DNA of 64,000 bases from Octopus sinensis (taxonomy: Eukaryota), in NCBI RefSeq assembly GCF_006345805.1, contig NC_043023.1, positions 16,554,001 through 16,618,000 on the forward strand, given 5' to 3'. Made by a program: the position numbers and the translations under genes. The notes beneath the pieces were generated by a model. That model saw nothing but the letters and a program-made list of their open reading frames with translations. It had not been told where the DNA came from and searched no databases. Shown in pieces: positions 1 to 64,000 of this stretch. Within the stretch, counting starts at the first letter, position 1. Every line of letters begins with the position of its first letter.

Positions 1-230
1 TTCTTCCTTTTTTATTTAATACCGGTTCCAGTCACTGGACTCTGGCTTTGCTGAGGTGTTATCGTGAAACGGTTTAGTCAAACAAATTTACTCCAGTACT
101 TTATTTTTCACAAGCCTGGTACTTATTCCTTTTTGTTTTTTTTTTGCTGAACTGTTAAGTTACAAGAACGTAAACAAACCAACAATGGTTTTTATTGGTG
201 GTGGTGGACAAACACAAAGGCACACACACA

Positions 231-856
231 TCTTTAAATATAAAGCTGAAGTTGTCTGTGTGTGTGGCAGGTTTTGCAGCCTTCAACTAACACTATCTCC
301 TCCGAGACCCCTGCGACGCAAGTTGACCAAAATTGAGAGTATGATAGAAGAAGGCTTGCTCTTCGTTCCGTAGAAGAAAAAATCCAAATCGGACCATGTT
401 AACACCAAAAATTATTTATATCAAAAAGGTGCTATTTTTCTATGAAAAGCCCTATTTTTTACTATTTATAAAGCTGAAGTTTTCTGTCTGTGTGTGGCCC
501 GTTTGGTAGCCTTCAACTATCACTATCTCCTCTTCTGAGACCCTGTGACGCAAGTTGACCAAAATTGAGAGTATGATAGAAGAAGGCTTGCTCTTCATTC
601 CGTAGAAGAAAAAATTCAAATCGGACCATGTTAACACCAAAAATTATTTGTATCAAAAAGGTGCTTTTTTCTCTATGAAAATCCCTATTTTTTACGGTTT
701 TTTGACTGCTGTGTCGCCACTTTTCGGTGTATTTCAACCAGAAAAATGTTCACTTAAAGAGAATAACAAGCTACATAATGCAAAATTTTTACTTTTTAAA
801 AATTCCAATTCTAAAGGGTCGAAATAAACCCGAGCATCGCCGGACGATACTGCTAG
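231..856 (+). mobile_element. Non-autonomous Helitron-like element with internal ~228-bp tandem duplication
   Basis: Starts A|TC (230/231) and ends in a GC-rich hairpin-like stretch (cccgagcatcgccggacgatactg) plus CTAG|T. Segment ~238-460 is repeated at ~467-690. The same 3' end occurs at 22799 and 57084. Confidence 0.65.
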
Positions 857-1499
857 TAACTTATTAAGTTTAACCCCTATTAAACCAATGAAAAGAATTT
901 TTTCAAATTGTCTTCGCCTAAATTTGCATTTTAGCACCAAAAGAAAAATCTACACAGAACAACACCAGTTGATTTCAAAACATCTTCTACAAAACTTTCT
1001 TAGTACAAAATCTTGAATTTCCTAAGATTTCTGATTATAAGAGGTTTGTACAGAGAGAAGACGAACTTCAATATAAAAATAAGATGAAATTATTACTTTA
1101 CTCACAATTTAATCTCAATCGTTATCTTCGAAAGAGTCCTTTCCCCGGCGATTTTGATACAAAAAGTAGAAATTCATCCAGAAAAGTCGCTAATTACAGA
1201 AAAGAGATCAAACAAAGAATTAACACCAGAAACAACAGTGATCCAATTATAATGGGGAATTTATAAAATATGCATTGGTTTTGCTTTTCAAACACCGAAA
1301 CGAAATTGTATTATTGTACCAGAATTAACGGTAATTATTTAGGCCAAGCAAATGTTTCTCCTGTTCTGAGTTCAAATCCTACCGATGTCAATTTTGCCTT
1401 TCATTACTTCGGAAGCAATAAAGTCAAAATTCCAGAGGTAGTTACTAATCTACCCCCACCACCGTTATTAGGCCTCTTAATAACTTTGCCCCTAACGGA

Positions 1500-1780
1500 T
1501 AAATATTTTCTACTCTAGGCACAAGGCCCGAAATTTTGGGGAGGGAGGGGCCCCAGTCGGTTACATCGACCATAGTGCGTAACTGGTACTTGATTTATTA
1601 ACCCCGAAAGGATGAAAGGCAAAGTCGACCTCGGCGGAATTTGAACTCAGAACGTAGCGGCAGACGAAATACCTATTTCTTTATTACCCACAAGGGGCTA
1701 AACACAGAGGGGACAAACAAGACAGACAAACGGATTGAGTCGATTACTCCGACCCCAGTGCGTAACTGGTACTTAATTAT
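1500..1780 (-). mobile_element. tRNA-derived SINE (family 'N', OR1-like), two tandem truncated units
   Basis: Reverse complement of gagttcaaattccgccgaggtcgactttgcctttcatcctttcggggt..., with B-box-like GAGTTCAAATTCC. Many copies in the window. Confidence 0.7.
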
Positions 1781-2032
1781 ATATATATATAATTACAAAG
1801 GGTAAAATTAATTAATTAAGATGTAATCAATAATTTCACCAAGTTGAATTCGGCATGAAAAAAGGACCATTTCATGGTAAACTTAAGTAATGCTTAATAA
1901 TTAGGGTTCAGCAAATTATTAATAATAATTATTATTAATAATTAGGGCTGCTATTTCTAAACTTCGGCATGTGGTAAAGCAAATCTTTGCTGAACCCTAA
2001 TTATTAAGTATACACACACACACACACACACA

Positions 2033-2078
<46 letters not shown>

Positions 2079-2158
2079 TTTATTTAAAGCAGCAGAAAAT
2101 TCAACAAAACCTGTTACTCTGAGTTTCCCGTTGCCGTTCATCGGACAGTTTTTTGCTA

Positions 2159-2205
<47 letters not shown>

Positions 2206-2284
2206 GTGTGTGTGTGTGTGTGTATGTATATATATATAATATATGTGTGTGTGTGTGTGTATATATAATATATATATATATATA

Positions 2285-2341
<57 letters not shown>

Positions 2342-3299
2342 CGTACGTTCTCAAATAACCTTTGCATTTGATTTTTTAATGTCTCTACCCCCCATACTTT
2401 CGTGAGTTGAATTGAGCAAACACTATATGAGAGAGGTTTTCTTTAAGTATTAGAAATAGTTTTATAAATGTTTTTTAGCTGCTATTTCTAATGAGTTCAG
2501 TATGCGGCAAAGTAATTTATTTTACTAAGCCCTTTTATATAATGTAATAATTTGAATTCGCCTTAAATGGTCCCTTTGCATACTGAACACTTGGTGAAAT
2601 TGATTAATTAATTAATTTTACCCTCAATTGTTGAAATTATATATATATATATATATACACACACAAGCACATATATATATATATACACACATATATAAGA
2701 TCTTTTCCGCGCTAGCTAGTCATGACTAGTTGATCCTTATTTTGTGTTTTTGTGTTTTATTTACTTTGTTTAACAAAAATTATTCATTTTGTGTCTTATT
2801 TACTTTGCTAGGTAGCCGTTGTAGGATCGACAAATGACGACTAGCAAGTGCGCGCACCGGGACCACAGTTCGCTAGTAGTATTGTGTGGTGGTCGTGGTT
2901 GGATCGGACGGAAGCCTTTCCTTACAAGTTTGCTGTCATATTAATATGATACGTGGCACACCCCTCCTACCTTTCACTATATTAGTTATTAGGATCTTTT
3001 CTATTTTGAGGCCAGTTTTTTCAAATTTTTCCTACTGAACCAAACAATTTGAAACTTCGTATACTGGTAGAATGTGTCAAAAGTAAACTTAATTGTAAAC
3101 CAGAATGAAACGGAATTGTAACTTCTAAGTTTAACGTTGTTTAATAATTAGAATTTTAACCAATGATATTCCGTCATTCGGCTTTATTTTATTTACTCCG
3201 TCTCGACCACCAATTTCGTGACGTATTAACATCTTAAATGTAAACAAGTCAGCCACCTTAATAAGCCACATGTATTAAATTGAAAATGTTTCCATTCTG

Positions 3300-3630
3300 T
3301 ATGTCTGCATGTATGTGTGTGTGTATGTATGTGTAAGTATGTGTGTGTGTGTATGTATGTGTAAGTATGTGTGTGTGTGTATGTATGTGTAAGTATGTGT
3401 GTGTGTGTATGTATGTGTAAGTATGTGTGTGTGTGTATGTATGTGTAAGTATGTGTGTGTGTGTATGTATGTGTAAGTATGTGTGTGTGTGTATGTATGT
3501 GTGTGTGTGTGTGTATGTATGTATAGCCGATTCATCGTAATCGTAATTACGATGAATTGGCCATACATACATAGATACATACACACATACTTACACATAC
3601 ATACACACACACACATACATATACACATAC
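3300..3630. repeat. Compound GT/GTAT minisatellite (28-bp unit) arranged as a foldback around a short hairpin
   Basis: Left arm (gtatgtatgtgtaagtatgtgtgtgtgt)n; centre gccgattcatcgtaat-cgta-attacgatgaattggc; right arm acatacacacatacttacacatacatac is the reverse complement of the unit. Confidence 0.7.
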
Positions 3631-3958
3631 ACCGAGTAAAAAATTTCAGTTATCTCTCTCTTTCACACATTACTCTCTCTCTGTCTCTTCACACACACTA
3701 ACAGAAGCACTTCACTTACACAACATACTGTCTCCCACACCCCATCAAACACACATACACACACACACACACACATGTACATCAATGCTTCCCCTAGACG
3801 GTAACTTCAAAGACAAACTTCCCTCGTCATAAAATCGCTTCCTCTTAGTCTCTTTCGCTCTTATTACTTATGTAAAAAATAAAAGTTTTTTACGGAAATC
3901 GACGGAATCTGAGCTACGACAATACGAAACTTCGCCGAAATGTAATATTAAAAAGCAA

Positions 3959-4060
3959 AGAGCTGGCAGAAACGTTAGCACGCCGGGCGAATGCGTAGCC
4001 ATATTTCGTCTGCCGTTACGTTCTGAGTTCAAATTCCGCCGAGGTCGATTTTGCCTATCA
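3959..4060 (+). mobile_element. 5' head of SINE family N followed by (CA)n
   Basis: gagctggcagaaacgttagcacgccgggcg...gagttcaaattccgccgagg, with A- and B-box-like motifs. Confidence 0.65.
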
Positions 4061-4102
4061 TCACACACACACACCACACACCACACACACACACACCACA
4101 CA

Positions 4103-4158
<56 letters not shown>

Positions 4159-4160
4159 CA

Positions 4161-5830
4161 TAGCAGAAAAGAAGTTTGCCAATGTCCAGCGACGTGAGGA
4201 CCAAAGAACTGAGGTATTTCGTATTGCTAGACAGTGTGTCAGAGAAAATAGTGATGTTACAGGGGAGAAATGTGTCCGCATGGATGATGGGGCACTTGCT
4301 TTTATTGTTGGTGAAAAGAAAGAGGCTTGGAGAAGCCATTATGAAAGACTGTTGAATGTGGAGAATGAATGGGAGGAGGAGAGCCTGCCAAATGTTGACC
4401 CAGTTGAGGGACCAGCTATCCAAATAGACAGCTCCCTTGTAGTTAAGGCAATTAAGGATATGAAACCAGGTAAAGCCCCCGGCCCATCATGAATCACTGC
4501 TGAGATGCTTAAAACAGCTGGTTATGCGAGCTATGGCCTAGTCACCCGCATTGTTAACCAGGTAGTTCATAATGGAGTCATACCCAATGACTGGCGTAGC
4601 AGCACCATAGTCAACTGCTACAAGGGTAAGGGTGATGCTCTAGATAGAAATAACTACAGGGGTATTAAACTGTTGGATCAGGTGATGAAGGCCACAGAGA
4701 GGGTCATAACCCATCTCATTAGGGAGAGAATTTGCTTAGATGAGATGCAGTTCGGTTTTGTGTCGGGTAGAAGCACCACTGATGCTAGATTCCTGGTCCG
4801 ACAACTGCTGGAGAAATACCTAGCTAAAGATAAACCCCTCTACATAGCTTTTGTGGACTTGGAGAAAGCCTTTGACAGGGTTCCCGATCCCTTATCTGGT
4901 GGTCGATGCGGAAACTGTTGATTCACGAATGGCTAATAAGGGCTGTACAGGCTCTATACAGAGAGGCTGTCAGCAAGGTTAGGATTGGCAACGAATATAG
5001 TGAAGAATTCCGGGTAGAAGTAGGTGTACACCAGGGCTCAGCCCTCAGTCCCCTTTTATTCATCATAGTCATCCAGGCAATAACAGAGGAATTCAAAACA
5101 GGTTGCCCCTGGGAGCTCCTCTATGCTGATGACCTGGCCCTCATAGCAGAATCGCTACCGGAACTAAAAAAGAAATTTCGGGTGTGGAAACAAGGGTTGG
5201 AATCAAAGGGCCTTAGAGTAAATGTAGCGAAGAACAAAGTTATAGTATGCAGAAAGGCGAACTCAGCACACAACACCCCATCGGGCAGGTGGCCCTGCTC
5301 GAGCTGTAGGAAAGGTGTAGGTAGAAACTCCATAAGATGCACCCAATGTAAGCTATGGACGCACAAGAGGTGCAGCAACATTAAAGGGAAATTAACAGAT
5401 AAGATAGCTTTCATGTGCGGCAGATGCACAGGGACAATAGACACCACAGACACTCAGAAAACAGATTCCATCACACTCCAGGGAGAGAAACTAGAAGTAG
5501 TTGATAGTTTCCGCTACCTGGTGACCAAGTTAGTAGTGGGGTGGATGCTCAGAGAGTGTCACCACTAGAACACGAATAGCCTGGGCAAAGTTTAGAAAGC
5601 TGCTACCCCTACTGGCGACAAAGGGTCTCTCACTCAGAGTGAAAGGTAGATTGTATGATGCATGTGTGCGAACTGCCATGCTTCACGGCAGTGAAACATG
5701 GGCCGTGACTGCAGAGGACATGCGTAGACTTGAAAGAAATGAAGCTAGCATGATCCGCTGGATGTGTAATGTCAGTGTGAATGCACGACAGAGTGTAAGC
5801 ACCCTGAGAGAAATGCTAGGCATAAGAATC
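4161..5830 (+). mobile_element. RTE-clade LINE ORF2 fragment (reverse transcriptase), frameshifted, truncated at both ends
   Basis: ORFs 4280-4492, 4505-4921, 4906-5568 and 5639-5875 carry KAPGP, YKGKGD..NYRGIKL, FVDLEKAFDRV, GVHQGSALSP, LLYADDL and AMLHGSETW, broken by stops and frameshifts. Confidence 0.9.
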
Positions 5831-7936
5831 CGTGGCTTCCCTAAATCGCAACTCTGTGCCACGGGAGAGTTTTAGCATCCGCGATGATGGGCAGATCTGG
5901 ACATTCGTCAAGTCTGGTGAGTCGTGGATAAGGGATGCCAGTTGGACTGAGCAGACTACACCACCACAACAACAACTGGCAATGCAAAAATCTTGGGGAA
6001 ACTAACCAAGAACAATCAGCCATCCCCTGTATATCATCATCTGAAATCCAGATATAAACTGCTGTCCTTGAATGCCCGTAGTTTATGCAACAAGGTGCAT
6101 CTTTTTGTCTCCCACGTCAAAAGTATCAACCCAGATTTCATCACAGTCACGGAAACGTGGGCACACTCTGCACTCTGTGATGGAGTTTTCAGCATAGCCG
6201 GCTACAACCTGTTCCGCAAAGACCGCATTAATCGCCGTGGAGGGGGTGTGATGATTTATGTTCGATCAAGTCTTTCGGCAATCCCCTGTGATGATTTGAA
6301 CCAATCTCAGCAGGAGGTATTTTTCTGCAATGTACACATGACCATGTCAACACTTCTGCTCGGAGTCATTTACCGTCCTCCAAATTATCGCCAAGACGCA
6401 CAGCTTTTTGATCTCCTCAGGCGGCTGCCATGAAAACAGCCACATATGTGTATGTTGCGGGGGACTTCAATTTCCCTGAGATTGACTGGGAGGCCTTCCG
6501 TTGGCCGCAAAGTGCAGACGATTTTCTTGAACTGGTGCTGAATTCGAATTGGTCCCAAGTTGTTACCTCCCCCACAAGAGGTAACAACACTTTGGATCTG
6601 CTACTAACCGCTTCTCCTGAAACAATCATTAGTGTCGCTACCGAAGAACCTTTGGGTGACTCTGATCATTCCATGATCATGGCCGACTTGTCTCTGATTG
6701 GTTGTAACAAAAAACACAACCATCTTCAGATTGCCCGCTTTGACTGGAATAAAGCAAACTGGAGCTCTTATTGTACTGAGCTGCAACGCCCAAACTGGCA
6801 CAAATTTTATGCCTCTGGAGATGTGGACACTATACTCCAGAACATTCTGAATTCAATATGGGCAGCATGTGCAGCATCAGTACCACGCAAGCACAAAAAA
6901 CCACCCAATAGTGCAATTTGAGAGACTGCAGTCCGACTTGCCAGGAAAGAACGCCGTAATGCTGAACGGGAATACAAATTGCATAAATCAGAGAGCAACA
7001 GGAAAAAGCGCAATAGGTCAGCCAACCACCTCAAGCAGGTGACAAAAAAGGCAGTGCTTGAATTTGAACAACGCATTGCAGCTAACCCTGACAGCAAAGG
7101 GTTCTGGAAGTATGTGCACTCAAAGCAGAGACCCCACTCTCCAGTTGGTCCCCTTCGCAATCCCCACACAGGACAGATTACTGGCAATCCCGAAGAATGT
7201 GCAGAAATCATTGCTGGATGCTATGCCGGCATCTTTACTGTCGAAGACCAAAATGTTCCATCATCATCACCACTGACATCGGACTCTATATCTTCTATGC
7301 AATTTACACCAGCAATGCTGCAACGCCACCTAAAGAATAAACGCAATTATGCCTCTCCTGGTCTCAATGGTGTTACATACCTACTTCTCAAACGCAGTGG
7401 GTACTTTCTTCTATGCCAACTTTCTCTATTCTTCCAATTCTGTCTCGACAATGGTGTTACTCCAGAACAGTGGAAAACTGCCAGTGTCATCCCTCTGTTA
7501 AAAAAAGGCGACCGCACATCGCCTGTCAACTATCGCCCCGTCAGTCTTACTAGCTGCATCGCAAAACTGATGGAATCCTGTATCAGAGAAACCCTCTGGA
7601 ACTTCTGGAAGTCTCACAGCCTCAGCCAGCCGTCACAATTCGGATTTATTCCTAACTCCAGCTGCTGTAATCAACTCATCGAGTTTCTTGAGGACGTTAC
7701 CCAAATCACTGATCGCGGATCCTGGGTGGATGTTGTTTACCTGGACTTTGCTAAGGCTTTTAACTCTGTGCCACACAAAAGACTTATGGTGAAGCTTTCT
7801 GCGTTGGGTGTAAGAGACGAACTCTATAACTATAACTGGTTAAAGTCCTTTATTTTCGGCCGAAAAGAGGTTGTCACAGTTCTAGGACAGCACTCTTCGC
7901 CCTATGAGATGACATCTGGTGTGCCGCAGGGATCTG
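5831..7936 (+). mobile_element. CR1/L2-group LINE ORF2 fragment (AP endonuclease + N-terminal RT), disrupted
   Basis: LNARSL..K, VTETW, GYNLFRKDR..RRGGGV, GDFNFP, LDLLL, SDH (APE); NYRPVSLTS, QFGF, YLDFAKAFNSVPH, SGVPQGSV (RT, stops before YADD). Frameshift ~6430, stop ~6919. Confidence 0.9.
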
Positions 7937-8547
7937 TATATATTTTAGATTTTCTCAAAAAGTCTAACAATTGCTGACTAATATAACTAGCTTCTCTATT
8001 ACTGCCTGTGTCTCTCCTCTCTTTTTGTTATTCTATCTACAGATAGGTTTGTATGTGTAGTTCTTATATATACACATTCATACATTACCTCTTTTACTTG
8101 TTTCAGTTATTGAACTGTGGCACCACCTTGAAAGGTTTAGTGAAACTAATTGCGCCCACTACATATTTTTAAGTTTGTTATTTATCAGTGTCGTTTGCTA
8201 AACCGTGAATTGCAAGGACATAAACAAAACAACACCAATTGTTAATTTGGGATAGGGACAAACACAAAGACATTGTCTATGATGCTACTGGATCAACTAA
8301 ATATGTTACCCCCTACTATATTATTGAATAGTTTTTTCTCTTTTTGTTATACTAACTACACCCTCACACACACAAAAACATTTTTTGTAAGGTGGTTGGT
8401 GTTAAATCCAGACACAGAAACTTATGTTGCAAAGAGAAAGTATGAACAAAATGTAGTCCTGCAACTCAGTTGGGAGTGGAGGTGGAGGTACTGGCTCAGT
8501 TCTGCCCAACTAATGCCAGCATAGAAAAGTGATGATAATGCGGATCA

Positions 8548-8940
8548 TGAATATCATCATCATCGTTTAACGTCCTTTCCATGCTAGCATGGGTTGGACG
8601 GTTCAACGGGATCTGGGAAGCCAGAAGGCTGCACCAGGCTCCAGTCTCATCTGGCAGTGTTTCTACAGCTGGATGCCCTTCATAATGCCAACCACTCCGT
8701 GAGTGTAGTGGGTACTTTTTACGTGCCAGTGGCACAGGTGCCAGGCGAGGCTGGCAATGGCCACGATTGGATTGGTGGTTTTTACATGCCACCAGCATGG
8801 AAGCCAGTGAAGGCGGCGCTGGCATTGGCCACATCCGGACGGTGCTTTTGACATGCCACCGGCACAGGGATCACAACTACAATTTCCATTGATTTTTGAT
8901 GTTGATGTACTTGACTCAATAGGTTTCCTCAAGCACAGGG
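8548..8940 (-). mobile_element. 3' UTR/tail fragment of the RTE LINE ((GAT)n tail)
   Basis: Matches the 3' UTR contiguous with RTE coding sequence at 54871-56245 and 24320-25073. Confidence 0.75.
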
Positions 8941-9467
8941 TCGAATATATATTTTTTAATATTTTTTTGCAAACAACATGCAGATGCAAGTGTTACCTGT
9001 TGAAAGCCCTGCATACCAGATGCTAGCAAGTTTATGGGGCCATTAGGAGAGAATACCTGCCATTTCGGGACCTATCTCTTGACAGCATCATTGGGCACCC
9101 CTCACTGAAATGAGACCCTGCTTGCTAGATCAACTGGTCATCAGGTTTCACTCAATATTCTTCTAGCCATTGCTCATCGTTGCTTTCTAACCAAATCCAG
9201 TGGTTTGCCTTTTCCAGTGTAGTTTGGATATTACTCCTAGTGGTATTTGCTTTGCGATGAATTAAGTCAATGATGGCAATAGTCACTTCACACTGTGTCC
9301 AACAAACCCTCTACATCCAACTTTGATTGAAAAATGCTCTGCTTTCCAGCCTGTGTCTTCACATTCCTCTAGGAGGTTTTCATAACAGCCAATCTTTTGA
9401 GCTCGGCGGCATCCATGTTATCTTCATGAGCAACTCAACTAGATTTACCACTTTCTTTCTTTTACGC

Positions 9468-9508
<41 letters not shown>

Positions 9509-9857
9509 TGATCATCATCATCATCACTTTTTGGTCCTGGCATCTGTTTGGCAAGACTGAGTTAGTTCTTATTGACATTTACTTCCCCATTCTACCTACC
9601 CCAACTATATTTTGGAGTTGACTACTTCAAGTTTCTTATTTCTTTGCATCCATCAATTAATGATAATATAGTATATCTTGTATATAATATACATATACAT
9701 ATATCAAAACAGGAGATAAGAAAAAATTTTTGGTATTATTTATTCACCATTACACATGTTTCATTTACTAATAGGGGTTACAAAATTGTATTTAACAGAG
9801 AAACATGTAAGATATCTTCTGTTAGAAAGTCTTCTGACAGAAAATTAGAGAGTATTA

Positions 9858-11089
9858 TCATGCTGAGTAAAAAGTAAGCAACGTTTTGAAACATGAAATT
9901 CATCACAATATATTTCAGCAATGTGGAAATTTTATTCATCAAAGTAAGTACCATTACAATCAACACATTTGTGCCAATGAGTTACAAGTTTGTTTATTTT
10001 GGTAACATAAAAATCTGGAGTTCTGGAGCTGATGAACTCCTTGAACACAGTTTCAGCATCAGTTTGATTTTTGAACTCCTTCTCTTTCAGGAAACCATCA
10101 AGGTGCTTGAAAAAGTGGTAGTCGGTAGGAGAAAGGTCTGGGGAATAAGCTGGGTGGGGAAGAAATTCATAGCCAAGTTCCTTCAACTTTTGGAGCATCA
10201 TTAGTGAAATTTATGGTCGAGCATTGTTATGAAGAATGATTGGCCCTCTTCTGTTGACCAGTCTGGGACAGAGGACTAGCGGTTTTTCTTTCATTTTTGC
10301 AATTTCATGACAATATGTTTCTGCAGTAATGTTTTTTCCAGATTTTAAAAAGTTATAATGGATGATTCCAAAAGTACACCACCAAGCAGTCACCATAACC
10401 TTCTTTTTGAAGAGCTTGGGTTTAGGGAAGGATTTTGGTGCTTCATTTTGCTCCAACCACTGCAAAGAACGTTTTTTATTGTACAGAATCCACTTTTCAT
10501 TGCAAGTTACAATATGGTCAAGAAATGGATTGGTCTGGTTGCGGAGAAGAAGCAATAAGCATTTTCTGATTTTCATTCAAATTTGTCGAGCTTTTTTGAT
10601 TTTCTGATTGCAGGAAAATGGTTGCAGGCAGTTTTCTGACTAACTTGAAGTTCTTTTGCCAGTTCTCAAGTGGTTTTATATGGATCTTTCTCAATGACAG
10701 TCTCTACTTGACTGTCATCGATGACAGATGGGCGTCCATAATGCTCACAATCTGCAAAATCATTTAAACCATTTTCAAGCTGACCTCTAACTGGTCATTT
10801 CCCCACCAAATGTTTCATTGATATCATGAACAGTTTTAGCTGCTTTACATCCTTTTTTGAAGTTGAATTGCAAAACTGCTCAAATATCGCACTTTCACAG
10901 TTCCCTTTCAGATGATTGTATGAATGGGGAAAAAAAATATAAATGTTAATTTATTGATGCATTTGGGTAAGTTTATATCTGTATTATCAGACAACTGCAA
11001 AAAAATGTTTAACAAAAATTCAAAACCCTGCAAAAATCTGTACAAATTCTTCATGGTTCAAAACGTTGCTTATTTTTTATTCAACCTGA
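9858..11089 (-). mobile_element. Decayed mariner (Tc1/mariner) transposon, ~1.23 kb
   Basis: ORFs 10211-10576 (IVTCNEKW, KVMVTAWW, ILHNNARP) and 9932-10201 (HPAYSPDLSPTDY) are mariner transposase motifs. Imperfect TIRs tcatgctgagtaaaaagtaagcaacgttttg / caaaacgttgcttattttttattcaacctga are each flanked by TA (9856-57, 11090-91). Confidence 0.9.
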
Positions 11090-11409
11090 TAATTGATTCG
11101 CTGTCTGAGGAGTTTTTAATAAGAGATATTTTATAATTTTCTCTTACATGTATAATATTCTAACTCCTACTTAGCAAATGAAACATGCGCAATGGTGAAT
11201 AATAATACTAAAAATTTTTCCACTCTACTGTTTTGATGCGTAATTACTCTGCAAATATTATTTTCCAATATTTTTCTACTCTTATACATACCTCACACAA
11301 TTATAACATCTACATACAATATTGGCATACTGGAATATACAGGTGTGCTTCACAAGGACACACGGCTTCGATTACAAGCCTATCTACATACTATATGTTT
11401 GTGTAATAT

Positions 11410-11440
<31 letters not shown>

Positions 11441-12239
11441 GTATGCACGCATACATATGTACAGAAAGACTGATAGAAGGCACAGGCACGTAGTTCCTTC
11501 TTAATCATATGGTTTTGAGTTCAGTCCCAGTGCATGGCAAACTTCGCCAAGTATCACTTATGATAGCCAAGATTGACCAAATCCTTGTGAGTGAATTTGA
11601 TAGATGGAACCTGTAAGAAATCTATCTATATAATATGTGTGTATATCTGTTTATGTTTTGTGCTCTATAAAAGTTGCAAGCTACAAGGTTTGCTGTTGTC
11701 ATTTCTCTGGTTGACAAATTGTCTGCTTACTTCAAGCCTTTCAGACATGTGTAACAAGAGATTCCTTATTTAAAACAAGTCAAGTGTTAATGACAGAAAG
11801 GCATCTGGTTGTGAAGAATACTTCAATCATTTTTTAATTTAAAACATACTTGACTCGAAAAACATGTAAATCAAACAAGACATATCAGATACATACATGC
11901 ATTTGATGATATTTATATGTATATATACATATGATATATGTATATATTGATTTGAAATATATATGTATCAGTCGGTGATATTAATTTTATTGACTTTTTG
12001 TGAAATGGCACATTTTAATATATTGGACTGTTCAATATATATGCCTGCTTTGAGTGTGAGTGTACATGTGGTTTCTTGATGTTGGTTATGGAACTGTGGA
12101 GTTCAATATGGAACATTATTGTGTTTGTTGATGTATATTGATCTATATTGTTTATATTGTATTATTGTGTATATATATATATGTAAGAATATGAGTGTGT
12201 ATGCACACATATTTATATTTATATGTAAATTTTTTCATA

Positions 12240-12375
12240 CTTGCATTAAATTCTCTGAAGAGGCCGTGAGATATTCTTGTTAATGTCTCATTTATACCTG
12301 CTTTATATGGCTAATAGGTTAAATGGGACATACCTGTCTTCACGGCCGAAACAGCTGTCAGCTACAATGTAATGT
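12240..12375 (+). ncRNA. Putative minimal type-I hammerhead ribozyme (Penelope-like-element type)
   Basis: CTGAAGA (12255-61); stem II GGCCGTGA (12262-69) / TCACGGCC (12340-47); GAAA-C-AGCT-GTC (12348-59) with palindromic loop III and a GUC cleavage triplet. Stem I only partial. Confidence 0.65.
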
Positions 12376-13608
12376 ATTTCTATGTCTTGTTATATTTGCA
12401 CTATATTAATGTATAATATCATTGCTATTGTGTAGTGGTTTAAAAAGTATTGATTCGGTATTATCTGATGGTTGATGATTGATTTGGATATATTTCTCTA
12501 TTTTCTCATTTTGTATATATATATATATGTGTGTGTGTATGTATGTATAATTATTTTCTTGTTAATTAATGATTCCTATCAATAAGTATTCCCCCACTAC
12601 ATGTCTACTATTACATGTCTAAAAAAGAAACAAAAATCTCATTGTTTTGGGCGAATGATTCAACCATTATGAAATCAAAGATTTTTTACTGTTGTTCTGA
12701 AGGCAGCTGTGCACCTCACCAACCCACCATCCCACTTTACATGACACATTCACTTGTATTCTTTTATTTATTCTGATCTCCACCCAAAGAATATTCATCC
12801 TAATAATTTCCATGACTTTTGTTTCGGGTGAACTTCTACTTAGAAGGAAATTCCATTTATGCATGTATGCATACATTTACACCGGGAAAAGTCATTTAAC
12901 ATTGTCTTTACATTTGGATGTTTATCATTAAAAAATGTTTTGAAACCTAGAATTGTTTCTTCTTTTATTAATTTCAGTCAGTGTGCTATGACCATGCTCA
13001 GGCACTGTCTTTGGGTGTCTTTCATTGACCCTATCAATATTAGAGATAATTTCAAACATAGGGCAGGGTCCCATTTTAACGATGCCTGTTCATTGAAAGT
13101 AACCTTTGATAGCCTAGTATACTAGAGTAGTAAACATGTAAATGAACACACACACATACACACAAACACATCTTGCGGGCTTCTTCATAGAATCATTCTC
13201 CCAATTTGACTCACATGACATTGATCAACCTAAGACTACAGTAAAAGACACTTACCCAATATACCATACAGCATAATTGAACCAGAAACCCATGGGTGTG
13301 AAGCAAATTTTTCAACCATAAAGCTATCCTTTATATATATTTATAAAAATTCTTTTGTTTAAAAGAAAAAGATGAAAGCCTTTTAATTTTTTCTTCTTTA
13401 TTATGAAAATGTCCTGCGTAAGTTATCTGGCGTTAATATTGGCTGGGGTTGGAAGTTTCTGGTACAAGAAAATTAAAGGGGATAAGTTCAGCTAGGAATA
13501 TTATCTTTGTCACATATTCTACTGGAACTTGTAAATTATAACATGTTTCATGTAATAACAAAATTTGTAAATAATTTCAATATTCATTTCATCCAGTATT
13601 GTTTAAAG

Positions 13609-14175
13609 CAGTGATTCCCAATGTGGTCCCTGGAACCTACCAGTGGTCCCCAGAGAATTCGTAGCCATAAAAAATTGAAGCCATTTCAGATCTACACAAT
13701 ATTGTTCGATAATAAAGACACTGTTAGTTAATAATAATTTATATGAAGACAGAATAATAATAAGAAAACAAAATTCAATAATATTCCATAAGAATCAATG
13801 ATGTATAATATATAATCAATGATATATTACAATCAAGAACTACATAATTTAAATTTTATAATCACAACAGTTTCATAATAAATTCGATATTTTAATAGAT
13901 CACTACATAATATTGTTTAATAATAATTTGATACTTTAAATTTATAGAAATAAAATATTGATTATTTTATTTTTTTTATGATCAGTTGTAATAATAACTG
14001 AACCAACTGCTAAAAAGGCAAAACTGAAGAAATGCAAAGAAGATTTTATCATGTTTGGTTTTGTATCTGTAGACTCAAAACCTATGTATCTTGAATATAA
14101 TGCCATCATGACAAATTATTCATGAAGAAAGTTAAGCTGGAGCAGCACCAGAAATTAAGGCATCCATCATCTGTT
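13609..14175 (+). mobile_element. hAT (Charlie/Buster-like) transposon 5' remnant
   Basis: CAGTGATTCCCAA terminus at 13609. ~13995-14170 translates, with lesions, to KKAKLKKCKEDFIMFGF..SKP..(M)KKVKLEQHQKLRHP, resembling a degenerate BED-finger N-terminus. Confidence 0.55.
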
Positions 14176-14640
14176 GGTAAACCTATCTCCTAGCTTCCCT
14201 TTTGGCAGTCTGATACAATTCCCTGCTATCAACGGTCTTCCAGTCCTTCAAAGCCTGTTTCTTTTCCTTACTAGCCCTGTCAACAACATTGTTCCACCAC
14301 CACGTTACCTTGGGTTGAGAGTAGACTTTGCACCATCCACAGATCTGGTCACTAGCCCCCAAAAGGTTGACCTGTAGAAAACTCCAGTTGTCTTCCACAG
14401 CTTTGAGTAATATGTCTCTCAATCTCTTTTTGCAGAATCCTTAAGCTTCCAGACCCTTCTCCTCCATTCTGGTCGTCTTCTGGGCATCCATTTAGCCCTG
14501 ATCCTGAAGTCGCTAACTACTAATCTATATGTGGGGTACATTCTTCCCCTGGGAAAGTTTGGGCATTTACAAGTAGTCGTCTTTCCTGTTTCCTAGTGAG
14601 GATGTAGTCAATTTGACTAGTGTGTGTCTACCAGATTGGT
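14176..14640 (-). mobile_element. RTE LINE fragment (endonuclease-RT linker), degenerate
   Basis: ORF 14183-14422 ...DQICGWCKV...TWWWNNVVDRASKEKKQALKDWK...YQTAKREARR. Confidence 0.65.
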
Positions 14641-16784
14641 AGGTGACTAAATGGCCCTGAATATGCTAATCGATTAGCATTTAGTAATTATGATACTTCT
14701 ACAATTGAAAATAATTTTAATAAATAATGAATTTATGTATTGTGGCATTTGATACTTGTCAATTGTCTACATTGTTCACATAAATGCCAGTACCAGGCAG
14801 AGGTGGTTTCCAGCAGCAAGAGAAGCTTAAGAATAAATAAATGGAAATTTGTCAGCAGAACAAAGTTAGCAACCTCTTACACTCTCAGTGTTGTGATGAG
14901 AGCCAAGGTACCCTCTTGTGAGGAATGGACTGAACCGAGAGAGTGTATATAGTTTGTGTTATTTCATAGTGAAGTTCGAGAGTGTGGGTTGGTTTGTTCA
15001 TTCTTAAGAGATAGTTATGTTGTTATTGCTGCTGCATTATCTTATTTTATCACACTGGTACCACATATTTCAGGCCATAATTGCAATAGTGGTGGTACTA
15101 CTATATTGGATACAAACCATGTTACAGCATCTGGTGGCAAAAGGCTCGAAGATCACGTAGCATGTAATTCACCTGCAAACTAAGCATTAAATTCTTTCAT
15201 ACCAGATTGTCATCCTTCTGAAATTCCCTGTCCATGTTATTTCCTCTGCAGCCATCCACACATTTTATTCAAGATCAACTACGTCAATCTTACCAGTTTG
15301 AAGGCACAGCTCTTGTCTCAGAAGGAATGCAAAAGGCAAGGATACAGCCCCCTTTATCCAGCCAAATTGTTCAAATAAAACATGGGAAAAAAAATCCTAA
15401 CACCCACTACTATTCCTGTGAATTAGTAAGCTGTAAACTATATCAAACTGAGCCCACATCATCATCTTTAACATGTCTCACAGCTAGAACCTTTTACTAA
15501 ATATTTTAGCCAATCATTTATCTCAAGAATGGCAGCTTCTACATGGAATCACATTCTCATCAGACATTAATTTACACAAGTTGAAAAAAGACATCATCTA
15601 CATTCACATTAACAGTTTAGGAAAGCCTACAGATGTTCTCTTGCTCGCACTTTATATTAATACAAATAAGAATTTTTAACAAAGGTACATAGCCAAAAAT
15701 TTTATAGGAGGAAATAATGTCAACTATATTGATCCACCCTGGTCTTGGGGTTGTGGTGGTGGCATTGGAGGTTGTAGTAATGGTTGTAGTGGTGGTTGTG
15801 AAGATGATTCTGATATTGATAGTCTTTGCATTGAGGTGGTGGCAGAGTCAGAGTAAATAATAAGAGCCCAGTTAACACAAGATTCTTAAATTTCGGAGAT
15901 CATAAGATAGAGAGCAAGAAGTTAAAAGTTCCAATACTGTCCCAATTCCTACACTCCAGATTCTTCAACTATTTTATAAGAAAGGGGTTAATGGCAGGCA
16001 GGATAGGGATTCAGCTTAAAAATAAATTGTATAACAAAAAATACATAAATAAATTACTGCTCCAACGATGTAATTTTAGTATGTGTGTATGTATGTATGT
16101 ATGTGTGTGTGTATGTATGGATCAAAACAGTTTGATTCAAATTCTGTGGTACTTATATATTCATACATACATATAGATGTATATAACATATATATATTGT
16201 ATGTAAACATCTTTTATAAATATATATAATTCATGCATCTATAATACACACACATTATAAATATATACACATATATGCATATGCATTAGAATATGTGTGT
16301 ATAGGTGTATATATATATATATATATATGCATATGTTTGTATACATGTGTGTGGTATAAAAATAAATATAAGCACTCAGGATCTACGCAAATTTTATATA
16401 TACTCCACGAAGTTCAAAAGGTAAAAATCCGGTATTTTAAATTTTTGTTGCATTTCTAATCTTTCTGATGTCTAAGGATGGATATTTATGCGTATGAATC
16501 TTTTTCTTTTTATTTTGTTTCAAATATAATTCTAGGGAACTGAAAAAGCTGTGTACGTTACGATAAAGCAATTTGTCAAAATGTAAACAATTGCTTTCCA
16601 CGTCACAGATAAGCTACGCAGATAATAAGTTCACTAGAAAGATCTGGGGTCCTGGCCTCAAAATAGAAAAGATCCAGTTACTGATCTCCTTACCACTAAT
16701 GACCAAACTTTTACTTCCGTTTATCACTGTCTTTGGACGTCTTCTTTATTCTTTTTATCATAAACTGAGGTCCCTTTCTTCTTT

Positions 16785-17155
16785 TCTACTCTAGGCACAA
16801 GGCCCGAAATTTTGCGGGAGGGGCCAGTCGGTAAGATTGACCTAATTTATCGAACTAGAAAGGATGAAGGCGAAGTCGACCTCGGCGGAATTTGAGTTCA
16901 GAACTTAACGGCAAACGAAATACCTATTTCTGTTTCTTTACTACCCACAAGGGGCTAAACACAGAGAGGACAAACGAGGAAAGACAAAGGGATTAAGGCG
17001 ATTATATTGACTCCAGTGCGTAACTGGTACTTATTTAATCGACCCCGAAAGGATAAAAGGCAAAGTCGACCTCGGCGGAATTTGAACTGAGAACGTAACG
17101 GCAAACGAAATACCTCTAAGCACTTCGCCCACCGTGTAACGATTCTACCTGTTCG
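16785..17155 (-). mobile_element. SINE family N, tandem units
   Basis: Two units of the same consensus, ending in a 5' head at ~17155. Confidence 0.7.
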
Positions 17156-17709
17156 CCGGGGTCAGTTTATTACAAAACCCAATAAGGACCAATAAGTTAA
17201 AATACTAGAGGACTCGAGCCCTCAATAATGCCGGGGTTTGTGTTGGAAATTCTGCACGATCGGAGTATGAGTACAACGAGTGTGAAAACGCGGAAGTAGC
17301 AGGTAAGCAAGGAAATTACATTTTCACATTTCGAAAGAGACATCAAAAGGGAGTTTATTTTTAACGAAATTTTCTAATATAGGGGTAGCTATGAGGTAAC
17401 ACGTTATTTCTCAATCCCATGGTTCCGGGTTCAGTTCCGCTGTATGAAATTTTGGTAAATTTTACCGAAATTTTCTATAAATATGCTTCGGGTTGTGTAG
17501 ATTCTAATGGTATCGGATTTTATTGTGAATTTTTTTTTTCCCGAGGGCGGGGAGAGGAATTTCGGAAAATTCACGAGACAACTTTGTTTCCTCGTAACTT
17601 TCAGAAAAAAGGGTTTATGTTTACAATATGGGCGGAGGTAACGACAATGGACCGCAACCCCTTGGGATATTTTGTTGCAGATTCGGAATCTCGGCACTCG
17701 ATATATATT

Positions 17710-18106
17710 TCTTACTACCCACAAGGGGCTAAACATAGAGGGGACAAACGGATTAAGTCGATTACATCGACCCAGTGCGAAACTGGTACTTTATTTATCG
17801 ACCCCGAAAGGATGAAAGGCAAAGTCGACCTCGGCGGAATTTGAACTCAGAACGTAGCGGCAGACGAAATACCTATTTCTGTTTCTTTACTACCCACAAG
17901 GGGCTAAACATAGAGGGGACAAACAAGGACAGACAAAAGTATTAAGTCGATTACATCGACCCAGTGCGTAACTGGTACTTTATTTATCGACCCCGAAAGG
18001 ATGAAAGGCAAAGTCGACTTCGGCGGAATTTGAACTCAGAAAGTAGCGGCAGACGAAATACCGCTAAGCATTTCGCCCGGCGTGCTAACGTTTCTGCCAG
18101 CTCGCC
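17710..18106 (-). mobile_element. SINE family N, tandem units ending in a full tRNA-like head
   Basis: Units joined at gaaatac; complete head ccgctaagcatttcgcccggcgtgctaacgtttctgccagctcgcc at 18061-18106. Confidence 0.75.
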
Positions 18107-18417
18107 GCCTCGATATAGTGGGTTCCTGTAAAAAAAAGGAGAAAAAAAAATCCCAAAGGGGTGCGGTCCACTGTCTTTACCTCCGCCACAATACTACCCG
18201 GAAACGAAATAAAAATAAAATTTTCAGAAAATCCTACCCCCACCTCAAGATTTCCCCCCAAAATTTCTTTATAACCGTAATGTATGCTGTTTGAAAGATA
18301 TACAAAATTTCATCTAAAAAACCCCTTTTCCTTAACAGTTATGAGGGAAAGACATCTGATCTTGTGAATTTTTCGAAGTCCTCTCCCCACCCCCTCGAAA
18401 AAGATTTTATTTTTATA

Positions 18418-18578
18418 ATCGCAGGAGTGGCTGTGTGGTAAGTAGCTTGGTTACCAAACACATGGTTCCGGGTTCGGTCCCACTGCGTGGCACCTTGGGC
18501 AAGTGTCTTCTACTATAGCCTCGAGCCGACCAAGCCTTGTGAGTGGATTTGGTAGACGGAAACTGAAAGAAGCCCTTC

Positions 18579-18600
<22 letters not shown>
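18418..18600 (+). mobile_element. tRNA-derived CORE-type SINE (family 'C', OR2-like), 5' part
   Basis: caggagtggctgtgtggtaag (A box), ggttcggtcccact (B box), gtggcaccttgggcaagtgtctt resembling the CORE domain. Dozens of copies in the window. Confidence 0.75.
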
Positions 18601-18624
<24 letters not shown>

Positions 18625-18625
18625 T

Positions 18626-18880
18626 ATTAAGGAATGACCCTGAGAAGGTCGTTCGACTCACTTGAAAAGAGCAGCTAAAACTCAAAACCGCAAAAAATAG
18701 TAGTAATTCTGAAACTAGAGGAAAATAAAAACATTTATCCCCTTCAAACTTTGTACCCTGCAAGGTTTCAACATCTTCACGCAATCAAATTTAATTAAAT
18801 AAATTAAATCCTGCAAGGTTTCAACATCTTCACGCAATCAAATTTAATTAAATTAAATTAAATCAGGGTCATTCCTTAAT
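18626..18880. mobile_element. MITE (~250 bp) with TIRs and an internal ~55-bp duplication
   Basis: attaaggaatgaccctga ... tcagggtcattccttaat; cctgcaaggtttcaacatcttcacgcaatcaaatttaattaaat occurs twice. Confidence 0.65.
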
Positions 18881-18989
18881 ATTTTGTTGAATGTATCATA
18901 TAGTCTGTGACTATTTCTATTTTCTCACTTGACCGCTGGTGGCAGAAAATTTTTCTTGAATTTTTTGTTACCCTTATATTGATATATAT

Positions 18990-19490
18990 ATATATATATG
19001 CGTGTTTGTGTGTCTGTGTTTGTCCCCCTAGCATTGCTTGACAACCGATGCTGGTGTGTTTATGTCCCCGTTACCTAGTGGTTCGGCAAAAGAGACTGAT
19101 AGAATAAGTACTGGGCTTACAAAAGAATAAGTCCCGGGGTCGATTTGCTCGATTAAAGGCGCTGCTCCAGCATGGCCGCAGTCAAATGACTGAAACAAGT
19201 AAAAGAGTAAACTTAGTGGTTTGGCAAAATAGACCGATAGAATAAATACTGGGCTTACAAAAGAATAAGTCCCGGGGTCGAGTTGCTCGATTAAAGGCGG
19301 TGCTCCAGCATGGCTGCAGTCAAAATGACTGAAACAAGTAAAAGAGTAAACTTAGTGGTTCGGCCAAAGAGACCGATAGAATAAGTACTGGGCTTACAAA
19401 AGAATAAGTCCCGGGGTCAAGCTGCTCGATTAAAGGCGGTGCTCCAGCATGGCCGCAGTCAAAATGACTGAAACAAGTAAAAGAGTAAAT
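18990..19490 (+). mobile_element. SINE family C 3' half with triplicated ~125-bp tail
   Basis: ttagtggttcggcaaaagagac...aaatgactgaaacaagtaaaagagtaaa occurs three times in tandem. Confidence 0.75.
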
Positions 19491-20412
19491 CGTAATCTAT
19501 GTCTTTTGAAAATTATTTATATGAAATTTCATAAAAAAAAAAAAAAAGCCATTTTCCTAACGAGGGAAGAACTCGGATCTTGTGAATTTTCCGGAAGTTC
19601 TCTCCTCACCACACCGTTGCTTTCTCCGCATTTTGGCGGGCTAATGCAGTTTCGCACCTCTCCTTGAAAAAAGTATTTTGAAAAAATGTTTTCGGATTAA
19701 CACCGCATCCACTTCATTAATTTTTTTTCACATTTTTTTTCAAAATATGCGGAAAAATACGGAGATTATGATTATGAAAAAAATTTCCTTGCAAATTTTT
19801 TTTTTATTTCTGTAGTTATGGTTTTAGGAAAAACTTCCGTCCATCCCCCCGTTTTACTTGTGTGTGCATTAAATAATCGTAAATAATAATATAATGTAAA
19901 TTATATTATATTAATCTAATGTAAATTTTGTGGCACCTTGGGCAAGTCTCTTCTACTATAGCCACCGGCCGACCAAAGTGAATCTTTTCAATTTAACTAA
20001 AATTCTATATTTTATATGCAGCTGAAGATTGATCTACGTTTTAAAACTGATGTAATACTTGCATTGTTCAATTAAATGAAGTCGCATGAAACGATCGTAC
20101 TGCATTACCTTTGGATATCCTTGTTGCTTATTTTGATTATAATCACCCCATTTGATTTATATGGATAATACCATACAAAATTCTGGTGCCTTTAACTTAA
20201 GTACCATATTCAACTGAATCTAAATTTTTTACTGAACTTTTATGTATATATAAGGAGTGGCTGTGTGGTAAGTAGCTTGCTAACCAACCACATGGTTCCA
20301 GGTTCAGTCCCACTGCGTGGTATCTTGAGCAAGTGTCTTCTGCTATAGCCCCGGGCCGACCAATGCCTTGTGAGTGGATTTGGTAGACGGAAACTGAAAG
20401 AAGCCTGTCGTA

Positions 20413-20445
<33 letters not shown>

Positions 20446-20455
<10 letters not shown>

Positions 20456-21744
20456 ATGTGTTTGTGTATGTGTGTTTGTCCCCCTAGCATTGCTTGACAA
20501 CTGATGCTGGTGTGTTTACGTCCCCGTCACTTAGCGGTTGGGCAAAAGAGACCGATAGAATAAGTACTGGGCTTACAAAGAATAAGTCCTGGGGTCGATT
20601 TGCTCAACTAAAGGTGGTGCTCCAGCATGGCCGCAGTCAAATGACTGAAACAAGTAAAAGAGTATATATATATAATTATTATTTGAGGGAATAAAATCCA
20701 AACTTATAAGGAAAAAAATTCAATTTAGAAATACTAAATCAAATTTCACACAATGGCACCTTGGGCAAGTGTCTTCTACTATAGCCCCGAACTGACCAAA
20801 GCCTTGTGAGTGGATTTGGTAGACGGAAACTGAAAGAAGCCCTTCGTATATATATATATACATGTATGTGTGTTTGTCCCCCGAAAGAGACCGATAGAAT
20901 AAGTACTGGGCTTACAAAGAATAAGTCCCGGGGTCGATTTGCTCGACTAAAGGCGGTGCTCCAGTATGGCCACAGTGAAATGACTGAAACAAGTAAAAGA
21001 GTATATAAAAAATTAGAAAAAAACCACCTTTTATCAATTCAAAATGAACAATTAAATTACACCATCTAGAAAATTACATATAACAGAAAAATTAAAATAA
21101 CTATGATTAAAATAACAATGATTAAGTAAATTGCAAAAAAATAATAAAATAACAAAACCGTATACGGTTTTGTTATTTTATTATTTTTTTGCAATTTACT
21201 TAATCATTGTTATTTTAATCATAGTTATTTTAATTTTAATTTTTCTGTCATATGTAATTTTTTAGATGGTGTAATTTAATTCATTTTGAATTGATAAAAG
21301 GTGTTTTTTTATAATTGTATATATATATATTATATATATATATATGTGTGTGTATGTGTTTGTGTATGTGTGTTTGTCCCCCTAGCATTGCTTGACAACT
21401 GATGCTGGTGTGTTTACGTCCCCGTCACTTAGCGGTTGGGCAAAAGAGACCGATAGAATAAGTACTGGGCTTACAAAGAATAAGTCCTGGGGTCGATTTG
21501 CTCAACTAAAGGTGGTGCTCCAGCATGGCCGCAGTCAAATGACTGAAACAAGTAAAAGAGTATATATATATAATTATTATTTGAGGGAATAAAATCCAAA
21601 CTTATAAGGAAAAAAATTCAATTTAGAAATACTAAATCAAATTTCACACAATGGCACCTTGGGCAAGTGTCTTCTACTATAGCCCCGAACTGACCAAAGC
21701 CTTGTGAGTGGATTTGGTAGACGGAAACTGAAAGAAGCCCTTCG

Positions 21745-21775
<31 letters not shown>

Positions 21776-22240
21776 GTGTTTGTCCCCCGAAAGAGACCGA
21801 TAGAATAAGTACTGGGCTTACAAAGAATAAGTCCCGGGGTCGATTTGCTCGACTAAAGGCGGTGCTCCAGTATGGCCACAGTGAAATGACTGAAACAAGT
21901 AAAAGAGTATATAAAAAATTAGAAAAAAACCACCTTTTATCAATTCAAAATGAACAATTAATTACACCATCTAGAAAATTACATATAACAGAAAAATTAA
22001 AATAACTATGATTAAAATAACAATGATTAAGTAAATTGCAAAAAAATAATAAAATAACAAAACCGTATACGGTTTTGTTATTTTATTTTTTTTTGCAATT
22101 TACTTAATCATTGTTATTTTAATCATAGTTATTTTAATTTTAATTTTTCTGTCATATGTAATTTTTTAGATGGTGTAATTTAATTCATTTTGAATTGATA
22201 AAAGGTGTTTTTTTATAATTGTATATATATATATATATAT
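20446..22240. repeat. ~898-bp near-identical tandem duplication, each unit carrying SINE pieces and a ~300-bp palindrome
   Basis: Identical ORFs at 20494 and 21392 (offset 898); palindrome centre aaaaccgtatacggtttt at ~21165 and ~22068. Confidence 0.85.
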
Positions 22241-22798
22241 ATAGTTAATCCAAACAAGAAAACACAACAACGCGAGGACATGGAACAAATAAAGTATTAT
22301 TGGACGCTCAGGAAAGAAGGGAAGGAGGAGGGTTTAACGTTTCGAGCGGAGCTCTTCGTCGGAAACATAGGAGAAGGGAAAACAGGAAAAAAATCGCCAG
22401 CGGTACTCACGAGGTCACACATATATATATATATACACATTTGCATGTATATATATGTAAAATGATTTATATTCCAAACACCCAGTTAATAAAGACAGTT
22501 ATTTCAGTAAACTTTATTGAAATAATGGCAATGTATTTTAACAGCAAAGCAGAACTTTCATAAGAAAAGCATTAAAGTGTCCTAAATTAAAACCTTTCAT
22601 CAAGATTTTGTTATATTGAAAACACCATTTAAATAATGACACAGTTATTTCACTAAATTCTTCATTATTTTAAAAAGGAATTGACAGAGAGCAGTAGATA
22701 TTAAAAGAAATATAGTAACAAAAGAACTAAGGTGATCAAAAGTGATCTAAAGTGATCAAAACCTTCCACTCAAAAATTGTTTTTAATTTATATATAAA

Positions 22799-23089
22799 CT
22801 AGCAGTATCGCCCGGCGTTGCTCGGGTTTGTAAGGGAAATAATTATATAAGCATCTTAGAGAGTTACTTCCCTTATATAATAGCAAAAAATGCATTAAAA
22901 ATGATGATAAATTTTTTTTAAAATTGTAGACTCATCGTAGACGCGCGCTAATACCCAGAAGGGCTTGATATAAATCATGACTACAAGATACCCGGTTTTG
23001 GTTAAATTGCACCGCAAAATGTGGGAGTAGTTAGGAATCTAAATCGTAGGAGACAGACACTCACACAACTTCACTTTTATATATAAAGA
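22799..23089 (-). mobile_element. Non-autonomous Helitron-like element (~290 bp)
   Basis: On the minus strand: A|TCtttatatataaaagtgaag ... caaacccgagcaacgccgggcgatactgCTAG|T. Confidence 0.7.
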
Positions 23090-23473
23090 TGTGAACTTAA
23101 TAATGGAAAAAGCTATTTTACTTAATTCTTTGTTATTTTTTGAAATTGACAGTGAATTTTAATAGGAATCATCATCATCATCATCATCCACAGAGATTCT
23201 GACCAATATGTAAGTCAGAGCAGGGGTTTTAGAAAACTGGATGTTGATTCGACGATGACGCTGACAGCATAAATCGAGTGGCAGTAATTTAAACAGTAAA
23301 AGTTTATAACAAGGCTGGTGTACATCAAAATCAAATTTATAAAATTTCTTATTTATTAAATTATAGGTGGCAGGCATGGTTATGTGGTAAAATGCTTGCT
23401 TCCTACCCACATAGCACTGGACTAAATATCAAAGGAGTGTCCTTCCAGCACCTGAGATTATTACTGGTATTTC

Positions 23474-23607
23474 TTAAAATGTATAAATGATGACGGCAGT
23501 TATCATCCCAATGACAAGGATGGACTTGGTTCTGAGGCTGCTGGTTCCTTGTGCACCACCTGCAAACGATTTCATTTGGATATCATCGGATGCCTCAGGT
23601 GTATCAC
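23474..23607 (-). CDS. Gene C terminal exon: stalk + GPI-anchor-like hydrophobic tail
   Basis: Acceptor tttatctttgtag|GT, phase 1; (S)DTPEASDDIQMKSFAGGAQGTSSLRTKSILVIGMITAVIIYTF*. AATAAA on the minus strand at 23352-23357. Paralogous exons at 46063-46196 and 59867-60000. Confidence 0.8.
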
Positions 23608-23649
23608 CTACAAAGATAAACAGTAAAACATATGTCATTTATATACACT

Positions 23650-24043
23650 TTTCATGGGATGGAAGCACTCCGTCGGTTACGACGACAAGGGTTCCGGTTG
23701 ATCCGAATCAACGGAACAGCCTGCTCGTGAAATTAACGTGTAAGTGGCTGAGCACTCCACAGACACGTGTACCCTTAACGTAGTTCTCGGGGATATTCAG
23801 CGTGACGCAGAGAGTGACGAGGCCGGCCCTTTGAAATACAGGTACAACAGAAACAGGAAGTAAGAGTGAGAGAAAGTTGTGGTGAAAGAGTACAGCAGGG
23901 ATCACCACCATCCCCTGCCGGAGCCTCGTGGAGATTTTAGGTGTTTTCGCTCAATAAACACTCACAACACCTGGTCTGGGAATCGAAACCGCGATCCTAT
24001 GACCGCGAGTCCGCTGCCCTAACCACTGGGCCATTGCGCCTCC
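23650..24043 (-). mobile_element. tRNA(Arg-like)-derived SINE, full length, inserted only in gene C last intron
   Basis: ggaggcgcaatggcccagtggttagggcagcggactcgcgg...ggtttcgattccc (A/B boxes). The empty site ttatatacactcttcat is seen in genes B and A. Confidence 0.75.
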
Positions 24044-24319
24044 ACACACTCTTCATATCAACTTGCTCAAGACTGCCCTTGTTTCCATGGTGAAAATTCC
24101 CTAATTTAAAGTGAGCTAAATTAAAACCTTCCATCAAAATATTAATTTATGTTAATTAATGTTCCCAAAACCAGTTTAATGATGACAAAATTATTTAATT
24201 AAATTATTTATATTTTCAAAATTAATTGAAACTAAGCCAGTATATTCTATTGTGTCTGGGGAGAGTCATTTTCTTTTTGTGCCTTATAATGTAAAACACT
24301 CACCGATAAAATTTCCATA

Positions 24320-25073
24320 GAGACCGAGACCTATGGAAGTATGCTGTGCGTGAGAAGACCCGGCAAGACTAGTGAGACCATAACCCGTAGCCTCTACCTG
24401 GTATGTAGCCAGTCGACTTATACATACCTTTCCTTCTTGGGACACAAAACTCCACTTGTGAAGACCCGTTGAGGCAAGTGAAAATCAAAATCAAAATCAA
24501 AATCAAACCAAATCAAATCAGATATCAGAAAGCAAAACCAAAATTGATCAACATCAATGGAAATTGCAGCTGTGATACCAGTGCTGGTGACAAGTAAGTG
24601 AACCATCCGATCATGGCTGTTGCCAGCGCCGCCCCGACTGGCCTCCGTCCCGGTGGCACGTAAAAAGCACCATCCGTTCGTGGCCGTTGCCAGCCTCGCC
24701 TGGCCCCCGTGCCAGTGGCATGTAAAAAGCGCCATCCGTCCGTGGCCGTTGCCAGCCTCGCCTGGCCCCCGTGCCGGTGGCACATAAAAAGCACCATCCG
24801 ATTGTGGCCGTTGCCAGCCTCGCCTGGCCCCCGTGCCGGTGGCATGTAAAAAGCACCATCCGTCTGTGGCCGTTTGCCAGCTCCGTCTGGCACCTGTGTG
24901 GGTGGCACGTAAAAAGCACCTATTACACTCATGGAGTGGTTGGCGTTAGGAAGGGCATCCAGCCGTAGAAACACTGCCAGATCAGACTGGGCCTGGTGCA
25001 GCCTTCTGGCTTCACAGACCCCAGTTGAACCGTCCAACCCATGCTAGCATGGAAGGCGGACGCTAAATGATGA
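24320..25073 (+). mobile_element. 5'-truncated RTE LINE (last codons + 3' UTR with ~62-bp tandem repeats)
   Basis: Begins RDRDLWKYAVREKTRQD*; ~5 copies of a ~62-bp GC-rich unit at 24610-24920; ends gatgat. Confidence 0.8.
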
Positions 25074-25535
25074 TTATTTTTATTTTCCTAAAATGTTCGT
25101 TGTGTCTTGCAACATTTTCAATAGTCTTGACTATTGAAAAGGTTGCAAGACACAACGAAAATTTTAGGAAAATAAAAATAAGAAATAAGTGGAAATTTTA
25201 CCGGTGAGTGTGTTACATTATAAGGCACAAAAAGAAAATGACTCTCCCCAGACACAACAGAATATGCTTCAACACACGAACTCACATAAAGAATCTTGCA
25301 ACCCAATTGTAAAAAACAAAAAAAAGCCAGTGTATTTTCACAGAATTAAAATAACAAAAGGTTTAAAATGATTTAAATTAAAACCTTTCATTAAAATTTC
25401 ATAGTAATTTATGTTCCAAACCCCAGTTTAGGAGTGATGAAGTCATTTTACTAAATTCTTTATTATTTAAAAAAATTACCTGAAACAAAGGCAATGTATT
25501 TTGGCAGAAATACAAATATAATAACAAAAGGATTA

Positions 25536-28500
25536 GGATATTTTCGGTTTGAATGGCAGTTTCTTCTAGCAGTGTCATATGAAATTGTAACCCATAATTA
25601 TGACCCTAGTATCGATCTATTGCATTTCAATCTGTTTTAGGGTTAGTTAGGGGTGGGGGGAAGGATATCTTTTTTTTACCTCAATGGACGTCATTGATTG
25701 GTTGAAATTGCAGAAATTGAAGGAAAGAAAACAACAAATATCTTACAACTATAGAATTTTCTCAATAAAGCCAAGAGAAAAAGATGTTTTATAAACACAT
25801 TCTACCAGTATACGAAGTTTAAAAATGTTTAGTTATGTGGAAATTATTTTAAAAAACTGCCGTTCAAACCGAAAAGATCCCAAATATCTTACAAACTATA
25901 GGATTTTCTCAATAAAGCCAAGAGAAAAAGATGTTTTATAAACACATTCTACCAGTATACGAAGTTTAAAAGTGTTTAGTTACGTGGAATTTTTTTAAAA
26001 AACTGCCGTTCAAACCGAAAAGATCCCAAATATCTTACAAACTATAGGATTTTCTCAATAAAGCCAAGAGAAAAAGATGTTTTATAAACATATTCTACCA
26101 GTATACGAAGTTTCAAAATGTTAGTTACGTGGAAATTATTTTAAAAAACTGCCGTTCAAACCGAAAAGATCCCAAATATCTTACAAACTATAGAATTTTC
26201 TCAATAAAGCCAAGAGAAAAAGATGTTTTATAAACACATTCTACAGTATACGAAGTTTAAAAGTGTTTAGTTACGTGGAAATTATTTTAAAAAACTGCCG
26301 TTCAAACCGAAAAGATCCCAAATATCTTACAAACTATAGAATTTTCTCAATAAAGCCAAGAGAAAAAGATGTTTTATAAACACATTCTACCAGTATACGA
26401 AGTTTAAAAGTGCTTAGTTACGTGGAAATTATTTTAAAAACTGCTGGTCAAACTGAAAAGATCCCAAATATCTTACAAACTATAGAATTTTCTCAATAAA
26501 GCCAAGAGAAAAAGATGTTTTATAAACACATTCTACCAGTATACGAAGTTTAAAAGTGTTTAGTTACGTGGAATTTATTTTAAAAAACTGCCGTTCAAAC
26601 CGAAAAGACCCAAATATCTTACAAACTATAGAATTTTCTCAATAAAGCCAAGAGAAAAAGATGTTTTATAAACACATTCTACCAGTATACAAAGTTTAAA
26701 AGTGTTTAGTTACGTGGAAATTATTTTAAAAAACTGCCGTTCAAACCGAAAAGACCCAAATATCTTACAAACTATAGAATTTTCTCAATAAAGCCAAGAG
26801 AAAAAGATGTTTTATAAACACATTCTACCAGTATACGAAGTTTAAAAGTGTTTAGTTACGTGGAATTATTTTAAAAAACTGCCGGTCAAACCGAAAAGAT
26901 CCCAAATATCTTACAAACTATAGAATTTTCTCAATAAAGCAAGAGAAAAAGATGTTTTATAAACACATTCTACCAGTATACCCAGTTTAAAAGTGTTTAG
27001 TTACGTGGAAATTATTTTAAAAAACTGCCGGTCAAACTGAAAAGATCCCAAATATCTTACAAACTATAGAATTTTCTCAATAAAGCCAAGAGAAAAAGAT
27101 GTTTTATAAACACATTCTACCAGTACACAAAGTTTAAAAGTGTTTAGTTACGTGGAATTTATTTTAAAAAACTGTCGTTCAAACCTAAAAGATCCCAAAT
27201 ATCTTACAAACTATAGAATTTTCTCAATAAAGCCAAGAGAAAAAGATGTTTTATAAACACATTCTACCAGTATACGAAGTTTAAAAGTGTTTAGTTACGT
27301 GGAAATTATTTTAAAAAACTGCCGGTCAAACCGAAAAGATCCCAAATATCTTACAAACTATAGAATTTTCTCAATAAAGCCAAGAGAAAAAGATGTTTTA
27401 TAAACACATTCTACCAGTATACGAAGTTTAAAAGTGTTTAGTTACGTGGAAATTATTTTTAAAAACTGCCGTTCAAACCGAAAAGATCCCAAATATCTTA
27501 CAAACTGTAGAATTTTCTCAATAAAGCCAAGAGAAAAAGATGTTTTATAAACACATTCTACCAGTATACAAAGTTTAAAAGTGTTTAGTTACGTGGAATT
27601 ATTTTAAAAAACTGTCGTTCAAACCGAAAAGATCCCAAATATCTTACAAACTATAGAATTTTCTCAATAAAGCCAAGAGAAAAAGATTTTTATAAACACA
27701 TTCTACCAGTATACAAAGTTTAAAAGTGTTTAGTTACGTGGAATTTATTTTAAAAAACTGCCGTTCAAACCGAAAAGATCCCAAATATCTTACAAACTAT
27801 AGAATTTTCTCAATAAAGCCAAGAGAAAAAGATGTTTTATAAACACATTCTATCAGTATACGAAGTTTAAAAGTGTTAGTTACGTGGAAATTATTTTAAA
27901 AAACTGTCGTTCAAACCGAAAAGATCCCAAATATCTTACAAACTATAGAATTTTCTCAATAAAGCAAGAGAAAAAGATGTTTTATAAACACATTCTACCA
28001 GTATACGAAGTTTAAAAGTGTTTAGTTACGTGGAATTATTTTAAAAAACTGCCGTTCAAACCGAAAAGATCCCAAATATCTTACAAACTATAGAATTTTC
28101 TCAATAAAGCCAAGAGAAAAAGATTTTTATAAACACATTCTACCAGTATACGAAGTTTAAAAGTGTTTAGTTACGTGGAAATTATTTTAAAAAACTGCCG
28201 GTCAAACCGAAAAGATCCCAAATATCTTACAAACTATAGAATTTTCTCAATAAAGCCAAGAGGAAAAGATGTTTTATAAACACATTCTACCAGTATACGA
28301 AGTTTAAAAGTGTTTAGTTACGTGGAAATATTTTAAAAAACTGCTGGTCAAACCGAAAAGATCCCAAATATCTTACAAACTATAGAATTTTCTCAATAAA
28401 GCCAAGAGAAAAAGATGTTTTATAAACACATTCTACCAGTATACAAAGTTTAAAAGTGTTTAGTTACGTGGAATTTATTTTAAAAAACTGCCGTTCAAAC

Positions 28501-29098
28501 CGAAAAGATCCCAAATATCTTACAAACTATAGAATTTTCTCAATAAAGCCAAGAGAAAAAGATGTTTTATAAACACATTCTACCAGTATACGAAGTTTAA
28601 AAGTGTTTAGTTACGTGGAAATTATTTTAAAAAACTGCCGGTCAAACCGAAAAGATCCCAAATATCTTACAACTATAGAATTTTCTCAATAAAGCCAAGA
28701 GGAAAAGATGTTTTTTAAACACATTCTACCAGTATACGAAGTTTAAAAGTGTTTAGTTACGTGGAAATTATTTTAAAAAACTGCTGGTCAAACCGAAAAG
28801 ATCCCAAATATCTTACAAACTATAGAATTTTCTCAATAAAGCCAAGAGAAAAAGATGTTTTATAAACACATTCTACCAGTATACAAAGTTTAAAAGTGTT
28901 TAGTTACGTGGAATTTATTTTAAAAAACTGTCGTTCAAACCGAAAAGATCCCAAATATCTTACAAACTATAGAATTTTCTCAATAAAGCCAAGAGAAAAA
29001 GATGTTTTATAAACACATTCTACCAGTATACGAAGTTTAAAAGTGTTTAGTTACGTGGAAATTATTTTAAAAAACCTCCAGTCAAACGGAAAAGATCC
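25536..29098 (+). repeat. MITE expanded into a satellite of ~23 x ~146-bp units
   Basis: Left TIR ggatattttcggtttgaatggcagttt at 25536. Unit caaatatcttacaaactatag...aaaactgccgttcaaaccgaaaagatcc repeats from ~25734 to 29098. 8-bp TSD aaggatta/aagggtta. Confidence 0.9.
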
Positions 29099-29574
29099 AA
29101 GGGTTAATACACATCAGTATCCTAGATTACTATGTCTAAAAGATTATATGTTCTCTTCAGATCATGTCCTCTTTTACAACATTAGCAAAGGGGATTAATT
29201 TTCTTCCTTCTAGCACAAAAGTGGAAAGGTCCATAGATCAGTCCATCATTTAGAAAAGTTAAAAAGCAAAAGTAAAGACAGTGGTTTTGTCAATTGTTGC
29301 TATTAATATTTTTCTCTTTGAATTCTTCTTTCACATGAACAATTAAATCATCATCATCATCATCATTTAACATCTGTTTCCATGCTAACATGGTTTGGAC
29401 GATTTGACTGAGGGCTGGCGAACCAGATGGCTGCACCAGGCTTCAATCTTGATCTGGCAAGACTTATTTTCAAGACTTATACATGCCCTGATACCGTTGG
29501 TATCTACATATCAAATTTGAGCGCAATCGGATGGAGGATGCCCGAGATCCTAGAAGACACACACAGACAGACAG

Positions 29575-29935
29575 ACAGAACAGATCAACATCAATGGAAA
29601 TTGCAGATGTGATACTAGTGCCGGTGGTACATAAGAGAACCATCCGATCATGGCCATTGCCAGCCTTGCCTGGCCCTCGTGCCGGTAGCACGTAAAATGC
29701 ACCAATCCGACCGTGGCCGTTGCCAGCCTCGTCTGGCACCTGTGCCGGTGGCACATAAAAAGCACCCACTGCACTCATGGAGTGGTTGACGTTAGGAAGG
29801 GCATCCAGCTGTAGAAACATTGCCAGATCAGACTGGGCCTGGTGCAGCCTTCTGGCTTCCCAGACCCCGGTCGAACCGTCCAACCCATGCTAGCATGGAA
29901 AGCGGACGCTAAACGATGGTGATGATGATGATGAG
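29575..29935 (+). mobile_element. RTE 3' UTR fragment
   Basis: aggaagggcatccagctgtagaaac ... ggaaagcggacgctaaacgatggtgatgatg. Confidence 0.7.
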
Positions 29936-30534
29936 ATCAGCTGAGTCCATCGAGAAGCTGGCCTCACCGCTTTCCTTCAGCCAGGAAGGGCAAGCAGTTA
30001 CCTTATCTCTCTGGTTGCCACTGCAAAAGGGATCATGTGGTAGACATGTCTGAAAGGGCTGATGACCAGCAGTTGTCCTTTTGTTGAAGCTCAAATAATC
30101 TTTTTCAGGTTTGAAGAAGAGACAAATAAGGATAAAGAGAAAAGTAAGGGTGGAAGTGCTGGCTTCCATTGCAGTTTCTTGATAGATGGGTGAGAGAGGT
30201 GAGCATTGCCTGAGTGTGCACCTGTAGACTGGGAGAGGGCATCCACCCTGGTGGTCAGGGAGACCATGGATTTTGTGGGCTTTCTCCCTGTGTGACTAGT
30301 TGCCATTGCAAAAGGGATCGTGTGATGGACATGTCTGAAAGCGCTGAAGACCAGCAATTGCCATTTTATCAAAACCCTAATAAACTTTTTCAGGTTTCAC
30401 TTGAAGAGGAAAATCAGGGTGGAGAGGTAAGTGCTGGCTTCCAAGCAGTTTGTTGAAAGGTGGGTGAGCATTACCTGAGTGAATGGGCCTTCTTTCAGAG
30501 TGTACCTGTATATTGGAGAGGAAAGACCGGGAGA

Positions 30535-31405
30535 CGGCATCAACCCGCTACGGAACAGATCAAGGTCTGAAAAATACAACAAACTACAGAAACCCATCAG
30601 GACAACAAATAATGGAAAAACAGTATGTGAAAGATTTAGGCATCCACATGGGAACCAGCCTAAAATTCAGAGAACACCTTGACTCAGTCTGTCTTACTGC
30701 AAGAAAGTACAGCGGGTGGATCTTGCACACCTTCAAATCAAGAGATACCTCAACAATGAAAACCCTCTGGAACAGTATGATACTTCCGAGGATTGACTAC
30801 TGTTCTCAGTTGTGGTCACCAACAACAAAAGGCCAACTATCTAAGATGGAATCGCTCCAAAGAAATTTTACCTCATACTTCTCAGAAACGAGGGACCTGG
30901 ACTATTGGCAAAGACTCAAAACCTTGAAGATGTACTCAATAGAAAGAAGATTTGAGCGATACCGAATTATATACATTTGGAAAATGATAGAGCAAAAGGT
31001 ACCAAACTTTGGTATCAAAACCTACCACTCACTGCGCCACGGAAGACGCTGCCAGCTACCACCAATCAACAAAAAGGCTGGCCAGGCAGCAAAAACCCTG
31101 CGAGAGTCAAGTCTGTTGGTTCGAGGAGCACAACTATTCAACTCCATTCCGGTACATGTCAGAAATCTATCAGGATGCAGTGTGGAATCATTCAATTTGC
31201 AGCTGGACAGATACTTAAGCACCATTAGAGATGAACCCCATCTCCCAGGATATACACAACGAGCACAAACTGACTCAAACTCGCTCCTACACATGTCAAA
31301 ATTAAACAGAGAATACAACCTGGCAACCACACCAGACTCGGAGGGTGGAGTCTTCGACTTGGCCTGAGCATGGACTCAAACTCAAATGAAATGAAATGAA
31401 ATGAA
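30535..31405 (+). mobile_element. 5'-truncated CR1-like LINE (RT C-terminus, (TGAAA)n tail), gene C specific
   Basis: ORF 30483-31367 with KDLGI, PRIDYCSQLWSP, LYSIERR-like motifs; tail gaaatgaaatgaaatgaaa. It interrupts a sequence that is contiguous in gene B (gggagagggcatccacc). Confidence 0.85.
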
Positions 31406-31617
31406 ACCCTGGTGGTCAGGGAGACCATGGATTTTGTGGGCTTTCTTTACGTGTAGCCCTTGAAAGTCCCCCCACTATCAGGGGTTTTACTTTGAATTTC
31501 TTTTATTCTTTGTATGACTTTTTACATGCTAAAACCCACACTGTACCCTCCCGAATGTTTTCCTTTGTGTTAGCCCTCTGTGGTTAATAAAGAAATTATT
31601 ATAAATCATTTCCTTAC

Positions 31618-31866
31618 TCTTTATATCCAAATCAATTTTTCCAACATTAAGGTTCTCATCTTCGAATTTCCAAGTCAAACATTTCTCAGTTACTTTTCTG
31701 ATCCAAAGCTTGGAGGTATCTCCACTATGTGTTACTTTATAGTCAGTGCCATCAGCGCATGTCCTGTCACATTCATATTTATAATTGTCGCACTTCCAAA
31801 CCACCGGTCGTTCCATATCAGATATTGTTATCGAAAGGGTGACGTTTCCATTGAGCACAGCAGTTC
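31618..31866 (-). CDS. Gene C Ig-like domain exon (249 nt, phase 1-1)
   Basis: Acceptor tttctttatttcag|GA, donor AAGA|gtaagg; (G)TAVLNGNVTLSITISDMERPVVWKCDNYKYECDRTCADGTDYKVTHSGDTSKLWIRKVTEKCLTWKFEDENLNVGKIDLDIK. Same length and phase in all three paralogs. Confidence 0.85.
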
Positions 31867-32146
31867 CTGAAATAAAGAAATCAGTTAAGAAGTTTGCTTT
31901 TCAATCATACGGTTCTGGGTTCAGTCCCACTGCAGAGCACCTTGGGAAAGTGTCTTCTACTACAGCATCAGGCTTGTGAGTGGATTTTCAAGATGGAAAC
32001 TGAAAGAAGCCCATTGTATGTGTGTGTGTATATATATACATACACACTTGTGTGTTTCAAAGGCTCGTGAGTGTATTTGATAGATGGAAACTGAAAGAAG
32101 CCCATTGTTTATATATACATATATATACATATATATATATACATAT

Positions 32147-32205
<59 letters not shown>

Positions 32206-32820
32206 CATATATATATAGGCGCAGGAGTGGCTGTGTGGTAAGTAGTTTGTTTACCAACCCCATGGTTCCGGGTTCAGTCCCACTGCGTGGCACCCTGGGC
32301 AAGTGTCTTCTACTGCAGCCTGTGTGGATTTGGTAGACGGAAACTGAAAGAAGCCTGTTGTTTGTTTATATGTGTGCTTGTTTCTCACTACCACTTGCCA
32401 ATAAGTATTGGTGTGTCTACGTCCCAGTAACTTAGTGGTTCAGCAAAAGAGACCAATAGAATAAGTCCTGGGGTCAATTCATTCAACCGGAAACCCTTTA
32501 AGGCAGAACATCAGCATCATTATGATGCCCCCTGTTCCATGCTTTGTGGATAAGAGTTTTTCATTCTCAACAGTAGGATGCTCTTCCTGTCACAAACCTT
32601 CATCTGTTTCCAAACAAGGCTATAACATCCCATATATACACACAGTGGGCTCCTTTTAGCTCCTGTCTACCTAATCCACTCACAAGGCTTTTGCTGGCCT
32701 GGGGCTATAGTGGAGGACACTTAAACAAGGTGCCATACAGGGGGACTGGACCTTAAATTATGCGCTTGGAAAGAAAAGTTCCTAATCACAGCCAGGCCTT
32801 CACCTCACGTCCAAATTTAA

Positions 32821-33350
32821 CCCTTTAGCATTTAAACTAGTGAATATCATCATCATCATCGTTTAACATCCGCTTTCCATGCTAGCATGGGTTGGACGAT
32901 TTTGACTGAGGGCTGGCGAACCAGATGGCTGCACCAGGCTCCAATCTTGATCTGGCAGAGTTTCTACAGCTGCATGTCCTTCCTAACGCCAACCACTCCG
33001 AGAGTGTAGTGGGTGCTTTTTATGTGCCACTGGCACGGGGGCCCCTCAGGTGGTACTGGCAAAGACCTCGCTCGAATCTTTTTACACATGCCACCGGCAC
33101 AGGTGCCAGTAAGGTGACGTTGGTAACGATCACGCTCGAATGGTGCCTAGTGATATCAGATCCAAGTACTCTACTTGTCTGATGTTCAAACTAGCCATAT
33201 CTGACCTCTCCCATCTAAACTACAATGTCATTCTGGAAATAAAGCATCACATCATTGAAATCTCAAAGCTATGAGATAATCCATGATTAATCCAAAACAT
33301 TGAGAATAAAAAAGGATTACATTTGACCGAATAATCTGAATGCTAAAGGG
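32821..33350. mobile_element. piggyBac-type MITE (TTAA|CCC...GGG|TTAA) interrupted by an RTE tail
   Basis: ttaa-ccctttagcatt at 32817 and aatgctaaaggg-ttaa at 33354; RTE 3' UTR (minus) at ~32845-33135. Confidence 0.65.
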
Positions 33351-33599
33351 TTAATAGTTTTGCCCCTGGAAATTAAAAGGGAAAATGTGCAATAGAGACC
33401 ATCAAAAGAAATTAGACATCTAATTACACTCAGCCTAATGAGTTTTAATTTAATGAGATTTATGTTTACTGGAACATAACTTCATCAGACATGGGTGTAC
33501 CCCTGATTAAACCATGTCCCTATCCACTCACTCCCACCCACCCTTATATAATGCAGGGTCACTGCAGTAAGACACGGTTTCCTGTCCTTCTATCATACC

Positions 33600-33995
33600 C
33601 ATTTCTTTACTACCCATAAGGGGCTAAATGAGGACAGACAAACGGATTAAGGCGATTACATCGACCCCAGTGCGTAACTTGTCCTTAATTTATCGATCCC
33701 GAAAGGATGAAAGACAAAGTCAACCTCGGCGGAATTCGAACTCAGAACGTAAAGACAGACGAAATACCTATTTCTTTACTACCCTCAAGGGGCTAAACAT
33801 AGAGGAGACAAACAAGGGCAGACATAGGTATTAAGTCGATTACATCGACTCCAGTGCATAACTGGTACTTATTTAATCAACCCCAAAAGGATGAAAGGTA
33901 AAGTCGACCTTAGCGGAATTTGAACTCAGAATGTAGCGGCAGACGATATACCGCTAAGCCTTTTCGCCCGCCGTGCTAACGATTCTGCCAGCTCA
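33600..33995 (-). mobile_element. SINE family N tandem units (shared with gene B, 49780-50300)
   Basis: Consensus match; orthologous position in both paralogs. Confidence 0.7.
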
Positions 33996-34312
33996 CCTGT
34001 GTTTCTATCATACCTGGTATACCTCTCAACACCTGACATAAAACCATCTCCCTCTCTACTATGCTCTTCAGTGAAGGTTTGTTTCCTTCCTCTTCCTTTG
34101 CCTTTCCCGTTATTTGGTGACTTCACTAGGGGCCAGTTATGTGCAAAGAAAGGCTCCAGTGCACTGTAAAATGATTGGCACCGAAAAGGGGTCAATGATG
34201 CCAGCATGGAACGTGGACCTTGAATGACGGAGGATAAGCATCGTAACCATAATCCTCTTTAGAATGACAATCATAATCCCAGAGAAATGGAAACCAATTC
34301 AGTAGTGTTTAT

Positions 34313-34710
34313 ATCATCCTCATTGTTTAACGTCCACTTTCCATGCTAGCATGGGTTGGATGGATCGACCGGGGTCTGTGAAGCCAGAAGGCTGCACCAG
34401 GCCCAATCTGATCTGGCAATGTTTCTACAGCTGGATGCCCTTCCTAACGCCAACCACTCCGTGAGTGTAGTGTAGTGGGTGCTTTTTATGTGCCAGGTGA
34501 GGCTGGCAAACGGCCAAGATCGGCTGGTGCTTTTTACATGCCACTGGCACGGAGGCCCGTCGGGGCGGCGCTGGCCACGTTCCGATGGTGCTTTTTACGT
34601 GCCACCGGCACTGGTATCACAGCTACAATTTCCATTGATGTTGATCGATTTTGATTTTGATTCCACTTGCCTCAACAGGTCTTCACAAGTAGAGTTTTGT
34701 GTCCCAAGAA
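34313..34710 (-). mobile_element. RTE 3' UTR fragment, absent from gene B
   Basis: Matches the RTE tail; gene B joins 50605-50610 without it. Confidence 0.7.
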
Positions 34711-35086
34711 GGAAAGGTATGCATAATAAAAAAGGAAAGGTGTGCAATAATAAAAAAATGCACCCACCACACTTTGTAAAGGGGTCAGTGTTAGGAAGGT
34801 CATCAAGAAATCGAAACCTTGCCAATGCCTGCAAAGGAGCCTGCCACAATGCTGTGGCTTGTTGGATCCATGGCAAGATTGAAGGTGGCCATTTTATAAG
34901 TACCCCCACAAGCCATCTTGACCCTGGTTAAAACCCACTGCTCTAGTGTTTCCTCAATGTGTATTTCTGGCTCTTTAGCCCTTCTCGATGGTCAGAATAA
35001 AAACTTTAAAGAAACCAAAAGCAAAATAGTGACTAAAAGCTTTGAATTAAGAGAAAGAAATAGAAGACAGAACTGAAAAGGTAATG

Positions 35087-35514
35087 GGATCTTTTCGGTT
35101 TGAACGGCAGTTTTTTCTAGCGGTGTCATATGAAATTGTCACCCATAATTATGACCCTAGTATCGATCTATTGCATTTCAATCTGTTTTAGGGTTAAAGT
35201 TAGGATTAGGGGTGGGGGAAGGGTATCTTTCCTTCTTCAGAAACGTAAATAAACTCAATCTGTTTCTTAAACGAGGGACATATTCATACGGCACAGAATG
35301 TGCTTTTTTTTACCTCAATAGACGTCATTGATTGGTTGAAATTGCAGAAATTGAAGGAAAAAAAACAACAAATATCTTACAACTATAGAATTTTCCCGAT
35401 AAAGCCAAGAGAAAAAGATGTTTTATAAACACATTCTACCAGTATACGAAGTTTAAACGTGTCTAGTTACGTGGAAATTATTTTTAAAAACTGCCGGTCA
35501 AACGGAAAAGATCC
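35087..35514 (+). mobile_element. MITE, 428 bp, ~28-bp TIRs, 8-bp TSD (hAT/Merlin/P class); parent of the 146-bp satellite
   Basis: aggtaatg|ggatcttttcggtttgaacggcagtttt ... aaaactgccggtcaaacggaaaagatcc|aggtaatg. Confidence 0.85.
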
Positions 35515-35565
35515 AGGTAATGTCTAGTTTAAAAGGGGAAAAAGGTTTGTTTATCCATTATTTAC

Positions 35566-35604
35566 CACTTTGCTTAATTTCATAACTTGCCGCACTTGCC
35601 AAAC
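35566..35604 (-). CDS. Gene C 39-nt mini-exon (end of signal peptide + mature N-terminus)
   Basis: Acceptor ttttcatcttttacag|GT, donor G|gtaaat; (C)LASAASYEIKQS(G), phase 1-1. Needed because joining exon 1 directly to the Ig exon would create TGA. Confidence 0.8.
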
Positions 35605-36471
35605 CTGTAAAAGATGAAAACAAATTTTTGATTTTAAGATGAAATTATTCAAAATATTGTGAATAAATGAACGTTACATTAGAAGGAAAATGGCTATTTC
35701 ATTGGCAGAGTTTCAGATCAGGATCTCCACAAGGGTTAGATTACTCTTACTCTTTACTTGTCTCAGCCACCTGACTGCGGCCATGCTAGAGCACCGCCTT
35801 TAGTCGAGCAAATCGACCCCGGGACTTATTCTTTGTAAGCCCAGTACTTATTCTATCGGTCTCTTTTGCTGAACCGCTAAGTGACGGGGACGTAAATACA
35901 CCAGCATCGGTTGTCGAGCAGTGCTACGGGGACAAACACAGACACACAAACACATATATATACGACGGGCTTCTTTCAGTTTCCGTCTACCAAATCCACT
36001 CACAACGCTTTGGTCGGCCCGGGGCTATAGCAGAAGACCCTTGCCCAAGATGCCACGCAGTGGGTAAAAAGTACCTGTCAAAACAGAGATAGACCAATTT
36101 ATGTGGGTGCCCTATTCCAGACCCCTGTCAAATGGCAGACTGACAAATAAACCTTTACCGAAAAGGATTTTGCCATGGTTTTCGAGGGCTTAGTGCAAAA
36201 AAAAAAATCGGTCTGGGGCTGGGTAGAGAAGGGATTCAGGTGAAAAAAATGACTGAAACAAGTAAAAGAGTATATATTTTAGTGTTTGTATATTATTACA
36301 TCAAAGGTTAATGTAGAAAAAATTTAGTTATTACACACACATTAATACCGACAAATCCTAAGTTTCATGTGAGACAACCAATTTTTTTTTTAATAAATTT
36401 TCAAAAATTGTTTTTTTTCATAAAAAGCTTTCTCCTATCATCTTTAAAAATATATAATAGAGAAACAATTC

Positions 36472-37711
36472 TTAACCCTTTTGATACCAACCTGGCTGAA
36501 ACCACCTCTGACCCTGTAGTACAAATGTCTTGTTTTCATAAGTCTTGAATTAAAATCTTCCACCAAACCTTAGTCACAATTTATGTTCCTAATACTAGCT
36601 TAATGATGACTAAATTATTTACTAAATTCTTTGTTATATTTAAAATTAATTGAAAGAAAGAAACACAGAAAATCTCAACAGAAATATGGTAACAAAAGGG
36701 TTAAAAATATATAATAGAGAAACAATTCTTAACCCTTTTGATATGAACCTGGCTGAAACCACCTCTGACCCTGTAGTACAAATGTCTTGTTTTCAAAAGT
36801 TTTGAATTAATATCTTCCACCAAACCTTAGTCACAATTTATGTTCCTAACACTAGCTTAATAATAACTAAGTTATTTTACTAAATTCTTTATTATATTTA
36901 AAATAATTGAAAGAAACACAGAGCATCTCAACAGAAATATGGTAACAAAAGGCTTAAAAATATATAATAGAGAAACAATTCTTAACCTTTTGTTACCAAC
37001 CCGGCTGAAACCGGCTCTGGCTCTGAGTACAAATGTCTTGTTTTCATAAGTTTTGAATCAAAATCTTCCACCAAACCTTAGTCACAATTTATGTTCCTAA
37101 CACTAGCTTAACAATAACTAAGTTATTTTACTAAATTCTTTGTTATATTTAAAATTAATTGAAAGAAACACAGAACATCTCAACAGAAATATGGTAACAA
37201 AAGGCTTAAAAATATATAATAGAGAAACAATTCTTAACCCTTTTGTTACCAACCCGGCTGAAACCACCTCTGACCCGTAGTACAAATGTCTTTTTTCATA
37301 AGTTTTGAATTAAAATCTTCCAACAAACCTTAGTCACAATTTATGTTCCTGACACTAGCTTAATGATAACTAAGTTATTTTACTAAATTCTTTGTAATAT
37401 TTAAAATAATTGAAAAGAAACATAGAGCATCTCAACAGAATATGGTAACAAAAGGCTTAAAAATATATAATAGAGAAACAATTCTTAACCTTTTGTTACC
37501 AACCCGGCTGAAACCAACTCTGACCCTGTAGTAAAATGTCTTGTTTTCATAAGTCTTGAATGAAAATCTTCCACCAAACCTTAGTCACAATTTATGTTCC
37601 TAACACTAGCTGAATGATGACTAAGTTATTTTACTAAATTCTTTGTAATATTTAAAATAATTGAAAGAAACACAGAGCATCTCAAAATAAATACAGTGAC
37701 GAAAGGCTTAA
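36472..37711. repeat. Five tandem ~252-bp units (TTAA-flanked MITE + 22-bp host spacer)
   Basis: Units start ~36472, 36729, 36982, 37234 and 37485; each is ttaacccttttg[a/t]tacc ... ggtaacaaaagg[g/c]ttaa + aaatatataatagagaaacaattc. Confidence 0.8.
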
Positions 37712-37858
37712 GTGTGTTATGAAAAAAACCCATTTGAAAAGTCCCCATCAAAACAGAGAAAACCCAATTGATGTAGGACGTATTTCAGATTTGTGTCCAC
37801 CTGTATAGGGGTAATTAACAAGAGTGAATTATGAAGAAAAAGAATAATAAAAACTTAC

Positions 37859-37895
37859 AAAATAATGCAGACAAACAGAACTTTAGAATGTCCAT
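37859..37895 (-). CDS. Gene C first coding exon (signal peptide start)
   Basis: Acceptor gttgtttttcag| at 37921/37920, ATG at 37895, MDILKFCLSALF, donor T|gtaagt, phase 1. Confidence 0.8.
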
Positions 37896-38817
37896 GATCT
37901 GTGAAAATAATTTTCTAAACCTGAAAAACAACAAAAATATTTCAGTTCCACTAATTTCACACAAGCAAACAATAGTAGATATCTAATTAAGAGTCATCGT
38001 CATCATCATTATTATCGTCGAACGTCCGTAATCTTAACGGATGATACTAAAAATTAAATGCTTTAGTTTCACTTTCATAAATATAATCTTAACTCTCTGA
38101 TGTGTCAGAGAAATTTCGCTTAATAATACGCAATTTTTTCTTCATAAATTTGATAAGATTTTAATTACATTATGTATTTGTCCTTCATACAGAAAAATCA
38201 AACGTTGTTTACCGTTTTTCCGGGTGTGAAAACCTAGTTTAGGGAATCGCTCGCCTGAAATCGTCCACAAATTTTCAAGATATCACGGGAGAAATACGAA
38301 AATGAAAGTGTTAAAGAGAGACAATTGATGAGATGACTCATATAAACGGAACCTTTCCATCGATCCGATCCGATCCGATTCGGTAGAATGTGTCGTATAA
38401 AACATCTTTTACTCTGAGTGTTGTTGAGAAAAATTTGTATTTTCGAAGTTATTTCGTTTTAAAGTTGGTGTATTTCGGTAATTTTAACCAATCAATGACG
38501 TGAATAAAATTACTGCGGTTCTTTGTCGACTTCCGGCGGTGTATACATTTCGTTTGTCACTGTTATTTATGGACCTATTTTATCTCAATTACGTTTGTAT
38601 GAATAAATAAACGAATCTATCTGAAGCATGTTTATTTCATGACAGCACCACCATCGTTCGGGCATTTCTACTGCTTTTAGGGTTTTTTCAGCTATTTTCG
38701 GAAAGACGTTTTTGTCCTCCCTCCTCTTCCAATTTCTTCATAAATAAATAATAGTGAAATTATTGTATACAGTGCTCAGGTGCACCACAACTTGTCAAAA
38801 GTGCGTATAAAGCATAT

Positions 38818-39680
38818 ATGATTGCAGATGTACCTTGAAATCAAGAGGACAGATCCTGATGTCTACAACTCTTTCCTGCAATCAGACCTAGACACAATGC
38901 AGCAATGGATCACAGACTGGCAACTGAAACTGGCTGTGGACAAGTGTACCACCATGCATTTTGGGAGAAAAACCCTGCGTTCACTTACTCCCTCCACAAC
39001 ACTGATATCAAGAAATCCTCTTGCGAACGTGACCTAGGCATCACTGTCAGCAGTGATTTGCGTTGGTCAAAGCATATCTCTAAGATTGTCAGGAAGGCCG
39101 AGGGTGTCTTGGCATCACTCAGCAGGTCTTTTGTTAGCCGCTCTCCAGCCATCTATTTAAAACTGTATACAGCTATGGTACGACCACACTTGGAATTCGC
39201 ATCATCAGTTTGGAACCCCTATCTTGCACAGAACATTGACCTCCTGGAATCTGTCCAGAGACGTGCAACCAAACGCATACCCTCCATCAGACACCTACCA
39301 TATTCTGAGCGCCTTCCCTGGGCATGGATTCACTGAAGCTCCGGCGTTTGGCGACGGACTTGGTAAACACCCACAAAGTTATCAACCACCTCACCAACAA
39401 CAACACTGACCACCTTTTTGATCTCCATGTGTCTAACACACGTGGACATGCCTACAAAGTCAGAAAACAATACAGCTCCCATGACTTTCGGAAACATTTT
39501 TTCACGCTCAGAGTTGCTGAAGCATGGAATAAACTGCCTGCATCAGTTGTTGACTGCCATGACACTGCATCCTTTAAGGCCCTCATGCTTTCCGAAATCC
39601 GCCGAAACTACACCTGATTATATATACACTTTAGATGAGTTGTAGTGCACCTGAGCACTGTACACAATTATTATTATTAT
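38818..39680 (+). mobile_element. 5'-truncated CR1 LINE (RT C-terminus + 3' UTR)
   Basis: ERDLGITV, VRPHLEFASSVWNPY, LESVQRRATK, TRGHAYK, FFTLRVAEAWNKLP in frameshifted ORFs; (ATT)n tail. Confidence 0.9.
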
Positions 39681-39705
39681 ATATATGTGTGTGTGTGTGT
39701 GTGTA

Positions 39706-39783
39706 TTAATAAATAATGAAATTATTGTATACAGTGCTCAGGTGCACCACAACTTGTCAAAAGTGCGTATAAATCATATATGA

Positions 39784-39839
<56 letters not shown>

Positions 39840-40145
39840 ATTAATAATAATGAAATTATTGTATACAGTGCTCAGGTGCCCCCACAACTTGTCAAAAGTG
39901 CGTATAAAGCATTTGCAAGTAATGTACAATGTCTGGGGAGTGAACAGTGTATGAGTCAGATAGATGCTTGCTTGTGTGTATGGAGGGGAGAAGCTCAGGT
40001 GTGGTGTTGGCGAATCTCAGGAAGCATGGAAGTTTTGAAGGATGCAGTGATCCGACAACTAACAACTGATGCCGGCAGTTTGTTCCATGCTTCAGCACTC
40101 TAAGCGTGAAAAAATGTTTCCTAAAGTCATGGAAGGAGCTGTGCT
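39706..40145 (-). mobile_element. CR1 3' end fragments in opposite orientation (tail-to-tail)
   Basis: ORF 39892-40098 (-) is homologous to the + copy; the 70-bp terminal piece repeats at 38745-38817, 39706-39780 and 39843-39910. Confidence 0.75.
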
Positions 40146-40720
40146 GTTTGTTTTCATTTTCACTTTTATTTTCCGTAACCTAACACCAAAACCCTAAATT
40201 AAAGGAGGGAAGGGTTCCGTTTACATCTCGCCATGTGACCTGAAATAGCAGCCAAATCCCTGATTTTTTCTTTCTTATTACAGCGGAAATCGCGGTTCTA
40301 GAACATGGCATTTTCCACGTTACTCTCTCTTCTACTCTTTTACTTTTTTTTTAGTCATTCGACTGCGGCCATGCTGGAGCACCGCCTTTAGTCGAGCAAA
40401 TCGACCCCGGGACTTATTCTTTGTAAGCCCAGTACTTATTCAATCGGTCTCTTTTGCCAACCGCTAAGTGACGGGGACATAACACACCAGCATCGGTTGT
40501 CAAGCAATGCTAGGGAGACAAACACAGACACACAAACACACACGCACAACACACATATGTGTGGCTGTGTGGTAAGTAGCTTGTTTACGAACCACATGGT
40601 TCCGGGTTCAGTCCCACTGCGTGGCACCTTGGACAAGTGTCTTCTACTATAGCCTCGAGCCGACCAAGCCTTGTGAGTGGATTTTGTAGACGGAAACTGA
40701 AAGAAGCCCGTCGTATATAT

Positions 40721-40754
<34 letters not shown>

Positions 40755-41539
40755 GACGGGCTTATATATATATATATATACGACGGGCTTATATATTATA
40801 TATACGACGGGCTTCTTTCAGTTTCTGTCTACCAAGTCCACTCACAAGGCTTTGGTCGGCCCGAGGCTATAGTAGAAGACACTTGTCCAAGGTGCCACGC
40901 GTGAGACTGAACCCGGAACCATTTGGTTGGTAACAAGCAACTTACCACTCCAAAAAATTACTTTTTTTTGTGTGTTTTATTTACTTTGTTAAACAAAAAT
41001 TATTTACTTTGCGCAAAAAAATTTGGCATAACTTCGGTATAAGTACCAGATACATTTCAAGAAAGTGTTTTTTTTTATATATGGGGGGTTTGTCTTAGGG
41101 TTAGGGTTAGGGGTGGGAGAAAAGGGTTTCTTTTATCTTCAGAAATGTAAACAAAGTCACGTGTGTACTTATACCGAAGGATCGCCAAATATTTATTTTG
41201 TGTTTTATTTACTTAGCTAGGTTAGTCGTTGTAGGATCGACTAGTCACGACTAGCTAGCGCGGATGCCTGACTACGTGAGTGCGCGCACCTGGACTACTG
41301 TTCTCAAGTAGTACCGAAGGAGTGTTTGTCCAGATAGGACTACGCAGCCACAGAGGATATATATATGAGGACATGAAATGTAAAAGCTAGACTAGATTAT
41401 TTATGCGCAACTCCATTGTCTCCCGAGACACAAAAAGGATGCCAACGTCATCATCTACAATCTGTATCATTCAACACCCGACTTATGTGAGTGACATCAG
41501 CCAAAACACTGACTTTTTTTTTGTTTTTTCAAATAAAAT

Positions 41540-42175
41540 GCTTACATACATACATACACACATACACACATACTTACATGCATACTTACGTTCCATACGT
41601 ACGTACATACATACATACATACATACATACCACACATACATACATACATACTTACGTACATACGCACATACATAGATACTTACATACATACATACATATG
41701 AACATACATACATACATAGATACACCACACACATACATACACAATACGCACATACACACATATATACACACATACATACATACATACACACATACATACA
41801 TACATACATACATACATACATACGTACATACACACATACATACATGCATGCATGCATGCATACATACATACATACATACACACACATACATACATACACA
41901 CACACATACATACATACATACACACACATACTTACATACATACTTACGTTCCATACGTACGTACATACTATACATACATACATACATACATACTTACATA
42001 CTTACATACATACATACTTACATACATACTTACGTTCCATACGTACGTACATGCATACATACATACGCACATACACACATATACACACATACATACATAC
42101 ATACACACACACATACATACATACATACATACACACATACGTACATACATACGTACATACACACATACATACATG
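41540..42175. repeat. (CATA/CA)n compound microsatellite
   Basis: Directly visible; the internal motif catacttacgttccatacgtacgtac recurs three times. Confidence 0.95.
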
Positions 42176-42634
42176 CATTTCGTTTTGGGGTTCGGTTTGC
42201 AGGATTTTCATGCGAGTTCGTGCTGAAGCAAGGTGCTTTGTTATTTAACACACTCACCGTTAAAGTTTCCGCTAATTACCTATTTTTCCTAAAGTTTTCT
42301 TTGCCTCTTCCAACCTTTTCAATAGTTGTTGACTCTGTCCGTTATCCGAGCTGCTTTCTTTTCACCAATCTGGTTTTTTTTTTGTTTGTTCTTTAATTAA
42401 TTGCTAATTGTTATTTTTAACAAAAGAGTTTGAAACTTTGGGGCGTGTTCCTTCGTTTTGTCTCGCCAAAATCATAACAAGAACTCCGTTGTTTCTGTGA
42501 CGACTCGACAATTCACTCGGATATTTTCGTTACATCCGTAATAGCTGCTAAATGGGATGAGGAGGAGAAATAGCTTATGGGTTGTGTGTGTGTGCTTGTT
42601 CGTTAAAGTTCTTTTCTACTCTACTGGCACAACG

Positions 42635-44020
42635 CCCAAAATTTGAACTCAGAACGTTACGACAGACGAAATACCTATTTCTTTACTACCCACAAGGGGT
42701 TAAACACAGAGAGGACAAACAAGACACCAAACGGTTTAAGTCGATTATATCGATCCAGTGCGTAACTGGTACTTAATTTATCGACCCCGAAAGGATGAAA
42801 GGCAAAGTCGACCTCGGCGGAATTTGAACTCACAACGTAACGGCAGACGAAATACCTATTTCTTTACTACCCACAAGGGGTTACACACAGAGAGGACAAA
42901 CAAGGACAGACGTAGGTATTAAGTCGATTACATCGACCCCAGTGCGTAACTGGTACTTAATTTATCAACCCTGAAAGCATGAAAGGCAAAGTCGACCTCG
43001 GCGGAATTGAACTCACAACGTAACGGCAGACGAAATACCTATTTCTTTACTACCCACAAGGGGTTAAACACAGAGAGGACAACAAGGACAGACGTAGGTA
43101 TTAAGTCGATTACATCGACCCCAGTGCGTAACTGGTACTTATTTTCAACCCTGAAGCATGAAAGGCAAAGTCGACCTCGGCGGAATTTGAACTCACAACG
43201 TAACGGCAGACGAATACCTATTTCTTTACTACCCACAAGGGGTTAAACACAGAGAGGACAAACAAGGACAGACGTAGGTATTAAGTCGATTACATCGACC
43301 CCAGTGCGTAACTGGTACTTAATTTATCAACCCTGAAGCATGAAAGGCAAAGTCGACCTCGGCGGAATTTGAACTCACAACGTACGGCAGACGAAATACC
43401 TATTTCTTTACTACCCACAAGGGTTAAACACAGAGAGGACAAACAAGGACAGACGTAGGTATTAGTCGATTACTCGACCCAGTGCGTAACTGGTACTTAA
43501 TTTATCAACCCTGAAAGCATGAAAGGCAAAGTCGACCTCGGCGGAATTTGAACTCACAACGTAACGGCAGACGAAATACCTATTTCTTTACTACCCACAA
43601 GGGGTTAAACACAGAGAGGACAAACAAGGACAGACGTAGGTATTAAGTCGATTACATCGACCCCAGTGCGTAACTGGTACTTATTTATCAACCCTGAAAG
43701 CATGAAAGGCAAGTCGACCTCGGCGGAATTTGAACTCACAACGTAACGGCAGACGAAATACCTATTTCTTTACTACCCCAAGGGGTTAAACACAGAGAGA
43801 CAACAAGGACAGACGTAGGTATTAAGTCGATTACATCGACCCCAGTGCGTAACTGGTACTTAATTTATCAACCCTGAAAGCATGAAAGGCAAAGTCGACC
43901 TCGGCGAATTTGAACTCAGAACGTTACGACAGACGAAATACCTATTTCTTTACTACCCACAAGGGGCTAAACAAAGATAGACAAACGGATTCGATTACAA
44001 CGACCCCAGTGCATAACTGG
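42635..44020 (-). repeat. Head-to-tail array of ~8 truncated SINE-N units (~181-bp period)
   Basis: gaaataccta recurs at ~42668, 42849, 43032, 43212, 43392, 43572, 43755 and 43935. Confidence 0.9.
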
Positions 44021-44135
44021 TATTATTTAGTCGAGGAATGAAATTTTGAGATGCTGAATTTTGCCTTTTTTTTTTTTTCCAGCTTCGTAATCACCGTACC
44101 CGAAAAGGGGTTTCTGTAAAAAATAAATAAATAAA

Positions 44136-45640
44136 GGCGTAGGAGTGGCTGTGTGGTAAGTAGCTTGCTTACCAACCACATGGTTCCGGGTTCAGTCCCA
44201 CTGCGTGGGACCTTGGGCAAGTGTCTTCTACTATAGCCTTGGGCTGACCAAAGTCTTGTGAGTGGATTTGGTAAACGGAAACTGAAAGAAGCCCGTCGTA
44301 TATGTATATAGGTGCAGGAGTGGCTGTGTGGTATGCAGCTTGCTTACCAACCACATGGTTCCGGGTTCAGTCCCACTGCGTGGCACCTTGGGCAAGTGTC
44401 TTCTACTATAGCCTCGGGCCGACCAAAGTCTTGTGAGTGGATTTGGTAAACGGAAACTGAAAGAAGCCCGTCGTATATATGTATACGTATGGTATATGTT
44501 TGTGTGTCTGTGTTGGCGTCCCCCTACATTGCATGACAACCGATGCTGGTGTGTTTACGTCCCCGTAACTAAGCGGTTCGGCAAAAGAGACCGATAGAAT
44601 AAGTACTGGGCTTACAAAGAAAAGACCTGGGATCGATTTGCTCGACTAAAGGCGGTGCTCCAGCATGGCCGCAGTCAAATGACTGAAACAAGTAAAAGAG
44701 TAAAAGAGATAAAGCAGGGTTGAGGTAGAAAAGGAAGTCTAGCCCCTAATGGTTTGGCCCTTCATCTGTTCCTCCAACATAAACAAAAAAGAAAAAACAA
44801 CCACTTGCCTGAGAACCAGTATGGAAATGCCACCAGTGTGGCAATGATGATGTGGCATCTGCTGTTGATGTCTTGACGCTTGGGTGAACAGCAGGAGGGA
44901 GACTTCTTGAACAATGGGATCAGTTGGAGAAATCAATCCCAGGACTTATTCTTTGTAAGCTGGCATTTATTTTATCGGTCAAGATCATGGGTATATAAAC
45001 ATACTAACACAGCTTGACAAGTGACGGTAGGAATGGGGGTAGGGGAAAACACACACCTAAAGAAATTATAGGCGCAGGAGTGGCCGTGTGGTAAGTAGCT
45101 TGCTTACCAACCACATGGTTCCGGGTTCAGTCCCACTGCTTGGCACCTTGGGCAAGTGTCTTCTACTATAGCCTCGGGCCGACCAAAGCCTTGTGAGTGG
45201 ATTTTGTAGACGGAAACTGAAAGAAGCCCATCGTATATAGGCACAGGAGTGGCTGTGTAGTAAGTACTTGTTTACCAACCACATAGTTCCGGTTCAGTCC
45301 CACTGCGTGGCATCTTGGGCAAGTGTCTTCTGCTATAGCGTCGGGCCGACCAAGCCTTGTGAGTGGATTTGGTAGACGGAACTGAAAGAAGCCTGTCGTA
45401 CATGTGTATATATATATGTATGTATGTGTGCGTTTGTGTGTCTGTGTTTGTCCCCCTAGCATTGCTTGACAACCGATGCTGGTGTTACGCGTCCCTGTCA
45501 CTTAGCGGTTCGGCAAAAGAGACTGATAGAATAAGTACTGAGCTTACAGAGAATGAGTCTCGGGGTCGAGTTGCTTGACTAAAGGCGGTGCTCCAGCATG
45601 GCCGCAGTCAAATGACTGAAACAAGTAAGAGATATATATA
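44136..45640 (+). mobile_element. Cluster of SINE family C copies (tandem heads + full copies) around a unique 44710-45060 segment
   Basis: Repeated ggcgcaggagtggctgtgtgg heads separated by (TA)n; the unique segment is homologous to 54470-54800. Confidence 0.75.
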
Positions 45641-46062
45641 TATACTCTTTTACTTGTTTCAGTCATTTGGAGCACCGCCTTTAGTCGATCAAATCGACCC
45701 CAGAACTTATTCTTTGTTACGGGAACGTAAACACACCAGCACCGGTTGTCAAGCGATGTTGGGGCGGACAAACACAGACGCATGGCGGGCTTCTTTCAGC
45801 TTCCGGGTTTTAGAAACCTGGATGTTGATTCGACGATGACGCTGACAGCATAAATCGAGTGGCAGTAATTTAAACAGTAAAAGTTTATAACAAGGCTGGT
45901 GTACATCAAAATCAAATTTATAAAATTTCTTATTTATTAATTATAGGTGGCAGGCATGGTTATGTGGTAAAATGCTTGCTTCCTACCCACATAGCACTGG
46001 ACTAAATATCAAAGGAGTGTCCTTCCAGCACCTGAGATTATTACTGGTATTTCTTAAAATAT

Positions 46063-46196
46063 TTAAATGATGACGGCAGTTATCATCCCAATGACAAGGA
46101 TGGACTTGTTTCTGAGGCTGCTGGTTCCGTGTGCTCCACCTGCAAAAGATTTCAATGTGATATCATCATATGCCACAGATATTGGTGTCATATCAC
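46063..46196 (-). CDS. Gene B terminal exon (canonical acceptor lost; cryptic in-frame acceptor at 46139)
   Basis: DMTPISVAYDDITLKSFAGGAHGTSSLRNKSILVIGMITAVII*. The homologous acceptor reads ctttgTGT instead of ctttgTAG; ttttgcag|GT GGA is in the right phase. AATAAA (-) at 45933-45938. Confidence 0.6.
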
Positions 46197-46344
46197 ACAC
46201 AAAGATAAACAATAAAACATATCATTTATATACACTCTTCATATCAACTTGCTCAAGACTGCCCTTGTTTCCATAGTGAAAATTCCCTAATTTAAAGTGA
46301 GCTAAATTAAAACCTTTCATCAAAATATCATGTTAATGTTAATT

Positions 46345-47560
46345 AATAAGGATAAAGAGAAAAATAAGGGTGGAAGTGCTGGCTTCCATTGCAGTTTCTT
46401 GATAGATGGGTGAGAGAGGTGAGCGTTGCCTGAGTGTGCACCTGTAGACTGGGAGAGGGCATCCACCCTGGTGGTCAGGGGGACCATGGATTTTGTGGGC
46501 TTTCTCCCTGTGTGACTAGTTGCCATTGCAAAAGGGATCATGTGGTAGACATGTCTGAAAGGGCTGATGACCAGCAGTTGTCCTTTTGTTGAAGCTCAAA
46601 TAATCTTTTTCAGGTTTGAAGAAGAGACAAATAAGGATAAAGAGAAAAGTAAGGTGGAAGTGCTGGCTTCCATTGCAGTTTCTTGATAGATGGGTGAGAG
46701 AGGTGAGCGTTGCCTGAGTGTGCACCTGTAGACTGGGAGAGGGCATCCACCCTGGTGGTCAGGGAGACCATGGATTTTGTGGGCTTTCTCCCTGTGTGAC
46801 TAGTTGCCATTGCAAAAGGGATCGTGTGATGGACATGTCTGAAAGGGCTGAAGATGGGTGAGAGAGGTGAGCGTTGCCTGAGTGTGCACCTGTAGACTGG
46901 GAGAGGGCATCCACCCTGGTGGTCAGGGGTACCATGGATTTTGTGGGCTTTCTCCCTGTGTAACTAGTTGCCATTGCAAAAGGGATCATGTGATGGACAT
47001 GTCTGAAAGCGCTGAAGACCAGCAACTGCCATTTTGTCAAAACCCTAATAAACTTTATCAGGTTTCACTTGAAGAGCAAAATCAGGGTGGAGAGGTAAGT
47101 GCTGGCTTCCAAGCAGTTTGTTGAAAGGTGGGTGAGAGAGGTGAGCATTACCTGAGTGAATGGGCCTTCTCTCAGAGTGTACCTGTATATTGGAGAGAAA
47201 AGACTGGGAGAGGGTATCCACCCTGGTGGTCAGGGGGACCATGGATTTTTTGGGCTTTCTCCCTGTGTGACTAGTTGCCATTGCAAAAGGGATCGTGTGA
47301 TGGACATGTCTGAAAGCGCTGAAGACCAGCAATTGCCATTTTGTCAAAACCCTAATAAACTTTTTCAGGTTTCACTTGAAGAGGAAAATCAGGGTGGAGA
47401 GGTAAGTGCTGGCTTCCAAGCAGTTTGTTGAAAGGTGGGTGAGCATTACCTGAGTGAATGGGCCTTCTCTCAGAGTGTACCTGTATATTGGAGAGGAAAG
47501 ACTGGGAGAGGGCATCCACCTTGGTGGTCAGGGGGACCATGGATTTTGTGGGCTTTCTTT
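46345..47560. repeat. Irregular tandem expansion (~6 partial copies) of an intronic segment in gene B
   Basis: ctgggagagggcatccaccctggtggtcaggg...ccatggattttgtgggctttc recurs at ~46450, 46735, 46900, 47205 and 47505; about 2 copies in gene C and 1 diverged copy in gene A (62420). Confidence 0.8.
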
Positions 47561-47729
47561 ACGTGTAGCCCTTGAAAGTCCCCAAACTATCAGGGATCTT
47601 ACTTTGACTTTCTTTTATTCTTTGTATGACTTTTTACATGCTAAAACCCACACTGGACCCTCCCGAATGTTTTGCTTTGTGTTAGCCCTCTGTGGTTAAT
47701 AAAGAAATTATTATAAATCATTTCCTTAC

Positions 47730-47978
47730 TCTTTATCTCCAAATCAATTTTTCCAACATTATGGTTGCCATCTTCAAATTTCCAAGTCGAACAATTCTTA
47801 GTTATTTTTCTGATCCAAAGTATGGCGGTATCTCCAGTATGTCTCACTTTATAGTTAGGGCCATCAGCGCATATCATGTTACATTGATATTTATAATAGC
47901 CGCACTTCCAAACCACCGGTCGTTTCATATCGGGTGTTGTTATCGTAAGGATGAGCTTTCTATTGAGAACAGCAGGTG
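47730..47978 (-). CDS. Gene B Ig-like domain exon (249 nt, phase 1-1)
   Basis: tctttatttcag|CA ... AAGA|gtaagg; (A)PAVLNRKLILTITTPDMKRPVVWKCGYYKYQCNMICADGPNYKVRHTGDTAILWIRKITKNCSTWKFEDGNHNVGKIDLEIK. Confidence 0.85.
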
Positions 47979-48019
47979 CTGAAATAAAGAAATCAGTTAA
48001 GAAGTTTGCGTTTCAATCA

Positions 48020-48640
48020 TACGGTTTTGGGTTCAGTCCCACTGCAGAGCACCTTGGGAAAGTGTCTTCTACTACAGCATCAGGCTTGTGAGTGGATTTT
48101 CTAGATGGAAATTGAAAGAAGCCCATTGTGTGTGTGTGTGTATATATATACATACACACTTGTGTGTTTCAAAGGCTCTTGAGTGGATTTGATAGATGGA
48201 AACTGAAAGAAGCCCATTGTTTATATATATATATATATAGGTGCCGGAGTGGCTGTGTGGTAAGTAGCTTGTTTACCAACCACATGGTTCCGGGTTCAGT
48301 CCCACTGCGTGGCACCTTGGGCAAGTGTCTTCTACTGTAGCCTCAGGCCGACCAAAGCCTTGTGAGTGGATTTGATAGATGGAAACTGAAAGAAGCCCAT
48401 TGTTTATATGTATATATATATATAGGTGCAGGAGTGGCTGTGTGGTAAGTAGCTTGTTTACCAACCACATGGTTCCGGGTTCAGTCCCACTGCGTGGCAC
48501 CTTGGGCAAGTGTCTTCTACTGTAGCCTCAGGCCAACCAAAGCCTTGTGAGTGGATTTGATAGATGGAAACTGAAAGAAGCCCATTGTTTATATATATAT
48601 ATATATATATATAGGCGCATGAGTGGCTGTGTGATAAGTA
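48020..48640 (+). mobile_element. Tandem SINE family C heads
   Basis: Repeated ~180-bp head units separated by (TA)n; fewer copies at the homologous 31905-32500. Confidence 0.75.
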
Positions 48641-50954
48641 GTTGGAGAGTGGGGGAGAAACAGAAGAGTGATGAGGAGGTTGTTACATCCTCAAAACGTA
48701 AAAGAAAGGCAGGCAACAATGGTGACCCACCGAAAGACCCCGGGAGCTGCGGGAGAAAAAGAGGACCCGTTGTGTACACCACAGGAACCTCACCCTCCCG
48801 CGGCCCAGGGAAAAAAAAGAAAAAAGAGAAACGGAATGCCGGCGGCGGATTGTAACACGCGGACGGCGTCTTCCAAGCCTCCTCAGGCGGGCGTGCCGCC
48901 GGAGGATAAATGTGTGGTCCTCTTCCACAAAGGAGGAACCATTGAAAATGAGATAAGAAAAATGAAAAGGAGAGGCCAATGGGAGGGACTTTGGTCCTGC
49001 ACGGAGGACCCTGAGTGGCCTTCGCAGGTGGCTGCGGAGGTCCTATGGGATAGCGATCTGTGCAGGATCGGGAATTGTGGTCTTGCCTGGAACTGGCTGA
49101 GTGCTTCAATGAAGCAAGAGAGCTAGTCGGCCGGGTGACCTGAATTTTTTGTATATTTTGAAGGAACATTATCTGGCAAAGACCTTGCTCGAATCTTTTT
49201 ACACGTGCCACCGACACAGGTGCCAGTAAGGCGACATTGGTAAAGATCACGCTCGAATGGTGCCCTTTTACGTACCACTGGCACAGAGCCAGTTGGCTGC
49301 TCTGGCAACGATCACGCTCGGATGGTGCCTAGTGATATCAGATCCAAGTACTCTACTTGTCTGATGTTCAAACTAGCCATATCTGACCTCTCCCATCTAA
49401 CCTACAATGTCATTCTGGAAATAAAGCATCACATCATTGAAATCTCAAAGCTATGAGATAATCCATGATTAATCCAAAACATTGAGAATAAAAAAGGATT
49501 ACATTAATCTGAACGCTAAAGGGTTAATAGTTTTTGCCCCTGGAAATTAAAAGGGAAAATGTGCAATAGAGACCATCAAAAGAAATTAGACATCTTATTA
49601 CACTCAGCCTAATGAGTTTTAATTTAATGAGATTTATGTTTACTGGAACATAACTTCATCAGACATGGGTGTACCCCTGATTAAACCATGTCCCTATCCA
49701 CTCACTCCCGCCCACCCTTATATAATGCAGGGTCACTACAGTAAGACACGGGTTCCTGTCCTTCTATCATACCCTTTCTTTACTACCCATAAGGGGCTAA
49801 ATGAGGACAGACAAATGGATTAAGTGGATTATATCGACCCCTGGACATGTTTTACACAGTGAACTGGAAACAAATGATAATATATATATTTCTTTATTGT
49901 CCACAAGGGGCTAAACATAGAGGAGACAAACAAGGACAGACGTAGGTATTAAGTCGATTACATCGACCCCAGTGCGTAACTGGTACTTAATTTATCGATC
50001 CCGAAAGGATGAAAGGCAAAGTCGACCTCGGCGGAATTTGAACTCACAACATAACGGCAGACGAAATACCTATTTCTTTAGTACCCACAAGGGGCTAAAC
50101 ATAGAGGAAACAAACAAGGACAGACATAGGTATTAAGTCGATTACATCGACCCCAGTGCGTAACTGGTACTTAATTTATCGATCCCGAAAGGATGAAAGG
50201 CAAAGTCGACCTCGGCGGGATTTGAACTCACAACGTAACGGCAGACGAAATACCGGTAAGCCTTTCACCCAGGGTGCTAACGATTCTGCCAGCTCACCTG
50301 TCTATCTATCATACCTGGTATACCTCTCAACACCTGACATAAGGCCATCTCCTTCTCTACTATGCTCTTCAGTAAAGGTTTGTTTCCTTCCTCTTCCTTT
50401 GCCTTTTCCCGTTATTTAGTGACTTCACTAGGGGCCAGTTATGTGCAAAAAAAGGCTCCAGGGCACTGTAAAATGATAGGGTCCGAAAAGGATTCAATGA
50501 TGCCAGCATGGAACGTGGACCTTGAATGACGGAGGATAAACATGATAACCCTAATCCTCTTTAGAAAGACAATCATAATCCCAGAGAAATGGAAACCAAT
50601 TCAGTGGTGGTGCAATAATAAAAAAATGCACCCACCACACTTTGTAAAGGGGTCAGTGTTAGGAAGGTCATGAAGCAATCGAAACCTTGCCAATGCCTGC
50701 AAAGGAGCCTGCCACAATGCTGTGGTTTGTTGGATCCATGGCAAGATTGAAGGTGGCCATTTTATAAGTACCCCCACAAGCCATCTTGACCCTGGTTAAA
50801 ACCCACTGCTCTAGTGTTTCCCCAATGTGTATTTCTGGCTCTTTAGCCCTTCTCGATGGTCAGAATAAAAACTTTAAAGAAACCAAAAGCAAAATAGTGA
50901 CTAAAAGCTTTGAATTAAGAGAAAGAAATAGAAGACAGAACTGAAAAGGTAATG

Positions 50955-51358
50955 GGATCTTTTCGGTTTGAACGGCAGTTTTTTCTAGCGGTGTCATATG
51001 AAATTGTCACCCATAATTATGACCCTAGTATCGATCTATTGCATTTCAATCTGTTTTAGGGGTGGGGGAAAGGGTATCTTTTCTTCTTCAGAAATGTAAA
51101 TAAACTCAATCTGTTTCTTAAACGAGGGACATATTCATACGGCACAGAATGTTTTCGCCTCAATAGACGTCATTGATTGGTTGAAATTGCAGAAATTGAA
51201 GGGAAAACAACAACAAATATCTTACAATTATAGAATTTTCTCGATAAAGCCAAGAGAAAAGATGTTTTATAAACACATTCTACCAGTATACGAAGTTTAA
51301 AAGTGTTTAGTTACGTGGAAATTATTTTTAAAAACTGCCGGTCAAACGGAAAAGATCC
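50955..51358 (+). mobile_element. 8-bp-TSD MITE, orthologous to 35087-35514
   Basis: Same TIRs and the same aggtaatg TSD. Confidence 0.85.
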
Positions 51359-51406
51359 AGGTAATGTCTAGTTTAAAAGGGGAAGAAGTTTTGTTAATCC
51401 ATTTAC

Positions 51407-51445
51407 CATTTTGGTGGATACGATAACCTTTTGCACTCGTCAAAC
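51407..51445 (-). CDS. Gene B 39-nt mini-exon
   Basis: tttcatcttttacag|GT ... G|gtaaat; (C)LTSAKGYRIHQN(A), phase 1-1. Confidence 0.8.
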
Positions 51446-52004
51446 CTGTAAAAGATGAAAACAAAAATGTTTGATTTTAAGATGAAATCATTCAAAATAA
51501 TGTGAATAAATTAACATTACATTAGAAGGAAAATGGCTATTTCATTGGCAGAGTTTCAGATCAGGATCTCCACAAGGGTTAGATTGTATTTATTTTGAGA
51601 GGAAGCTTTCCAAATCCTCTTCGTCACCTTTGCCTTGTAAATGTCTGAGGTAGGGGTGTCTTTTTAGGAAAAAATGAATATTTGAAAATACATTTTGTTT
51701 CACCTCAATCCCTTCTCTACCCAGCCCCAGACCGATTTTAGCCCCTTTTTTTCTTCTTTTTTTTTTTTGCACTAAGCCCTCGAAAACCATGGCAAAATCC
51801 TTTTCGGTAAAGGTTTATTTGTCAGTCTGCCATTTGACAGAGGTCTGGAATAGGGCACCCACATAAATTGGTCTATCTCTGTTTTGACAGGTACTTTTCA
51901 CCCACTGCGTGGCATCTTGGGCAAGTGTCTTCTGCTATAGCCCCGGGCAAACCAAAGCGTTGTGAGTGGATTTGGTAGACGGAAACTGAAAGGAGCCCGT
52001 CGTA

Positions 52005-52046
<42 letters not shown>

Positions 52047-52268
52047 TGTGTGTCTGTGTTTGTCCCTCTAGCATTGCTTGACAACTGATGCTGGTGTGTT
52101 TACGTCCCCGTAACTTAGTACTGGGCTTACAAAGAATAAGCCCTGGGGCGGATTTGCTCGACTAAAGGCGGTGCTCCAGCATAGCCGCAGTCAAATGACT
52201 GAAACAAGTAAAAGAGTAAAGAGTATATATTTTAGTGTGTGTATATTATTACATCAAAGGTTAATGTA

Positions 52269-52647
52269 CACTTGCATCAGAAATTAATTAGCACTTCTCA
52301 AATTTCTACATTAAATAGGTTAAATCAATTAACCTATGAGCTGTTCAAAACGTCTTACGCGATGAGAAAACTTAGTATGGTGTGATTTCGGTCCTTGCGA
52401 GGCGCTACCTATATCTATTAAACAAAGGAAGATTTGTCTGCATCCGCACTCCAAGTTGTTGTTGCATTGCTATGTCAACATCATAAGGCTGTAGACTCTC
52501 AAACTGCTCTGCAAACAAAGTTACGTCATCGTTCTGCGCAACAGTGAACTCGCAACAAAGCAATAGTTCAAGATATGGCCACTAGGTGACAGCACATACC
52601 TTGAGTGAAGAGCAATCAAGGGTGCTAATTAATTTCTGACGGTAGTG
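52269..52647. mobile_element. Tc1/mariner-type MITE (TA TSD, ~26-bp TIRs)
   Basis: TA|cacttgcatcagaaattaattagcac ... gtgctaattaatttctgacggtagtg|TA; second copy at 57371-57742; absent at the homologous gene C site. Confidence 0.8.
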
Positions 52648-53419
52648 TAGAAGCAATTTCGTTATTACACACATATTAATACTGACAAATCTCATGTTTC
52701 ATCTTGTGGAGGTATGTATGTGCTGTCTATGTAGTATGTGAGACAACCAATTTTTTTTTTTAATAATTTTCAAAAATTGCTTTTTTCATAAAAAGCTTTC
52801 TTCTATCATCTTTGACCCTTTTGTTACCAACCTGGCCCAAACCAGCTCTGCGTCTGTAGTACAAATGTCTTTTCATAAGTTTTGCATCAAAACATACCAC
52901 TAAATCTTAGTCACAATTTATGTTCCTAACACTAGCTTAATGATAACTAAGTTATTTTACTAAATTCTTTGTTATATTTAAAATTAATTGAAAGAAACAC
53001 AGAACATCTCGACAGAAATATGGTAACAAAAGGGTTAAAATATAAAATAGAGAAACAATTCTTAACCCTTTTGATACCAACCTGGCTGAAAGCACCTCTG
53101 ACCCTGTAGTACAAATGTTTTGTTTCCATAAGTTTTGAATTAAAGTCTCCCACCAAACCTTAGTCACAATTAATATTCCGAACACTAGCTGAATGATAAC
53201 TAAGTTATTTTACTAAATTCTTTGTAATATTTAAAATAATTGAAAGAAACACAGAGCATCTCAAAATAAATACAGTGACGAAAGGCTTAACCATTTGAAA
53301 AGTCCCCATTAAAACAGGGAAAACCCAATTGATGTAGGACCTATTCCAGATTTGTTTTCACCTGTATAGGGGTAATTAACAAGAGTGAATTATGAAGAAA
53401 AAGAATAATAAAAACTTAC

Positions 53420-53462
53420 AAAATAATGCAGACAAACAACAAAAGAACTTCAGAATGTCCAT
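53420..53462 (-). CDS. Gene B first coding exon (signal peptide start)
   Basis: Acceptor at 53488/53487, ATG at 53462, MDILKFFCCLSALF, donor T|gtaagt. Confidence 0.8.
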
Positions 53463-53669
53463 GATCTGTGAAAATAATTTTCTAAACCTGAAAAACAACA
53501 AAAATTATATCTAATTAAGATATCTAATTAAGAGTCATCATCATCATCATCATCATCAAATTGAGGAAAGAAATTTCGAATTTTTCCTTTTTTTTTTTTT
53601 TTTCCTTTTTGCAGAATCGTAATCTCCGTACCTGAAAACGGCGGTTTCTGTAAAAAATAAATAAATAAA

Positions 53670-54016
53670 GGCGTAGGAGTGGCTTTGTGGTAAATAGCTT
53701 GCTTACCACATAGTTCTGGGTTCAGTCCCACTGCGTGTCACCTTGAGCAAGTGTCTTCTACTATAGCCTCGGGCCGACCAAAACCTTGTGAGTAGATTTG
53801 GTAGACGGAAACTGAAAAGAAGCCCATCGTATATATATATTATATATATATATAGGCGCAGGAGTGGCTGTGTAGTAAGAAGTTTGCTTACCAACCACAT
53901 GGTTCCGGGTTCAGTCCCACAGCGTGGGACCTTGGGCAAGTGTCTTCTACTATAGCCTTGGGTCTAACAAAGCCTTGTGGTGGATTTGGTAGACAGAAAC
54001 TGAAAAGAAGCCCATC

Positions 54017-54051
<35 letters not shown>

Positions 54052-54460
54052 CGCAGGAGTGGCTGTGTGGTAAGAAGTTTGCTTACCAACCACATGGTTC
54101 CGGGTTCAGTCCCACTGCGTGGCACCTTGGGCAAGTGTCTTCTACTATAGCCTTGGGCCTAACAAAGCCTTGTGAGTGGATTTGGTAGACGGAAACTGAA
54201 AGAAGCCCGTCGTATATATGTATACATATGTGTATGTGTGTGTGTGTATGTTTGTGTGTCTGTGTTTGTCCCCCCAACATCGCTTGACAACCGATGCTGG
54301 TGTGGTTACCTCCGCATTACTTAGCGGTTCGGCAAAAGAGACCGATAGAATAAGTACTAGGCTTGCAAAGAATAAGACCTGGGTGTCGATTTGCTCGACT
54401 AAAGGCGGTGCTCCAGCATGGCCGCAGTCAAATGACTGAAACAAGTAAAAGAGTAAAAAG
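53670..54460 (+). mobile_element. Tandem SINE family C heads plus one full copy
   Basis: Four heads starting ~53670, 53855, 54049 etc.; tail ends gtaaaagag. Confidence 0.75.
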
Positions 54461-54870
54461 AGATAAAGCAGGGTTGGGGGTACAAAAGGAAGTCTAGCCC
54501 CTAAGGGTTTGGCCCTTCATCTGTTCCTCCAACATAAACAAAAAAGAAAAAAAACAACCACTTGCCTGAGAACCAGTATGGAAATGCCACCAGTGTCGCA
54601 ATGATGATGTGGCACTCGGCTGTTGATGTCTTGACACTTGGGTGAACAGCAGGAGGGAGACTTCTTGAACAATGGAATCAGTTGGAGAAATCGATCCCAG
54701 GACTTCTTCTTTGTTAGCTGGGCATTTATTTTATCTATTGCTTTTCCTTAAGTTATGGACCTATAAATATTACTGACACCGCTTGACAAGTGACGGTGGG
54801 GGTTGTTGGAAAACACACACATAAACGAACATATATATACTCTTTATATATATATATATATATATATATA

Positions 54871-56245
54871 TCATCATCATCATCATCATCATCATCATTT
54901 AACGTCCGCTTTCCATGCTGGCATGGGTTGGATGGTTCAACTGGGGTCTGGGGAGCCCGAAGGCTGCACCAGGCCAGTCAGATCTGGCAGTGTTTCTACA
55001 GCTGGATGCCCTTCCTAACGCCAACCACTCCGTGAGTGTAGTGGGTGCTTTTTATGTACCACCGACTCAGGTGCCAGACGAGGCTGGCGAACGGCCACGC
55101 TCGGATGTGGTACTGGCTACAGCCACGTTTAGATGGCTTCACTTATGTGCCACCAGCACTGGTACCACAAAACTACAAATTCCATTGATGATGATCGATT
55201 TTGATTTGATTCTTTGATTTTTGATTTTCACTTGTCTCAACAGGTCTTCACAAGTAGAGTTATGTGTCCCAAGAAGGAAGGTATGCACAGGTGGACTGAC
55301 TACGTCCCAGGTAGGGGCCATGGGTAATGGCCTCATGTGTCCTGCCGGGTCTTCTCACGCACAGCATACTTCCAAAGGTCTCGGTCTCTGGTCATTTCCT
55401 CGGTGAGACCTAAAGAACGAAGGTCGTTCTTCACCACCTCGTCCCAGGTTTTCCTGGGTCTACCTCTTCCACAGGTTCCCTCAACTGCTAGGGTGTGGCA
55501 CTTTTTCACACAACTATCTTCATCCATTCTTACTACGTGTCTATACCAGCGTAGACGCCTCTCTTGCACACCACATCTGATGCTTCTTAGGTCCAACTTT
55601 TCTCCTAAGGCACTTACACTCTGTCGGGTATGAACACTGACATTACACATCCAACGGAGCATACCGGCTTCATTTCTTGCAAGCTTACGCATATCCTCAG
55701 CAGTCACGGCCCATGTTTCACTGCCATGTAGCATGGCTGTTCGCACACATGCGTCATACAGTCTGCCTTTTACTCTGAGCGAGACACCTTTTGTCACCAG
55801 CAGAGGTAAGAGCTCTCTGAACTTTGCCCAGGCTATTCTTACTCTAGCAGATACACTTTCGGCACACCTACCCCCGCTACTGACTTGGTCACCTAGGTAA
55901 CAGAAACTATCAACTATTTCAAGTTTTTCTCCCTGGAATGTGGCAGAAGATGGTCTCTGTGCATTTTCAGTGTTTATTGCACCAGAGCATCTGCCACATA
56001 CAAAAACTATATACCTAGTTAGCTTTCCTTTGACATTGCTGCACCTCTAATCCTTGCTTCCATGCCTGAAACTTCTCCTCGAGTTCCGATAGTGATTCAG
56101 CAATTAGAGCAAGGTCATCAGCATAGAGGAGCTCCCAGGGGCATCCTGTCTTGAATTCCTCCGTTATTGCCTGGAGGACTATGATAAATAGGAGGGGGCT
56201 GAGGACTGAGCCTTGGTGGACCCCAACCTCCACCCGGAATTCTGC
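54871..56245 (-). mobile_element. 5'-truncated RTE LINE with complete 3' UTR and (GAT)n tail
   Basis: ORFs 56015-56233 (GVHQGSVLSP, LLYADDL) and 55333-55797 (HGSETW, RRLRWY, GRGRPRKTW) are contiguous with the 3' UTR seen dispersed across the window. Confidence 0.9.
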
Positions 56246-56343
56246 ACTAACGAATATCTATATATACACACACACACACTCATATATATATATTATATAT
56301 ATATATATATTATATATATATATATACACATATATATATATAT

Positions 56344-56383
<40 letters not shown>

Positions 56384-56935
56384 TATAACAAATATATACA
56401 TACACACAAGCATATATATATTACGTTTATATATTTGTTTTGCAAGATTTTTGATGTGAAATTGTGTGTTGAAACAGATGTTGTTGTATTTAGGAATGGT
56501 CATTTATTGGCTAAACTGGCAAAATGACCATTCCTAAATACAACAATATATATATATACTCTTTGACTTGATTCAGTCATTTGGAGCACCGCCTTTAGTC
56601 GAGCAAATTGACCCCAGGACTTATTCTTTGTAAGCCTAGTACTTATTCTATCGGTCTCTTTTTGCCGAACCGCTAAGTGACGGGAACGTAAATACACCAG
56701 CATTGGTTGACAAACACAGACACACGAACATATATATACATACATATATACGACGGGCTTCTTTCAGTTTCCGTCTACCAAATCCACTCACTAGGCTTTG
56801 GTCGGCCCGAGGCTATAGTAGAAAACACTTACCCAAGGTGCAACGCAGTGGGACTGAACCCGGAACCATGTGGTTCGTAAGCAAGCTACTTACCACACAC
56901 CCACTATATATATATATATTATATATATATATATA

Positions 56936-57084
56936 TCTTTATATATAAAAGTGAAGTTGTGTGTCTGTCTCCTACGATCTAGATTCCTAACTACACCCCC
57001 CTTTGTGGTTAGCCATATTGGGATGGCTATTATACTTTACATCTCTAAAAATGCTTATATAGCAATGCCGGGCGATACTGCTAG
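56936..57084 (+). mobile_element. Internally deleted Helitron-like element
   Basis: A|TCtttatatataaaagtgaag ... gcaatgccgggcgatactgCTAG|T; same family as 22799-23089. Confidence 0.7.
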
Positions 57085-57120
<36 letters not shown>

Positions 57121-57370
57121 ATACATATATATATATAATTATAAATATAATTAAGGGTTTATCAACAAGTTGCTTCACCACATACTGAAAATTTAGAAAT
57201 AGCAGCCAAAGACAGCTATATATATCTGTAAAATGACACGTGACAATTATTCATCTTGGCTATTGAATAATTGTCACGTGTCATTTTGCAGATAAATGTC
57301 CTCTATTTACATAATATTGAGGTCTCTTTCTTTCTTTTGTTATCTTACCGTTTTTACCATTTTATATATA

Positions 57371-57742
57371 CACTTGCGTCAGAAATTAATTAGCACTTCT
57401 CAAATTTCTACATTAAATAGGTTAAATCAATTAACCTATGAGCTGTTCAAAATGTCTTACGCGATGAGAAAACTTAGTATGGTGTGATTCCTTGCGAGGC
57501 GCTACCTATATCTATTAAACAAAGGAAGATTTGTCTGCATCCGCACCCCAATTTGTTGCACTGCTATGTCAACATCATAAGGCTGTAGACTCTCAAACTG
57601 CTCTGCAAACAAAGTTACGTCATCGTTCTGCGCAACAGTGAACTCGCAACAAAGCAATAGTTCGAGATATGGCCACTAGGTGACAGCACATACCTTGAGT
57701 GAAGAGCAAATCAAGGGTGCTAATTAATTTCTGACGGTAGTG
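57371..57742. mobile_element. Tc1/mariner-type MITE, copy 2
   Basis: Near-identical to 52269-52647, TA-flanked. Confidence 0.8.
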
Positions 57743-58572
57743 TATATATATATATATATATAAAATTAACAGAATGAGAAACAACCCGAGGCTGTGAAAG
57801 ATTTCAGAACAGTTATAAAGAGAAGCTCTTACAGCTGTTTCCTCATTTGCATAATCACCGAACCTGGAGGTTAACTATAGTCTGCCCATAGCACTTAGCA
57901 TTATCTGACACCTTTGGGGGTCTTCTTGACACCACTACCTCTCATACCCTCAATATATATATTTCCTCTACTTAACTTGTCTCTCCCCCTCTCTCATTCT
58001 TCCTCACAACCATTCCCCTTCTCTTGCTCCCCCCCCCGCGTCGTTGACCCGCGACGAGACTTCCGCTACTGTCTTTTCTAGCCTAACCCTCTCGAGGTGT
58101 GGACGGCAATTCTTTTTGCTCCGTTCGTCGTTCACAAAAAAAATCCGCGTTCGTAATACTTTTTTTCATTCGGCTTAACAGCCCTTCTTGTCTTGTTATT
58201 CTCCTTGTCCTGTCTTTTACTGTTTATATTTTGTACTGTCGTTACTGTCCTGTTTTTGTTACCATTTTTACCCCTCTGCAAAAGGATCTCAAATTTTATT
58301 TGATTTGCTTTTCGCAGGAAGGAAAGTTTCTTATTCGGAGATACGTCTCGCCTTCACCTTCGAAATGTAGAGTAGATGAAACCATGGCGACTGAAGAAGG
58401 GGTTTTTTCTTTGTGTTAATTGTCCTTGGGTTTGTGTCTATGTTTTCGTTTCTCATTGTGTTCGACGTTTTTTTTTGTGTCCTGTACTCATATATGCGTG
58501 TATATGTACATGTAGAGGTAGGTACGTACATGTATGTTTATATATATGCATATGTTCTATTTATTAATATAT

Positions 58573-59180
58573 ATCATCATCATCATCATCATCATCATTT
58601 AGCGTCCGTTCTCCATGCTAGCATGGGTTGGACGGTTCAACTGGGGTCTGTGAAGCTGGAAGGCTTCATCAGGCCCAGTCAGATCTGGCAGTGTTTCTAC
58701 GGCTGGATGCCCTTCCTAACGCCAACCACTCCGTGAGTGTAGTGGGTGCTTTTTACATGCCACCCGCACAGGTGCCAGACAGAGCTGGCAAACAGCCACG
58801 AACGGATGGTGCTTTTACGTGTCACCGGCACGGGGCCATGCGAGGCTGGCAAACGGCCACAAACGGATGGTGCTTTTACGTGTCACCGGCACGGGGCCAT
58901 GCGAGGCTGGCAACGAACACGAACGGATGGTGCTTTTACGTGCCACCGACACGGGGGCCAGACAGGGCTGGCAAACGGCCACGAACGGATGGTGCCTTTA
59001 CGTGTCACCGGCACGGGGGCCCTGATGTTGTTCGACCTCAATTTGGTTCTGCTTTCTGATATTGGTTTGATTTTGATTTTGACTGTTCTCACTGGCCTTG
59101 CCGGGTTTTCTCACGCACAGCATACTTCCAAAGGTCTCGGTCACTGATCATTTCCTTGGTGAGACCTAAAGTTCGAAGGT
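58573..59180 (-). mobile_element. RTE 3' end with ~60-bp tandem repeats
   Basis: HDLRTLGLTKEMISDRDLWKYAVREKTR followed by the 3' UTR and (GAT)n. Confidence 0.8.
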
Positions 59181-59191
59181 CGTGCTTCACC

Positions 59192-59243
<52 letters not shown>

Positions 59244-59866
59244 ATCCGCACACACACACACACACGCATGCGCGCAATCTATTATCCAAACACCAGATTA
59301 ATAATGACAAAGTTATTTTCGTAATCTTTATTGAAATATAGGTAATATATTTTAAGAGAAAAACGGAAATTTCATTACAAGAGAGTTAGAAGTTATCAAA
59401 ATTATAACCTTCCATTTCAAAGTTCTTTTTAATTTATATTCCAAATCTGAACTTAATTATGGGAAAGGCTTTTTAATTAAATTCTTCGTTAATTTTGAAA
59501 TTGACAGAAATGCAGTGAATTTTAATAGAAATCATCAACATCATCATCATCATCCACAGAGATTCTGACCAATATTTTCCCCTGCTTTTCTGAGTTAGAC
59601 ATATGTAAGTCAGAGCAGGGGTTTTAGAAAACTGGATGTTGATTCGACGATGACGCTGACAGCATAAATCGAGTGGCAGTAATTTAAACAGTAAAAGTTT
59701 ATAACAAGGCTGGTGTACATCAAAATCAAATTTATAAAATTTCTTATTTATTAAATTATAGGTGGCAGGCATGGTTGTGGTAAAATGCTTGCTTCCTACC
59801 CACATAGCACTGGATTAAATATCAAAGGAGTGTCCTTCCAGCACTTGAGATTATTACTGGTATTTC

Positions 59867-60000
59867 TTAAAATGTATAAATGATGACGGCTGTTATCATC
59901 CCAATGACAAGGATGGACTTGGTTCTGAGGCTGCTGGTTCCTTGTGCACCACCTGCAAACGATTTCATTTGGATATCATCGGATGCCTCAGGTGTATCAC
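59867..60000 (-). CDS. Gene A terminal exon (GPI-anchor-like tail)
   Basis: tttatctttgtag|GT; the protein sequence is identical to the gene C terminal exon. AATAAA (-) at 59747-59752. Confidence 0.8.
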
Positions 60001-60020
60001 CTACAAAGATAAACAATAAA

Positions 60021-60560
60021 CCACTCTCAGTATTACGGTACTCAAGACTCAAGAGATTAAGACTCTGTTCCTTAGAGCGTAGGCGAGAAAGATATGCCAT
60101 AATATACATCTGGAAGATCCTGGAGGGACTTGTCCCAAACTTTGGGTTCGAGAGTTACACAAATGCCAGAACTGGGCGCCACTGCGTGGTGCCAAGGACT
60201 CCAAATTTGCCATCAAGATGTAGGACAAGAAACTGTGATAGCCTGGGCTTCAGAGGCCCACAGCTCTTCAATATCCTCTCGAAGAACCTGAGAGACCTGC
60301 ATGGGGTGGATGCAGATGTCTTTAAAGTAAAACTGGATCTCTTCCTGTCAGGTATCCCAGATGAACCAACTTCACGGCAGGAGGTGCAGATGAGGGCAGC
60401 TGCATCGAACTCTCTCATGCACCAAATGGCAGTTGCTAAAAAGCTTTCGTGAAGTAAAACCAAGTAGCAACACCAAATGGCGGTGCCCCAGCATGGCCAC
60501 AGCCCATGAGCTGAAACTAGATAAAATAAAATTAAAAAAATAAAATAAATAAAACATATT
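60021..60560 (+). mobile_element. 5'-truncated CR1/L2-like LINE 3' end, inserted ~20 nt from the gene A acceptor
   Basis: LCSLERRRERYAIIYIWKILEGLVPNFG...GPQLFNIL...FKVKLDLFLSGIPDEP; A-rich tail. Confidence 0.85.
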
Positions 60561-60564
60561 ACAA

Positions 60565-60985
60565 GGCGCAGGAGTGGCTGTGTGGTAAGTAGCTTGCTTA
60601 CCAACCTCATGGTTCCGGGTTCAGTCCCACTGCGTGGCATCTTGGGCAAGTGTCTTCTGCTATAGCCTCGGGCCGACCAAAGCCTTGTGAGTGGATTTGG
60701 TAGACGGAAACTGAAAGAAGCCTGTCGTATATATGTATATATATATATATGTATGTATGTGTGTATATATGTTTGTGTGTCTGTGTTTGTCCCCCTAGCA
60801 TTGCTTGACAACCGATGCTGGTGTGTTTACGTCCCCGTCACTTAGCGGTTCATTAAAAAGAGACCGATAGAATAAGTACTGGGCTTACAAAAAGAATAAG
60901 TCCCGGGGTCGAGTTGCTCGACTAAAGGCGGTGCTCCAGCATGGCCGCAGTCAAATGACTGAAACAAGTAAAAGAGTAAAGAGAG
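60565..60985 (+). mobile_element. Full-length SINE family C
   Basis: Head, CORE-like block, (TA/TG)n and gtaaaagag tail. Confidence 0.85.
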
Positions 60986-61744
60986 TATATCATTTATATA
61001 CACTCTTCATACCAACTTGCCCAAGACTGCCCTTGTTTCCATGGTGTAAATCCCCTGTTTTAAAGTGATTCAAATTAAAACCTTTCCTTAAAATTTCATG
61101 TTAACTTTTGTTCCAAACAGCAGCTTAATAAGAACAAAGTATATATTTTAGTGTGTGTATATTATTACATCAAAGGTCAATGTAGAAAAAATTTAGTTAT
61201 TACACACACATTAATACCGACAAATCCTAAGTTTCATCTTGTGGAGGTATGTATGTGCTGTCTATGTAGTATGTGAGACAACCAATTTTTTTTAAAATAA
61301 ATTTTCAAAAATTGTTTTTTTTCATAAAAAGCTTTCTCCTATCATCTTTAAAAATATATAATAGAGAAACAATTCTTAACCCTTTTGATACCAACCTGGC
61401 TGAAACCACTTCTGACCCTGTAGTACAAATGTCTTGTTTTCATAAGTTTTTAATTAAAATCTTCCACCAAACCTTAGTCACAATTTATGTTCCTAACACT
61501 AGCTTAATGATAATTAAATTATTTCACTAAATTCTTCATAGGTTTTCAAAATAACCGAAAACAAAGGCTGTATATTTTAACAGAAATATACTAACAAAAG
61601 CTTTGAAGTGAACTAATTTAAAACTTCACATTCAAATTTCAAAGCCATTAAAAAATCAATAGAAGTGACTTTTTGTGAATTTTCTATCCCAAACCCAAGC
61701 AAAATGCCCGAAACTTGATACGCCAATTGAATGCCAGCTAGCTG

Positions 61745-62050
61745 TATGGTTGTTCCTTCTTGAGCCATGCCTAGCTCATAAGGGCCAGTTTCCCGGTTTC
61801 TTGGCATATAGGTTCCCCACCTGGATGGGACGCCGGCCCATCGCAGGTGAGCTGCAAGATGCAGGAGGAAAGAGTGAGAGAAAGTTGTGGCGAAAGAGTC
61901 AGCAGAAGTTTCGCCATTACCTTCTGCCGAGCCACGTGGAGCTTAGGTGTTTTGAACATAAACACACACATTACCCGGTCTGAGATTCGAACCCGCGATC
62001 CCTCGACTGCGAGTCCGATGCTCTAACCACTAGGCCATGTGTCTCCACAG
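61745..62050 (-). mobile_element. tRNA-derived SINE (possible V-domain type)
   Basis: tggcctagtggttagagcatcggactcgc...gggttcgaatctc (A/B boxes); cctgcgatgggccggcgtcccatccagg resembles V-domain SINEs (from memory, not searched). Confidence 0.6.
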
Positions 62051-62589
62051 CTAGCTGTATGTGATTGGTCGGAGATTTGGACAGTACTCAAGTGTATGTG
62101 CGCATGCACGCAGCTGTATATGCATGCACTAGCACTATGGCCCGGCGTCGCCGGGTCATAATGCTAGTCTCTCTATATATAAATGGGCAAATGTCTGTCT
62201 GTGTGTGTGTGTGTCCTTTATACAAATTCCACAATTTTTCAGTTAGCGGGCTTGCACTTTCTATGGTCATTCAAAACTATCCAAGGGTGGTCGTGCACAT
62301 CTTTACATTTCCCCAGTCACCCCGCAAAGCCATTAAAAAATCAATAGAAGTGACATTTTTGTGAATTTTCTATCCATAACCGCAAGTCCACTTCTCTAAC
62401 CACTAGGCCATATGCCTCCACTACTCACCTTGATGGTCAGGGTGATCATGGATTTTGTGGGTTTTCTTTATGTATAAGCCTCAGATTACTACCCCACTTG
62501 TTATATGACACTAAAACCCACACTGTACCATCTTCAATGTTTTTCTTTGTGTTAGCCTTCTGTGACTTATAAAGGAATTATTAATATTA

Positions 62590-62975
62590 CTGTGTGGTAA
62601 GTAGCTTGCTTACCAACCACATGGTTCTGGGTTCAGTCCCACTGCATGGCACTTTGGGCAAGTGTCTTCTACTATAGCCTCGGGCCAACCAAAGCATTGT
62701 GAGTGGATTTGGTAGACGGAAACTGAAAGAAGCCCGTCGTATATATGTATATATATATATGCGTTTGTGTGTCTGTGTTTGTCCCCCTAGCATTGCTTGA
62801 CAACTGATGCTGGCATGTTTATGTCCCCTTTACTTTGCGGTTCGGCAAAAGAGACCGATAGAATAAGTACTGGGCTTACAAAAGATTAAGTCCTGGGGTC
62901 GAGTTGCTCGACTAAAGGCGGTGCTCCAGCATGGCCGCAGTCAAATGACTGAAACAAGTAAAAGAGTAAAGAGTA
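62590..62975 (+). mobile_element. SINE family C, ending ~20 nt from the gene A Ig-exon donor
   Basis: Consensus match. Confidence 0.8.
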
Positions 62976-62994
62976 TTATGAATTGCTTCCTTAC

Positions 62995-63243
62995 TGTTTA
63001 TCGTCAATTTGGTTCTTCCAAGGTTGATATTGTCGTCTGCAAACGCCCAAGTCAAACAGTCCTTTGTTACTTTTCTGATTAAGAGCATAGAAGTATTCCC
63101 ACTGTGGCTAACCTGGTAATTAGTGCCGTTAGCGCATGTCCTGTCGCATTCATATTTATAATTCTGGCACTGCCAAACCACTGGTCTTCGCATATTCGGT
63201 ACTGTAATACTGAGATTGGCTTTTCCGTTCAGTTTAATATTTT
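62995..63243 (-). CDS. Gene A Ig-like domain exon (249 nt, phase 1-1); upstream exons lie outside the window
   Basis: ctttctttcag|AA ... AACA|gtaagg; NIKLNGKANLSITVPNMRRPVVWQCQNYKYECDRTCANGTNYQVSHSGNTSMLLIRKVTKDCLTWAFADDNINLGRTKLTIN. Confidence 0.85.
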
Positions 63244-63414
63244 CTGAAAGAAAGAAATCAGATAAGAAATATGCTTCCCAATCACATATGGTTCTGGGTT
63301 CAGTCCCACTGTGTGGCCACCTTGGGCAAGTGTCTTCTAGTATAGTCTCTGGCCCACCAAAGCCTTGTGAGTGGATTTGGTAGACAAGAAACTGAAAGAA
63401 GCCCTTTGTTTTTA

Positions 63415-63438
63415 TGTATATGTATTTATGTATGTGTG

Positions 63439-63508
<70 letters not shown>

Positions 63509-63519
63509 CATATGTATAT

Positions 63520-63562
<43 letters not shown>

Positions 63563-63760
63563 TGTATATATGTTATATATATATGTATATATATATATGT
63601 ATATATATGTATATATATGTATATATATGTATATATATATATGTGTATATATATATATGTATATATATATGTATATATATATGTAATATATATGTATATA
63701 TATATATATGTAATATATATATATTATATATATATATATCTATATATATATATATATACT
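63415..63760. repeat. (TA/TG)n microsatellite
   Basis: Directly visible. Confidence 0.95.
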
Positions 63761-64000
63761 ACTATTGGCATAGAAATAATTTTCTTTAGCCCTTATTTAT
63801 AAGTTGTATATGTATATGTATATATAGTGGTCGTATTCTGTCAACTTAATGTGACAGTCTTGTAAGGGAATTACACCAGCGCCATTTAACTCTAGGAAAC
63901 ATCGACGCTTCCTGTCAGCTTTGACACATTTCTTGTGTCCTTATATTTGCAAAGGGGATAAATTTTATATATATATAGTAGTAACAGAAAGGAGGAATTT

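Follow-up and report, generated by a model that had tools for sequence, protein, structure and literature searches.

Three tandem genes in 64 kb of octopus DNA (the stretch of 64,000 nucleotides analyzed here, hereafter the window) probably belong to a family of very small type-I surface glycoproteins that is restricted to octopods and has expanded in tandem, and for this family we propose a mode of anchoring and of diversification. Genes B and C are complete in the window, and gene A is partial. The signal peptide, split over exons 1 and 2, would be cleaved; a 39-nt and a 249-nt exon would together form one divergent Ig-like domain, followed by a short Gly/Ser/Thr stalk; and a hydrophobic end of 13 to 16 residues, with no cytoplasmic residues after it, would most likely be exchanged for a GPI anchor; a true transmembrane helix takes that place in other family members. 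After duplication, divergence in the domain exons ran several-fold ahead of that in their own introns, mainly through amino-acid changes in loops; the same exons are now conserved between two closely related genomes, and the tail exon is near-identical between paralogues. Such proteins may stand at the cell surface and bind ligands through their variable loops, each new copy having been driven to a new specificity that was afterwards maintained, as in fast-evolving clusters of recognition and immune receptors.

Joined, the four minus-strand exons of gene C (Table 1) give 459 nt including the stop and encode 152 residues, and each intron runs from GT to AG in phase 1. An earlier reading made from the letters alone (the sequence-only reading) had proposed this splice model, and we reproduced its coordinates, length, splice sites, phase, and product. 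Exon mapping likewise bore out its proposal of three tandem minus-strand paralogs with symmetric exons: the 39-nt and 249-nt exons are phase 1-1 in every copy, and the window holds three domain-exon copies only (exon 3 of A, B, and C) and three tail exons. Its description of three four-exon genes with identical exon sizes held in part. Genes B and C are complete, but of A the window covers just exons 3 and 4; exon 2 (39 nt in B and C), exon 3 (249 nt in all three), and exon 4 (134 nt in A and C) agree in length, but exon 1 of gene B is 43 nt rather than 37, and its exon 4, lacking the upstream acceptor, has the short form only and an earlier stop.

Exon 4 of gene C encodes an optional 16-aa acidic linker, GAQGTSSLRTKS, and a 15-residue hydrophobic C-terminus that resembles a GPI signal. 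Gene B is open only through the internal exon-4 acceptor, TTTGCAG/GT, 48 nt downstream of the acceptor chosen in the sequence-only reading. Its product is 135 aa long and ends in ...AVII, three codons short of A and C; the same ending is present in the relatives P0004, P0009, and P0010. The 152-aa form is not supported as the standard product of the family; the form shorter by 16 aa is common to gene B, the O. bimaculoides orthologues, and cDNA.

Table 1. Features of the gene cluster, in positions of the window
Feature	Position	Strand	Description
Gene C exon 1	37859..37895	-	37 nt; ATG and start of signal peptide (MDILKFCLSALF); GT donor, phase 1; homologous to gene B exon 1
Gene C exon 2	35566..35604	-	39 nt, phase 1-1; end of signal peptide, probable cleavage site ASA/AS, domain strand A
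Gene C exon 3	31618..31866	-	249 nt, phase 1-1; remainder of Ig-like domain; four Cys, one NVT sequon
Gene C exon 4, long form	23474..23607	-	134 nt with stop
Gene C exon 4, short form	23559-23474	-	internal alternative acceptor at 23559
Gene B exon 1	53420..53462	-	43 nt; 6-nt insertion relative to gene C
Gene B exon 2	51407..51445	-	39 nt; 13 differences from C exon 2, surrounding intron DNA ~95% identical
Gene B exon 3	47730..47978	-	249 nt, Ig-like domain, fast-diverged; 35 differences from C, 21 private to B
Gene B exon 4, short form only	46063..46139 (approximate)	-	upstream acceptor lost; stop after ...AVII
Gene A exon 3	62995..63243	-	249 nt; translation agrees with O. sinensis LOC115225106
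Gene A exon 4, long form	59867..60000	-	134 nt; internal acceptor at 59952; peptide identical to C exon 4
Segmental duplication (~8 kb), gene C half	30011..38016	-	shared with gene B half, 46345-53557
Gene C tail-exon segment	23206..23630	-	98.6% identical over 422 nt to gene A tail segment, 59601-60020

Gene A spans 20 kb in the O. sinensis reference, which would place its exons 1 and 2 about 16 kb past the end of the window. The non-repeat intron blocks of the segmental duplication shared by B and C are 89 to 98% identical. Despite the near-identical tail segments of A and C, 30% of bases differ between their domain exons, and from these comparisons the tails appear to have been homogenized while the heads diversified. 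The window also contains LINE fragments, which are intronic or intergenic and separate from the gene products.

The window aligns collinearly to Octopus sinensis CM016885.1 at ~16.1 Mb and differs from that reference at 197 of 9794 noncoding sites (~2%) and at 1 of 465 exon sites. Annotation had been expected to fragment or miss these genes; NCBI RefSeq in fact already models them as uncharacterized LOC115225106, LOC115225115, and LOC115225109, with both exon-4 acceptors in use. The gene C product is 98% identical to a RefSeq protein over 93% of gene C and, compared by eye, gene B exons 1 to 3 (111 residues) and gene A exons 3 and 4 agree with O. sinensis RefSeq residues. The internal exon-4 acceptor is the join used in RefSeq isoforms and in an independent spliced octopus mRNA, a full-length single-domain transcript that is collinear with the short form and gapless at the exon 2-3 and 3-4 joins; the sequencing run behind it is an octopus metatranscriptome (PMC11662614). 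The exon pattern of the cluster, judged from these sequences, is not a product of chance, and RefSeq proteins agree with the predicted products. No paper citing these gene IDs was found in a literature search.

RefSeq further puts gene B exons 1 to 3 into long multi-domain isoforms of LOC115225115, a locus with at least 12 modeled isoforms. Models X8, X9, X11, and X12 begin with the residues of those exons and continue into differing downstream domain exons, 13-aa linker exons, and a transmembrane exon. Accordingly, the exons of gene B, and perhaps those behind small four-exon products in general, could be cassettes of one large alternatively spliced unit making multi-domain transmembrane proteins, a reading that we consider possible, if on the unlikely side. 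The phase 1-1 symmetry of all exons, which keeps any combination in frame, is consistent with it, as is the absence of the 135-aa gene B product from the RefSeq listing. The LOC115225115 isoforms are, however, computational models, and B retains a tail exon of its own, whose internal acceptor is intact and whose frame is open; LOC115225458 (P0004) is annotated as an equivalent four-exon gene of 135 aa, products of 134 and 135 aa are annotated in O. bimaculoides (LOC106883299 isoform X2; LOC106883582), and a full-length single-domain mRNA exists. Moreover, because the downstream cassettes lie outside the window, transcripts from B would have to splice across more than 47 kb and leave out the whole of gene C. 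That the array works as a cassette system, with one signal exon, varying downstream domain exons, and a GPI-type or transmembrane end exon, is distinctly improbable, although the 39-nt linker and 249-nt domain exons, all being phase 1-1, would allow varied domain sets to be joined, and the LOC115225115 models, which differ in the cassettes that follow gene B exons 1 to 3, are of the sort that it would lead one to expect. Were it true, one locus would yield combinatorial surface receptors of one to four domains and so parallel, in a cephalopod and with a new Ig variant as its building block, the diversity of Dscam or of the clustered protocadherins.

For the preferred reading, in which small genes each encode an anchored single-domain protein, a signal peptide and a GPI anchor are both plausible from the predicted chains. 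By inspection, the N-terminus has a hydrophobic core (mean Kyte-Doolittle value of ~2.0 over residues 3 to 17) and an ASA/A motif. Rule-of-thumb inspection of the C-terminus gives a terminal uncharged run of 13 to 16 residues with 0 residues after it, preceded at a distance of 8 to 12 residues by the candidate omega/omega+2 triplets SGA, AQG, and GTS. It is unlikely that the hydrophobic end is instead a permanent anchor (a short transmembrane or tail segment) or that the main products are secreted by splicing out of the tail: the uncharged run is short and protein-terminal, is not flanked by a basic residue on its cytoplasmic side, and follows several small-residue triplets at the spacing just given. 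Permanent anchoring would nonetheless fit the use of real transmembrane helices by the paralogues P0001 (23 residues with a 7-residue tail) and P0011, and the cross-species conservation of the stalk motif GTSSLRT, which is unusually constant for a GPI signal; secretion would fit RefSeq isoforms X2 and X3 of gene C, which end in ...KSILSLG and have no hydrophobic run.

The sequence-only reading had also predicted a single Ig-like domain, and structure prediction agrees. AlphaFold2, run on an alignment of 43 sequences, returned an 8-strand beta-sandwich (pLDDT 96.2, pTM 0.87), for which the top 50 Foldseek matches in the PDB were Ig V-type and I-set domains (probability 1.0, TM 0.56 to 0.70), the best being VL domains, titin I27, obscurin Ig32, and twitchin Ig26. 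When PDB sequences were searched with a profile, titin came first (E=0.002), followed by obscurin, CD2, and CD79b. The strand-C Trp, W31, lies within the predicted strand 29 to 33 and is invariant in 43 of 43 domains. No Pfam Ig model (I-set, V-set, ig, or Ig_3) reached its gathering score with the window proteins, and gene C gave no Ig match at all; of the 43 family domains, 10 matched I-set, all below threshold (best E=0.0068), and the four-domain paralogue P0011 scored 23.6 bits against a cut-off of 23.7. The predicted fold supports a divergent Ig-like domain of V/I topology.

Like I-set and V-set domains (for instance titin I27, obscurin Ig, and antibody VL), the octopus domain is predicted to be a Greek-key sandwich of 8 strands that includes a C' strand, and it has in common with them the strand-C Trp, the D-E-F motif Y.V....S.L.I..V, and placement on phase 1-1 exons. 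It differs in lacking the canonical B-F disulfide, since strand B (TLSITI) contains no Cys and strand F no Y.C; this disulfide is also missing from many I-set domains. The domain has Cys at positions 33, 40, 44, and 70 instead. Cys40 and Cys44 (C-x3-C) are near-invariant and belong to a segment, Y-K-Y-E-C-x3-C, inserted after strand C, and Cys33 and Cys70, at the end of strand C and the start of strand F, covary (22 domains with both, 15 with neither, 4 discordant).

All named relatives come from Octopus or Argonauta, and the close relatives are all octopods, as the sequence-only reading had anticipated in calling the family lineage specific. The family is, as far as its sequences indicate, restricted to octopods, tandemly expanded, and without a curated domain model. 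The exhaustive profile search, which covered 1.84 billion representatives, found a single non-cephalopod relative, LOC124119024 of the abalone Haliotis rufescens, and the link is weak (E=2e-11 in the profile search; E=1.6e-4 and probability 51% by hhalign; 22 to 23% identity). This protein shares the motif C-x3-C ... Y.......STL.I..V.....TW.I.D.N, but it has five Ig-like repeats and a transmembrane segment, passes the Pfam I-set threshold (56.8 bits), and differs in the N-terminal half of the domain, with extra Cys at the domain ends. Two other candidate identities were rejected. The HYR_4C model (Pfam PF23237) gave no match with gene C or with any of the 43 family domains, bacterial repeat proteins of that type (P0036, P0039) appearing only as profile-search matches at E=3e-6 to 1e-4; and searches with the gene products returned no transposase, reverse transcriptase, or other protein of mobile elements.

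Exon 3 differs between B and C at 35 of 249 sites (14%), compared with 17 of 473 (3.6%) in the flanking intron (p=6e-7), and most of the changes are nonsynonymous and in loops. Changes private to B, privacy being judged among six copies in a DNA-level sample of 6 to 8 of the dozens in the family, number 21 in 249 exon sites and 5 in 412 intron sites (p=9e-6); the exon changes divide into 17.5 nonsynonymous and 2.5 synonymous. Variable sites are concentrated in loops (28/40 against 17/42, p=0.009). dN/dS is about 1 or higher in 13 of 15 pairs of young paralogues, with individual values above 1 not significant because synonymous counts are tiny (1 to 7 per pair). Domain exons thus diverge faster than introns, an evolutionary signature of the recognition type, in support of the sequence-only reading, which had suggested a recognition family.

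Loss of constraint in a decaying duplicate is a very improbable source of this excess. Gene B has lost its upstream exon-4 acceptor and the family's strand-B NxT sequon and carries far more private substitutions than other copies, as a pseudogene might. Relaxed constraint cannot, however, yield private exon divergence at seven times the rate in the gene's own introns, as is the case for B. Its frame and all splice sites used are intact, its 111 residues from exons 1 to 3 agree with the O. sinensis reference despite the ~2% noncoding difference, and the early stop is common to apparently functional orthologues in two species.

Interlocus gene conversion contributes to the pattern, as the four-gamete test often fails in introns as well as in the exon; 59 of 136 informative site pairs fail it. 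It is rather unlikely to be the main cause, by which patches from distant members would have been copied into exons with no positive selection on new point mutations. Between distant paralogues, alignment is still possible in exons only, 9 of the 35 exon-3 differences between B and C carry both alleles in other paralogues, exon 2 of B is nearer to LOC115225458 than to C, synonymous divergence in exon 3 (0.107) exceeds intron divergence, and the A and C tail exons are clearly homogenized; together with the four-gamete failures, all of this would suit conversion. Yet 21 of the 35 differences occur, among the six copies sampled, in B alone and are mostly nonsynonymous, the synonymous distance of B to every sampled copy (0.05 to 0.12) fits poorly with a donor as distant as A (dS > 1), and the introns, with as many four-gamete failures, indicate that conversion was not confined to exons. 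As the DNA-level sample covers 6 to 8 copies out of dozens, a donor among the others is conceivable. We infer from these patterns that the genes may form a diversifying cell-surface recognition family; the specific roles named earlier (immune, allorecognition, gamete, or neuronal) are guesses.

Thy-1 (CD90), with a signal peptide, one small N-glycosylated Ig-type domain, and a GPI-type C-terminal signal, represents the smallest type of surface molecule in the IgSF. The octopus proteins, with their putative signal peptide and GPI-type end, would share this overall architecture but form a large, fast-evolving tandem family, unlike the conserved single Thy-1 gene. A squid brain glycoprotein has been described as Thy-1-like, as cited in the reference list of PMC2189447 (Williams, Tse and Gagnon 1988, Immunogenetics 27:265). 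Neither Thy-1 nor a squid protein appeared in our profile search of the 1.84 billion representatives or in the PDB searches.

The vertebrate CEACAM/PSG, KIR, and SIRP clusters have tandem phase-1 Ig exons, GPI or transmembrane sister proteins, a fast-evolving ligand-binding domain, and conserved or homogenized anchor exons. The octopus cluster resembles them in tandem duplication, phase-1 Ig exons, a fast domain, homogenized tails, and putative GPI-type and transmembrane sisters; the homology, however, extends to the fold only, the octopus products are far smaller, and their transmembrane forms show no evident cytoplasmic signaling motif. Snake venom PLA2 and conotoxin genes have mature-protein exons that evolve faster than introns. 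In the octopus genes, too, the mature-protein segment exceeds the introns in divergence and the signal and anchor parts are conserved, but the products end in a putative membrane-anchor signal, unlike the free secreted toxins.

The cluster does not represent a novel type of system, and its genes already stand in RefSeq as uncharacterized. It is a clean example of exons outpacing their own introns in divergence, in an Ig variant with an unusual predicted disulfide pattern. To our knowledge, octopods have no antibody-type adaptive immunity, and their surface recognition molecules are little known beyond the expanded protocadherins. A burst of loop changes after each duplication, followed by conservation, would fit molecules exposed to shifting ligands, for example on pathogens, gametes, or self and non-self cells, and for work on recognition in cephalopods the family supplies a small, concrete set of candidates that are easily expressed.

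Three paralogous genes of one small immunoglobulin (Ig)-like protein family, here A, B, and C, lie head to tail on the minus strand, and the cluster that the sequence-only reading had correctly spotted is real. This follows from a translated search using the gene C protein as the query, in which the 249-nt domain exon (exon 3) appeared exactly three times, the tail exon (exon 4) three times, and exon 1 twice; a family HMM run in all six reading frames found no fourth domain exon in the window. The splice model proposed for gene C was reproduced exactly: its four exons, separated by introns that begin with GT, end with AG, and are in phase 1 throughout, join into 459 nt including the stop and encode the 152 aa given earlier. 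The accompanying claim of equal exon sizes held for the domain exon, which is 249 nt in all three genes, but not for exon 1, which in gene B is 43 nt rather than 37 nt. We count both gene structure and paralogy as demonstrated. A transposon-derived open reading frame (ORF), a chance ORF, a pseudogene cluster, and a HYR- or FN3-type domain were each weighed for the cluster and rejected.

Features of the gene A-B-C cluster and its surroundings (window positions, except domain residues in the last row)
Feature	Position	Strand	Basis
Exon 1, gene C	37895-37859	-	splice model
Exon 2, gene C	35604-35566	-	splice model
Domain exon, 249 nt, gene C	31866-31618	-	translated search of window with gene C protein
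Exon 4, gene C	23607-23474	-	splice model
Exon 2, gene B	51445-51407	-	sequence comparison with gene C
Domain exon, 249 nt, gene B	47978-47730	-	translated search of window with gene C protein
Domain exon, 249 nt, gene A	63243-62995	-	translated search of window with gene C protein
146-bp satellite, gene C intron 3	25735-29098		
146-bp satellite unit, gene B intron 2	51214-51358		
251-bp tandem repeat, gene C intron 1	36444-37711		
251-bp tandem repeat, gene B intron 1	52812-53290		
Non-LTR retrotransposon fragments	4906-7977	+	
Fragments related to the preceding	55333-56250	-	
Possible LINE 3' ORFs	30483-31367, 59880-60452		
181-bp array and (TACA)n and (TA)n microsatellites	42640-43986, 41543-42178, 63443-63758		
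SINE-like unit (examples)	18408-18620, 44127-44485, 53657-54229		
Predicted strands of the domain	residues 4-6, 16-21, 29-33, 36-40, 50-55, 58-63, 72-76, 82-86		AlphaFold model

In gene B, the exon-4 acceptor AG used previously is destroyed, and the frame is open only via an internal acceptor (TTTGCAG/GT at 46139), giving a 135-aa product that ends in ...AVII, three codons short of the A and C stop. The same internal acceptor is present in gene C (exon start at 23559) and gene A (59952), and its use drops a 16-aa acidic linker (DTPEASDDIQMKSFAG). Gene A is represented in the window by exons 3 and 4 only; it extends over 20 kb in the O. sinensis reference, which puts its exons 1 and 2 ~16 kb past the window end.

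The expectation that annotation would miss these genes proved wrong, since RefSeq models all three, each named "uncharacterized protein," and includes both exon-4 acceptors among its isoforms (X1 versus X2 of LOC115225106; X2 versus X3 of LOC115225109). Gene C corresponds to LOC115225109 isoform X2 (98% identity) and gene A to LOC115225106, whose isoform X2 has the residues encoded by gene A exons 3 and 4, and the N-terminal residues of LOC115225115 isoform X8 are those of gene B exons 1 to 3. The window is collinear with O. sinensis assembly CM016885.1 (16.09 to 16.13 Mb), at a noncoding divergence of ~2% (197/9,794), which points to a very close relative or a second haplotype as its origin. 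The exact 152-, 136-, and 135-aa products were absent from the protein collection searched. We found no paper mentioning these LOC identifiers, nothing on three SRA runs, and no description of this family in the literature on octopus Ig-like, tandem, or orphan families. In the O. sinensis reference locus, the source annotation also places a 102-aa gene of >21 kb (locus positions 19078 to 40309) on the opposite strand, overlapping genes A and B; its strand corresponds to the window plus strand.

Isoforms X8, X9, X11, and X12 of LOC115225115 begin with gene B exons 1 to 3 and continue into varying domain and linker cassettes and a transmembrane exon. The family HMM, applied in six frames, found none of the downstream cassettes in the window, and such transcripts would skip >47 kb, including all of gene C. 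These models may depict real cassette splicing; they may also be a gene-modeling artifact among near-identical paralogues.

Transcript data bear on the four-exon design. A 1,067-nt contig assembled from SRR3401912, a run described in PMC11662614 as an octopus metatranscriptome, encodes an unbroken family member of 138 aa flanked by 5' and 3' untranslated regions. It is collinear with the spliced short form of gene C; the alignment contains two 3-nt indels, each within the signal-peptide region, and the exon 2-3 and exon 3-4 joins are gap-free. Judged by this alignment, the contig shows that an octopus transcribes the four-exon design and splices it in the predicted way, with the short tail join; it bears on the design rather than on genes A, B, and C themselves.

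Pfam gave no significant match to the gene C protein, and AlphaFold without an alignment was unusable on its 152 aa (pLDDT, 37.5). We therefore rely for the fold on a domain alignment of 43 sequences, built from 33 matches of an exhaustive profile search over 1.84 billion representatives; a word-indexed homologue search with this profile returned five proteins only, none of which added to the family. The family HMM was built without bacterial HYR_4C repeats, whose admission inflated their own scores. On the 43-sequence alignment, AlphaFold reached a pLDDT of 96.2 and a pTM of 0.87, and Foldseek against the PDB matched the model to antibody VL domains, titin I27 and I81, obscurin Ig32, and twitchin Ig26 (probability, 1.0; TM, 0.56 to 0.70; identity, 10 to 21%). 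Profile matches to PDB sequences were weak and all from the Ig superfamily (IgSF), with titin (E = 0.002) followed by obscurin, myotilin, CD2, and CD79b. Pfam I-set was reached below threshold in 10 of the 43 family domains, and P0011, a four-domain paralogue, scored 23.6 bits against a cutoff of 23.7. The earlier Ig-like call is thus borne out by a predicted Ig-type sandwich.

The cysteine pattern departs from the canonical one. The strand-C Trp is invariant across the alignment, and the B-F disulfide is absent from the family domain. Cys33 and Cys70, at the end of strand C and the start of strand F, are both present in 22 domains, both missing from 15, and discordant in 4; some members without this pair have cysteines at positions 76 and 81. 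Cys40-x3-Cys44 is near-invariant, and the Y-K-Y-E-C-D-R-T-C segment forms a six-residue insertion after strand C in the obscurin alignment. Our verdict is a predicted Ig-like domain of V/I topology with a noncanonical disulfide pattern, beyond current curated sequence models.

All named relatives come from O. sinensis, O. vulgaris, O. bimaculoides, and Argonauta hians, and in O. sinensis a single 21-Mb chromosome carries at least 12 family loci, with positions at least 5 Mb apart. The library searched, whose coverage of squid, cuttlefish, and nautilus may be partial, yielded no protein from these lineages at E = 0.001. The sole link found outside octopods leads to an abalone protein that contains five Ig-like repeats, passes Pfam I-set, and has the motif C-x3-C ... 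STL.I..V.....TW.I.D.N in common with the family (hhalign E = 1.6e-4; probability, 51%). Family members are built from one to four domains, with a 13-aa linker exon ahead of every domain. Their signal exons are of two types (MDILKF... and MAKWILF...), and so are their C termini, which form either a short hydrophobic end, as in genes A to C, or a helix of 23 residues followed by a short basic tail. An octopod subfamily (P0020, P0023, P0025, P0031, P0032, P0034, and P0037) has one N-terminal domain of this family, then one to three other Cys-containing modules (KPKIE...C.Y...A.CS.P...I.C...) and a transmembrane segment, so the domain occurs in mixed architectures too; one of these proteins has a faint C2-set-like Pfam match. 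In P0028 (O. sinensis XP_036358517.1, "zinc finger protein 239-like"), C2H2 zinc fingers precede a family domain at residues ~186 to 276, probably a chimeric gene model fusing two expanded octopus-genome families. Antisense in intron 1 of the O. bimaculoides gene A orthologue lies a degenerate family domain (locus positions 11979 to 12194; 32% identity, in-frame stop) that looks like a dead inverted duplicate.

Genes B and C lie inside a recent ~8-kb segmental duplication, within which nonrepeat intron blocks are 89 to 98% identical and divergence is far higher in coding exons than in introns. In exon 3, 35 of 249 sites differ (14.1%), against 17 of 473 in alignable flanking intron (3.6%; Fisher P = 6e-7), a comparison kept inside the homologous block, which ends <250 nt downstream of gene C exon 3; in exon 2, 13 of 39 sites differ. 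Set against four more family copies, taken from loci of O. sinensis and O. vulgaris, the 35 exon-3 differences comprise 21 private to B, 5 private to C, and 9 with both alleles in other copies. The B-private rate is 21/249 in exon 3 versus 5/412 in introns (P = 9e-6), and these exon changes comprise 17.5 nonsynonymous and 2.5 synonymous. Among six young copies, pairwise dN/dS ranges from 0.7 to 4.1 and is at least ~1 in 13 of 15 pairs, single pairs being weak because synonymous counts are only 1 to 7. It is 0.2 to 0.4 in old comparisons, including that of gene A with its O. bimaculoides orthologue (0.27). Variable positions concentrate in predicted loops (28/40 versus 17/42 in strands; P = 0.009), and N-glycosylation sequons number one in C, two in B at other positions, and three in A.

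Compared with the O. sinensis reference, the window shows the opposite pattern: only 1 of 465 compared exon bases differs while noncoding sequence diverges by 2.0%, and by-eye comparison of the exon-3 regions of A, B, and C with the reference proteins shows zero amino acid changes. The copies thus seem to have undergone rapid amino acid change soon after duplication and then constraint, which argues against gene B being a pseudogene.

Gene conversion is also at work among the copies. The A and C tail-exon segments are 98.6% identical over 422 nt, whereas the domain exons of these two genes are 30% divergent in base sequence (dS > 1): domain exons, the "heads," diversify while tail exons are homogenized. 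Four-gamete failures are frequent in exon and intron alike.

The 146-bp satellite forms 23 copies (96% matching) in gene C, a single copy in gene B, and a ~9-kb array in an O. vulgaris family locus (~38188 to 47371). The 251-bp unit is repeated five times in gene C but only about twice in gene B, so that the duplicates differ in intron 1 length. The plus-strand non-LTR fragments, split into three ORFs, carry reverse transcriptase (RVT_1), endonuclease (Exo_endo_phos_2), and a PHD-like finger; the possible LINE 3' ORFs are without a Pfam match. An array of 7.4 copies of a 181-bp unit lies between genes B and C, the microsatellites are long, and a 170- to 195-bp SINE-like unit has >15 copies across the window.

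By inspection, the N terminus has a hydrophobic core and an ASA/A cleavage motif, and the protein ends in an uncharged run of 13 to 16 residues preceded by a polar spacer (SLRTKS) and small-residue omega-candidate triplets. This C terminus looks more like a GPI signal than like a transmembrane helix, and we modestly favor a putative GPI anchor; RefSeq isoforms of gene C are also modeled without the hydrophobic end. The products would enter the secretory pathway, be N-glycosylated and GPI-attached, and be displayed on the outer membrane leaflet, where the variable loops would bind ligands; each duplicate would have been selected for a new specificity. In function, the nearest counterparts are Thy-1-type minimal IgSF molecules and CEACAM-like rapidly evolving tandem IgSF clusters; neither has sequence kinship to the octopus family. 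The molecule encoded by the cluster is of a well-known kind, in a lineage-specific variant, and the cluster carries a clear signature of post-duplication diversification.

Follow-up and report, generated by a model that had tools for sequence, protein, structure and literature searches.

Tandem families of immunoglobulin superfamily (IgSF) genes are known from vertebrates (KIR/LILR, CEACAM/PSG, SIGLEC and NITR); others include the FREPs of the snail Biomphalaria, the VCBPs of amphioxus and Alr1/Alr2 of the colonial hydroid Hydractinia. Exons that have undergone 'accelerated evolution' between conserved introns have been described in the PLA2 isozyme genes of crotaline snake venoms and in conotoxins. 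To our knowledge, cephalopods lack antibody-type adaptive immunity and little is known of their surface recognition molecules. A tandem Ig family that is confined to octopods and whose ectodomain exons outrun neutral DNA would thus be a candidate for a lineage-specific recognition system, whether for pathogens, cell-cell contact or self.

Here we describe three related gene units, A, B and C, from a 64,000-nucleotide stretch of the Octopus sinensis genome (the window). A prior reading, made without database searches (the sequence-only reading), had claimed that the Ig-like exons of B and C differ by an excess of amino-acid-changing substitutions.

Results

Gene units in the window

All of the features described lie on the minus strand. 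Gene B is LOC115225109. Its first exon (37859..37895) supplies the start codon and signal peptide (MDILKFCLSALF), exon 2 (35566..35604) the end of the signal peptide and the mature N-terminus (LASAASYEIKQS), and exon 3 (31618..31866; 249 nt, phase 1 to 1) an Ig-like domain identical to the Ig exon of LOC115225109. Exon 4 (23474..23607) encodes a stalk and a C-terminal hydrophobic tail ending in GAQGTSSLRTKSILVIGMITAVIIYTF before the stop codon, with a short form starting from an internal acceptor at 23559. A GPI-anchored protein is expected to carry an N-terminal signal peptide and, towards the C-terminus, small residues for attachment, followed by a short polar spacer with a hydrophobic tail of about 15 residues at the very end. 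Inspection of the predicted protein by eye revealed a signal peptide (MDILKFCLSALFCLASA...) followed by GAQGTSS-LRTKS-ILVIGMITAVIIYTF and the stop. As read from the sequence, the exon 4 tail looks like a GPI-anchor signal, a short transmembrane tail being the alternative, and the B and C proteins would be anchored at the surface through GPI.

In the annotation, the exons of gene C form the 5' end of LOC115225115. They comprise exon 1 (53420..53462; start codon and signal peptide, MDILKFFCCLSALF), exon 2 (51407..51445; LTSAKGYRIHQN), the Ig-like domain exon 3 (47730..47978; 249 nt) and exon 4 (46063..46139), which exists in the short form only (GAHGTSSLRNKSILVIGMITAVII, then the stop codon) because the upstream AG acceptor of the long form has been lost. 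The same acceptor is lost in the annotated paralog D. C exon 3 exactly matches the first Ig domain in RefSeq isoforms X1, X2, X4-X6, X8, X9 and X11-X14 of LOC115225115. Gene C is otherwise intact, with an ATG, four open exons and AG/GT splice sites, and its spliced coding sequence of 408 nt encodes 135 amino acids. We considered C as a pseudogene and rejected this, as none of its four exons has suffered a stop, a frameshift or the loss of the start codon or a splice site.

Gene A contributes an older paralogous Ig-like exon 3 (62995..63243) with an open frame and canonical splice sites, which is absent from every protein returned by our database searches. Its exon 4 (59867..60000) lies inside a block (59601-60020) that is 98.6% identical to B 23206-23627, although the Ig exons of A and B are 30% diverged.

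A divergent Ig-like domain

The single exon translations of B, C and A yielded no Ig match in Pfam even at E-values up to 10, whilst multi-domain relatives pass the I-set (PF07679) cut-off of 23.7 bits (P0053, 35.5; P0046, 35.8; P0067, 28.2). AlphaFold2 prediction using an alignment of 61 family sequences produced eight strands (pLDDT 95.3, pTM 0.86), and the top Foldseek matches to this model were titin M1/I-set, obscurin Ig and antibody VL domains, with a probability of 1.0 and TM-scores of 0.65-0.72. On this model, the domain is a true yet divergent I-set-like Ig fold. The canonical B-F disulfide is absent: strand B (VTLSIT) possesses no cysteine, whilst the strand-C tryptophan (VVW) is present. 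Judged from sequence and DSSP together, the four cysteines sit at the ends of strands C and C', within the C'-D loop and immediately ahead of strand F; a cysteine within strand F occurs in some distant relatives (WYFCD). The suggestion that the exon encodes an Ig-like domain of surface proteins is supported by the predicted fold and by the signal peptides of the proteins, and the domain may function as a ligand-binding receptor.

A conserved scaffold had also been proposed. The four cysteines, VVW and L-x-I-R-K-[VI]-T are indeed identical in A, B and C; however, D has AVW and LWIRNIT, showing that the motifs vary in the wider family, and C has replaced four conserved columns (see below). Database searches found the family only in octopods, where its members are annotated as 'uncharacterized' or 'hypothetical', and a literature search returned no paper mentioning these loci.

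The Ig exons of B and C have diverged faster than their flanks

The B and C Ig exons align without indels between canonical splice sites (cag before the exon, gtaagg after it). Of the 35 differences in 249 nt (14.1%), 30 are replacements and 5 are silent; 29 of the 83 residues differ as a result, one of them in the split first codon, and the counts of the sequence-only reading were thus reproduced in full. By predicted strand assignment, strands A, B, D and E have 8 differing residues out of 21, compared with 2 out of 23 for strands C, C', F and G. Nei-Gojobori estimation over the 82 complete codons (Nd=29, Sd=5) gave dN=0.165 and dS=0.107, a dN/dS of 1.54 that is not significantly greater than 1 (z=0.99, Fisher P=0.27). 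The dS of this pair rests on 5 changes only, and its difference from dN is not significant.

Mismatches in the adjoining introns number 19 in 455 sites (4.2%), significantly below the 14.1% of the exon (Fisher P=4e-6); the exon-intron contrast therefore persists after alignment. Replacement sites alone also exceed the flanks (dN 0.165 vs 0.042, P=6e-6), dN being some 3.5-4 times the non-coding divergence. A gap-free block of 722 nt, spanning 31406..32127 in B and 47518..48239 in C, contains 52 mismatches, 35 of them within the exon and 17 in the 473 nt outside it; in B its upstream flank is a SINE-like element that reaches the 3' splice site. At both ends of the exon, the divergence stops no more than a few bases from the splice site. 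Non-coding divergence, estimated from colinear blocks, is approximately 4.6% over some 3.5 kb of the B/C unit, and therefore it is the exon that is unusually diverged rather than the flanks that are unusually conserved. The earlier claim of intronic blocks more than 90% identical was likewise upheld (94.5% for 33091-33668 against 49275-49841). Outside the exons for the exposed domains, B and C are about 95% identical; the Ig-domain exons have diverged three to four times faster, and the signal-peptide and tail exons are not accelerated. This exon-limited replacement excess is the pattern expected when selection separates duplicate receptors.

Exon 2 behaves differently. B and C differ here at 13 of 39 nt, with dS 0.62 and dN 0.40, between close flanks. 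Since silent divergence is high too, amino-acid selection is not a sufficient explanation for this exon, which looks as if it carries older divergence, either imported or retained.

Selection tests across six paralogs

The comparison was extended to the exons and introns of six close paralogs: B, C, D (L001) and V1-V3 (O. vulgaris, L003). Pairwise dN/dS exceeded 1 in 13 of 15 comparisons, whilst dS in the Ig exon (0.02-0.16 over the 15 pairs) was similar to flank divergence (0.03-0.09). None of the 15 pairs was significant on silent versus replacement counts alone. Replacement divergence significantly greater than that of the flanks was, however, also found for C-D, C-V1, C-V2, B-D, B-V2, D-V1, D-V2 and V2-V3. 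Across all six, the exon required a minimum of 0.301 substitutions per site, as against 0.130 for the flanks.

These data bear on whether the exon might simply mutate faster, with no selection on the protein, owing to CpG decay, targeted hypermutation, biased gene conversion or damage associated with transcription or structure. Third codon positions (0.24 steps per site) do vary somewhat more than the flanks (0.13), and exon 2 contains several multi-nucleotide codon changes. Against this, silent divergence was significantly above flank divergence in none of the 15 pairs, the excess is confined to replacement sites, and no acceleration is seen in those exons of the transcript that encode the signal peptide and the tail. 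GC content is alike in exon and flanks (about 0.38-0.42) and CpGs are few; the C lineage displays no AT-to-GC bias (8 vs 10 changes) and few CpG hits, making biased gene conversion or a CpG effect unlikely. A local mutational effect is, accordingly, a very improbable cause of the divergence.

Site tests were performed on the six sequences with in-house GY94-type likelihood code rather than PAML. Under M0, omega was 1.7-2.1 (P=0.02-0.07 vs omega=1). M2a was preferred to M1a on three alternative topologies (2ΔlnL=20.4-22.2, P about 2-4e-5), although the recombination demonstrated below violates the single-tree assumption, so that the test can be inflated and this P value is optimistic. The largest likelihood ratio in 21 null simulations was 10.2, below the observed value. 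The positive class has an omega of about 9 and holds 7-9% of codons (8, 26, 41, 47 and 52), whereas most codons fall at an omega of about 1 and not in the constrained class, as expected where constraint is relaxed as well. The proposal that dN/dS exceeds 1 therefore survives in part: the pairwise ratio falls short of significance, but the replacement rate surpasses that of non-coding DNA and the site model recovers a rapidly changing class.

Change on the C lineage

Measured against a consensus of the remaining five paralogs, C has accumulated roughly 25 replacement changes (25.5, with 2.5 silent) and B roughly 14. Changes unique to C number 14 in 249 exon sites and 6 in 346 flank sites, a 3.2-fold excess (P=0.009). 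C has altered four of the 20 best-conserved columns of the family (E33Q, D35N, T37I and S53A). These columns lie in or near the YECDRTC motif, and their conservation across 61 family domains is 85% or more. C also carries I16T at a probable core isoleucine of strand B and has lost the N-V-T sequon. Given the replaced columns and core residue, part of the change in C may represent a functional shift or decay instead of surface diversification.

Could C, or both copies, be redundant and decaying, with the replacement excess being neutral drift? The altered columns and lost sequon are consistent with this, as are a B-C dN/dS not significantly different from 1 and the M2a bulk class at an omega of about 1. 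In addition, the first protein search returned only the products of B and D, C appearing only within the long, multi-isoform LOC115225115. Yet drift cannot outpace the neutral rate, and dN is several times the non-coding divergence (P about 5e-6); the exon excess of changes unique to C argues likewise. Variation among the six paralogs is greater at codon positions 1 and 2 (0.34 and 0.33 steps per site) than at position 3 (0.24), and C retains its four cysteines, its tryptophans, the hydrophobic core pattern and undamaged exons. We consider relaxed constraint an unlikely explanation. The notion of B as a relaxed pseudogene had the roles reversed: it is C, with its exons and splice sites intact, that has diverged, whereas B is conservative and annotated.

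Exchange among paralogs

Four-gamete incompatibilities were abundant: of 136 exon site pairs, 59 were incompatible, as were 118 of the 300 flank pairs, from which it follows that the paralogs exchange sequence. Flank and exon trees conflict, the flanks pairing B with C and the exon pairing C with D and B with V3. C exon 1 (bearing an FFCC insertion) and the type of C exon 2 are shared with D and not with B.

Such reticulation raises the possibility that non-coding DNA has been repeatedly homogenised through unequal crossing-over or gene conversion whilst the ectodomain exons kept or imported older sequence, in which case the contrast would be one of ages and not of rate. The divergence of B and C at exon 2 fits this account, as does the near-identity of the A and B tail-exon blocks beside widely diverged Ig exons, and about 7 of the 28 amino-acid differences in the B/C Ig exon are states found in other paralogs. 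Most C states, however, occur in C alone when the 17 closest domain sequences are compared, and with dS similar to flank divergence the Ig exon is not demonstrably older. Old divergence in this family is silent-rich, unlike the 29 replacement to 5 silent changes between B and C: for A against B and C, dS is about 1.2-1.3 and dN/dS about 0.2 (1.24 and 0.21 for A vs B). Furthermore, unselected conversion tracts would ignore the splice-site boundaries near which divergence halts, and selection would still be needed to protect exon diversity. Concerted evolution or exon-scale exchange as the whole explanation is a minority prospect in our judgement.

Predicted cassette use at LOC115225115

LOC115225115 is a predicted gene model spanning 397 kb, with histone clusters within the span. 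Of its 18 RefSeq-predicted isoforms, 11 start with C exons 1-3 and three with B exons 1-3; one uses B exons 1-2 only, and none holds both Ig exons. The same C-terminal transmembrane segment occurs in 15 of the 18. The B and C cassettes are thus predicted to be used either with their own tail exon or with a shared body of three to four Ig domains and a transmembrane segment, and this alternative use suggests a reason for retaining two different N-terminal domains.

It is conceivable, if doubtful, that a single octopod receptor locus uses B and C (perhaps with A and further units) as variable first cassettes. Each would have a promoter and a signal peptide of its own as well as a rapidly diverging membrane-distal Ig domain, and would be spliced in a mutually exclusive manner onto the constant body. 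Such a protocadherin- or UGT1-like arrangement would have arisen independently, with selection separating the cassettes for recognition specificities (immune, neuronal, or skin and sucker self-recognition), and the cassettes could also be released as small GPI-anchored single-domain forms. Were the predicted architecture true, a variable-constant receptor gene organisation would have been invented independently in a mollusc.

Discussion

Positive selection for differing binding by the two Ig domains, acting mostly on the C lineage, is probably the cause of the divergence between the B and C exons. B and C are adjacent copies of a gene unit of roughly 8 kb that duplicated recently. Its first exon encodes the signal peptide and is followed by a small linker exon, which includes the mature N-terminus, one Ig-domain exon and a GPI-like tail exon. 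The unit belongs to an octopod-restricted family of surface proteins built on a divergent I-set-like Ig domain. Following the duplication, or the last homogenisation, the non-coding DNA, signal peptide and tail have drifted by about 4-5% whilst the two exposed-ectodomain exons have diverged by 14-33%, the change in the Ig exon being nearly all replacement. Selection would target mostly the loops and the outward face of the A-B-E-D sheet, with occasional exchange of patches among family members overlaid upon it. We infer both that selection is the cause and that binding is the property selected.

B and C offer a clean case of exon-limited acceleration in very young duplicates, in which the introns serve as an internal neutral yardstick. 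The signal is real and constitutes another case of rapidly diversifying tandem IgSF surface genes. By analogy with the tandem families introduced above, and from general knowledge of them, the octopod genes appear alike in forming tandem clusters of recent duplicates with one exon per Ig domain, in a membrane-distal Ig domain that gains replacements faster than silent or intronic sites change, and in birth-and-death evolution accompanied by gene conversion and by the gain and loss of glycosylation sites. Unlike those families, to which it has no sequence relationship, the octopod family is found only in octopods; its domain replaces the canonical B-F disulfide with four cysteines in a C/C'-loop/E-F arrangement, and its proteins carry no additional fibrinogen or chitin-binding domain.

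Recent paralogs of the venom PLA2 and conotoxin genes are generally known to share the greater similarity of introns and signal-peptide region than of mature-protein exons, with replacement changes equalling or exceeding silent ones. Those genes encode secreted toxins, however, whereas the octopod product is an Ig-fold protein with a membrane-anchor signal, and the B/C contrast is about 3-4-fold and concentrated on one lineage. The predicted joining of a B or C cassette, each with its own ATG and signal peptide, to shared downstream Ig domains and a transmembrane segment recalls the clustered protocadherins and UGT1A of vertebrates. Here the cassettes number two or three rather than dozens, come from gene prediction, and each consists of three exons with its own terminal tail exon, able to stand alone. 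In structure, the closest likeness is to the I-set domains (PF07679) of titin and twitchin, which provide the best structural matches (TM about 0.7) and share the strand-C tryptophan and the L-x-I-x-x-V pattern of strand E. The octopod domain departs from these in lacking a strand-B cysteine and, as the B, C and A exons alone, any Pfam match, in its 10-20% identity to solved structures, and in being presumably extracellular and anchored where those are intracellular in muscle.

Gene units and exon structure

The organisation of the Ig-like units was reconstructed from tblastn matches, annotated proteins and splice sites. Each unit comprises four exons: e1 (ATG and signal peptide), e2 (39 nt; end of the signal peptide and start of the mature chain), the Ig-like exon e3, and e4, encoding an optional stalk followed by ..GAQGTSS-LRTKS-ILVIGMITAVII(YTF)*, an ending whose sequence looks like a GPI-anchor signal. 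On the minus strand, e1 to e4 of unit B lie at 37895-37859, 35604-35566, 31866-31618 and 23607-23474, and those of unit C at 53462-53420, 51445-51407, 47978-47730 and 46139-46063; e1 and e2 of unit A are outside the window. The Ig exons of A (62995-63243), B (31618-31866) and C (47730-47978), all on the minus strand, are each 249 nt long and share a common phase and canonical boundaries (cag before the exon, gtaagg after it). The spliced C coding sequence is open over 135 aa and C is thus no obvious pseudogene.

The acceptor of the long, stalk-containing form of e4 reads TTTGTAG in A and B (window 23608-23614). The same position is TTTGTGTG in C (window 46190-46200) and in D, a close O. sinensis paralog (LOC115225458; L001 ~20335). 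Thus, C and D are limited to the short form, and the annotation of D agrees with the short form only.

The B exon translation was 100% identical to Octopus sinensis RefSeq LOC115225109. At the nucleotide level, the Ig exons of both B and C matched the reference chromosome (CM016885.1, L002) exactly, with 0-3 mismatches over the ~4 kb around them. The possibility that the window represents an allele or individual other than the reference was therefore rejected. Elsewhere, window and reference differ in repeats and assembly structure.

The Ig exon is an outlier within the B/C duplication

Codon alignment of the B and C Ig exons reproduced the counts of the sequence-only reading (about 35 nt differences, roughly 30 nonsynonymous and 5 synonymous, altering 29 of 83 residues). 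There are zero indels, 35 of 249 nt differ, and the Nei-Gojobori method applied to the 82 whole codons gave S=50, N=196, Sd=5, Nd=29, dS=0.107, dN=0.165 and dN/dS=1.54; the split first codon adds one replacement, bringing the residues that differ to 29 of 83. The same reading had put intronic blocks above 90% identity, which held on alignment (33091-33668 vs 49275-49841, 94.5%). Within a gap-free 722-nt block (31406-32127 vs 47518-48239), 35 of the 52 mismatches fall inside the exon, while the adjoining introns show 19 differences in 455 sites (4.2%; exon vs flank P=4e-6).

Colinear blocks across the unit are 89-99% identical and, with exons removed, non-coding divergence is estimated at ~161 mismatches in ~3,530 aligned positions (4.6%). 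Thus, the flanks are typical of the unit and the Ig exon is the outlier. Neither the signal-peptide exon (one silent change and a 6-nt indel between B and C) nor the tail exon (~5% divergence) is accelerated.

Tests for positive selection

For the B-C pair alone, dN/dS was not significantly above 1 (z=0.99, Fisher P=0.27), and in this form the claim of a ratio above 1 was not borne out. Support for it came from comparison with the non-coding rate and from site models of six close copies. Replacement divergence (0.165) is ~3.5-4x non-coding divergence (P=6e-6); judged from these sequence counts, loss of constraint cannot yield such an excess. Comparison with the old paralog A gave a saturated dS (1.2-1.3) and dN/dS of 0.21-0.24, indicating that the family is constrained in the long term. 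With dS above 1, A was too saturated to polarise changes reliably and was left out of the likelihood tests.

The six close copies were B, C, D and three O. vulgaris exons (V1-V3, L003), the flanks of D and of the O. vulgaris exons being conserved as in B and C. Pairwise dN/dS exceeded 1 in 13 of 15 comparisons. A tree-free count required 0.301 substitutions per site in the exon vs 0.130 in the flanks, with 0.34, 0.33 and 0.24 at codon positions 1, 2 and 3. Using a GY94-type likelihood program of our own writing, M0 omega was 1.7-2.1 (P=0.02-0.07 vs omega=1). M2a was preferred over M1a with each of three topologies (exon, flank and near-star; 2ΔlnL=20.4-22.2), placing ~7-9% of codons (8, 26, 41, 47 and 52) at omega ~9, although the P values of these site models are optimistic given the reticulate history of the copies. 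Data sets simulated under the fitted M1a null (n=21) reached at most an LRT of 10.2 and an M0 omega of 1.54.

A local mutation bias might in principle have raised the substitution count of the exon. GC-biased gene conversion and CpG decay were checked as causes and were unsupported: AT-to-GC bias is absent from the changes in C (8 vs 10) and few of them involve CpG sites, which weakens explanations of this kind, and we regard a mutational origin as very improbable.

C has diverged more than B and has altered conserved residues

When each was compared with a consensus of the five remaining copies, C showed 25.5 replacement changes against 2.5 silent ones, and B 14 against 3. Changes unique to C occupy 14 of 249 exon sites vs 6 of 346 flank sites (P=0.009). 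In an alignment of 61 family domains, C has altered four of the 20 best-conserved columns (E33Q, D35N, T37I and S53A), converting the motif YECDRTC to YQCNMIC; its close relatives show zero or one change at those columns. C has additionally lost an N-V-T sequon and gained an N-C-S. These changes could reflect a functional shift or partial decay. Relaxed constraint in C would be in keeping with the second of these, but has to be set against the open reading frame and a replacement rate above that of non-coding DNA; we consider it unlikely to be the explanation.

Reticulate history and probable gene conversion

The four-gamete test failed for 59 of the 136 informative site pairs within the exon and for 118 of 300 within the flanks. 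The flank tree pairs B with C; the exon tree pairs C with D, and B with V3. C and D also have their e1 and e2 types in common. Approximately 7 of 28 B-C amino-acid differences are alternative states present in other paralogs, and probably did not arise anew in either B or C. Conversion is suggested by the sequences of A and B: their tail-exon regions (59601-60020 vs 23206-23627) are 98.6% identical, whereas their Ig exons are 30% different with dS above 1, as if only the 3' ends had recently undergone gene conversion.

Exon e2 is more diverged between B (35566-35604) and C (51407-51445) than the Ig exon, with 13 of 39 nt differing and two to three changes in each of 3 codons, within flanks that are ~97% identical. 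Both silent and replacement divergence are high (dS 0.62, dN 0.40). The C e2 is of the D type and that of B is similar to the 'SYEI' type found in distant relatives; judged by sequence, an old e2 lineage seems to have been kept or brought in as the introns became homogenised. Concerted evolution sparing the exons, or exon import, might similarly have produced the contrast between Ig exon and flanks, and the discordant trees would be compatible with this. Across the six close copies, however, dS of the Ig exon (0.02-0.16) is similar to flank divergence (0.03-0.09) and it is dN (0.05-0.21) that is higher. We therefore give this account some weight but doubt that it is the main one.

Protein family and predicted fold

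A Pfam search with the A, B and C exon translations returned only a sub-threshold match to CNRIP1 and no Ig match, and searching PDB sequences with a profile of the family gave only weak titin matches (E=0.04). An exhaustive profile search identified 35 representative relatives, all labelled 'uncharacterized' or 'hypothetical'. Those whose source was looked up are all from octopods (O. sinensis, O. vulgaris, O. bimaculoides and Argonauta hians), bar one Logan read-assembly sequence. A further candidate, P0030, was dismissed: this HYR_4C repeat protein, judged bacterial, matches only the TW-F-D-GN stretch, which we treat as chance or fold-level resemblance and not homology. Many relatives possess two to five tandem domain copies followed by a transmembrane segment and short tail, and some of these multi-domain proteins exceed the Pfam I-set threshold of 23.7 bits (P0053, 35.5; P0046, 35.8; P0067, 28.2). 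The literature searched yielded no publication on this family.

AlphaFold2, supplied with a 61-sequence alignment, predicted an eight-strand beta sandwich (pLDDT 95.3), closest among PDB structures to the I-set domains of titin and obscurin and to antibody VL domains (TM ~0.7). The label 'Ig-like' is thus right by predicted fold and structural neighbours, for a domain that has no canonical strand-B cysteine. Variable residues were placed in strands and loops from the DSSP string only; on this assignment, strands A, B, D and E together differ between B and C at 8 of their 21 residues, strands C, C', F and G at 2 of 23, and the loops at ~19 of 41. Within the A-B-E-D sheet, the variable strand positions (11, 13, 47, 49 and 54 in model numbering) are alternating ones that presumably face outward. 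In the model, the pattern fits an exposed variable A-B-E-D face and a conserved G-F-C-C' face.

Predicted alternative first cassettes

C e1-e3 begin 11 of the 18 RefSeq-predicted isoforms of LOC115225115 and B e1-e3 begin three; none of the 18 contains both Ig exons, and 15 have a common C-terminal transmembrane segment. B also has its own short isoforms finishing in e4 (LOC115225109). Both e1 and e3 finish in phase 1, the phase that e2-type exons accept, so that cassette splicing of B and C is permitted, with a distant linker exon, LSRAQKYKITQS, as the putative shared splice partner of C e3 and B e3. If the gene prediction is real, a single receptor would begin with either the B or the C cassette and so carry different membrane-distal Ig domains, an arrangement that would account for selection for their divergence. 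The LOC115225115 model, however, spans 397 kb, has downstream exons beyond the window and encloses several repeated histone H2A/H2B/H3/H4 clusters. IgSF and histone arrays are interleaved on this chromosome.

Repeats and assembly differences

A 146-bp satellite (23 copies, 96% matches) at 25735-29098 occupies much of B intron 3, between the Ig and tail exons. It is also found near paralogous units in O. vulgaris (L003:41880-47374) and at the D locus (L001:29580-30375), and so travels with the gene family. A SINE-like, tRNA-derived-looking element (...GGGCTTCTTTCAGTTTCC...GCAGTGGGACTGAACCCAGAACC...) precedes the Ig exon in A, B, C, D and V1-V3 (31867-32110, 47979-48220 and 63244-63480 in the window), extending as far as its polypyrimidine tract and acceptor AG, with additional copies stacked upstream. 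An old repeat insertion seems to underlie the 3' splice-site region or to lie directly beside it. Tandem repeats of 251 bp (5 copies, 36444-37711, B intron 1 just downstream of e1) and 181 bp (7.4 copies, 42640-43986, between C and B) have, respectively, a shorter homologous stretch in C (52812-53290) and a related two-copy stretch in an intron of C (49887-50254).

A 294-aa open frame (30483-31367, plus strand), ~250 bp downstream of the B Ig exon, may represent the C-terminal portion of a protein from a non-LTR retrotransposon. It lies in a B-only segment (30546-31406) missing from C, amounting to an 860-bp indel between the units. Open frames taken for LINE reverse-transcriptase/endonuclease fragments occur at 4505-7977 (plus strand) and 55333-55797 (minus strand).

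RefSeq B proteins end in ...SILSLG*; the window (23540-23520) encodes ...SILVIGMITAVIIYTF*. From the protein sequences, we infer that a reference e4 with one base fewer (CTTGTCATT to CTTTCATT) would give SILSLG* in place of the hydrophobic tail. The older assembly probably carries an indel error here, and the annotated C-terminus of LOC115225109 is therefore likely wrong. The B stalk also shows a K/Q difference between RefSeq and window. Downstream of the B tail exon, the reference (L002:24563-34714) contains a 97% copy of window 46242-36954 and then a B-like unit (LOC115225116 start), where window positions 1-23200 hold unrelated sequence; either the two versions of the tandem array differ structurally or one of them is mis-assembled.

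Interpretation

The reading we favour is that the exposed ectodomain of these young duplicates, members of an IgSF surface family specific to octopods, has been under positive selection, chiefly in C, against a background of gene conversion. Diversification on a conserved scaffold, as the sequence-only reading had it, is thus retained for the excess of replacement over non-coding change and the M2a result, and is amended in that the B-C pair lacks significance, C has altered conserved columns, and conversion is superimposed. Fast-diversifying tandem Ig-domain receptor genes are a kind already known, of which B and C would be a further case.
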